IMG/VR virus record: IMGVR_UViG_3300011335_000701
Coordinates: 1-31,003 of that record
Direction: 5' to 3' (one strand)
Source of the DNA: a virus
Lineage: Duplodnaviria > Caudoviricetes
DNA: 31,003 bases
Shown here: in pieces, positions 1-31,003 of the stretch
How positions within the stretch are numbered: position 1 is the first letter of the stretch
Layout: each line of letters starts with the position of its first letter
Position numbers and translations under genes: made by a program
Notes under the pieces: generated by a model
What the model was told of the DNA's origin: nothing
Databases searched by the model: none
What the model saw: only the letters and a program-made list of their open reading frames with translations

Positions 1-276
1 AAAGCGTTGCGGATAATGCACGGCGCGCGCTTGAGGTGCGAGCGGAAAAACCTGAGTCACTGCGCGGAATGACAGCCGTAGGAATCGCGCGAGCGCGTGA
101 CCTAATGAACCGCCAGCAGCTTTCAGAGGACACTATCCGCCGAATACTTACCTTTTTTGAACGCCACGAAGTAGACAAACAAGGCGCGACTTGGGAAGAG
201 CAGGGCAAGGGCTGGCAGGCTTGGCACGGTTGGGGCGGCGACGAAGGCTTTTCGTGGGCGCGTCGGAAAGTTGACG
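1..276. repeat. Terminal direct repeat / circular overlap, copy 1
   Basis: Matches 30728-31003 except a68/c30795, a146/g30873 and a150/t30877. Confidence 0.95.
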
Positions 277-1316
277 AGTTTAACCGAGAGCAGAAAAAAA
301 GCCTAAGTGCTTGCGGTTGCAGCTCAATCGCTACGAAGACTTTTGCGTCTACCCTTTGGACAAAGGCCGCAACCCCTGACGCGGCGGATGAGTTTGACGA
401 AATCAACGAGCAAGAAGCGGAAATCGGCGCAGCGGTAGCGCGCATCCTCGACAAACAAGTACGGGAAGTGCTTAAGCGCGTTATGGCTGCTGGTACGCCT
501 ACTGCTGAGCTGCTAACCGAGGTGGAGCTACTGCTTCGCTCGCGCAAGTGGAACACTCAAGCGGTGGCAGCATTGCGCCCGTACCTAGAGCAGTCTCTTA
601 TGGCTGGTCTCTCTCTTGGTAACGACACGGTAGCCAAGTTGGCGCAAATCCCTGAGAACTTTAACCCGCGCAACGAAGACCTAGCCGCCTACGCGCGGAC
701 AGAATCGGTACGGCTGGCCAACAACGCAGCGCAGTCGATGAACGAATACACCGTAGTCGCTGTCAGCAAGATACTTGGCGACAGCCTAGCCTCGGATATG
801 TCTATAGACCAAATTGCGGAGCGAGTGCAGGAGTGGGCAATTGGAGACGGGGACGAAGTGCGAGCCACAAAGACCCGCGCGCTGATGATTGCACGGACAG
901 AGGCGCAGCGCGGAGCGCGAGCGGCAGAAGTTCACGCTTGGAAGTCTACAGGGCTGGTCGAAGGGAAGACTTGGCTACTGGCTCCTGACTCTTGCGAGTT
1001 TTGCGAGCAGGTAGCGTCATCCTTTGGTATTGACGCTATCGGCATTGACGGAAACTTCTACGCCAAGGGCGACACGCTAACTACCAAAAGCGGCCGCTCT
1101 ATGGTGCTGGACTATGAGGACATTACCGCGCCTCCACTGCACCCTAATTGCCGTTGCTCGCTTCAACCAAAGCTAAGCAGCGACTACGACGAAATCATAG
1201 CTGAGGCAGAAGCAGAGCAGGAAGCAGCTAACAGGCAGACACGCACGGAAATCATGGAAACACCAGACTACGAAGCAAATCAAGAGCGACGGCGGCAGAT
1301 TCTGGAAGGCAAATAA
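3..1316 (+). CDS. C-terminal part of portal fusion: unknown helical domain plus MuF/SPP1 gp7-like head morphogenesis domain
   Basis: In frame with the portal ORF across the circular junction. Contains RALMIARTE, KTW...CEFC and PPLHPNCRC motifs typical of MuF/gp7. Confidence 0.85.
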   Translation, partial: SVADNARRALEVRAEKPESLRGMTAVGIARARDLMNRQQLSEDTIRRILTFFERHEVDKQGATWEEQGKGWQAWHGWGGDEGFSWARRKVDEFNREQKKSLSACGCSSIATKTFASTLWTKAATPDAADEFDEINEQEAEIGAAVARILDKQVREVLKRVMAAGTPTAELLTEVELLLRSRKWNTQAVAALRPYLEQSLMAGLSLGNDTVAKLAQIPENFNPRNEDLAAYARTESVRLANNAAQSMNEYTVVAVSKILGDSLASDMSIDQIAERVQEWAIGDGDEVRATKTRALMIARTEAQRGARAAEVHAWKSTGLVEGKTWLLAPDSCEFCEQVASSFGIDAIGIDGNFYAKGDTLTTKSGRSMVLDYEDITAPPLHPNCRCSLQPKLSSDYDEIIAEAEAEQEAANRQTRTEIMETPDYEANQERRRQILEGK

Positions 1317-1978
1317 TGCAAACAATCACCCGTAAGACGCTATCCGCTAACTTTGTAAACACCGCTAAAGGCTTTGCGGCAGTCATCACCGCCGAAAGCC
1401 TAGATCGCGACGGCGAGGTTCTCATACCCTCAGGCATGAACAGCACAGAGTACGACCGCCAGCCGACCCTTTTTTGGAATCACGACTACGCCAAGCCTGT
1501 TGGGCGCGCTGTCTCAATCAAGCGCAGGGATACCGATATACTTGGCGAGTTTGTTTTTGCGGAAAGGCCTGAGGGCTACTCAGGCGAGTTTTTTCCCGAA
1601 GTAGCCGCCGCGTTGGTAGGTCAAGGCATCGTTACCGCTGTCTCAATTGGCTACACCCCTGAGGCGGGCGGAGTGCGGAAAGCCTCAGCAGTAGACAAAA
1701 AACGCTACGGCGAGGAAGTGGTAACAGTGTTTAGCCGCTGGAAGTTGCTAGAGGTATCGCTGGCTCCGTTGCAGTCAAACCCTGACGCGCTCATTACTGC
1801 CATCCGTAAGGGAATGATTTCACCCGTAGCCGCCAAGCAGTTTTTCAATGTGGAAGTGCCTCGGCGCGTTGTAGTTTCCGTCCCTGTGCCATCAATCAAG
1901 CAGACGGATAAGCCGATGCAACTTGCGGCCGCCGTTGCTCGCGAAATTGCGAAGGCGCGCGGCCAGCTCTACCTCTAA
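1316..1978 (+). CDS. HK97-family prohead protease
   Basis: DRDGEV, LFWNHD, VSIGY and LLEVSLAPLQSNPDA motifs; lies between portal and capsid. Confidence 0.9.
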   Translation: MQTITRKTLSANFVNTAKGFAAVITAESLDRDGEVLIPSGMNSTEYDRQPTLFWNHDYAKPVGRAVSIKRRDTDILGEFVFAERPEGYSGEFFPEVAAALVGQGIVTAVSIGYTPEAGGVRKASAVDKKRYGEEVVTVFSRWKLLEVSLAPLQSNPDALITAIRKGMISPVAAKQFFNVEVPRRVVVSVPVPSIKQTDKPMQLAAAVAREIAKARGQLYL

Positions 1979-2060
1979 GCGGGTGCGATTGTGTCTACGG
2001 CGTTTTGCCTGCAAGCCGATCTAGACCCTAACGGTAGAGAAATCACAAGGCAAAACAAAA

Positions 2061-3416
2061 ATGGACAGCATGACACTCGACAAGTTTACGGAATGCCTGA
2101 CGCGCGCGGCTAAGGCCGCAGGCGCAAACGGCGCAATCCTGCAAAAGAAGCTCATCCTTGATAAATACCTCATCGTTGACGATGCTGGAATCGCGGTCGA
2201 TCCCGATAGCATTGATGTAATGCTCATGCCAGCTGCACCAGCAGACGAGGCGGCAATCGCTACCGAAAGCGCATCGGTGCAGAAACAAATCAAGCGCGAA
2301 GTGGCGGCTAGCCTTGCTACGGTTCCTCGAATCACTGGCGGAACGCTCGGTACTGAGGCTTGGGAGTCTGCCAAGGTGTACGGCCGAATCAAGGCGTTTT
2401 CGGGCAATCACGAAAAGGCTTACAAGTTCGGCGCATGGTGCTTGGCGGCAATGGGACATAAAAAGAGCGCAGACTTCTGCGCGCGCAACGGCATTGTGCT
2501 GACTAAGGGACATACCGAAGGCGTAAACAGCGCGGGCGGTTTCCTTGTGCCAGACCAGTTTGAAAATGAACTGATTGTTCTGCGCGAGCAGTACGGCGTA
2601 TTCCGTCGCAACGCCAAAATCTACCCGATGACTGGCGACACGCTCCGCATCCCTCGTAAGAACGCAGGGTTGACCGCCTACTTCTCTGGCGAAGCAGCAG
2701 CAGGTACAGAATCAACGATGACCTTTGACTCGGTGCAGTTGGTGGCAAAGAAGCTCATTGCGCTTACCACTGTCTCTAACGAATTGCTAGAAGACTCGGT
2801 CATCAATATTGCGGACGATGTTGCTACCGAAATGGCGTACCAGTTCGCCTACAAAGAGGATGACGCTGGCTTCAACGGCGACGGCACTAGCACCTACGGC
2901 GGTATCGTCGGCCTTGGCTCTGCGCTGACTGACTCTACCTACCAAGTGTCAGCGAGTGCAGGCAGCACAAAGGCAGCGGTTACGGCTGCTGAAATTGGCG
3001 CAGCACTGGCCTACCTCCCAAATTGGGCAGCAGCGCGCAGTAATGTAAAAATCTACTGCAACAAGGGCGCGTACCACTCGATTTTTGAACGCCTTACGCT
3101 GGCTGCTGGTGGCGTGACTGCTAACGAAGTCGCTAACGGCGTTGCGCCTCGCTACTTTGGCTACCCGATTGAGTTTAGCCAAGCTATCGCTACCCCTGCT
3201 GACGGCGGCTCTGCGACCGTCTGCTACATCGGTGACCTCGCGCAAGCTTGCTACCTCGGTGATCGTCGCTCGTCAACCATTGCGTTTAGCGACTCAGCCT
3301 TGAACGCCTTTGAGCAGGATGAGCGCGTTGTACGCGGTACTCAGCGTTTCGACATTATCTGTGCAAATGTCGGCAGTTCAAGCGCGTACGGTGCAATGGT
3401 CAAGTTTACGCTCTAA
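2061..3416 (+). CDS. HK97-fold major capsid protein with N-terminal scaffold/delta region
   Basis: AGGFLVPDQF, VSNELLEDS, FNGDG and RFD motifs; follows the protease. Confidence 0.92.
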   Translation: MDSMTLDKFTECLTRAAKAAGANGAILQKKLILDKYLIVDDAGIAVDPDSIDVMLMPAAPADEAAIATESASVQKQIKREVAASLATVPRITGGTLGTEAWESAKVYGRIKAFSGNHEKAYKFGAWCLAAMGHKKSADFCARNGIVLTKGHTEGVNSAGGFLVPDQFENELIVLREQYGVFRRNAKIYPMTGDTLRIPRKNAGLTAYFSGEAAAGTESTMTFDSVQLVAKKLIALTTVSNELLEDSVINIADDVATEMAYQFAYKEDDAGFNGDGTSTYGGIVGLGSALTDSTYQVSASAGSTKAAVTAAEIGAALAYLPNWAAARSNVKIYCNKGAYHSIFERLTLAAGGVTANEVANGVAPRYFGYPIEFSQAIATPADGGSATVCYIGDLAQACYLGDRRSSTIAFSDSALNAFEQDERVVRGTQRFDIICANVGSSSAYGAMVKFTL

Positions 3417-3435
3417 TAAGAGAGAGGATTTCACA

Positions 3436-3882
3436 ATGAAGCAAAACACAAAAACAGTTTTGATGAATACCGCTAACTCGTTTGCGGCTTTGACCTCGGC
3501 CTCAATCACCTCTATGACTGGCACAGTAGATACTTTTGGGTTCCGCTATGCCAGCATTTCGGGCTTTGCCGATAGCACCTCAGGGCTTCACACTACCGCA
3601 GCAAACAACTTGCTTGCGGAAAGTGATGACAACAGCACCTTTTCTACAATTACGGCAGCAGTAGCAGGCGCAGCGTTTACGCCTACTTCCGCAGCTCTTT
3701 CAACCTCGTTGGCGAAGGTTACTTACAATGTTGACCTTCGCGGCCGTAAGCGTTACCTAAAGTGTACTCTTGCTCTTGGCACTGCCAGTCCTGCCGCTCA
3801 GCTTGTCTGCATTCTGTCGCAACCCGTTGACGGAGTTGTGACAGCAGCAGAGCAGGGCGCAGGGTTTATTTCAGTCACTTGA
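3436..3882 (+). CDS. Putative capsid decoration/minor head protein, paralog A
   Basis: ATG 3436 after AGAGGA; Ser/Thr/Ala-rich; ESDDNSTFS and LRGRKRYLK motifs; directly after the capsid gene. Confidence 0.65.
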   Translation: MKQNTKTVLMNTANSFAALTSASITSMTGTVDTFGFRYASISGFADSTSGLHTTAANNLLAESDDNSTFSTITAAVAGAAFTPTSAALSTSLAKVTYNVDLRGRKRYLKCTLALGTASPAAQLVCILSQPVDGVVTAAEQGAGFISVT

Positions 3883-3890
3883 TTTAATTA

Positions 3891-3920
3891 GGGGCGGGCA
3901 GGCTAGCCCCTGTCCGCCCC
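3891..3920 (+). terminator. GC-rich hairpin (weak terminator or attenuator)
   Basis: GGGGCGGGCAGG...CCTGTCCGCCCC stem followed only by TTGCTT. Confidence 0.55.
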
Positions 3921-3939
3921 TTGCTTGAAAGGCCAAACT

Positions 3940-4359
3940 ATGCGAAGCCAAATGAATATAAAGCTTGTGCCGCTTGATACTGGAACTGGTGCAGTGTCTA
4001 CGATTTCCAACAGCGTAGATACCAAGGGTTTCAACTTTGCCAAGTTCTGTTTTTTCTCTGACAGCACGGGGACGCTGACCACAGCGACGGCCATTACGGA
4101 GAGTGACGACAACAGCACCTTTTCCGCAATTGCTGGTTTTGTGAACGGCACAGACTACACCGTAAGCAGCTCAACCAACCTTACAACCGTTGCCAAGCTT
4201 GTCCTCGGGATGAACTTGCGCGGCCGTAAGCGTTATCTCAAGGCAACTGTTACTCATGCTACGGCTGGCCGTACTCGGTTTTGGTGCGAACTGTCCGACC
4301 CTTCGGACGGCGTTACATCAGCGACCGACACAAACACGGCTAACCTGATTTCACTTTAG
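3940..4359 (+). CDS. Putative capsid decoration/minor head protein, paralog B
   Basis: Shares VDTxGF, ESDDNSTFS, LRGRKRYLK and PxDGV with 3436-3882. Confidence 0.65.
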   Translation: MRSQMNIKLVPLDTGTGAVSTISNSVDTKGFNFAKFCFFSDSTGTLTTATAITESDDNSTFSAIAGFVNGTDYTVSSSTNLTTVAKLVLGMNLRGRKRYLKATVTHATAGRTRFWCELSDPSDGVTSATDTNTANLISL

Positions 4360-4382
4360 CGCAACCTCTTCCCCCTTTGCCT

Positions 4383-4422
4383 GAGGCGCGCGGTATCCGT
4401 ACTGTGCGCCTCGGTCTTTTTT
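4383..4422 (+). terminator. Rho-independent terminator
   Basis: GAGGCGCGCGGTA-TCCG-TACTGTGCGCCTC stem followed by GGTCTTTTTT. Confidence 0.7.
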
Positions 4423-4438
4423 GTGGCACAATGCGGCA

Positions 4439-5491
4439 ATGACTACGCGCAACGCTATCGACATCGGTGACCAGCTAGCACAGATTGCAACAGATGACGC
4501 TTGTACTGCTCTTAAACAGGTAGCGGACTCGCTGGCTGACGGCGGCATACTTACGCTAAATGTGCCAAACATCGAGCATTTTACGCGGAAGTACGGCGAA
4601 GGCGCGCCAGATTGTGAAAACTACCTGCTTGGCGGCGGCAAGTATAAAAGCGTTTGGAACCGCGAGAAGCTCAGCGTAACGCTTAACGCGGCAGGGTTTG
4701 AAGTGCTAGGCGGTGCAGACGGCCGTACTAGCTGGATTGATGACGCGGGGCGGTTTGCCATCCGCGCGCGCAAGTGCAGCAGACCAGCACCACCTCGGCC
4801 GTTGTCTGAGGTTCACGCAATCATGTCTATGCCGCGCGTAGCGTGGACTGACACTATGGGAGAACTAAGCGAAGCCGCTGCAACGCTTGGGATAAACACC
4901 TCACGGGCGCAGGGCGTTTTTTGGGGTCAGTGCCTAGAGCGGCTTATGGAACAGGCGCAACTGAACGACGCTATCAAATATGTTTTGACGGTTGACTACG
5001 ACTCGATTTTTAACGCCTCGGATATTGTGCGCCTCTGGCAAGTCATGGAAACTAACCCCGATATCGACGCGCTCTGTCCGTTGCAGATTGGGCGAGAGCG
5101 CGACTGTGTCATTTTTAGCCTTGCCGACAAGGCGGGGCAGCTGCTAAAAGAAACGCCGTTAGACACTTTTCATCGGGACGCGGTTGATATGTTTACGGGT
5201 CACTTTGGCCTAACCCTTATCCGTACCTCTGCGCTCAGGAAAATGAAATCCCCTCTTTTCCTCGGCGTTCCAAACGCTGACGGAAGGTGGGGAGAAGGGC
5301 GCACCGATGACGATATACACTTCTGGAACAACCTCCGCGAGTCTGGCGGCAGAATTTGCGTCTGCCCTAAGGTGCGAATCGGTCACTTGCAGGCCATGAT
5401 TACATGGCCTGACGAAATGATGAAAGCCAAGCACCAGTACCTAACGCAGTATCACGCAGACGGGAGGCCTGACGAGTGCATGACCTTCTAA
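4439..5491 (+). CDS. GT-A fold (GT2-like) glycosyltransferase with degenerate N-terminal methyltransferase-like segment
   Basis: VLTVDYDSIF (DxD), DDDIHFW and VRIGHL motifs. N-terminal LADGGILTLNVPN...LNAAGF resembles the C-half of class I methyltransferases. Confidence 0.75.
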   Translation: MTTRNAIDIGDQLAQIATDDACTALKQVADSLADGGILTLNVPNIEHFTRKYGEGAPDCENYLLGGGKYKSVWNREKLSVTLNAAGFEVLGGADGRTSWIDDAGRFAIRARKCSRPAPPRPLSEVHAIMSMPRVAWTDTMGELSEAAATLGINTSRAQGVFWGQCLERLMEQAQLNDAIKYVLTVDYDSIFNASDIVRLWQVMETNPDIDALCPLQIGRERDCVIFSLADKAGQLLKETPLDTFHRDAVDMFTGHFGLTLIRTSALRKMKSPLFLGVPNADGRWGEGRTDDDIHFWNNLRESGGRICVCPKVRIGHLQAMITWPDEMMKAKHQYLTQYHADGRPDECMTF

Positions 5492-5739
5492 TCATTATCC
5501 GCAACATTGCCGTGCATGACAGCGAGCGGGGGCGGCTGTCCCTCCGCGCTGGCGCGCTGGTAAACATTGAGGCCGCTACCGCCGCTCGGCTAGTTGCTGG
5601 CGGCTACGCGCGCTATGCGATACCGCCTGCTCCGTTGTTTGTGGATTCGACGCAAGCCGTAGAAGAGACGAAGAAGGTAGCAGTACCGAAGGAACTAAAA
5701 AATGGCCGTATCAGCAAGCGCACTATGCACCCTAGTTAA
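5476..5739 (+). CDS. Small hypothetical head-associated protein
   Basis: AARLVAGGYA motif, common in small genes before head-tail adaptors. Confidence 0.5.
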   Translation: MHDLLIIIRNIAVHDSERGRLSLRAGALVNIEAATAARLVAGGYARYAIPPAPLFVDSTQAVEETKKVAVPKELKNGRISKRTMHPS

Positions 5740-6517
5740 CCTTAAGCTGAGCCTCGGCATTACCTCGGCGACTACTGATACGCTTTTAGAGCAGGCGATT
5801 GACCGAGCCAGCGCAACCGTGCAACGCTACTGCGCGCGAAACTTTGTAAGCCAACGCTACTACGAATGGCATGACACGCAAGGCCATAGGCGGCTTGCGC
5901 TCAAGCATAACCCGATTGCAAAAATCCGATTTATCGGTATTGGAGCCGAGGCAGCTCTTACGGTTAGCTCGACAACTGCCAGCGACATTGCCGCGACCGT
6001 AAGCGTTGAGGATACAGCGGTGCAGTTGTACCGCGTTGCGTCTACTGGCACAGGCGCGGCTACTGAGCTGCTGTTTTCTACCTACGATTCTACGGTAGAG
6101 CTTGCCGCGCAAATCAACGCTACTAGCGGATTCTCCGCCAGCACTGTTGTAGGTTTTCCGAGCCAGTACCTACGCCGCCGAGCAGCGGTAAACCTGCTGC
6201 AAGGCACAGGGACGCTGTACGCGCCAAGCGAAAGCATAGACGAATACACCTTTGACCCTGATACTGGCATAATCTACGGCGGGCTACTGAGTCAGCCTCA
6301 GTCGATTATTGTTGACTACCTAGGCGGCTACACAACTGTTCCCTATGATGTTGAGTACGCGGCAATCAGGCTAGCTAGCAGGCTGTTCAACTCGCGCCAG
6401 CGCGACGAAGGGCTATCAAGCGAAAGCCTCGGCGGGTACTCGTACTCTCTCCGTGCATCGGCAGAGATTGACGCAGATATGCGCCTGATGCTTGACCCGT
6501 TCAAGAGGCTCCGTTGA
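5702..6517 (+). CDS. Head-tail adaptor (HK97 gp6/SPP1 gp15-like) with internal insertion
   Basis: LKLSLGI...DTLLEQAIDRAS, VDYLGGY..VPYDV and SESLGGYSYS. Confidence 0.8.
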   Translation: MAVSASALCTLVNLKLSLGITSATTDTLLEQAIDRASATVQRYCARNFVSQRYYEWHDTQGHRRLALKHNPIAKIRFIGIGAEAALTVSSTTASDIAATVSVEDTAVQLYRVASTGTGAATELLFSTYDSTVELAAQINATSGFSASTVVGFPSQYLRRRAAVNLLQGTGTLYAPSESIDEYTFDPDTGIIYGGLLSQPQSIIVDYLGGYTTVPYDVEYAAIRLASRLFNSRQRDEGLSSESLGGYSYSLRASAEIDADMRLMLDPFKRLR

Positions 6518-6900
6518 GCGTTCAAACACTCATAAACACCTTCGGTATCGACTTTGAGGTACGAACCCCAATCTACGCTACTGCTGCTGACGGCACGGTG
6601 ACGCGCACTTACAGTAAATCCTACTCGGCGCGCGGCTTCCTATCGCCAAGCTCGCAAACCGAATCGCTAGCGCAAGGGCGCGAAAACAGCCGACGCAGCG
6701 GAACGATTTACCTGAGCGGCATTTACTCGGTAACCACAGACGATGAAATCCGCGAGGACTCTGTAAAGCTGTCGTACCCTATCTGGCGCGTTGTTGGCTC
6801 AGTCAATCCGCTAGAGTTGCAGCGCACTGGAGTTTCAAAACTGCTTAACTTTACGGCCGTTAGCGTTGTAGAGGTTGACCCCGCAGAGGTAGCGGAATGA
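6514..6900 (+). CDS. Putative head closure (stopper) protein
   Basis: Position and size after the adaptor; beta-rich. Confidence 0.55.
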   Translation: MSVQTLINTFGIDFEVRTPIYATAADGTVTRTYSKSYSARGFLSPSSQTESLAQGRENSRRSGTIYLSGIYSVTTDDEIREDSVKLSYPIWRVVGSVNPLELQRTGVSKLLNFTAVSVVEVDPAEVAE

Positions 6901-7394
6901 CCGACACTCGGCCTATCGTAAAAATTGACGCGCTGGATATACAACTGATTCTGCATAAGGCAGTAGCCGAGGCGTTAACAGGTTCGACGGTGATTGCGGG
7001 AAAGTTGCTGCGTACGCAGTTGTCACAGCAGGGACGCGGCAAGATTCGGCGCGTTAGTCTTGGCTACTCAGGGGAACAAACCCTACGGTCTAAGGGCTAC
7101 CACCAGTCATCAGTAGCTGGACAATCGCCCGCACCAAATACAAACCGCCTCCGTGCGTCGTGGGCAATCGGTACAAACGAGTACAAGGCAGAGGACGGTA
7201 TTTTTCGGATAAAGGCTTTTGCTGGTACTACTCTTGTTGAGCTTGGCAGCAAGGTTTTTTACGCTAGATCGCTCGAGTACGGCGCAGGGAAAATGAAGCC
7301 GCGCCCCTACCTGTCCGTAGTGCTACCGATCATTGCAAGGCAGCTACCCGCTATTTTTGCGGTATCAATCCGTAAGGCGTTTAAAAACAGATGA
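6897..7394 (+). CDS. HK97 gp10-like neck/tail completion protein
   Basis: YARSLEYGAGKMKPRPYL and SPAPNTNRLRAS. Confidence 0.8.
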   Translation: MTDTRPIVKIDALDIQLILHKAVAEALTGSTVIAGKLLRTQLSQQGRGKIRRVSLGYSGEQTLRSKGYHQSSVAGQSPAPNTNRLRASWAIGTNEYKAEDGIFRIKAFAGTTLVELGSKVFYARSLEYGAGKMKPRPYLSVVLPIIARQLPAIFAVSIRKAFKNR

Positions 7395-7786
7395 GCAAGG
7401 CCATCCTAGACAGTATCAAAACCGCGCTATACGCTGACGCTACTCTAACCAGCGCGCTTCAGAGCCGAATCTATTTAGACTCTGCGCCTCACGACGCGCT
7501 TCTACCGCTGCTGGTGTATCGCATTGCAAAAATAGATACTGCGCCGATGTTTGGCTCAGTCACTAAGTTTACGATGGCTATCGAGTTGCAGCTGTACTAC
7601 TCTAACGCAGCAGCTGCAACTGCCTACACCGCGCGCGACCGCATTACGGCCATACTTGCGAGTACTACGGCTCCGACAGGCTTTGACCGATGTACCTTTG
7701 TCCGCACCGAGTCAGGCGTACCCGCTATCCTAGATGACTCTTGGACGATCATAGACCGCTACACCGCTACCGCGTTTGATACCTAA
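7391..7786 (+). CDS. Tail terminator (DUF3168-like)
   Basis: LYADATLTSALQSRIYLDSAP...PLLVY; synteny. Confidence 0.7.
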   Translation: MSKAILDSIKTALYADATLTSALQSRIYLDSAPHDALLPLLVYRIAKIDTAPMFGSVTKFTMAIELQLYYSNAAAATAYTARDRITAILASTTAPTGFDRCTFVRTESGVPAILDDSWTIIDRYTATAFDT

Positions 7787-7795
7787 GGAAACACA

Positions 7796-8254
7796 ATGGC
7801 CGTATCTGCCTATTTAGTTGGAAATGACGGAAACTTCAACTTTACGCTGTCGGGCGATACAACAAGCCCGACAATGTTTAAGGTGCAAAGCTACGCCGCG
7901 AGCCTCACCCGCATGAGCAGCGACCAGACAGGTTTTGGCGATACGGGCAAGCGCAAGCGGTTAGGTATGCTTGACCTTACGGGCAGCATAAACGCCGTAA
8001 TGGGTTTTGGCTCTGCCAGCAACGGAACAAACGCTACTATTTTGAGCGGTACGCAGGGCGACGGCATTGCTACCGCTATGCCTATTGTGACCTTGTCTCT
8101 GTTTACAAACACCACTACTAACGCCTGTAGTTTGGTATCAACGGCAATTTTTAGCCAGTTTAATTTTAATGTAAACAAGGCTGGCGACTCAACAGTCACG
8201 GCAAACTTTGAAAACGCGGGCGGTACTGCGCCTGTTGTTGCATGGCTAATTTAA
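7796..8254 (+). CDS. Major tail tube protein
   Basis: AAGGA RBS; 152 aa beta-rich with DQTGFGD..KRKRLGMLDLTGSI; synteny. Confidence 0.7.
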   Translation: MAVSAYLVGNDGNFNFTLSGDTTSPTMFKVQSYAASLTRMSSDQTGFGDTGKRKRLGMLDLTGSINAVMGFGSASNGTNATILSGTQGDGIATAMPIVTLSLFTNTTTNACSLVSTAIFSQFNFNVNKAGDSTVTANFENAGGTAPVVAWLI

Positions 8255-8517
8255 ACTCAAACCTCGACAGCGTCGTTCGCCCTGCTGCTGACGATTGGGT
8301 AGTGAGCCTGACCACAAAAGAGGGCGTTACCACTAACCGACGAATCAACGCTGGCTACCTATCTGAGGAGGTAGCGTTACGCCTTGCGTTGCATATTGGG
8401 CTGCTACGCTCGCAAGATGTAGACTACTGGAGCATACGCAGAGCCTCGGACAGTTCGCTAGTATTGCCAGATACTGACGACCCCCTGATTCACCTGCTCA
8501 ACAAAAGGCGACAATGA
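8242..8517 (+). CDS. Hypothetical tail-region protein
   Basis: ORF overlapping both neighbours. Confidence 0.5.
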   Translation: MANLNSNLDSVVRPAADDWVVSLTTKEGVTTNRRINAGYLSEEVALRLALHIGLLRSQDVDYWSIRRASDSSLVLPDTDDPLIHLLNKRRQ

Positions 8518-8912
8518 AGCTATCTCCGTGGACTGAAACGCTGGCAGACGGTACGGCTGTAACTATCCGACCACTCACTATCCGCGAGCGCATAGCGGTT
8601 ACGGATGAAATGGCTGACGAGTGGGCGCGCTCGGCCGCAAAGGACGCAAAGGCCGCGCAGCTGCTGCCCGCGCAAATCGTTGACGCAATGGCTGACGCGC
8701 GCAAGCGCGCTAGCGTGTCCTCTGCGCTCATCCTCGACTGCTATACCCTCAGAGGTGCGCTCAGGGTGCTAGACCGCGCTAGCAGCGACGGCGTAGCCCT
8801 AGCGTCAAACCTAGAGCCGATTCCACTTACCGAGCTTGCGCTACAGGCTATCGGCTTTGAGACAAGGCGCGAAAGGGAATCAACCGAAGCGGGAAACGCG
8901 CTGCCCGTGTAA
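8514..8912 (+). CDS. Tail assembly chaperone (G-like)
   Basis: IRPLTIRE motif; lies before the tape measure; slippery G GGA AAC at 8891-8897. Confidence 0.75.
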   Translation: MKLSPWTETLADGTAVTIRPLTIRERIAVTDEMADEWARSAAKDAKAAQLLPAQIVDAMADARKRASVSSALILDCYTLRGALRVLDRASSDGVALASNLEPIPLTELALQAIGFETRRERESTEAGNALPV

Positions 8913-9106
8913 TTGAGCCAGCACCGCGCGACTACATTGCGGAGGCTCATCTAATTGCACGGGCTACTGGCGGCTTTAGCAACCCTTTGGATCTAGTGTG
9001 CGCTGAGTTTGAACGCCACTTATCACTAGCGGTAGAGGGTCACGGCACAGCAGAGAGTACCGCAGGAGATTGGTCACGCCGATATGTGGAACAGGCTACG
9101 CAATGA
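8891..9106 (+). CDS. -1 frameshift extension of tail chaperone (GT-like)
   Basis: -1 frame is open from the heptamer to TGA 9104-9106, which overlaps the tape measure ATG. Confidence 0.75.
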   Translation, partial: GKRAARVIEPAPRDYIAEAHLIARATGGFSNPLDLVCAEFERHLSLAVEGHGTAESTAGDWSRRYVEQATQ

Positions 9107-10185
9107 GTACTTCAGCAGGCGACATTTTCATACGCATTGGTGCGGAGCAGACCGCATTTAATACGGCCATGAAAGAAACTGCTACCGCCGCAGGTACTGG
9201 CGGAGAGCAGGCGGCTAAGGCGTACCAGAGCCGATTTCAAGCGTGGGTAGACCGATCTAAGTCGCAAATTGCCCGTAGTAGCATGGCTGCGCTTTCACCT
9301 TTTGCGCTGGCGGAGACTTTAGCAAACACGCTCACGGCTATGACGGAGCAAGGAATTGTAGCTGGCCTTTCAACGCTAGCCGACTCTGTGCCGTTAGTAG
9401 GAGCCGCGCATAGGCTCGGCTTGGCCTTTGGCAAACCGCTAGCCGATGCCATGTTTCCCGATGTTGCGGAAATGGAAGCCAAGATCCTAGCGGACACGGC
9501 CGCGCTAGAGCGCAAACTGAAAACCTCCGTTGCCAAACTCAATGAAGAAAACGCTGGCCTGTCTTCTATGGCCGCACAGCAGGAAGACGCGGCGGGGCTA
9601 GGCTTTGATGTTCAATCGTTCCAAGCCAAGGCCAGCGGCAATGAGCGCGAGCAGGCTTTTATACAGGCCGCGCGGCGTGAGCATGAGCTACAGGTACAGC
9701 TCGACCAAAAACTAGCAGAGTCACGGAGCGAGGCGGAAACCGACCTGCTAAAGCAGGTGTTTTTCCAAAAGCTCTCGTTAATCGAGGACGAAATGCTCTA
9801 CACCTACGACGAAATCGCAAAGAAAGAGCAGGAAGTCTCTACCAAGAAGACGAAGGACGACGCAGAGGCACAAGCAAAGCGCGAGCAGGAAGCGCGCGAT
9901 TTCATGGACGACGAACTAAACTTTGAAAATGACAAAGCTAACGCACAGGCTGAAGCTCATAAGGAATGGCTGGCAGACTCGGCGGCGGCGGAGAAGTCGC
10001 TAGCGATACTGCAAGACGAGGCGGTAACCTCTGCACAGTCTGGCCTTAGCTCTGCGTCTACCGCGCTCGGCACTTTTACCTTTGATGCCTACCCCTCCAG
10101 CGATAAGCGCGCGAACGATAACCGCATAATTAAGCAGCTTGAAATCATTGCTGGTAAAGGCACTTCGGGCGGAGGATTTTTGTAA
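9103..10185 (+). CDS. Short tape measure protein (360 aa)
   Basis: AGDIFIRIGA N-terminus; Ala/Glu-rich helical; follows the frameshifted chaperone. Confidence 0.75.
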   Translation: MSTSAGDIFIRIGAEQTAFNTAMKETATAAGTGGEQAAKAYQSRFQAWVDRSKSQIARSSMAALSPFALAETLANTLTAMTEQGIVAGLSTLADSVPLVGAAHRLGLAFGKPLADAMFPDVAEMEAKILADTAALERKLKTSVAKLNEENAGLSSMAAQQEDAAGLGFDVQSFQAKASGNEREQAFIQAARREHELQVQLDQKLAESRSEAETDLLKQVFFQKLSLIEDEMLYTYDEIAKKEQEVSTKKTKDDAEAQAKREQEARDFMDDELNFENDKANAQAEAHKEWLADSAAAEKSLAILQDEAVTSAQSGLSSASTALGTFTFDAYPSSDKRANDNRIIKQLEIIAGKGTSGGGFL

Positions 10186-10994
10186 TGGCTATCGAGGTAG
10201 TAGAGCAGCAGGACAGCAAGGGCTATTCGCAAACTGGCGGACAGGTAACGGCCTCTCGGCGGTTTAGTGTTTGGGATGACACTACGCCGATTACAACGCC
10301 TACAACTATCCGCGACTACTTCGGCTCAAGCGGACTGCCAGCCATTGGCGACAGCTTTGGAGCTGGTGCTAGTGACCTGTACGCAGTGTCTTTTACAATT
10401 GACCCGCAGGTACTAACGCGCGGAGCGTGGTCTGTTGTTTTTGGATACTCAACAACGGAAGGCAGCACCGCGCAACCGCAAGAGGTGGGCTATACCGAGT
10501 TTTCGATGGACTACGCGGCAGAGCCTCGGGCAATGTATCGCACCAACCCAAACATACCAACAGACGGTAGCCCCTCTGCTACAACAAACATTGCTGGCAC
10601 AGAAATCGACGCGGCAGGCATACCCGTTTCTCAGCTCATGCGGTTTACCAGCGTAGTAATTAGGGAAACCGTTTTCGCATCGTCAGTAGTTGACCGTTCG
10701 TACACAATCCGCGCAACAAGAGGGAAAAGAAACTCGTTGCCTTTTTATGGCGCGCCACGGGGGCAAGTGCTTTACCTTGGAGCGCGCGCCAGCCGTATCT
10801 CTGTAGACAAGTTTTCTATCGAACACCGTTTCGCGCAGGATGACCAGTTCCATATGATCCAAAACCCTGACCGAGACAGCGAAGGCGTACCGCTTTGTAG
10901 CCGTGTAAACGGAATCCTACGCGCAAGCGTTGTGCGCTTTGTGCAATTGTTCCCGCAGTTCGCAAACTTTAACAAACTATCGGAAAACTTCTAA
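10185..10994 (+). CDS. Putative distal tail / tail-tip protein
   Basis: Directly after the tape measure; TAATG coupling. Confidence 0.55.
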   Translation: MAIEVVEQQDSKGYSQTGGQVTASRRFSVWDDTTPITTPTTIRDYFGSSGLPAIGDSFGAGASDLYAVSFTIDPQVLTRGAWSVVFGYSTTEGSTAQPQEVGYTEFSMDYAAEPRAMYRTNPNIPTDGSPSATTNIAGTEIDAAGIPVSQLMRFTSVVIRETVFASSVVDRSYTIRATRGKRNSLPFYGAPRGQVLYLGARASRISVDKFSIEHRFAQDDQFHMIQNPDRDSEGVPLCSRVNGILRASVVRFVQLFPQFANFNKLSENF

Positions 10995-11356
10995 TGGCTG
11001 ACGAAATTACGCTAAACCTCAAGCTGGCCGTTGATAAGTCTTTTCTGGTGCAAAAGTTTGACTCCTCTACGCAATTAGTAACCATGACGGGGTCAACCGC
11101 TACGGGCGGCGTGCAAACCATTGGCACTACTGCCGAAGTGCTGGTTATGAGTGATGTAACCACCAGCGGCTACGCATACTTCCGCAATACCGACGCGGCC
11201 ATAGCGATAGAGCTAGGAACTGGTACTACTGCCTTCGCTACTTTCCTAAAGCTCAAGGCAGGCGAGGTAGCCGTATGCAGGCTATCTACTAACGCTCCTA
11301 CAGCTCGGGCAGCGTCTACTACGGCAAACCTGCAATACTTTATCCTCCAAGACTAA
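10994..11356 (+). CDS. Putative virion protein (beta-sandwich)
   Basis: Thr-rich; YFRNTD...LKAGE; coupled to upstream gene. Confidence 0.5.
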   Translation: MADEITLNLKLAVDKSFLVQKFDSSTQLVTMTGSTATGGVQTIGTTAEVLVMSDVTTSGYAYFRNTDAAIAIELGTGTTAFATFLKLKAGEVAVCRLSTNAPTARAASTTANLQYFILQD

Positions 11357-11360
11357 CCGC

Positions 11361-12065
11361 ATGACCCTACCCCGTTTCACTGCTGGCGTAGTAGGAAACC
11401 TGTCCTTTGAACACCTCAACGAAGCCTTTGGCTTCATTGACGCGGTGCGAGACAGTGGAGAAGCACCAGCGCAAGGCCTGTACCGAGGCGGTGCAGTCAT
11501 CTGCGCCAAGATCCTAGGCGTAAACGGTGATAACTACTCATGGGAGGAAGTCGAGCGCGTATCGGCAACCGACGCTACATTTCAGACTAAGGTAGGCGGC
11601 AGAAATAGTACGGACGGAGCGGGTAATACCTTTGGTTTTCCTGCGCGTGTGTTTAACCTTGCAATGCCAGCAGTAGGGGAGCTTGCACTGCTGACTAGCA
11701 AGCACTCCGCAGAAGGCAATCGGTACTACATTTCAATTACAGGCAGCAGTAAAAACAACATATGCGCTACGATTGAGTCATCAACGCCAGTAGTAGCAAA
11801 TGTACGGTGGCAGTATGGGATAAAGGAAGCTTGGCCAACCTCGGCGGGCGTGTTTACAGGTACAGGCTCAGTCTTTGTAGCCTTTAACGGCGCAGAGAAC
11901 AGCGCAGATAGCTCAGTCTATGGCGTAGGTATGATTCCACCTACTGGCGCAACTTTAACGCGCCAGCCGATCAAGGTGGGTACGGCTGTGCTGTGTTCCA
12001 AAAACTCAACAGCAGGGGCGATTTATGCCTTTTCTGTTCCGAACGGGTACAAGGTTTTGTGTTAA
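11361..12065 (+). CDS. Putative tail-tip protein
   Basis: Tail module position; beta-rich with YSWEEV. Confidence 0.5.
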   Translation: MTLPRFTAGVVGNLSFEHLNEAFGFIDAVRDSGEAPAQGLYRGGAVICAKILGVNGDNYSWEEVERVSATDATFQTKVGGRNSTDGAGNTFGFPARVFNLAMPAVGELALLTSKHSAEGNRYYISITGSSKNNICATIESSTPVVANVRWQYGIKEAWPTSAGVFTGTGSVFVAFNGAENSADSSVYGVGMIPPTGATLTRQPIKVGTAVLCSKNSTAGAIYAFSVPNGYKVLC

Positions 12066-12424
12066 TGAACTACGAACAGCCTAATCGAGTTACAAAGAGC
12101 GACCGCCCGCGCAGGCGACTAGCCAGCCGTACCTTGCAAACAGGCGGCACAATCCTCTACGAATGCCCAAGCAGCAAATCCGCCGAGCTGCTACACCTTG
12201 TGCTGTGCAACACTCATACAGGAGCGGTAACGGTGCGAGTGCATCACCTGCTACCAAGCGAGGCCGCAGGCGTAAACAACGCCATTTTCTACGACTTGCG
12301 GCTAGAGGCGCAAAGCACCGTAACAGACGATGGCGGCTACACAGTTAACGCTGGCGAGCGAGTCTACGCTAGCGCGTCGGTAGCGTCTGTTGTCTGTGTT
12401 GCGCTGTACGGTACTGAGCTATGA
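12065..12424 (+). CDS. Putative virion protein
   Basis: ATG 12065 coupled by TAATG; LYECP...LCNT...LYGTE pattern. Confidence 0.55.
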   Translation: MNYEQPNRVTKSDRPRRRLASRTLQTGGTILYECPSSKSAELLHLVLCNTHTGAVTVRVHHLLPSEAAGVNNAIFYDLRLEAQSTVTDDGGYTVNAGERVYASASVASVVCVALYGTEL

Positions 12425-13335
12425 GCAGCGAAATAACCGCGCTGTGCTGTTGCGGTGCGCTCGACTGCACAGGCTGGCAAAACTGCCGCCCGTTGTCATT
12501 TCAGATTAGCGGAAACATGGTGAGGCAATTCGGCAGAATCCACACTAACCAAGGCACAGGGTTTCAAATAGAAAAAACCGTAATCACTCTAGTTTTTTCT
12601 GCCACAATGACTAAATATGCAGTTTATCCTTACGGCATGGTTGTTACCGCAGGCAGTTTCAACTATCGCTCGGAAAAAAATACCTACTACTACCACGGGA
12701 CATATCAAGACCCAAACTGTTTTGAGTGCTTGACCCGATACCTCCACCAGAAATATGTGACTACAGGAGCCGCTAATTCGTTGGCTCCGTTCCCTGCTTT
12801 TGGTGGCGCGTCCTTTCCCGCAGGTATCAAATGTTTTCAGCCTTGCGGAGCCGAGCCAGCTATCTTTTCCGTGTTTCAAGCAGGACTAAGCGCGAGTTTT
12901 ACAAACCAGCAGACAACCTACTACGAGTTTGGAAGCCCCTCGGTTTCAACCTTTAGCGGCGTACAGAACTTAGGGCTGACTTTGTCGGGTCTGGCTGGTT
13001 GCCTTACACCCGCGTCCTTTAATCAATACAACCTTACGCTTGACGACAACAACCCCCTATCAATCTGCGCCGAGTTTCCGCCAGAAAATGCGTACAACTG
13101 CTCACCCGCAAGCCTTAATCCAAACGGCATTTTCGTTGATGAGGGATGCGAAAGTACTATCTGTGCTGACGATCACTTTTGTTATCTATCTAGCCCCCCT
13201 AGAGCCTGTGGCTGTGTATCTGTAAGACCTGAGGACGAGTTTGAACCGCCTGACGGCTCAAGAAACAACAACCTAGGCGTACTGGTAGAGAAGAGTTTTA
13301 TTGATATGTACAGCACAGTTACGGCGACACTATGA
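12421..13335 (+). CDS. Cys-rich putative receptor-binding / tail-tip protein
   Basis: N-terminal CCCG and many Cys; looks more AT-rich than the flanks. Confidence 0.5.
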   Translation: MSSEITALCCCGALDCTGWQNCRPLSFQISGNMVRQFGRIHTNQGTGFQIEKTVITLVFSATMTKYAVYPYGMVVTAGSFNYRSEKNTYYYHGTYQDPNCFECLTRYLHQKYVTTGAANSLAPFPAFGGASFPAGIKCFQPCGAEPAIFSVFQAGLSASFTNQQTTYYEFGSPSVSTFSGVQNLGLTLSGLAGCLTPASFNQYNLTLDDNNPLSICAEFPPENAYNCSPASLNPNGIFVDEGCESTICADDHFCYLSSPPRACGCVSVRPEDEFEPPDGSRNNNLGVLVEKSFIDMYSTVTATL

Positions 13336-13592
13336 AAGCCAGCTGTATTTTCGCTCTATCTCTTACGGAATGCGTTCACCCTACAATCGCTGGCGACACT
13401 ACCGCAGAGCGTTGCGCGGTCTGCCAGCACTACGCGGGTAGGCTTCGCGGCCTTGGTGACATTGTGGAGCGAGTGACTAGCGCAACAGGCGTAGCGGCAC
13501 TAGCGGCGGCCGTTGGTTGCGGCGGGTGCGCCGAGAGACGCGCGGCACTCAACGCGGCTGTGCCGTTCACCGATACAGCAAAGAAGGACTAA
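13332..13592 (+). CDS. Small Cys-rich protein
   Basis: CAVC, RGLGDIVERVT and CGGCAERRAALN motifs. Confidence 0.6.
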   Translation: MKASCIFALSLTECVHPTIAGDTTAERCAVCQHYAGRLRGLGDIVERVTSATGVAALAAAVGCGGCAERRAALNAAVPFTDTAKKD

Positions 13593-13596
13593 CCCT

Positions 13597-14976
13597 ATGG
13601 CACTTGACTACGACGGCGCAACCTCTGGACTATTTACGCGCCTTGGCGCAATGATCCAAATGCTAGATACGGTGCGCGCGCATCAGGCAAACCTCAAGAC
13701 CATTTTGGCAACGATCCAAGGCAAGTACAGCGCGGCTGATGCCTACATGATTGCGCCGTTGTCGGCTAGTATCGAAATGCGGCTAGCAGAGACCAGCGGC
13801 ATACTTGCCGACCTCCGCCAAAGTTGCGAGTACACCGTAATTGAAATGTGCTACGCGGAGGCTCTTACCTCTGCGTCTAACGCAATGCGGTCTAAGACTA
13901 TTGGGGACGCGCTGGTATGGCTCATCCGTCAAATGGACATAGACAGCGAGACCGTACTAGGTACAACTGTCAGCAAGTCTGCTCTCTCTGTTGGCAGCGG
14001 CAACAACGGCAACGGCAAGTTTTTGTACCTGTTTACTGCGCCGAATATCCTGCTAAACAGTGTAAATGAATGGCCAAACATCCGTACCGAAATGGTAGAG
14101 GCGCGCTGTATCCAAGACGGACAGGAGGGCGCGCTGTCGCGAGGCTCAGAAGTCTTTGAGATTCGAGGCCAGCCATCCTACGGCGGCCTTGATTACCGCT
14201 TCCCTGCTGGCTCGGGCGCGTCAATGACCATGAAGAGCGCGAGCGCAAGTGTAGACAACGGGGAGCGCGGGCAGAACATCGCGACTAACTCAGACTTTGA
14301 AGACCAGACTAGCAACCTACCTGACTACTGGACTGCGGTTACGGGTGCTGCTGGCACTGAGTACAGCACCGAAACCACAAACATTTTTCGTGGCACAAAG
14401 GCGTTAAAACTCAATGTAACGGGGTCAGTCTTTAAGATTAGGCAGCAGCTCAATAGCTCCGCTGGCTCGCTTGCTAGGCTTGCGCCTGACCGCCCGTACG
14501 CTATCTCGATTGCAATTATGAAGGACGCAGGGGCTACAGGTACGCTCCGTGTCTCAATTCAAGACGCGGCGGGAACGGTGCTAGATAGCGGGCTGTTTAT
14601 CAACTCTAACAGCATTGCGGCTACAACTACTAGCTACGCCATGTACACGGCTACGGTGCGCTCTCCGCGCGTCATTCCAACAGATACCTACCTAGTGCTA
14701 GAGACAACCGTAGCCATTGCTGTAGCGGCGGTCTATGTGGACGAGCTAGTGCTGGTCGAAATGTCTACGATGGCCTCAGGCGGTGCTGCGCTAGCGATTG
14801 TTGCAGGCTCAGCAGATTGGTACGCCGATGACAACGCGCGCTACACCTTCACAAACAACAATGAAGGCGAGTTTGTGCGAGCATTCGACCGCCTATTCGG
14901 TATGTATGAGCGCGGGCTAGCTCTGCCGTCAAACTATGTAGGCGGGCAGACTATCTCTGATGCGCTGATTGCTTGA
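13597..14976 (+). CDS. Virion protein with galactose-binding/CBM-like domain
   Basis: NIATNSDFE...PDYW...GTKALK...YVDELVL resembles a CBM4/9-like jelly roll. Confidence 0.55.
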   Translation: MALDYDGATSGLFTRLGAMIQMLDTVRAHQANLKTILATIQGKYSAADAYMIAPLSASIEMRLAETSGILADLRQSCEYTVIEMCYAEALTSASNAMRSKTIGDALVWLIRQMDIDSETVLGTTVSKSALSVGSGNNGNGKFLYLFTAPNILLNSVNEWPNIRTEMVEARCIQDGQEGALSRGSEVFEIRGQPSYGGLDYRFPAGSGASMTMKSASASVDNGERGQNIATNSDFEDQTSNLPDYWTAVTGAAGTEYSTETTNIFRGTKALKLNVTGSVFKIRQQLNSSAGSLARLAPDRPYAISIAIMKDAGATGTLRVSIQDAAGTVLDSGLFINSNSIAATTTSYAMYTATVRSPRVIPTDTYLVLETTVAIAVAAVYVDELVLVEMSTMASGGAALAIVAGSADWYADDNARYTFTNNNEGEFVRAFDRLFGMYERGLALPSNYVGGQTISDALIA

Positions 14977-15187
14977 TAAGCGCAAGCACCAGCGCGCACC
15001 GCGCTTGAGCCACTAGGAACCGTAGCGAGGCATCGTCGCACAGGTCTACCGCAACGGTGTACAGGTCGACAGAGTTCCAAGATATCTCTACTGCCGAGCT
15101 GCACCGCTGAGCGTTCCGCACGGTTGGCCGACGCTGCAATTCGCGCAGGCACTGGCCTACGAACTGTTGCGCTCGGCGCGACTTCAT
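14951..15187 (-). CDS. Hypothetical protein, the only plausible minus-strand gene
   Basis: 78-aa ATG ORF filling the gap between late and early modules. Confidence 0.4.
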   Translation of the reverse strand: MKSRRAQQFVGQCLRELQRRPTVRNAQRCSSAVEISWNSVDLYTVAVDLCDDASLRFLVAQARCALVLALIKQSAHQR

Positions 15188-15280
15188 TTTAGCAGGTAGA
15201 TTTTTTATGCAAGCACCAAAGGAAGAAAGTCGATAGACTGTCCGCTAGCGGACATGGTGTCTGCTAAGGAGACTATCGAC

Positions 15281-15373
15281 ATGATGCAAGATATTGTAGC
15301 GCAATTGGTTCAATTGGCCGCCGTGGCCGCACCGCTCGCAATTTTTCAAATATGGGGGAATGATGACAACTGA
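15281..15373 (+). CDS. 30-aa hydrophobic peptide (not in ORF track)
   Basis: TAAGGAG RBS; MMQDIVAQLVQLAAVAAPLAIFQIWGNDDN*; overlaps the bet start. Confidence 0.5.
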   Translation: MMQDIVAQLVQLAAVAAPLAIFQIWGNDDN

Positions 15374-16391
15374 CCTAGCTCTAATTCGCTTGGATGCGGA
15401 GAAAATATCGTTGATCGCGCGGACAATCGCCAAGGGCTGCACCCCTGATGAGTTGCAGCTATTCGTAGCAATCGCTGACCGCACAGGCCTTGACCCGTTC
15501 GCTCGGCAGATTTTTGCGGTCAAGCGTTGGGACAGTCGCGAGAACGGCTATGTAATGCAAACGCAGGTATCTATTGATGGCGCGCGGCTCACCGCTCAGA
15601 GGAGCGGAGAGTACGCAGGCCAGACCACTACTACATGGTGCGGAGCCGACGGGGTTTGGTTGGATGTATGGCTTAGTGACTCGCACCCGTTAGCCGCGCG
15701 CGTCGGGGTCTATCGGCGCGGCTTCGCGGAGCCGCTGGTAGCCATTGCGCTATGGCGCGAGTACTGCCCCTGCACAAAGGACGGCAAGCCTACAGGGCAA
15801 TGGCCGAGGATGCCCGCGCTGATGCTGGCAAAATGCGCCGAGTCTCTGGCACTGCGTAAGGCTTTTCCCGCCGAGCTGTCAGGCATTTACACCGCTGAGG
15901 AAATGGAACAGAGCAGCAGGCACGAGCCGCAACCAGTGCCAGCACCCGTACAGGTTCTAGCGATATCTACGCGGTTACCTGTAGAAACCCCTAGAGAAGA
16001 GCAGGCGGTAGCCGTGCCTGTGCCGATTGCGGCAATACCAACAGCGAAGAAAATGACCAAGGCAGAGCGAGCCGCCGATACGCTACGGGTGCTGGCTCCT
16101 GTTGCGGAGCTGGCGGTAGTCGATACCGACGCGCAAGCTAAAAAGGATTGGCCGATGGAAGAGTTTACGCTGCTTGCGAGTACTAGCCCCGCCATTGTTG
16201 TGAACGGCAAAGGTCGAAAAGTTTGGCGCGTCGATCAAGACAATATAGACACTCCGCTAGCTATCCTCGATAGCACAATTGCGGCAAACATCGAAGCAAA
16301 TCAGGCTTTCGGGCTGAAGTCGCGCATCGTTACCGAGCGCGTTGGCGCAAAGCGAGTAGTAGTAGCCATACTTGAGGAGTTGCCGATATGA
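15360..16391 (+). CDS. bet: Phage recombination protein Bet (RecT/Redbeta family ssDNA annealase)
   Basis: GLDPFARQIFAVKR, QVSIDGARLTAQRSG, MLAKCAESLALRKAFP and GIYTAEEM. Confidence 0.93.
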   Translation: MMTTDLALIRLDAEKISLIARTIAKGCTPDELQLFVAIADRTGLDPFARQIFAVKRWDSRENGYVMQTQVSIDGARLTAQRSGEYAGQTTTTWCGADGVWLDVWLSDSHPLAARVGVYRRGFAEPLVAIALWREYCPCTKDGKPTGQWPRMPALMLAKCAESLALRKAFPAELSGIYTAEEMEQSSRHEPQPVPAPVQVLAISTRLPVETPREEQAVAVPVPIAAIPTAKKMTKAERAADTLRVLAPVAELAVVDTDAQAKKDWPMEEFTLLASTSPAIVVNGKGRKVWRVDQDNIDTPLAILDSTIAANIEANQAFGLKSRIVTERVGAKRVVVAILEELPI

Positions 16392-16753
16392 GTTTTCCGC
16401 ACGAAGTAGGCTCGGCTTCAATGCGGAGCCAGCTCGGTATCCGATCAGAAGACCCGAGGATTTTTCGGCCTGTCACTTTGCGCGAAGCCTTGGCCGCTGC
16501 CAAGACTGTAGCGCGTGACGAGTGTATAGATACTTGGATGGCTGGCATCCTGTGCGTTGGATTGCCGTTAGACCTAATGCCGTCGCAACTGACCCCGCGC
16601 AAGCAAGATTTAGCGGCAGCTTTAGGCGTATCAGTTCGCACGGTACGACGCAGGGAAATAGACTGGGAATGCCACCCGCGCCAAGATATTCGTTGGCTGC
16701 TTGTACACCGCGCTTTTCGCTTGATTGTTGCACGGCGAGGAGCCGCGCAGTAA
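16388..16753 (+). CDS. Helix-turn-helix DNA-binding protein
   Basis: KQDLAAALGVSVRTVRR. Confidence 0.7.
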   Translation: MSFPHEVGSASMRSQLGIRSEDPRIFRPVTLREALAAAKTVARDECIDTWMAGILCVGLPLDLMPSQLTPRKQDLAAALGVSVRTVRRREIDWECHPRQDIRWLLVHRAFRLIVARRGAAQ

Positions 16754-16868
16754 GCGAACAAAAAAAGTTTTTTGCAAAATCGGGGGTAGCCCCGCTCTCA
16801 AAAACACTTGATATAATGTCCGTAGTGGAGCGGAGAGAAGAGAGAGAGTAATCGGGTTAAACCCCTTA

Positions 16869-16904
<36 letters not shown>

Positions 16905-16934
16905 CCGCTAGCAAGAGCTAGCAGAGGAGACAAA

Positions 16935-17516
16935 ATGAAACCAGCTGCCCGTATGGATTCGGCCGCGCTTGCCGCGTTTCTTACCCGTGTACATCATTTT
17001 TTTAGGGGACACAATCCGCTAGACGCGGAGCTTCTGCGTCTGGCTCTGCCGCAGATTACCGCGTCTGACCCCGTTGCGGCAAATCAAGCCTTAGACCGCT
17101 ACGCGGTAGCGCACGGCGGCGAGCGCGCTCGGTTCATCCCTAGCTACTTTTTTGCTGCGCTCGATTTAGTGCTAGCCGCGCCAGAGGTTACGCCGTCAGC
17201 ATCGGCGCAGGCCGCGCGCAATCAGGCCGCCCGCACAGTAGAGGCCGTGGCAATTGACGCAGACTGGTCAGCAGTTAGAACGGAGCTGGCGCGCGCGCCT
17301 GCTCATCAACTACAGGAGGCTGTAGCAACGCTTGTACGGCTAGGCTGGCGCGAGCCGCCCCAAGATGTAGCCGAATGGTCTAGAGCTTGGCTGGTGACCT
17401 GTGCAGGCCTTATTCGTGGCGACTTGCCGACACAGATAGACGCTAACGGCAAGCTGGTTGAATCCGATAATGCCGCCGCTTTCTACGCCAGAGTGGGCAG
17501 AATGCTTGCCCGCTGA
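16935..17516 (+). CDS. Hypothetical protein (possibly replication-associated)
   Basis: GAGGAG RBS; follows the origin-like region; function inferred from position only. Confidence 0.55.
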   Translation: MKPAARMDSAALAAFLTRVHHFFRGHNPLDAELLRLALPQITASDPVAANQALDRYAVAHGGERARFIPSYFFAALDLVLAAPEVTPSASAQAARNQAARTVEAVAIDADWSAVRTELARAPAHQLQEAVATLVRLGWREPPQDVAEWSRAWLVTCAGLIRGDLPTQIDANGKLVESDNAAAFYARVGRMLAR

Positions 17517-17520
17517 GATA

Positions 17521-17611
17521 TTCGCGCGAAATCGTAAGATTCGCGCGAATGTGCCTTGACTTTATGCCGATGCAAGCTATCATCGGTGTAACCAAGCGCG
17601 GCAAGAGCCGC
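17521..17611 (+). promoter_or_regulatory. Early promoter unit 1: two TTCGCGCGAA palindromes, TTGACT-N16-TATCAT, AAGA hairpin
   Basis: Palindromes 17521-30 and 17539-50; -35 at 17556-61; -10 at 17578-83; hairpin 17598-611. Confidence 0.75.
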
Positions 17612-17627
17612 AGAAAAGGACAGTGAA

Positions 17628-17879
17628 ATGGTTTCAGAACTTTGGAATAAGGCGTATGAGGCTCGCGAAATCGAAGTGAAGGCTATCGAGGCTCTGGAGG
17701 CCTTGCGCGACAAAATGGACGCGCGCTCAATGGCAAATGCGCGCCCGATGTTGCATGAGAAAATGGGGTTTGAGGTGTTGCACATTGCGGCCGAGGCTGC
17801 AAGCAAAGCGCGCGAGCTGGCTTTTCTTGCCGCTCACCGAGCCGATCCTAAGTTCTTTGAAGCAAAGGCGGGCAAGTAA
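17628..17879 (+). CDS. Small helical hypothetical protein
   Basis: AAGGA RBS; similar to the next gene (WxKxxEARE). Confidence 0.65.
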   Translation: MVSELWNKAYEAREIEVKAIEALEALRDKMDARSMANARPMLHEKMGFEVLHIAAEAASKARELAFLAAHRADPKFFEAKAGK

Positions 17880-18121
17880 TGAAACCAGCTAACCCGTGGC
17901 AAAAAGTGTTTGAAGCGCGCGAGGCCGAACAAAAGGCAGCGGCGGCCGTGCAATCTGAGGCCGTTAAAGCGTTGCAGCGGTTTCCTGTTCGCTCTTTAAC
18001 TTGGTTTCATGCAGCAGAAAAAGCTCATGCCGCCGCAGTAAAGGCAAGCCAGCTCGCACTGCAAGAGGCTTTCAGCGTTACCGTGTTTCCTAATCCCTTT
18101 GCAGCTGAGGAGGCCAAATAA
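17879..18121 (+). CDS. Small helical hypothetical protein, paralog of 17628-17879
   Basis: WQKVFEAREAEQKA; TAATG coupling. Confidence 0.65.
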   Translation: MKPANPWQKVFEAREAEQKAAAAVQSEAVKALQRFPVRSLTWFHAAEKAHAAAVKASQLALQEAFSVTVFPNPFAAEEAK

Positions 18122-18414
18122 TGGAACCGTCTACCCTTACTGCTCTTCTCATTTCACAAATCCAAATCAACCAAGATTACATTGCTAGCCGCATTGTTAA
18201 CAAGCAAATGGAATCCGTGACCGAGAGTATGCTGGCGGTAAACGAAGGCCGCATCCATGCGCTAAGCTTGATTGGCGAGCATACAGAGGCCGCAAGATTG
18301 TTTGCGCGAGGACTGCGCGCAACCTTTGAGGCGCGCGAGTCTGCCCGTCATACTGACAGGATGGCCTCGCTAGCAAAGTATCAAGCTGTTTTAGACGCAA
18401 GGGAGGCTAAATAA
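18121..18414 (+). CDS. Hypothetical protein
   Basis: GGAGG RBS, TAATG coupling. Confidence 0.65.
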   Translation: MEPSTLTALLISQIQINQDYIASRIVNKQMESVTESMLAVNEGRIHALSLIGEHTEAARLFARGLRATFEARESARHTDRMASLAKYQAVLDAREAK

Positions 18415-18776
18415 TGAACCCGTACACCTGCAAAGTTGCCTACCGTTTCAACCTTGAATCAGTGCTAGAGCGTACCGCTAACCTCCCGTGGCCAGCGGAT
18501 GAAATCACTGGCCAATGGCTGGTAGTTGATCATCAAAACTACCACACTTTTCGCGCAAACCTTTACGAATGGCTGTTTCGCTTTAACTGGTGCGGAACAA
18601 CTGCCTATCAGGAAATGCTGGAAATTGTTGCAGCTGATCAGCACCAGTATCGGCGCAGTTTGTGCGATTGGGAGCCGCGCGCTAACAGTACTTACCCGTA
18701 CAACCAGCGCGACCGAGTTGAGGCGCGCAACCTTGAACGGCTTGAGCGCATGAACCGCGCTATAGCTGCCAAGTAA
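18414..18776 (+). CDS. Hypothetical protein
   Basis: GGAGG RBS, TAATG coupling. Confidence 0.65.
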   Translation: MNPYTCKVAYRFNLESVLERTANLPWPADEITGQWLVVDHQNYHTFRANLYEWLFRFNWCGTTAYQEMLEIVAADQHQYRRSLCDWEPRANSTYPYNQRDRVEARNLERLERMNRAIAAK

Positions 18777-18865
18777 TTCGCGCGAAATTAGTAGATTCGC
18801 TGTAATGCTGCTTGACTTTGAGCCGATAGAGGCTATGCTGGTGTAACCCAAGCGGCAAGAGCCGC
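18777..18865 (+). promoter_or_regulatory. Early promoter unit 2 (homolog of unit 1)
   Basis: TTCGCGCGAA 18777-86; TTGACT 18812-17; TATGCT 18834-39; hairpin 18852-65. Confidence 0.75.
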
Positions 18866-18879
18866 AGAATCGAGACTAT

Positions 18880-19086
18880 ATGAAAACTTCTGCTCCACTT
18901 CTTGTTGATCCTATCTCTGGCTGCAAGTATAGCATTCGTACTTACCGCCTTGGCTGTATGTTTGAATGCGTAATCAATAATTATAAAGGCGAGCTAGTCG
19001 CTATTGAGCTTCGCAACACCTTAAAGGATGCCAAGCGAATTGCCTTGAGTGTAGCTCGTTTTGGACAATTCAAGACTCCGCGCTAA
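18880..19086 (+). CDS. Hypothetical protein (68 aa)
   Basis: ATG directly after the repeat hairpin. Confidence 0.6.
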   Translation: MKTSAPLLVDPISGCKYSIRTYRLGCMFECVINNYKGELVAIELRNTLKDAKRIALSVARFGQFKTPR

Positions 19087-19129
19087 GGCCTACCTACCAG
19101 CGGCAAGAGCCGCAGAATCGAGACAAGAA

Positions 19130-19540
19130 ATGATCAATGCTGACCCCGTTCGACAATCAATCTATGACCGCGCATATGACGCGGCGTACAGTGCGGCCGA
19201 AATTGCGGCCTACCGCGTTGCCTATGAGAAGCTTTCCGACGCGGCCGCTGCATCGGCTATCGCCGTTGTTGCCGCCAGCCAAGCCGCTGGCGAAGCCATG
19301 CGCCGCGCGCGCCTGAGCTTTGATGAGAACGGAAAGGCAGTATCGGTTACTCTGAGCCTCTCCGAGGCTATTGCGACCGCTCACGCTGTTGTAGGAGCCG
19401 TTGTGAACCTTGACCGCGACATAGAGGAGCGCGAGGAAATCGGCCGCGTAGGCGGCCTCCAAGAGCTTCGCGAAGTTGCCGCGCGACTTGACCGCCTTTC
19501 CTCCGCTTTGCTGGTTGCAGCGCATCAGGGGGCAAAATGA
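19130..19540 (+). CDS. Ala-rich hypothetical protein
   Basis: ATG 19130 follows the hairpin copy at 19100-19113. Confidence 0.6.
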   Translation: MINADPVRQSIYDRAYDAAYSAAEIAAYRVAYEKLSDAAAASAIAVVAASQAAGEAMRRARLSFDENGKAVSVTLSLSEAIATAHAVVGAVVNLDRDIEEREEIGRVGGLQELREVAARLDRLSSALLVAAHQGAK

Positions 19541-20061
19541 GCCGTAGCCTGTTTCATATCTCGGAGGACATGGGCGCGCTAGACGCGCTTCTATCCGAGG
19601 CCAACGGGGATGTATCTGCGCCAGAGACTCAGGCCGCGCTAGAGACTTGGGAGGCCGAGCTGGAGACTGACCTGCTCGGCAAAGTCGATGCGTACTGTGG
19701 ACTGATTACCGAAATGGAAGCGCGCATCTGGACGCGCACCGTGGAAGCTCGGCGGCTAAAGGAGTTGGCCGAGTCTGACCAACGAGCAGTAGACGCGCTG
19801 CGCGACCGATTGCGCGCTGTCTGGCTGGCTCGCAATCTCGGCAAGCTTCAATGCCCGCGCTTTGTGGTTTCCGTTGTAAAGAACGGCGGCAAGCTGCCGC
19901 TACTGGTAACTGACTCGGCCGACAACCTGCCACGGTGGGCGGTCAAAACCGTAAACACTGTATCGGTGGACAACGACGCAATCCGCGCGCGGATTGACGC
20001 TGGCGAGGTGCTGAGCTTCGCGCAGCTCGGCGAGCGCGGCGTAAGGCTGTCGATCAAATGA
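19537..20061 (+). CDS. Siphovirus Gp157-family protein
   Basis: SLFHIS, KVDAYCGLI, EARRLKEL, KNGGKLPL and ERGVRLSIK patterns. Confidence 0.8.
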   Translation: MSRSLFHISEDMGALDALLSEANGDVSAPETQAALETWEAELETDLLGKVDAYCGLITEMEARIWTRTVEARRLKELAESDQRAVDALRDRLRAVWLARNLGKLQCPRFVVSVVKNGGKLPLLVTDSADNLPRWAVKTVNTVSVDNDAIRARIDAGEVLSFAQLGERGVRLSIK

Positions 20062-20414
20062 GCGATAAAAACTACAACCGTACCCCCGATTGGTCAAGCT
20101 TTCCGTTGTTTGCGTCGGCTGACAAACTGCCGCCGCGCTCGCGGAGGAATGACCGCCCTACCAGCGTTGCGGCTGGCGAGTCGATTGACGGCCTACCGCC
20201 GATTGTCTACCACCTGCTAGCGGCGTACAAGGCCGCAGGCGTTGGAGGCCTGATTGACGAGGAGGCCGCGCTAGCGTCTGATTCTGATATGCGCTCTTGC
20301 TGGTGGAAGCGGTGCGGGGAATTGCGCGCGCTCGGCCTAATTGTTGAAACTGGCGAGACTCGCAAGTCTTCTAGAAATCGACTCTGCATTGTCTGTCGGG
20401 CGGTGAGGCTATGA
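20058..20414 (+). CDS. Winged-helix-like DNA-binding protein
   Basis: GLIDEE...KRCGELRALGLIVETGETR. Confidence 0.55.
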   Translation: MSDKNYNRTPDWSSFPLFASADKLPPRSRRNDRPTSVAAGESIDGLPPIVYHLLAAYKAAGVGGLIDEEAALASDSDMRSCWWKRCGELRALGLIVETGETRKSSRNRLCIVCRAVRL

Positions 20415-20599
20415 CCAAAACAAAAAAGCCCTATCTCTCTGCTCGCGTTCTGCGCGGCCTCGACTCGCTGACCAAGCGAGCCAGCCCGCTTACTGTTGAG
20501 GAGTTTCTGGCGGTAGAGTGGGTAGCACTTCGCAAAGCGCATACGAAACCGCCTAGGCTGCCAAAAGTAACCGCTGTACAGTCTGCTCCGTTTGTCTAA
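20411..20599 (+). CDS. Hypothetical protein
   Basis: ATGA coupling. Confidence 0.5.
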   Translation: MTKTKKPYLSARVLRGLDSLTKRASPLTVEEFLAVEWVALRKAHTKPPRLPKVTAVQSAPFV

Positions 20600-20685
20600 G
20601 ATGCCCCCGCCACCAGCGCATGATGCGCCCTGTCTCCGTGGTGCTGATAGGGGAGGGCGGTAACGCCCTCTCCGTCAGGTTACAT

Positions 20686-20913
20686 ATGCCAACACCTGCA
20701 ACCAACCCCGCTCCTGTTCCGCGCCCTAAACACCTTGGGCGTATCGAGCGCGTCATGCTTGAGACTGAGCGCGTAGATTTTCTGCTGGCTGGCGAGCTGG
20801 TCGGCTTTGTCGAAATCGTCCGCGTTCCTAATGACGCAAAAATCCGCGTAGCGTTTTGCTTTGACCGTAATATACAAGTACAGCACCAAAGGCAGAAGAG
20901 GCCAGCACCGTGA
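20686..20913 (+). CDS. Hypothetical protein, weakly CsrA-like
   Basis: VEIVRV...KIRVAF..DRNIQVQH beta pattern; start uncertain. Confidence 0.35.
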   Translation: MPTPATNPAPVPRPKHLGRIERVMLETERVDFLLAGELVGFVEIVRVPNDAKIRVAFCFDRNIQVQHQRQKRPAP

Positions 20914-21059
20914 CTATTGAACCTACACCGCCGCTCCGCTGCTCATGGTGCGGGAAACAGACCCCCGAACATCACGAAAACCGCACCTGCTCTACCTGCT
21001 CCGAGCGCGACCTACAGGCCGAAATAGAGCGCAGCCATGCCGAGGATTACGATGACTGA
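20910..21059 (+). CDS. 49-aa CxxC-CxxC zinc-finger protein (not in ORF track)
   Basis: GTG start overlapping the upstream stop; CSWC...CSTC; acidic tail. Confidence 0.55.
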   Translation: MTIEPTPPLRCSWCGKQTPEHHENRTCSTCSERDLQAEIERSHAEDYDD

Positions 21060-21264
21060 CCAGCCTACAGAGCTAACCGTAGACGAGCTTTTTTCTAGGT
21101 ATGTTGTTTTGCGTAACGCGCTTAGGGAATACCGACTAGCCGATAGAGAGCTGTGCAACCTAGAGGTTACAACGCGCGAAGCCTTTGCACGGCTACACGC
21201 TGCCGAAGACGCAGTAGATGACTTGCTCGGGCTGGCTCGCATTGGCAGGAAGGAACGGCCATGA
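21052..21264 (+). CDS. Hypothetical coiled-coil protein
   Basis: GAGGA before ATG 21052. Confidence 0.55.
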   Translation: MTDQPTELTVDELFSRYVVLRNALREYRLADRELCNLEVTTREAFARLHAAEDAVDDLLGLARIGRKERP

Positions 21265-21650
21265 CCGAGCGGCTATACCTAATTACTAACGGTGACCGAA
21301 TCTACGACCACCCTACGGCTATCCGCGCGGCAACCGCCAGCACACTTGTAGTAATGCTTGAAAAGTGCGCGGATGAAATCGAAGCGCAGAAGATTGGCAA
21401 TGACGCACAGAAGAGAAGCGTGTCTATCTATCTACAGATATGCGACCTAGAAGTAGGCCAGCCTTTAGTTAACCATGTTGCTGAGCCTAACGAATTGGTG
21501 CGGCTTGCCGCAGAGAACGCTAAACTACGCGAGGAGCGCGACGAAGCGCGGCGGCAAGTTTGCGAGTTTGAGATGGTAAATATGAAGTGCGCTCGCGACT
21601 ACGCTACTTATCGCGGTTGGGATTGTTACAACAAAAAGAAAGAGGACTGA
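21261..21650 (+). CDS. Hypothetical protein
   Basis: ATGA coupling; ERDEARR motif. Confidence 0.55.
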   Translation: MTERLYLITNGDRIYDHPTAIRAATASTLVVMLEKCADEIEAQKIGNDAQKRSVSIYLQICDLEVGQPLVNHVAEPNELVRLAAENAKLREERDEARRQVCEFEMVNMKCARDYATYRGWDCYNKKKED

Positions 21651-21655
21651 GCCAA

Positions 21656-21805
21656 ATGAACGACGGCTACGACGACAGGCCAGACGAAAGCGCGCTACGG
21701 ATTTTCCTGCGCGAGTGGTGCTACCTTGTCGTAGTAGTAGGCCTCACCCTCTACCTTTCTCTCTGGTCAATTGTTGACCGAGTCGCAAGCGTAGGGCGGC
21801 GGTGA
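21656..21805 (+). CDS. Small single-pass membrane protein
   Basis: WCYLVVVVGLTLYLSLWSIV hydrophobic segment. Confidence 0.5.
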   Translation: MNDGYDDRPDESALRIFLREWCYLVVVVGLTLYLSLWSIVDRVASVGRR

Positions 21806-22056
21806 ATGCTAGCGAGCTGCTCATAGTGCGAGGCTACGCATGGCACAGTACGCGCGGCCTAATACACGCCGCCGCGTTTGCCAAAGGGCTAAAGGAAGTG
21901 CCAGCAGCGCGGACGCGCATACGGCTAGCCTTGGTTAGCGACGAATGCATACGCGCCCATTACACCAAGCCTTATCCGATTACGCAGTCTGTGCTAGGAT
22001 TACTTGAGCCGCACGGCCGATCTAGAAACTACCGCTGGATGCCAGATAATGATTAG
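21802..22056 (+). CDS. Hypothetical protein
   Basis: GTGA coupling. Confidence 0.45.
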   Translation: MNASELLIVRGYAWHSTRGLIHAAAFAKGLKEVPAARTRIRLALVSDECIRAHYTKPYPITQSVLGLLEPHGRSRNYRWMPDND

Positions 22057-22432
22057 CACCGCGTTACCTAACTGCGTAATGATAACTCTGTTCCATCCGC
22101 CAGCAGCACTACACCCAAACGCGCGCGTAGTCTGGCAGGTAAAGGCGCGAGCCACCTCTAGCTACCGCCGTGCAGCGTTCCTAGCGGCTAGGGACTACGC
22201 CTACGGGTGGGAGGCCGCAGAGGTGCAGGCTACTTTTTATGTGAAGACAAACCGCCGTCGCGACCGTGACAACCTGCTGGCATCACTCAAAGCCGCGTTT
22301 GACGGACTAGCCGACGCAGGGCTAGTCGCGGACGATTGCGGTATGACGCACCTTCCCGTACAAATCGCCGTAGACAAAGGAAGCCCTAGGGTGGAAATCG
22401 TTGTACGGCAAGTAAATGGGGCAACCGCCTAA
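22049..22432 (+). CDS. rusA: RusA-like Holliday junction resolvase
   Basis: RRRDRDNLLASLKAAFDGLADAGLVADD and PRVEI. Confidence 0.85.
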   Translation: MISTALPNCVMITLFHPPAALHPNARVVWQVKARATSSYRRAAFLAARDYAYGWEAAEVQATFYVKTNRRRDRDNLLASLKAAFDGLADAGLVADDCGMTHLPVQIAVDKGSPRVEIVVRQVNGATA

Positions 22433-22447
22433 GCCGATGCTAAACCT

Positions 22448-22744
22448 ATGATTGACGAAGAAACTAACACTACGGCAAGTCGCAAGCACAATCGGCCGCT
22501 GTCTCTGCTGGTTGGGGTAGCGCAGCTAGCTACTATGGCCGTAGGCTTTGGCGCAATGGCCTACAGTATGGGCGAAAAATCGCAACAGATTACCGCCGCT
22601 CAACGCGACATAGACACGCTAGCGGTAATTGTCAACGACCTAGCGCGGACGCAAGTTACTGTTGCAGTCTCAAGCGCAACTACAACGGCAACGCTTGAGG
22701 AAATTAAGCGACGGCTAACAATGCTTGAGCAGCGGACACGCTAG
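22448..22744 (+). CDS. Membrane-anchored coiled-coil protein (lysis-region)
   Basis: One hydrophobic segment followed by a coiled coil. Confidence 0.55.
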   Translation: MIDEETNTTASRKHNRPLSLLVGVAQLATMAVGFGAMAYSMGEKSQQITAAQRDIDTLAVIVNDLARTQVTVAVSSATTTATLEEIKRRLTMLEQRTR

Positions 22745-22805
22745 GTATCTGGCCGATACACTTACAGCCTATTCTCTTCTCTGCTCTTACTAGGAAACTA
22801 CCTCT

Positions 22806-23003
22806 ATGAAATCATGGCGTACCACTACAGCGGGAATCCTCGCTATTGTTACTGTTGTCGCTGCCGCGTTTCGCGCAGAGCTTGACGCTGACCCCGCAAC
22901 CGTTGCCGATTGGTCTCTAGTCATTGCCGCAGTAGTTGCAGGCGTTGGCCTCATCATGGCGCGAGACAACTCGGTTACCAGCGAAGCAGCTGGCGCAAAA
23001 TGA
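22806..23003 (+). CDS. Putative holin (2 TM)
   Basis: KSWRTTTAGIL...GLIMARD; two hydrophobic helices in 65 aa. Confidence 0.6.
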   Translation: MKSWRTTTAGILAIVTVVAAAFRAELDADPATVADWSLVIAAVVAGVGLIMARDNSVTSEAAGAK

Positions 23004-23215
23004 CAAGAGACACGGAAAACGATTGGGCGGCAATCTGCAAGAGCCATCAAGACCGCCTACAGCGGCCGCTTGGCAGTGTTGAGCGGTTACGCTTGCTGCA
23101 CGATGCCCCGATGTTTTCCTTTTGGGCTGACATCAAGCGCGAGCTACTGCTTGCTGCTGAGGAAATTACGCACCTACGACGCAGACTAGAGGAGCAGAAC
23201 AATGACGGAGGCTAA
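23000..23215 (+). CDS. Hypothetical protein
   Basis: ATG 23000 overlaps the holin stop. Confidence 0.5.
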   Translation: MTRDTENDWAAICKSHQDRLQRPLGSVERLRLLHDAPMFSFWADIKRELLLAAEEITHLRRRLEEQNNDGG

Positions 23216-23218
23216 ATC

Positions 23219-23386
23219 ATGCTCGAAAAAATCGTTGCAAAAATCGCGCTTGCTCTTGTCTCATGGCTGGAGTCTCGCATTGAGCGCGGCAGCACTGCCA
23301 AGGACGCGACCCCTGACCGCGACTCTCTGCGCCGTGGCGGTACTCGCTTGCGCCTGTGGCTGCTCAAGAACCGTGCTAGTAAGTGA
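23219..23386 (+). CDS. 55-aa protein, candidate i-spanin (not in ORF track)
   Basis: GGAGG RBS; MLEKIVAKIALALVSWLE...; overlaps a lipoprotein gene in another frame. Confidence 0.45.
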   Translation: MLEKIVAKIALALVSWLESRIERGSTAKDATPDRDSLRRGGTRLRLWLLKNRASK

Positions 23387-23546
23387 GTCAAGCCCTATCC
23401 GCATCGGAGAGGTACGCGGCACTGTTTACGCAATGGTTGACGGCGAGTGGAGGCTATCCGCTAACACGGTAACCGTACCCGAAGGCTGGTACTGTGTTCC
23501 GCCGTCATTTATGGATGCCCTTGACGCGAGCGCGCCTAACAGGTGA
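23280..23546 (+). CDS. Lipoprotein, candidate o-spanin
   Basis: GGAG + TTG 23280; signal peptide ending VAVLACACGC-S. Confidence 0.55.
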   Translation: MSAAALPRTRPLTATLCAVAVLACACGCSRTVLVSESSPIRIGEVRGTVYAMVDGEWRLSANTVTVPEGWYCVPPSFMDALDASAPNR

Positions 23547-23788
23547 CCCTAGCGCGCTCCAAAATCCCTAAAGTTGCGCCAGCTACCGAGACTGAAACAA
23601 AGTGGCTAACTACGGGCGACTGCGCTAAACGCCTTGGCGTAACTACGCGGCTGGTTGCGCGGTGGATTGACTCGGGGCGGCTGCTCGGCTTTACGCTGCC
23701 AGAATCGCGCGACCGCAGGGTACACCCTGACGCGCTAGCAGAGTTTCAACGGCGCGAAGGCTTTGACGCTGCCCGAGGTATAAAATGA
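23543..23788 (+). CDS. Excisionase-like / MerR-type HTH protein
   Basis: WLTTGDCAKRLGVTTRLVARWIDSGRLLGF..SRDRRV. Confidence 0.8.
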   Translation: MTLARSKIPKVAPATETETKWLTTGDCAKRLGVTTRLVARWIDSGRLLGFTLPESRDRRVHPDALAEFQRREGFDAARGIK

Positions 23789-24117
23789 CCGACAAGCCAG
23801 CCGAAGACCTGACCGCGCTGCTACGCAAAACCGCCGTGCATACCGCAACTATTGACGGCGGCATGATCGAATACACGGTGCGCTACTGGCGAGCCAACAC
23901 TACAGCCGACGCAATTGCGCGCGAGCTGGCGCACAACATGATGAAGCAAGCAGCAGACGAAATAGACAAGCTACGCGCAGACCTTAGCCGTAGTGCAATT
24001 AAAAAGACCCTAGACCACCTGCTAGCCGAAAACAAAGTACTTAACGCTACGCTTGACGCGCAGGTACTAGAAATGACGCTGTGCAGGTGCGGCCGTAGGC
24101 AAGCGGGGGCGGATTGA
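23785..24117 (+). CDS. Hypothetical protein
   Basis: Coupled ORF; AADEIDKLR. Confidence 0.5.
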   Translation: MTDKPAEDLTALLRKTAVHTATIDGGMIEYTVRYWRANTTADAIARELAHNMMKQAADEIDKLRADLSRSAIKKTLDHLLAENKVLNATLDAQVLEMTLCRCGRRQAGAD

Positions 24118-24803
24118 TTACTACGCTACCGCCGCGCCGTAACCCGCTTAACCCTGCTACCTCTATCCTAGTGCGAAGTGAAATGCAGGCTGCTGGCGAC
24201 TTTACTACAGCCTTGAGCGGCGGCACTGTGGTATTTACCTCGGTTGGGACTTATGTAAACCGATACGGCTTTGCAACTGTCGCAACAGGGACAGGCACTA
24301 CAAATCGTGCCGCCATCTGTTCACACTTGCAAAACCAAGTGGCAATGGGGTACGGCGAGGTGACATTTTGCACAATCCTCCAAACCCCTTCTACTCTCTC
24401 TGATGCCACTAACCGCTACGCAATTATCACAGGGTTTAACGACCTGCTAATTTCAATCCTCGGCACAAGCGCGGTGCTGTTTCGCTACCGCGATAACATC
24501 AACTCAGGACGCTGGCAACTCTACAGCAATGTCGGTAGCACGGGTCTTACGCAGTCAGTTGATAGCGGCGTAACCGTCGCCGCCAGCACTTGGTATCGCC
24601 TTGAATGTCGCATCAACGCAACGGCAACTCTCGCGCAATTCTTTATTAACGGTGCGTATGTCGGTCAAATTGTCGGCGATATCCCGATTGATCCCGTTGT
24701 AGATGTTACGGGCTTTTTGGTGCAAATCGTCAAGTCTGCTGGCACTTCCTCGCGCGCTGTTATCATTGACTACGCAGATTTTCAAATGGCGGTAACGCGG
24801 TGA
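24114..24803 (+). CDS. Lectin/ConA-like beta-sandwich protein, possibly virion appendage
   Basis: DSGVTVAASTWYRLECRIN...FFING...IDY. Confidence 0.5.
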   Translation: MITTLPPRRNPLNPATSILVRSEMQAAGDFTTALSGGTVVFTSVGTYVNRYGFATVATGTGTTNRAAICSHLQNQVAMGYGEVTFCTILQTPSTLSDATNRYAIITGFNDLLISILGTSAVLFRYRDNINSGRWQLYSNVGSTGLTQSVDSGVTVAASTWYRLECRINATATLAQFFINGAYVGQIVGDIPIDPVVDVTGFLVQIVKSAGTSSRAVIIDYADFQMAVTR

Positions 24804-25171
24804 CCTACGCGCGGCTTGACGCATCTTCAATCGTCGTTGAACTGATCGAATCAGACCAGCCTGTAGCAGACTGCGTACGAGTGCTTGACGGCATGAACGC
24901 GCGTCTAGGAGCCTTTTACACGGGGTGGGAGTTTGTAGCCCCGCGCTGGACTGCGTATCAGTTTCTTGGGCGGTTTACTGCGGCTGAGCTGTCCGCAGTC
25001 ATTGAAACCGCAAAGACCGACGCGCAGCTAGCCTACTTTCTCACAATGGCGCAGGCCGCGCAGGAAATCGTATCTGATGACGCTGCAACAGTCAGCGGAA
25101 TGGGTTACCTTGTCGCCAACGGACTGCTGACCGCCATGAGGCGGAACGAAATCCTATCTACTGGAGACTAG
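24800..25171 (+). CDS. Hypothetical protein (fibre-chaperone-like)
   Basis: FLGRFTAAE...GLLTAMRRNEIL, a pattern seen after tail fibre genes. Confidence 0.5.
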   Translation: MTYARLDASSIVVELIESDQPVADCVRVLDGMNARLGAFYTGWEFVAPRWTAYQFLGRFTAAELSAVIETAKTDAQLAYFLTMAQAAQEIVSDDAATVSGMGYLVANGLLTAMRRNEILSTGD

Positions 25172-25173
25172 CC

Positions 25174-25833
25174 ATGATCGACACAAGCGCGCCCGTAGCA
25201 TTTAGATCGCAAGCAGGCCAAGACCTTTTTGCGCTGGCTGCCCTACGCGGCAAACGCCACGGCCTTTTCGTGGACATTGGCGCAGGCCATCCCGAGCATA
25301 TCTCTAACACGGTAATGCTTGAGCGGGACTACGGGTGGTCTGGCATCCTGTGCGACATTGCAACCGAAGCAGAACTACGCGCGGTGCGCTCACCAGACAA
25401 CACAGTCTACGGGGATGCCTTTGAGGTAAACTGGCTTAAGGCAATAAGCGGGCTACCACTGCAAGCGCAGCGCGTAGACTACCTCAGCCTAGACCTAGAG
25501 CCGCCGCTGTTGACGCTGTGCGCTTTGTGCTTAGTGCCGCTTGACGCTGTACGATTTAGCGTCATTACCATAGAGCATGACAGCTACCGTGGCGCAGAAT
25601 GTGCAGTGATGGCTGAGGCAATGCGGGCGATACTGCTAAACAGAGGCTACCTGTTAGTCGCAAGGGATGTACAGGTACTAGCACCAAACGGAAAGCTTAG
25701 AGCCTTTGAGGATTGGTGGCTTGACGGTGACTTCTTTACCGCTGCTGAAATTGCTACGGCAACACAGGCAGCAGACCAAATACGGGCGGTGTTTCTAGCC
25801 GAGTGGACTAAGGCTACAGCCGCTGCTAGCTAG
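25174..25833 (+). CDS. FkbM-family (Methyltransf_21-like) SAM methyltransferase
   Basis: SQAGQD, FVDIGA, SNT..LE..GWSG, VDYLSLDLE, ITIEH and EDWW. Confidence 0.82.
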   Translation: MIDTSAPVAFRSQAGQDLFALAALRGKRHGLFVDIGAGHPEHISNTVMLERDYGWSGILCDIATEAELRAVRSPDNTVYGDAFEVNWLKAISGLPLQAQRVDYLSLDLEPPLLTLCALCLVPLDAVRFSVITIEHDSYRGAECAVMAEAMRAILLNRGYLLVARDVQVLAPNGKLRAFEDWWLDGDFFTAAEIATATQAADQIRAVFLAEWTKATAAAS

Positions 25834-25882
25834 TTTCCTAATCTAAGCCCCGAGTCCGCAGGGGGTCAGGGGGAGCGCGCCT

Positions 25883-26197
25883 ATGGCTTTACCAAAACTG
25901 TTGAACGATGCCCGACCGCCGCGCCAGACGATGCAAATGCTGTCTATGGCTATTGCTAACGGCTGGCAGATACCTGACTCAGTAATGAGAGCCGCACCCG
26001 CAGTAGTTGCTAACCTGCTAGTCAACGGCACTGACCGCGAAAAACTCCGAGCTGCCGAGGTGCTTATTCGTATGCGTGAATCAAATATCAACGGGCTAGA
26101 GGTGGCTGATAGATTGGAACGCCTTGATAGTGGCGAGGCCACGGAGCGCGTTGAGTTTGCGCCTATTGTATTGAGGAGCCGCGCTGCCAATGACTGA
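25883..26197 (+). CDS. terS: Putative terminase small subunit
   Basis: Helical 104 aa with ERLDSGEATERVE C-terminus; upstream of TerL. Confidence 0.5.
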   Translation: MALPKLLNDARPPRQTMQMLSMAIANGWQIPDSVMRAAPAVVANLLVNGTDREKLRAAEVLIRMRESNINGLEVADRLERLDSGEATERVEFAPIVLRSRAAND

Positions 26198-26783
26198 CCC
26201 CGCAATCCTCTGCGCGTACAGCAAGCTGGTAGCACCTGCTAAGCTCAAGCCTCACCCGCGCAACCCAAACAAACACAGTGAAAACCAAGTATCGGTAATC
26301 GCAAAGGCTATCGTAGAATCAGGCTGGCGGCATCCTGTCATAGTCAGCAAGCGGAGCGGGCTGATAGTTGCAGGTCACGGCCGAGTTATGGCGGCAATCT
26401 ACGCAGGAATCAAAAGCGTACCCGTAGAAATCCAAGACTTTGAAACCGACGCGGCGGAGCTGGCGTTCCTTGTGGCCGACAATCGCCTATCGGCTCTCTC
26501 TGATCTAGACGATGTTGCCATATCGGAAATCCTAGAGACACTGACCCAACTAGGCGCGAGCGTTTCATCCGCAGGCTACGACCAGTCTGCGCTTATCGAA
26601 ATGGTTAACGAAATTGAAGCGAAGGAACGCCGCGCAGTCGAGCGCGAGCAGGCCGCGCAGCAACGCCAAGAGCCAGCAGCAACAGCAACCGCAGGCAACG
26701 GCGAGCCGACGCAACGCCCTGAGTTTATCCCTGTTGGCAGCGTGACTACGCGCGCGCCGTGCAAGTACTGCGGGCGGCCTTGA
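26190..26783 (+). CDS. ParB/Srx N-terminal domain protein
   Basis: LKPHPRNPNKH, GWRHPVIV, IVAGHGRVMAA and LVADNRL; C-terminal CKYCG. Confidence 0.88.
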   Translation: MTDPAILCAYSKLVAPAKLKPHPRNPNKHSENQVSVIAKAIVESGWRHPVIVSKRSGLIVAGHGRVMAAIYAGIKSVPVEIQDFETDAAELAFLVADNRLSALSDLDDVAISEILETLTQLGASVSSAGYDQSALIEMVNEIEAKERRAVEREQAAQQRQEPAATATAGNGEPTQRPEFIPVGSVTTRAPCKYCGRP

Positions 26784-27514
26784 TGTCAGCAGTTAAAAAG
26801 ACGCGCGAAAGCCCGTACCAAATTGCTTGGCGGCTCAAGCGTATGGGGTATAGCAAGGTAAAGCTAGACTTTTCGGGCGGTAAGGAATCTTCAGCGTGCT
26901 GGCTTGCGCTACAGGCGGAAGGGGTGCAGGTTGTGCCAATGATGGCCGTACCCTACCCGCACCTAGAAGTAACTCGGCAAGTGAACGGCTACTTTGAAGA
27001 CTACTTTAGGTGCAAGGTGTACACCTACCCTATGTCCCGTTGGTATCGGTGCTGGAGGGACTTGCTCTACCTAGATCCGTACCTAGTGCGAGTCGCGGAA
27101 ACGCTTAAAATCAAGGAACGCCCAAGCGCAGACCGCATCGTGCGGATACACAGCGCGCTAGCAGGCTTGCCCGATGGACATATGACGGTAGCAGGCCTAC
27201 GCGCATCGGATAGCCGCCAGCGGTTTCTATCTATCTACAAGCACGGCGTAATTGCGGAGGGTAATCTACGGTGCTACCCTGTTGCATGGTGCAATGAGTC
27301 TGCTATCTACTCTATGCTGATTCATCACGGGCTAAAACTACCGTCGCTGTACAAAGACCTGCACCAGAGCTTTGATGTCCCACGGGCAAAAATCCTAGAC
27401 TGGCTTCAAATTAACCTGCCCGAAGACTACCAGCGCATCCTCGCATTCTCTCCGCTCATCCGTCTTGAGCAGGAACGCTACCGCATAGGAGGATCAAATT
27501 GCAGCATCCGCTAG
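26783..27514 (+). CDS. PAPS-reductase-like PP-loop protein
   Basis: FSGGKES PP-loop, GLRASDSRQR, YPVAW, LPSLY...SFD and EDYQRIL..PL. Confidence 0.75.
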   Translation: MSAVKKTRESPYQIAWRLKRMGYSKVKLDFSGGKESSACWLALQAEGVQVVPMMAVPYPHLEVTRQVNGYFEDYFRCKVYTYPMSRWYRCWRDLLYLDPYLVRVAETLKIKERPSADRIVRIHSALAGLPDGHMTVAGLRASDSRQRFLSIYKHGVIAEGNLRCYPVAWCNESAIYSMLIHHGLKLPSLYKDLHQSFDVPRAKILDWLQINLPEDYQRILAFSPLIRLEQERYRIGGSNCSIR

Positions 27515-27900
27515 ACGATATTGTGCCGCTACTGCCTGAGATTGCCGACAACGCTAACTTTGACCAGCGCGCGGCTAGCGCGGCTATGCTTGCGCTTGCC
27601 GCGCAAAGGGTTAGCATTTCAAGCGATGAAGGCTTTTACACCGTCATAGTGTTTCAGACCAAGCCACAGCTCCAAGAGTTTTTGCACCGCACAGGGTGGG
27701 AACTAGAGCATGACGGCTACTGGATTGACGGCTTTAAGCTTGCGGACAAATTAGGCATAGACATTAAACCGATAGACCCCGAAGTAATGCAGCGGGTCTA
27801 TGACCGAGTCAAGACCACAAAACAGGAAACCGACGCGATAGCGAGAGGCTTGGAGTTTTTCCCTATCGAGTCACTACAACGAAAGAAGAAGAAAAAATGA
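27499..27900 (+). CDS. Small cassette-associated protein
   Basis: AGGAGG + TTG; FYTVIVFQTKPQLQEFL...WIDG..LA..LGI. Confidence 0.65.
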   Translation: MQHPLDDIVPLLPEIADNANFDQRAASAAMLALAAQRVSISSDEGFYTVIVFQTKPQLQEFLHRTGWELEHDGYWIDGFKLADKLGIDIKPIDPEVMQRVYDRVKTTKQETDAIARGLEFFPIESLQRKKKKK

Positions 27901-27980
27901 ATACTTTCTCTACCCGTACTTTTGTCATGGAAAACCCTGACGCACCGCCAGCAACCAGCACAGGCGGCCGAGGCGGCTAA
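27897..27980 (+). CDS. 27-aa peptide MNTFSTRTFVMENPDAPPATSTGGRGG (not in ORF track)
   Basis: ATGA overlap with the upstream stop; TAA 27978-27980. Confidence 0.5.
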   Translation: MNTFSTRTFVMENPDAPPATSTGGRGG

Positions 27981-28011
27981 CTCTATCTCAGCGACAACGA
28001 CGCGCGCGCGG

Positions 28012-29193
28012 TTGGAACTTCCGCCGATGTATCCTAAACAGTACGCGGCGGTCTGTGACCCCGCGCGCATCGTTGTTATTGAGGCCGCGACAAAGGCAGG
28101 CAAAACCGTAGGCTGCCTTATGTGGCTCCTGTCGCGAGCGTGGAACGGCGGCAAGGGAGAGTACTGGTGGATTGCTCCTACCTTCGCGCAATCTACAATG
28201 GCCTTTAACCGTATGGTTGATTGGCTACAGCAAGGCGACCCCGCTAAGCACGCTTGGGATGTAAACCTATCCGTAGTGCGGATACGACTTAGCAACGGGG
28301 CGAACATCTGGTTTAAGAGCGCAGACAACGCGGACAGCCTGTACGGCGAGGATGTGCAATCCGCAGTAATTGACGAGGCTACGCGGTGCAGTGAAGCCAG
28401 CTGGTACGCCATCCGCTCAACGCTAACCGCTACCCGTGGAAAGCTTCGCATCATTGGCAATGTGCGCGGGCGCAAAAATTGGGCGTTTGCGCTGGCGCGC
28501 CGTGCAGAAGCGGGCGAGCGCGACATGGCGTATTTTAAGTTGACCGCATACGACGCAGTCGAAGGCGGAGTAGTAGACGCGCAGGAAATCGAAGACGCAA
28601 AGCGGGTACTACCCGAGGCCATTTTTCGCGAGCTGTACCTAGCAGAGCCATCAGACGATGGCGGAAACCCGTTCGGAATCAAGGCTATAGCCGAATGTGT
28701 CGCTCCTCTCTCTCCTCTGCCCGTTGTCTGTTGGGGCGTGGATCTAGCTAAGAGCCGAGACTGGACAGTAGCAGTAGGCCTAGACACTGACGGCAAGGTA
28801 TGCCAGCTTGAGCGGTGGCAGGGTGCTTGGTCAGTTACTCGCGAGCGGCTCGCGCGCATGATTAAGGACACGCCAGCACAGATAGATTCTACTGGTGTCG
28901 GTGACCCTATCGTAGAAGACCTTCGCAAAGTTTGCGCTCGGGCTGAAGGCTTCCGATTCTCTAGTCAGTCAAAACAACAGTTGATGGAAGGCCTCCAAAT
29001 TGCCATATCTACCAAGGAAATACGGTTCCCTGACGGTTGGCTACGGGTTGAACTTGAGTCGTTTGGCTTCCGATACTCACAGAAGGCTATACAGTATGAG
29101 GCGACGGTAGGCCATGATGACGGGGTATGCGCGCTCGCGCTTGCCGTTCATGCTCGACGGCAAAGGCATCCCTTCATTATCCGAGTCTTCTAA
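28012..29193 (+). CDS. terL: Terminase large subunit
   Basis: AATKAGKT Walker A, WWIAPT, VIDEA Walker B, WGVDLA, IDSTGVG and HDDGVCALAL; start uncertain (TTG 28012 or ATG 28027). Confidence 0.92.
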   Translation: MELPPMYPKQYAAVCDPARIVVIEAATKAGKTVGCLMWLLSRAWNGGKGEYWWIAPTFAQSTMAFNRMVDWLQQGDPAKHAWDVNLSVVRIRLSNGANIWFKSADNADSLYGEDVQSAVIDEATRCSEASWYAIRSTLTATRGKLRIIGNVRGRKNWAFALARRAEAGERDMAYFKLTAYDAVEGGVVDAQEIEDAKRVLPEAIFRELYLAEPSDDGGNPFGIKAIAECVAPLSPLPVVCWGVDLAKSRDWTVAVGLDTDGKVCQLERWQGAWSVTRERLARMIKDTPAQIDSTGVGDPIVEDLRKVCARAEGFRFSSQSKQQLMEGLQIAISTKEIRFPDGWLRVELESFGFRYSQKAIQYEATVGHDDGVCALALAVHARRQRHPFIIRVF

Positions 29194-31003
29194 ATGTCGA
29201 TACTTGCACGAATTAAATCAGCCTTTTCTAGCCAGCCTTTCCTACAAGCCAGCGCGCGACTGCTACGCGGCAACGAGTCAATCCGCCCTACCTTTAGTCA
29301 TCACCAAGCGGTGAGCTATTACAGCAGCTGGATCTACGCAGCCGCTAACCTCAACGCCGTAGCAGTAGCCTCGCAACCCTTGCGCCTGTATGTCCGCAAC
29401 CGAAGCGCAGGCACTAAGCTTTGGGACACGCGCAAAGCTCCGCACCAAACCAAGGCCTACCTAAGCGGCTCGCTGGCTCACTGCCCGTCGCGCTACGCCA
29501 TGACTAAAGCCGCAGAGTACGGCGACGATTACGAGGTAGTAACTGAGGCGCACCCGTTACTTACTTTGCTCTCAAAAGTGAACCCCTATCAAAACGGATT
29601 TGACGCGACAGTGCTGCGCGTTCTGTACGGCGAGCTAACGGGAAACGCCTACATTCATCCTGTAATGGATCAGCGGCTACGGCGGCCTGTTGCGCTCTGG
29701 ACTATGCCGAGCCAGTATGTGGAAATTGTGCCAGACAAAGAGCAGTTTATTAGCGGCTACTTGTACGGCACTAGCCGCGACCAGCGGCACAAGTTCGCGG
29801 CCGATGAAGTCATCCACTTTAAGCGGCCTAACCCGTCTGACCTGTACTACGGCCTTGGCAAGGTAGAGGCGGCTTGGGGCGCGGCTACTTCTAACGCTGC
29901 CGTGCATGATATGGACTACCACTTTTTCGCAAATAAGGCGCGCCCTGATTACCTTATGACGGTTAAGAGCCATGCAACCCCTGAGGAGCTGGACAGGCTA
30001 GAGGCGCAGATTGACGAGAAGCTACGCGGCAGCAAGCGCACGGGTAGGTTCCTTACTAGCACTGCTGAAATCGACATAAAGCCTTTGTCTTTTCCGCCTA
30101 AAGACCTTGCAGGACGCGAGCAAATCGTAGAGGAAATCGCAGCAGTGTTTGGCGTACCTGTGTCTATGCTTAAGGCCAACGATCCAAACCTAGCCAGCGC
30201 AACGGTAGGGTTTACATCTTGGAAGGCAACGATGGTGCTACCTCTCCTGAGGATGGATGAGGAAACGCTAAATCAGGGTCTGCTGCCGTTGTTTGGTATT
30301 GAGGAAGACGCTTTTCTTTGCTATGACAACCCCGTAGCCGAAGACAAAGTTTTTGCGCTAGATAGGGTGCGCTCGCTAGTGATGAGTGGGCTGATGACCA
30401 CTAACGAAGGCCGCGAGCTGCAAGGGCTACCGCGCGTCAAAGATAGACAGGCCGACAGGCTGCTGGTAAACGGTCAGCCGCTAGGCGGCTTTCCCCCTGC
30501 CGCTCCTGCGGCAGCAGCTCCGCTAGTGCCTACCCCGTTACCCCTTGCCGACTCTCTAGCCTCCTCTCTGCGCTTGATTGATGCCGCTATGGACACAAAG
30601 GCCGCAACTAGTTGCGACTGCGTAGCAAAAAAAAACTACCCTGAGCCTGAGGAAGTAGTCTGGACTGATGAGACGAACGAGGAAAGCCCCTCGGTAATTA
30701 TGAAGGCGGTAAACACGCAACCGCCGCAAAGCGTTGCGGATAATGCACGGCGCGCGCTTGAGGTGCGAGCGGAAAAACCTGAGTCACTGCGCGGCATGAC
30801 AGCCGTAGGAATCGCGCGAGCGCGTGACCTAATGAACCGCCAGCAGCTTTCAGAGGACACTATCCGCCGAATGCTTTCCTTTTTTGAACGCCACGAAGTA
30901 GACAAACAAGGCGCGACTTGGGAAGAGCAGGGCAAGGGCTGGCAGGCTTGGCACGGTTGGGGCGGCGACGAAGGCTTTTCGTGGGCGCGTCGGAAAGTTG
31001 ACG
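29194..31003 (+). CDS. HK97-family portal protein, open to the window end and fused to 3-1316
   Basis: Translated by hand with no stop; HPLLTLL..NPYQ, LTGNAY, EVIHFK.PNP..YG, EIAAVFGVP and TTNEGR. Confidence 0.92.
   Translation, partial: MSILARIKSAFSSQPFLQASARLLRGNESIRPTFSHHQAVSYYSSWIYAAANLNAVAVASQPLRLYVRNRSAGTKLWDTRKAPHQTKAYLSGSLAHCPSRYAMTKAAEYGDDYEVVTEAHPLLTLLSKVNPYQNGFDATVLRVLYGELTGNAYIHPVMDQRLRRPVALWTMPSQYVEIVPDKEQFISGYLYGTSRDQRHKFAADEVIHFKRPNPSDLYYGLGKVEAAWGAATSNAAVHDMDYHFFANKARPDYLMTVKSHATPEELDRLEAQIDEKLRGSKRTGRFLTSTAEIDIKPLSFPPKDLAGREQIVEEIAAVFGVPVSMLKANDPNLASATVGFTSWKATMVLPLLRMDEETLNQGLLPLFGIEEDAFLCYDNPVAEDKVFALDRVRSLVMSGLMTTNEGRELQGLPRVKDRQADRLLVNGQPLGGFPPAAPAAAAPLVPTPLPLADSLASSLRLIDAAMDTKAATSCDCVAKKNYPEPEEVVWTDETNEESPSVIMKAVNTQPPQSVADNARRALEVRAEKPESLRGMTAVGIARARDLMNRQQLSEDTIRRMLSFFERHEVDKQGATWEEQGKGWQAWHGWGGDEGFSWARRKVD
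30728..31003. repeat. Terminal direct repeat / circular overlap, copy 2
   Basis: Matches 1-276 with 3 mismatches. Confidence 0.95.

Follow-up and report, generated by a model that had tools for sequence, protein, structure and literature searches.

Complete loss of CCNGG and GGNCC from a freshwater tailed-phage genome and the replacement of conserved Pro-Gly and Gly-Pro pairs

The DNA analysed here (the window, 31,003 nt) is a whole tailed-phage genome from river water that contains no CCNGG and no GGNCC, so that its genes cannot encode Pro-Gly (PG) or Gly-Pro (GP). Ten PG or GP pairs that are conserved among its relatives have been replaced, and the relatives show the same loss in graded form. 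The probable reason for both the removal of the sites and the replacement of the ten pairs is that host restriction cuts genomes that carry the sites.

The genome is circular at 30,727 bp, with a G+C content of 55% and nearly all genes on the + strand, and its virus record is rated 98% complete. Joining the portal and minor-head parts across the terminal overlap (Table 1) gives a single 949-aa frame. The sequence is real, as river-metagenome contigs from a separate study match it at 99% or more; there were no RNA datasets among the listed sources of the matching contigs. No close cultured relative was found, the best capsid matches being below 32% and the portal DNA unmatched among 50,697 records, and in the tree of relatives the window's own branch is long. 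A Pfam match to SLT_beta at 3310-3879 (E 0.0037) fails the cut-off and was taken as noise.

Table 1. Positions of the features discussed (window coordinates)
Feature	Position	Strand	Observation
Terminal overlap	1..276 vs 30728-31003	.	3 mismatches; outside contigs carry the end version
Other zero-count words	1..31003	.	CCGG, ACGT, RGCGCY, GRCGYC, GGYRCC, GDGCHC
Other zero-count words, continued	1..31003	.	RCATGY, TGCGCA, CTGCAG, CCGCGG, ACGCGT, CGATCG
Minor-head motif, Ala-Pro	1128..1133	+	Gly-Pro in 21/22 lineages (GPPLHPNCRC); Ala shared with lineage A
Ala-Gly	5548..5553	+	Pro-Gly in 16/21 lineages
Pro-Leu	6808..6813	+	Pro-Gly in 15/21 lineages
Neck protein, Gln-Gly	7029..7034	+	Pro-Gly in 15/21 lineages
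Neck protein VAGQSP, Ala-Gly	7116..7121	+	Pro-Gly in 16/21 lineages
Ala-Gly	8350..8355	+	Pro-Gly in 16/20 lineages
Ser-Ser	11063..11068	+	Pro-Gly in 13/18 lineages
Gly-Glu	17118..17123	+	Gly-Pro in 9/11 lineages
Gp157/Gam-like protein, Ser-Ala	19915..19920	+	Gly-Pro in 6/8 lineages
HTH_17 protein	23543..23788	+	43% identity to N-terminus of a Phycisphaerae response regulator; host clue
Stand-alone ParB-like gene, PAPS-reductase-like gene, unknown gene	26190..27900	+	Slot of a ParB-N6/N4 methylase fusion in many relatives
Portal, Pro-Asp	29731..29736	+	Pro-Gly in 14/16 lineages

Purged DNA words and lost dipeptides

Exact counts bear out the purge proposed by the first-pass annotation: an order-2 Markov model of the 31,003 nt predicts about 100 CCNGG and 90 GGNCC. 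In 200 synonymous-codon shuffles of the coding set (56 genes, 10,092 aa) CCNGG numbered 89.7±8.5 (minimum 68) and GGNCC 73.9±8.0 (minimum 48), against zero of each in the real genes. Sites are equally missing out of frame (observed/expected CCWGG 0/56, CCSGG 0/36, GGWCC 0/33, GGSCC 0/43) and over the whole genome (GGWCC 0/43, GGSCC 0/48). Depletion thus does not depend on reading frame or strand, and its cause acts on DNA.

CCNGG had been ascribed to a ScrFI-type system, which is not the only reading: CCGG is also at zero (0 versus 144 expected) and spans both CCSGG words, so that a CCWGG agent together with a CCGG agent explains the loss equally well. GGNCC does look Sau96I-type, as suggested, because all four GGNCC words are gone while GGCC itself persists (139 versus 158 expected). 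The purge covers more than 20 motifs in total. Besides CCNGG and GGNCC, these include about 15 further palindromes at zero or near zero and seven de-duplicated asymmetric split motifs, among them AAG(N5)CTB (3/45) and CAC(N4)BTG (2/33). The split motifs consist of 3 bases, N3-7 and 3 bases; in 7/7 the left half contains A and the right half T, and the scan gave 18 matches on the real genes versus 0 in 8/8 shuffles. They have the form of Type I/IIB targets, a form from which sequence cannot tell the enzyme class.

PG and GP, each at 0 versus 24.7 expected, are the two most depleted dipeptides, confirming the absence first reported. The fair expectation for GP is about 14, not 25, since it is naturally under-used in the group (94 versus 161 expected at 11 loci on cellular contigs). 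Shadow ORFs had been cited as well, and both pairs are indeed at zero in all six frames, but this follows from the missing palindromes and so is not independent evidence. No dipeptide apart from PG and GP is fully blocked by the purged words. For the 364 others, depletion is not predicted by the fraction of their codon pairs that is blocked (rho -0.04), and only the six pairs with more than 40% blocking are depleted (49 versus 109). Asp/Asn/His/Tyr-Val stands at 38 versus 90 and follows ACGT depletion over 24 rows (rho 0.75); the ACGT purge thus also halves these pairs.

The proposal that a purge at the DNA level forced amino-acid changes is upheld by the conserved columns together with the empty out-of-frame positions. 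The window keeps 0/10 conserved PG/GP columns (Table 1), against 455/683 control columns for other P/G pairs and 1102/1804 for other pairs. The replacements are conservative, most of them putting Ala, Ser, Asp or Gln in place of Pro or Gly. Because the window's branch is long, some of them may be ordinary drift. Of the substitutions named beforehand, VAGQSP is borne out by homolog alignment; LPESRDRR does face IPGS in cellular homologs, but phage homologs are mixed (PG, PE, PF, PD or PA); and LADGG falls away, as PG occurs at that place in 0 of the 23 lineages shown, the majority being LKDGG-like.

Graded loss among the relatives

CCWGG is purged by itself in several lineages, and such lineages encode PG via CCSGG (21/21 in lineage H, 15/15 in lineage O). 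Purgers of GGWCC likewise encode GP via GGSCC (19/19 in L2, 17/17 in M2). CCNGG is also purged by lineages J, L and M; in J, 36 sites remain, 35/36 of them in frame as PG, where about 148 would be expected out of frame. Across lineages, depletion of the CC words correlates significantly with PG use (rho 0.59); for the GG words and GP use the rank correlation does not reach significance (rho 0.24, p 0.26).

GGNCC is also purged by lineages A and R, the latter known from a single 9-kb locus where 7 GP are expected. GP is zero in exactly 3/24 rows, those in which GGWCC and GGSCC are both zero out of frame, and these three lineages are not a clade (AU p about 5e-4). In lineage A, 9 of the window's ten columns are also replaced, with different residues at 8. 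Best matches are common to the window and lineage A for 17/46 genes, so the two are not independent environments and may share a host. Eleven loci on Planctomycetota contigs show no comparable purge (PG 165 versus 161).

Candidate host and causes of the purge

The host is likely a freshwater member of the Phycisphaerae, as the HTH_17 protein suggests. Phycisphaerae genomes encode EcoRII-, MvaI/BcnI-, HaeII-, NgoMIV- and TdeIII-family nucleases, families with specificities that match purged words. HpaII-family genes were found in 0/186 genomes of the class, as were Eco47II-family genes, for which the control was silent too. Among 141 genomes of one Phycisphaerae order no CRISPR-type spacer against the window's first half was identified, and among 401 genomes of the class none against its second half; a 30-nt genome match considered as a spacer sits in ordinary sequence. 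The searches of these genomes returned similarity in capsid, terminase and RusA, a match in a CT repeat and short chance matches. Counts of two 6-base words over the 401 genomes, and stretches up to 20 kb long from 19 genomes with low counts, mostly reflected low G+C or GATC avoidance; none of the 19 had a phage-like avoidance pattern.

We propose that the phage, likely lytic and without a methylase of its own, meets many restriction systems across host strains. Sites would at first be lost through silent changes; for sites encoding PG or GP no silent change is available, and these would be lost last, via conservative substitutions. One CCNGG enzyme, or the pair of agents described above, may account for the CCNGG loss. 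In line with the first-pass annotation, DNA methylase domains (PF00145, PF01555, PF02086, PF05869) gave 0 matches in six frames of the phage. Lacking a methylase is not the purge's condition, because the methylase carriers G001 (C5) and G002 (N6/N4) also purge GGNCC completely.

A site-specific defence other than classical restriction would likewise produce a loss independent of frame; it could be DISARM-like, or a nuclease that cuts sites bearing methylation from the previous host. DISARM-like systems are associated with CCWGG, the word that several lineages purge alone, and a GmrSD-family gene adjoins one Phycisphaerae methylase. Such defences cover few words, whereas the purge extends to 6-base palindromes and split motifs among its more than 20 targets, which makes this explanation unlikely. 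Mutational erosion, in which host C5 methylation and deamination remove sites without selection, would suit the C/G-rich character of most purged palindromes and the excess of CTWGG (1.31 times expected) and TCGG (1.20 times). It is largely refuted, and we regard it as very improbable: counts are zero and not merely lowered, the neighbours with the highest enrichment arise by transversion (GCWGG 1.53, ACGG/CCGT 1.34), the transition products of GGNCC reach only 0.97 and 0.84, and the replacements, mostly Pro/Gly to Ala, need transversions.

An enzyme of the phage itself, encoded in the cassette at 26190-27900 or as an unrecognised nuclease, might act at these words, the phage then avoiding self-damage. 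The cassette does occupy the frequent methylase slot of the relatives, and it resembles viral PAPS-reductase-like clusters. PHROG and PADLOC matches reach only the ParB-like N-terminus, and a search with the PAPS-reductase-like protein returned only a 97% self-like cluster. None of the relatives searched has a homolog of the PAPS-reductase-like gene, yet GGNCC is purged in lineages A and R and CCNGG in J, L and M, and one enzyme cannot account for more than 20 motifs; we thus consider the explanation slightly less probable still than erosion. Avoidance of PG and GP in translation (ribosome stalling, weak EF-P) or through a constraint on the proteins would make these the most depleted dipeptides, as they are, but it can be practically dismissed, being refuted by the equally empty out-of-frame positions, by normal Pro-Pro (20 versus 17.9), P-x-G and G-x-P, and by lineage J, which keeps CCNGG almost only in frame, contrary to what this explanation predicts.

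Significance and comparison with known systems

Host restriction remains our preferred cause, and we lean somewhat towards a broader reading of the freshwater family as a selection series in which restriction rewrites proteins stagewise, through silent escape, in-frame hold-outs and the loss of PG/GP turns in structural proteins, repeatedly in separate lineages. On this reading the extreme member also purges split sites of Type I-like form, described in surveys as not avoided by phages, so that each genome would document which restriction systems an uncultured host possesses. Site avoidance is usually seen as a silent, codon-level effect; here conserved portal, head and neck residues are measurably changed, and even dipeptides with a silent escape are affected. 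The family offers matched controls for weighing what a substitution costs against the danger of keeping a restriction site, and lists of purged words predict the methylomes of unknown hosts, a route to linking uncultured phages with them.

The pattern resembles that of non-temperate dsDNA phages, in which, according to the available text of Rusinov et al. 2018 (PMC6286503), Type II-like palindromes can be completely eliminated; no integrase was found in the river phage. Weak avoidance in prophage-like relatives is a second likeness to that text. The article treats DNA words only ("amino acid", "codon" and "synonymous" occur 0 times in the main text), and in that text Type I and IIG sites are not reported as avoided; the river phage, by contrast, purges split asymmetric motifs. 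The supplementary tables of Rusinov et al. may include phages from which CCNGG or GGNCC has vanished completely.

Staphylococcal Rosenblumvirus phages, such as phiAGO1.3, all lack GGNCC, the Sau96I target, and also lack many Type I (Sau1) sites, as stated in the portion of PMC6346686 at hand. Gly-Pro is necessarily missing in them because GGNCC is absent, a protein consequence not mentioned in that portion (PMC6346686). These are small podoviruses with a cultured host; the river phage differs in its G+C of 55%, in having lost both PG and GP, and in having relatives that give graded controls. Rosenblumvirus phages are low in G+C. In titles and abstract openings of the mostly open-access literature, we found no description of dipeptide loss from site avoidance. 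A review states, in its accessible part, that non-synonymous contributions to motif avoidance "cannot be excluded" (PMC8410138); in the river phage that contribution has been measured column by column. Site avoidance is thus well known and complete GGNCC loss has been published for staphylococcal podoviruses, the river phage being an extreme and well-controlled case.

Absence of CCNGG and GGNCC and of the dipeptides they spell

The purge noticed in the first-pass annotation is real and goes further than stated there; the strategy is a known one, seen here in extreme form. CCNGG and GGNCC are both absent from the window, with order-2 Markov expectations of 100 and 90, and 200 synonymous shuffles never gave fewer than 68 and 48 copies, respectively. 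The reported lack of Pro-Gly (PG) and Gly-Pro (GP), always spelled by these words, extends across all 56 window genes (0 versus 24.7 expected for each). GP is naturally under-used in the group (94 versus 161 expected in 11 loci on cellular contigs), thus a fairer GP expectation for the window is about 14. As both words are palindromic, their absence excludes PG and GP from all six frames, and the shadow ORFs earlier offered as support therefore add nothing.

The target of the purge is the DNA, not the protein. Out-of-frame copies of the purged half-words (CCWGG, CCSGG, GGWCC, GGSCC) are all missing, Pro-Pro frequency is normal, and deamination products are not the favoured neighbour words. PG and GP are the only dipeptides wholly blocked by the purged set, but the effect extends past these forced pairs to Asp/Asn/His/Tyr-Val, which spells ACGT via C-ending codons: it occurs 38 times versus 90 expected, and its use tracks ACGT depletion across 24 rows, the window and 23 related lineages (rho 0.75).

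CCGG (0 observed/144 expected under the same Markov model), ACGT (0/84) and RGCGCY (0/98) are also missing, as are GDGCHC, GRCGYC, GGYRCC, RCATGY, TGCGCA, CTGCAG, CGATCG, CCGCGG and ACGCGT. GCGNCGC, CCCAG, TTGACA, CTGCGA and GCGATG persist in one or two copies each, while GGCC, GCNGC and GCGC are near expectation. When 1.57 million split patterns were scanned, seven distinct asymmetric motifs passed p < 1e-7, including AAG(N5)CTB (3/45), CAC(N4)BTG (2/33), GAG(N6)GTK (1/26) and CAA(N7)GTC (1/24); real genes gave 18 raw hits versus none in eight shuffles. CAG(N5)CWT is purged beyond these seven. All seven have A in the left part and T in the right, an arrangement that we associate with Type I or IIB targets; together with CCCAG, CTGCGA, GCGATG and TTGACA, the split motifs are shaped like Type I/IIB/IIG sites.

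Related lineages each purge their own word set (records G003, loci L101-L102; G004, L103-L104; G008; G010; G011), including the interrupted palindromes GAT(N4)ATC, GAC(N3)GTC, CCT(N5)AGG and GCC(N5)GGC. These sets likely record differing host restriction repertoires. In related record G001, 8 of 10 leftover CCGG/GGCC/ACGT words lie within 140 bases (locus L097, 12397-12533), perhaps a repeat or a recently gained segment.

Replaced residues and gradation across relatives

Searching IMG/VR with the capsid gave 309 confirmed relatives, and the best 80 of these show 51-72% identity. Seventeen longer relative records were fetched, and loci were sorted by hand into 24 lineages from a quick capsid tree. 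Among conserved columns (covered by at least eight lineages, of which 60% or more agree), the numbers retained in the window are 0/10 for PG/GP, 455/683 for other pairs containing P or G and 1102/1804 for the remainder (Fisher p 2e-5 for PG/GP loss, overlapping pairs not being independent). The earlier claim that restriction forced amino-acid changes is therefore upheld by alignment as regards the substitutions; we infer restriction as their agent. Two cases stand out most clearly: in the minor-head motif GPPLHPNCRC, GP is present in 21/22 lineages and its Gly is Ala in the window, and a portal PG (14/16 lineages) is Pro-Asp. Compared with homologs, the suggested PG replacement VAGQSP (neck protein) holds, LPESRDRR (HTH) is mixed and LADGG is wrong.

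For the graded comparison lineage Q was omitted as too short. Lineages purging half a word keep the dipeptide via the remaining codons: all PG is spelled by CCSGG in H and O, and all GP by GGSCC in L2 and M2. Lineage J has one out-of-frame CCNGG versus about 148 expected and 35 in-frame PG copies, hold-outs implying that sites costing an amino acid go last. PG is at 11-17% of expected in L, M and A. GP is zero in exactly three rows, the window, A and R (one short locus only), which are those without out-of-frame GGWCC or GGSCC. As a counterpoint, the rank correlation of word depletion with dipeptide use over all rows is significant for PG (rho 0.59) but not for GP (rho 0.24).

A five-protein phylogeny (head and neck) places the window, A and R separately, and fast trees with 2000 replicates reject a window+A grouping (AU p 0.0005). 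Nine of the columns replaced in the window are replaced in lineage A too, eight of them by another residue. However, A is the best match for 17/46 window genes (identity up to 83%), so gene exchange between the two, and a host in common, are possible.

Genome, methylases and probable host

The 31,003-nt record is 98% complete and encodes terminase, portal, protease, capsid, neck, RecT, Gp157, RusA and HTH proteins, with no integrase among Pfam or PHROG matches. Its first and last 276 nt are identical save three mismatches. Since a single contig (its run possibly the source sample) traverses this repeat once, the genome is circular, 30,727 bp in length, and closing it makes portal and minor head one 949-aa frame. 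Contigs from another study's river metagenomes match at 99% or above. Assemblies break at the CT repeat; similar repeats are present in Phycisphaerae genomes. The intergenic blocks contain a TTGACT element and are likely early promoters.

Features of the window
Positions	Feature	Remarks
1-31003	CCA(N6)STG, ACT(N3)ATK, TGA(N6)TYA	remaining three of seven split motifs
3310-3882, 3925-4359	two paralogous genes past capsid	both phrog_5707, repeats in common
4421-5491	methyltransferase-glycosyltransferase-like fusion	weak Pfam matches; homologs across relatives
16870-16903	CT dinucleotide repeat	upstream of gene at 16935
17520-17622, 18776-18876, 19099-19124	repeated intergenic blocks	79 nt at 71%; identical 26-nt pair
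23543-23788	HTH
25174-25833	second methyltransferase-like protein	presumably FkbM-like; homologs across relatives; no library match
26190-27900	ParB-like, PAPS-reductase-like and unknown genes	in place of relatives' ParB-methylase fusion

The six frames contain no C5, N6/N4, Dam or phage-Dam domain, in agreement with the earlier statement that no DNA methylase is recognisable. Methylase-labelled matches at 26190 span only the ParB-like N-terminus, a domain fused to an N6/N4 methylase in many relatives but followed in the window by the PAPS-reductase-like gene; the 26190-27900 segment is possibly a DNA-modification cassette. Of 28 related records, three carry C5 and seven N6/N4 methylases, yet G001 and G002, which carry methylases, lack any GGNCC.

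We infer from sequence matches a host in Planctomycetota/Phycisphaerae. Of 14 capsid matches in cellular assemblies, 11 are in Planctomycetota bins, two on megabase contigs; the three closest, on short contigs binned to other phyla, are likely mis-binned phage. Five genomes were tested for a conserved response regulator whose DNA-binding N-terminus is similar to the HTH; the two from Phycisphaerae have it, and the HTH is possibly a host-regulator mimic. In the Planctomycetota loci PG is at its normal level, and nothing like the window's purge is seen. GATC is strongly avoided in several small low-G+C Phycisphaerae genomes (L145, L152, L155, L157, L161, L162; 1-7 versus 63-79 expected per 20 kb).

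Restriction as the probable agent

A likely lytic phage would face many restriction systems spread over host strains, removing sites by silent change where possible and otherwise by conservative substitution, presumably at some fitness cost. CCNGG loss may reflect one enzyme, or separate CCWGG and CCGG agents; the persistence of GGCC means that GGNCC requires an agent of its own. Beside 45 Phycisphaerae methylase loci, picked by score, we found nucleases of the EcoRII (7), MvaI/BcnI (2), NgoMIV (2) and HaeII (1) families; TdeIII occurs in 2/186 genomes and HpaII in 0/186. With the specificities that we assume for these families, such counts bear only on how plausible host restriction is.

Among the open-access papers listed in literature searches, none describes dipeptide loss by site avoidance. 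What makes the finding valuable is the gradient within the family, together with the repeated replacements and the split-motif purge. A review states that non-synonymous contributions to site avoidance cannot be excluded (PMC8410138). That non-temperate phages eliminate sites is already established, in a survey that saw Type I and IIG sites not to be avoided (PMC6286503), whereas the window purges Type I/IIB/IIG-like motifs. Rosenblumvirus phages, like the window, wholly lack GGNCC, which implies no Gly-Pro, and are missing many Type I sites (PMC6346686).

Follow-up and report, generated by a model that had tools for sequence, protein, structure and literature searches.

A module recurring just 5' of the DNA-packaging genes in many unrelated phages is present in a four-gene form in a freshwater phage

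Introduction

Why should a PAPS-reductase-like gene lie among the DNA-packaging genes of a phage, together with a ParB-like gene, a small protein gene and an ORF of 27 codons? The question was raised by a freshwater phage of the Caudoviricetes (IMG/VR virus record IMGVR_UViG_3300011335_000701), of which positions 1 to 31,003 were analyzed (hereafter the window). Phage "PAPS reductase" genes are read as sulfur-metabolism helpers in the accessible parts of PMC13369170 and 10.64898/2026.02.18.706556. An earlier interpretation of the window from its letters (the sequence-only reading) had suggested a packaging-coupled modification system instead, with a Gly-Gly-ended peptide as substrate or carrier. 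Our work showed that the phage carries a four-gene form of a module recurring just 5' of the DNA-packaging genes in many unrelated phages.

Results

The four overlapping genes that the sequence-only reading had placed at 26190..27980 between the terminase genes were all confirmed as ORFs on the + strand at these positions (Table 1). As for the flanking pair, the large subunit TerL was verified, whereas the supposed small subunit TerS was only weakly TerS-like, and no homologue of the 25883-26197 protein was found in the fetched loci. The window ParB protein matched residues 17-163 of phrog_9353 (E 1.1e-14); it was without the C-terminal domain of the module and carried a single CxxC at its end. 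In locus L163 a ParB gene occupied the same place, the gene order was the same (ParB, enzyme, partner, peptide), and the window enzyme grouped with that of L163 in a quick tree (SH-aLRT 96). In the window's branch a separate ParB gene was rarely adjacent to the enzyme (3 of 79 clusters); the ParB and PAPS-reductase-like pairing noted earlier was present in the window.

Table 1. Features of the cassette and its flanks in the window
Feature	Position	Strand	Evidence
104-aa protein, possible terminase small subunit (weak)	25883..26197	+	phrog_74 TerS E 0.059; DUF5681 cluster lead, score 0.88
ParB N-terminal (ParB/Srx-like) protein, 197 aa	26190..26783	+	Pfam ParB_N E 8.4e-6; several ParB-like PHROGs
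PP-loop (AANH) enzyme, PAPS-reductase/FAD-synthase/CysD fold, 243 aa from ATG	26783..27514	+	motif SGGKES; phrog_2302 E 3.5e-12
133-aa partner ("adaptor")	27499..27900	+	TTG start behind AGGAGG; partner HMM E 1.7e-8
27-aa tailed peptide ending STGGRGG	27897..27980	+	ATGA overlap; position of the family's peptide gene
GAGG within the peptide's tail codons, probable TerL ribosome site	27970..27973	+	sequence; 11 nt before ATC 27985
Terminase large subunit, likely non-AUG start ATC 27985	27985..29193	+	PHROG TerL E 1.9e-30

TerL followed the cassette in 53 of 59 relatives, and in the window as well the cassette was situated just before TerL. The earlier claim of packaging coupling thus held for location, since the cassette travels with packaging genes. 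Neither the enzyme nor the partner was detected in 45 loci with a related TerL (0/45), which indicated no fixed association between the cassette and this TerL lineage. The TerL open frame of the window reaches back to TTG 27922. In 81 of 94 TerL homologues 28-36 residues precede the ATPase motif, while ATC 27985 gives 34 and TTG 27922 gives 55, and the first 21 residues of the extension from 27922 diverged in P0168. In a related strain ATC 27985 was replaced by ATT and TTG 28012 by CTT. Based on these comparisons, TerL likely starts near 27985 and not at 27922; the sequence-only reading had regarded a start at 27922, combined with no translation in the peptide frame, as damaging to its proposal, and the N-terminus from there is longer than that of any of the 94 homologues. 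Among the top 30 neighbour groups listed, inspection by eye revealed no protease or transporter recurring in at least 3 clusters, and no E1 or desulfurase was seen among recurring neighbours. A glutamine amidotransferase was located upstream in L036; it was set aside as a possible amine donor, being found in 4 loci and on the opposite strand in 3. A purge of GGA/TCC was absent from the window (GGA 620 observed, 661 expected).

The window enzyme scored 18 bits against Pfam PAPS_reduct, below the cut-off of 22.5. A total of 339 enzyme relatives were collected at E<=0.001, and a direct search with the window enzyme returned no viral locus and one near-identical protein. The AF2 model of the enzyme (pLDDT 93) was compared with solved structures, and the predicted structure matched 8rom with VIA Z 13.8, rmsd 2.8 and 155 aligned residues, and 1zun with Z 13.1. 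By these matches the enzyme has the PP-loop AANH fold, as in CysH. The nearest folds were FAD synthase, CysD and APS reductase, of which the known enzymes act on small molecules. In the window the PP-loop reads SGGKE, in which E replaces the D of the family (2 of 93 sequences), and activity here could be altered. This protein is likely the adenylating enzyme of the module.

No conserved cysteine was found in the enzyme family, in which no column exceeded 27% Cys (93 sequences). The [ER]CG[LI]H-type (ECGLH) motif, which we take to be the C-terminal catalytic cysteine of CysH PAPS reductase, occurred in 0 of 93 sequences. CysH and DndC share the fold of the window enzyme, while their catalytic cysteines are absent from its family; a conserved cysteine dyad is described for DndC in the accessible part of PMC10853773. 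A true CysH auxiliary metabolic gene would agree with the Pfam and PHROG labels and with the treatment of phage PAPS reductases in PMC13369170 and 10.64898/2026.02.18.706556, as far as these sources were accessible, although the family of their genes may differ. Given the missing motif, the near-obligate partner, the tailed peptide and the position in the packaging operon, this explanation was considered very improbable.

The sequence-only reading had listed a "small protein" in the cassette, which was present, but had overlooked its role as the most constant partner of the enzyme. In all 66 clusters of a first set (31 of which seeded the HMM) the partner was either a neighbour of the enzyme or fused with it, as it was in 8 of 13 further clusters; overall a partner gene came after the enzyme in 74 of 79 enzyme clusters. 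The window partner was recovered by the HMM (Table 1) while being absent from its seed. Fusions with the enzyme were identified in L068 and L081, and by eye also in P0007, P0074, P0083, P0108 and P0120; 7999 candidates of 294-2000 aa were also screened for longer, fused forms without any being detected, a weak result given the fusions that were seen. The partner HMM also matched the LR1 nuclease (residues 156-242), BS-TP2 gp55 (residues 164-259) and JNU_P7 gp53, with E values from 3e-9 to 8e-6 in a small search set. In phrog_9353 the N-terminal half was matched by the window ParB and the C-terminal half by the partners of L008 and L163. By profile comparison, the "ParB-like nuclease" of LR1, JNU_P7 and BS-TP2 has a C-terminal domain homologous to the 133-aa partner, a relationship that joins the two branches into one module. 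Compared with the related strain, 18 of 19 listed differences in the partner gene lay at third codon positions, a pattern by which the gene is under purifying selection. The partner belonged to no Pfam, PHROG or NCBIfam family and had no solved relative by sequence. Its model reached pLDDT 73 and pTM 0.43, and fold searches, in which an RRE (PqqD-like) domain was also looked for, gave single-helix matches only, with Atlas matches unnamed and under 0.9.

A basic, small-residue-rich ORF of 20-70 aa was found after the partner in 63 of 71 clusters, picked without use of the tail motif, and a Shine-Dalgarno site preceded 46 of these 63. The short Gly/Arg-rich downstream ORF that the sequence-only reading had proposed to look for in homologous cassettes was therefore conserved. 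The consensus end of the 63 peptides was R34 S36 S39 G33 (S27/T20), and the last tail residue was S, T or G according to branch. In 34 of 71 clusters an ORF with an R-S-S-G-[S/T]-type tail lay no more than 450 nt from the partner; the opposite strand gave no such ORF (0 of 71), and among the downstream control windows there was one (1 of 258). The motif was defined after these loci had been seen, and it also matched shadow frames in 10 of 45 control loci. In 27 of 71 clusters a strict match was found nowhere in the locus, and peptides with other ends were present in L036, L005, L163 and L254. In L038 four ORFs of 27-135 aa all ended in RSSGS, and two tailed peptides each were found in Pm86, L071, L093 and L095. 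One family of basic proteins of 135-141 aa bore three different tails, namely RSSGS (L038), STGSRGG (JNU_P7) and GKSSG (LR1), the L038 and JNU_P7 members matching at E 9.5e-38. By these alignments the tail is conserved and portable. Tailed peptide genes were often missed by gene callers, two being unannotated in Pm86.

Gly-Gly had been taken earlier as the defining end of the peptide and likened to the ends of ThiS/MoaD-like and ubiquitin-like carriers. The R-S-S-G-[S/T] tail of the nearest large branch, and a Gly-Gly end in 1 of 63 family peptides, did not bear this out, and on sequence grounds the analogy is too narrow. A sulfur relay, with the peptide as thiocarboxylate carrier of the ThiS/TtuB kind and thiolation of DNA by the enzyme, would fit the RGG end of the window peptide and TtuA-TtuB as a top Foldseek match of the enzyme. 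A ThiS/MoaD/TtuB-type sulfur carrier is nevertheless unlikely because the enzyme family has no conserved Cys; 27 residues are moreover too short for a beta-grasp fold, and with the rarity of Gly-Gly ends and the missing E1 and desulfurase neighbours the relay appeared quite improbable.

In the window the adjacent small ORF has a small-residue C-terminal tail, and the ATGA start and Gly-Gly end reported earlier were both confirmed (27897-27980, GGRGG end). The tail resembles STGSRGG/STGSKGG of JNU_P7 and TSGSRGG of L072. Stops preceded by GG were no rarity (16 among the 2527 stops of the window in six frames), while a G[SG][RK]GG end, a motif chosen after the JNU_P7 and L072 tails had been seen, occurred at 1 of 2527 window stops, the 27-aa ORF itself; the 45 control loci, with 14124 stops, contained none. 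The window peptide had a net charge of 0 (family median, +0.23 per residue), and no Shine-Dalgarno site was found for this ORF. In the related strain, in effect a single pair, the ORF kept its start, length, stop and last six residues, while the first 22 codons showed 13 substitutions in 61 nt, of which 3 were silent; the unchanged tail overlaps the probable TerL ribosome site.

These features were weighed for an ORF that has decayed to a remnant, or that passes ribosomes on from the partner gene to the weak non-AUG start of TerL as a translational bridge, with an enzyme that works without the peptide or is itself decaying. The stop 4 nt before ATC 27985, the GAGG in the tail codons, the fast divergence of codons 2-22, two Arg as the only basic residues and the SGGKE variant would all suit it. 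It was judged unlikely in view of the GG-branch tail with its near-unique occurrence at stops, the purifying selection on the partner gene, and the finding of no other family-tail ORF in the near-complete genome. The 27-aa peptide is probably made in this phage, and is likely a substrate of the enzyme.

Discussion

A recurring gene order, the fold of the enzyme, the homology between partner and ParB C-terminal domain, a portable tail and a link to TerL were observed for this widespread late-operon module. We propose, at a probability of roughly 45%, that the enzyme adenylates the peptide C-terminus and that the peptide is then transferred to an acceptor, most likely phage DNA, around packaging. 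In this scheme ATP would be spent by the enzyme on adenylation of the tailed peptide at its free C-terminal carboxylate, and the activated peptide would be passed on around the time of packaging; the adaptor would be a subunit that the enzyme always requires, and ParB-N would serve optionally in DNA loading or activation. The tail is probably the substrate of the enzyme. Activation of the carboxylate rather than a side chain is suggested because the last residue is S, T or G by branch. A complex prediction of enzyme, partner, ATP and the L027 peptide, a family stand-in as the window peptide has fewer than 30 residues, gave a score of 0.07 (mark 0.32), which speaks neither for nor against the proposal.

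DNA is suggested as the acceptor because most family peptides are protamine-like and because of the ParB link, and is weakened because ParB adjoins the enzyme in so few clusters. There is a small chance that the tail is activated likewise while the acceptor is a protein or small amine, as in tagging of virion or host proteins, C-terminal amidation or cyclisation, or RiPP-like chemistry. ParB-N is missing from most of the window's branch, the window peptide is not basic, and the QueC-like PP-loop enzyme Cap9 of type IV CBASS modifies a protein terminus (accessible part of 10.1101/2025.04.06.647259; 9nto Z 10.4). Cap9 joins a nucleobase to an N-terminus, while the conserved end in the module is the C-terminus and the enzyme is closer in fold to FAD synthase/CysD. 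Speaking against such an acceptor are the strongly basic character of most family peptides, the occurrence of the adaptor within a ParB-like protein of the sister branch, and the finding of no recurring protease or transporter among the top 30 neighbour groups. It is improbable that the enzyme adenylates DNA itself, at a base carbonyl as TilS or at the backbone as DndC-type enzymes, with the peptide as nucleophile or non-covalent regulator. TilS, TtuA and GMP synthetase among the top fold matches, together with the ParB and TerL context, would accord with this, but the conserved part is the very C-terminus, where the final side chain varies, and this fits carboxylate activation better.

The nearest known arrangements are those of Lactobacillus phages LR1 and JNU_P7 and Bacteroides phage BS-TP2, in which a "PAPS reductase" and a "ParB-like nuclease" precede the terminase, a gene pair that we take to be IbrA/IbrB-like. 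They resemble the window in enzyme (HMM of the phrog_2302-type enzyme, E<=4e-29), ParB-N and C-terminal domain, and have small basic proteins with small-residue tails before TerL. In these phages ParB-N and the adaptor form a single protein, or the adaptor is split off directly after ParB-N, and the enzyme has the tailed genes as neighbours, whereas in the window ParB-N and adaptor are separate genes flanking the enzyme, and the peptide, which is not basic, follows the adaptor. No functional description of the three-part system in either form was found in the openly available literature searched. Gordonia phages Cafasso, Morgana and VanLee, Pasteurella phage Pm86, Bifidobacterium phage BigBern1 and Cutibacterium phage CA1NRNZ carry the same enzyme family (25-29% identity) and the partner, annotated as "PAPS reductase-like domain protein" and two hypothetical genes, with a short R/G/S/A-rich ORF nearby; unlike the window, they have no adjacent ParB, their tails are SSGS-like or divergent and their peptides are basic.

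Small proteins whose C-terminus undergoes, or takes part in, ATP-dependent chemistry are also known from MccB-MccA, and from TtuA-TtuB and ThiF/E1 with their ubiquitin-like carriers, of which the window shares the RGG end. The window differs from the latter in having no beta-grasp carrier, no Fe-S or catalytic Cys and no E1 fold, and most family tails end in S/T; Fe-S-binding cysteines, presumably a feature of TtuA-type enzymes, are absent from the window's enzyme family. As in ParB-terminase (ParB-Tls) loci and ParB-dependent T-dioxygenases, a ParB N-terminal domain lies beside a candidate modifying enzyme near TerL, but here a protein of PP-loop ATPase fold stands in place of the methylase or dioxygenase, and the unit includes a gene for a tailed peptide. 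In the accessible parts of these sources, ParB-TerL loci were predicted to modify DNA during packaging (PMC4738411), and ParB has a precedent as activator of a phage DNA-modifying enzyme (PMC13229309).

An enzyme family without catalytic cysteine, with a near-obligate partner, a tailed peptide gene and a seat in the packaging operon, is unlike a sulfur-metabolism helper. The anatomy of the module points to the tail as substrate, to enzyme plus adaptor as the minimal enzyme, and to cultured phages of harmless hosts (Gordonia Cafasso/Morgana and Lactobacillus LR1/JNU_P7), which opens the annotation question to a simple assay. Tentatively, the PAPS-reductase-fold enzyme may be a new C-terminal ligase without relation to E1/ubiquitin enzymes; it would recognize a tail that is short and portable (RSSG[S/T] or ..RGG) and staple small, mostly protamine-like proteins covalently onto phage DNA during packaging. 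If the chemistry holds, a fold that is not known to serve this purpose would act as ligase for peptide C-termini, with a tag of five to seven residues. If true, peptide-on-DNA tagging would protect or compact the phage genome, and would account for many of the phage genes at present classed as sulfur-metabolism AMGs.

Genome setting of the cassette

The cassette is a real feature of the window: a check of the sequence returned the four ORFs, their overlaps and the peptide as the sequence-only reading had described them. The proposed placing between TerS and TerL was borne out downstream by TerL, but the upstream gene was TerS-like only weakly. The record had an estimated completeness of 98% at 31,003 nt, with head genes, RecT, a Gam-like gene and a RusA gene, and since the portal gene is split over both record ends, it is likely a permuted near-complete genome. 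The sequencing runs containing at least half of the region were riverine metagenomes or carried a coded organism label. CCGG (0 seen, 289 expected on both strands) and ACGT (0 seen, 167 expected) were missing from the window, as were CCNGG, GGNCC and several 6-mers (e.g. TGCGCA, AGCGCT, CCGCGG, GAGCTC, CTGCAG), which is strong restriction-site avoidance.

Coordinates of features in the window and in compared loci
Location	Feature
window 26190-26783	ParB
window 26783-27514	PP-loop enzyme
window 27499-27900	partner
window 27897-27980	peptide
window 25883-26197	putative TerS-like gene
window 19537-20061	Mu Gam-like end-protection protein
window 15360-16391	RecT-like annealing protein
window 25174-25833	weak FkbM-like methyltransferase match, E 0.17
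window 29194-31003	portal gene, leaving right end
window 1-1316	portal/head-morphogenesis frame, beginning at left end
L001:5134-5238, 5251-5349	Pasteurella phage Pm86, pair of basic peptides lacking annotation, both with RSSGS ends
L005:3556-3858	Gordonia phage VanLee, long repeat
L038:5225-6397	four ORFs with RSSGS ends
L312:2477-4693	ParB-like gene between two enzyme paralogues

Partner and ParB domain

The enzyme was present in 237 of 238 compared loci (66 clusters at 80% identity), and in all 66 clusters a match to the partner HMM, which was seeded by 31 of them with the window outside the seed, adjoined or was fused to it. The window partner matched at E 1.7e-8. A further 13 clusters came from metagenome loci, and 8 of them had a partner match; in four of the other five the locus stops no more than 400 nt from the enzyme (in L243 the partner is visibly cut off by the locus end), and in L255 the HMM matched nothing in the 842 nt available beside the enzyme. 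Among the roughly 20 proteins searched, the HMM matched the C-terminal domain of the LR1 "nuclease" (Lactobacillus phage; residues 156-242, E 3.8e-7), residues 164-259 of ParB-like gp55 of Bacteroides phage BS-TP2 (E 7.7e-6), the second "ParB-like" half-gene of Lactobacillus phage JNU_P7 (E 3.2e-9) and, weakly, L312 (E 0.12). The window ParB aligned to the first half of PHROG 9353, and the second half aligned to 2 of 5 partners tested. These ParB C-terminal and split PHROG matches indicated, by homology, that the module's constant third component is the partner domain, fused to a ParB N-terminal domain in one branch and free or enzyme-fused in the other. Upstream of the paralogue pair in L312 were a gene that looks ASCH-like by eye and an Arg-rich ORF of 74 aa with an RRG end.

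With a purpose-built HMM (79 clusters, 61 with 1 kb upstream), a ParB gene was found directly upstream of the enzyme in L163 as well as the window, and Pfam on 51 upstream ORFs added L090. L163 shares the gene order of the window, namely ParB (with one terminal CxxC), enzyme, partner and peptide; its peptide is hydrophobic in the first half and contains Gly-Arg repeats.

Enzyme

The window enzyme had 339 relatives (E ≤ 0.001) among 50%-identity representatives, and 92 from the best 150 of these were aligned with it (93 sequences). Its AF2 model (pLDDT 93) best matched FAD synthase (Z 13.8, rmsd 2.8, 155 aligned), followed by CysD (Z 13.1) and APS/PAPS reductases (12.9-11.8), with TilS, GMP synthetase, LarE and Cap9 ranked lower in the structure comparison (Foldseek was also run). 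The PP-loop S-x-G-K-D, the D-S-x-x-R motif and G-R-S-F-D-G were kept across the family; E replaces the D of the PP-loop in the window (2 of 93 sequences). A quick tree built from 86 enzymes, with an arbitrary root and long branches, placed the window within a group of 8 including L163 (SH-aLRT 96), intermediate between the main branch and the ParB-fused phages. In one relative, P0070, the enzyme is joined to a C-terminal segment resembling, by eye, an HNH endonuclease.

The usual label would make the enzyme a true CysH, whose catalytic end is an ECGLH-type motif; such an end was found in 0 of 93 enzymes, which argues against this rival. A sulfur relay is likewise opposed by the cysteines, none of which is conserved (highest column ≤27% in the 93 sequences). 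Phage PAPS reductases have been taken as metabolic genes in two reports, with no assay in the passages covered (PMC13369170; 10.64898/2026.02.18.706556), and a cysteine dyad is described for DndC (part of PMC10853773).

Peptide family

Of the 71 clusters in which the partner is followed by 300 nt or more of sequence (window excluded), 63 had a basic, G/S/A/T-rich ORF of 20-70 aa, selected without use of the tail. Their median length was 36, 46 had a Shine-Dalgarno match, and their last five positions were R (34), S (36), S (39), G (33) and S or T (47). The carrier-type Gly-Gly end earlier proposed thus gave way to an R-S-S-G-[S/T] consensus, being found in L072 alone (1/63). In 34 of 71 clusters the strict tail pattern lay no more than 450 nt from the partner, versus 1 of 258 windows farther downstream and 0 of 71 on the opposite strand; anywhere in the locus, it occurred in 44 of 71 and also, in shadow frames, in 10 of 45 TerL control loci. 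The pattern was derived from the very loci scored, and picking ORFs rich in S and G enriches for such residues, so the meaningful test is the contrast in position.

Two tandem tailed peptides were found in Pm86 (between partner and TerS), L071, L093 and L095, and displaced ones in L023, L058, L067, L089 and L236. The four tailed ORFs of L038, whose enzyme cluster holds 71 loci, belong to different families, and one 135-141-aa basic protein carried RSSGS (L038), STGSRGG (JNU_P7) or GKSSG (LR1); a second JNU_P7 protein ends in STGSKGG. By these comparisons, the tail is portable. The repeat in VanLee, of 9-nt type and just upstream of the enzyme, reads as (RAT)n or, on the complementary strand, as (VAL)n.

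Window peptide and TerL start

The window peptide ends in STGGRGG, the JNU_P7/L072 type, and G[SG][RK]GG stood at 1 of 2527 stops in the window versus 0 of 14124 in control loci; no other family-tail ORF was found in the window genome except one minus-strand match. In a related strain (contigs from three runs and two studies, in effect one comparison), 27840-27901 and 27963-27981 were unchanged, 27902-27962 had 13 substitutions plus gaps of net length zero, and 27982-27987 had three changes. In the peptide frame, counted by hand, 3 of 10 substitutions outside the gapped block were silent and three fell in one codon, no stop was gained and the last six residues were kept; in the TerL frame none was silent. 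The divergence was confirmed in P0168. Against gene status, the net charge is 0, no Shine-Dalgarno site was found for this peptide, codons 2-22 change fast, and the GAGG within the tail codons could be retained for TerL initiation.

Of 120 TerL homologues listed, 94 were matched, and in 81 of these 28-36 residues precede the ATPase motif, their N-termini being gene-caller starts; the window TerL has 55 from TTG 27922 and 34 from ATC 27985. Given this length and the changes in the related strain (ATC 27985 to ATT, TTG 28012 to CTT, later ones silent), TerL likely starts at the non-AUG ATC 27985. Six of the 94 homologues were called at the later Met, a hint that non-AUG starts are missed in this clade.

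The first long ORF after the partner was TerL in 53 of 59 clusters, from several unrelated PHROG families, and neither enzyme nor partner was found beside window-like TerL (0/45 loci), which marks the cassette, on gene context, as a mobile late-operon unit. A class I glutamine amidotransferase, accompanied by a recurring 268-aa neighbour, lay 1-2.5 kb upstream of the enzyme in L036, L088, L097 and L241 (opposite strand in 3 of 4).

Proposed chemistry

PP-loop enzymes activate a carboxylate or carbonyl by adenylation, after which AMP is displaced by a nucleophile. The conserved, portable, small-residue C-terminus with last S, T or G points to the peptide's alpha-carboxylate as substrate: the enzyme would adenylate it, and a nucleophile on an acceptor would displace AMP. 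DNA is the likeliest acceptor for three reasons: the tailed proteins are mostly protamine-like, the sister branch has the adaptor (partner) built into a ParB-like protein, and ParB has a precedent as activator of an enzyme that modifies phage DNA (part of PMC13229309). ParB-TerL loci were also predicted to modify DNA during packaging (part of PMC4738411). As rivals, the acceptor may be a protein or amine, or DNA may be activated first; Cap9, a QueC-like PP-loop enzyme, is described as acting on a protein terminus (part of 10.1101/2025.04.06.647259).

The enzyme and ParB gene pair was already annotated in cultured phages, and in the literature searched, neither the three-part system nor its chemistry was found described. 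New here are the homology of partner and ParB C-terminal domain that unites both branches, the exchange of tails within one protein family, and the split, non-basic variant of the module in the window.
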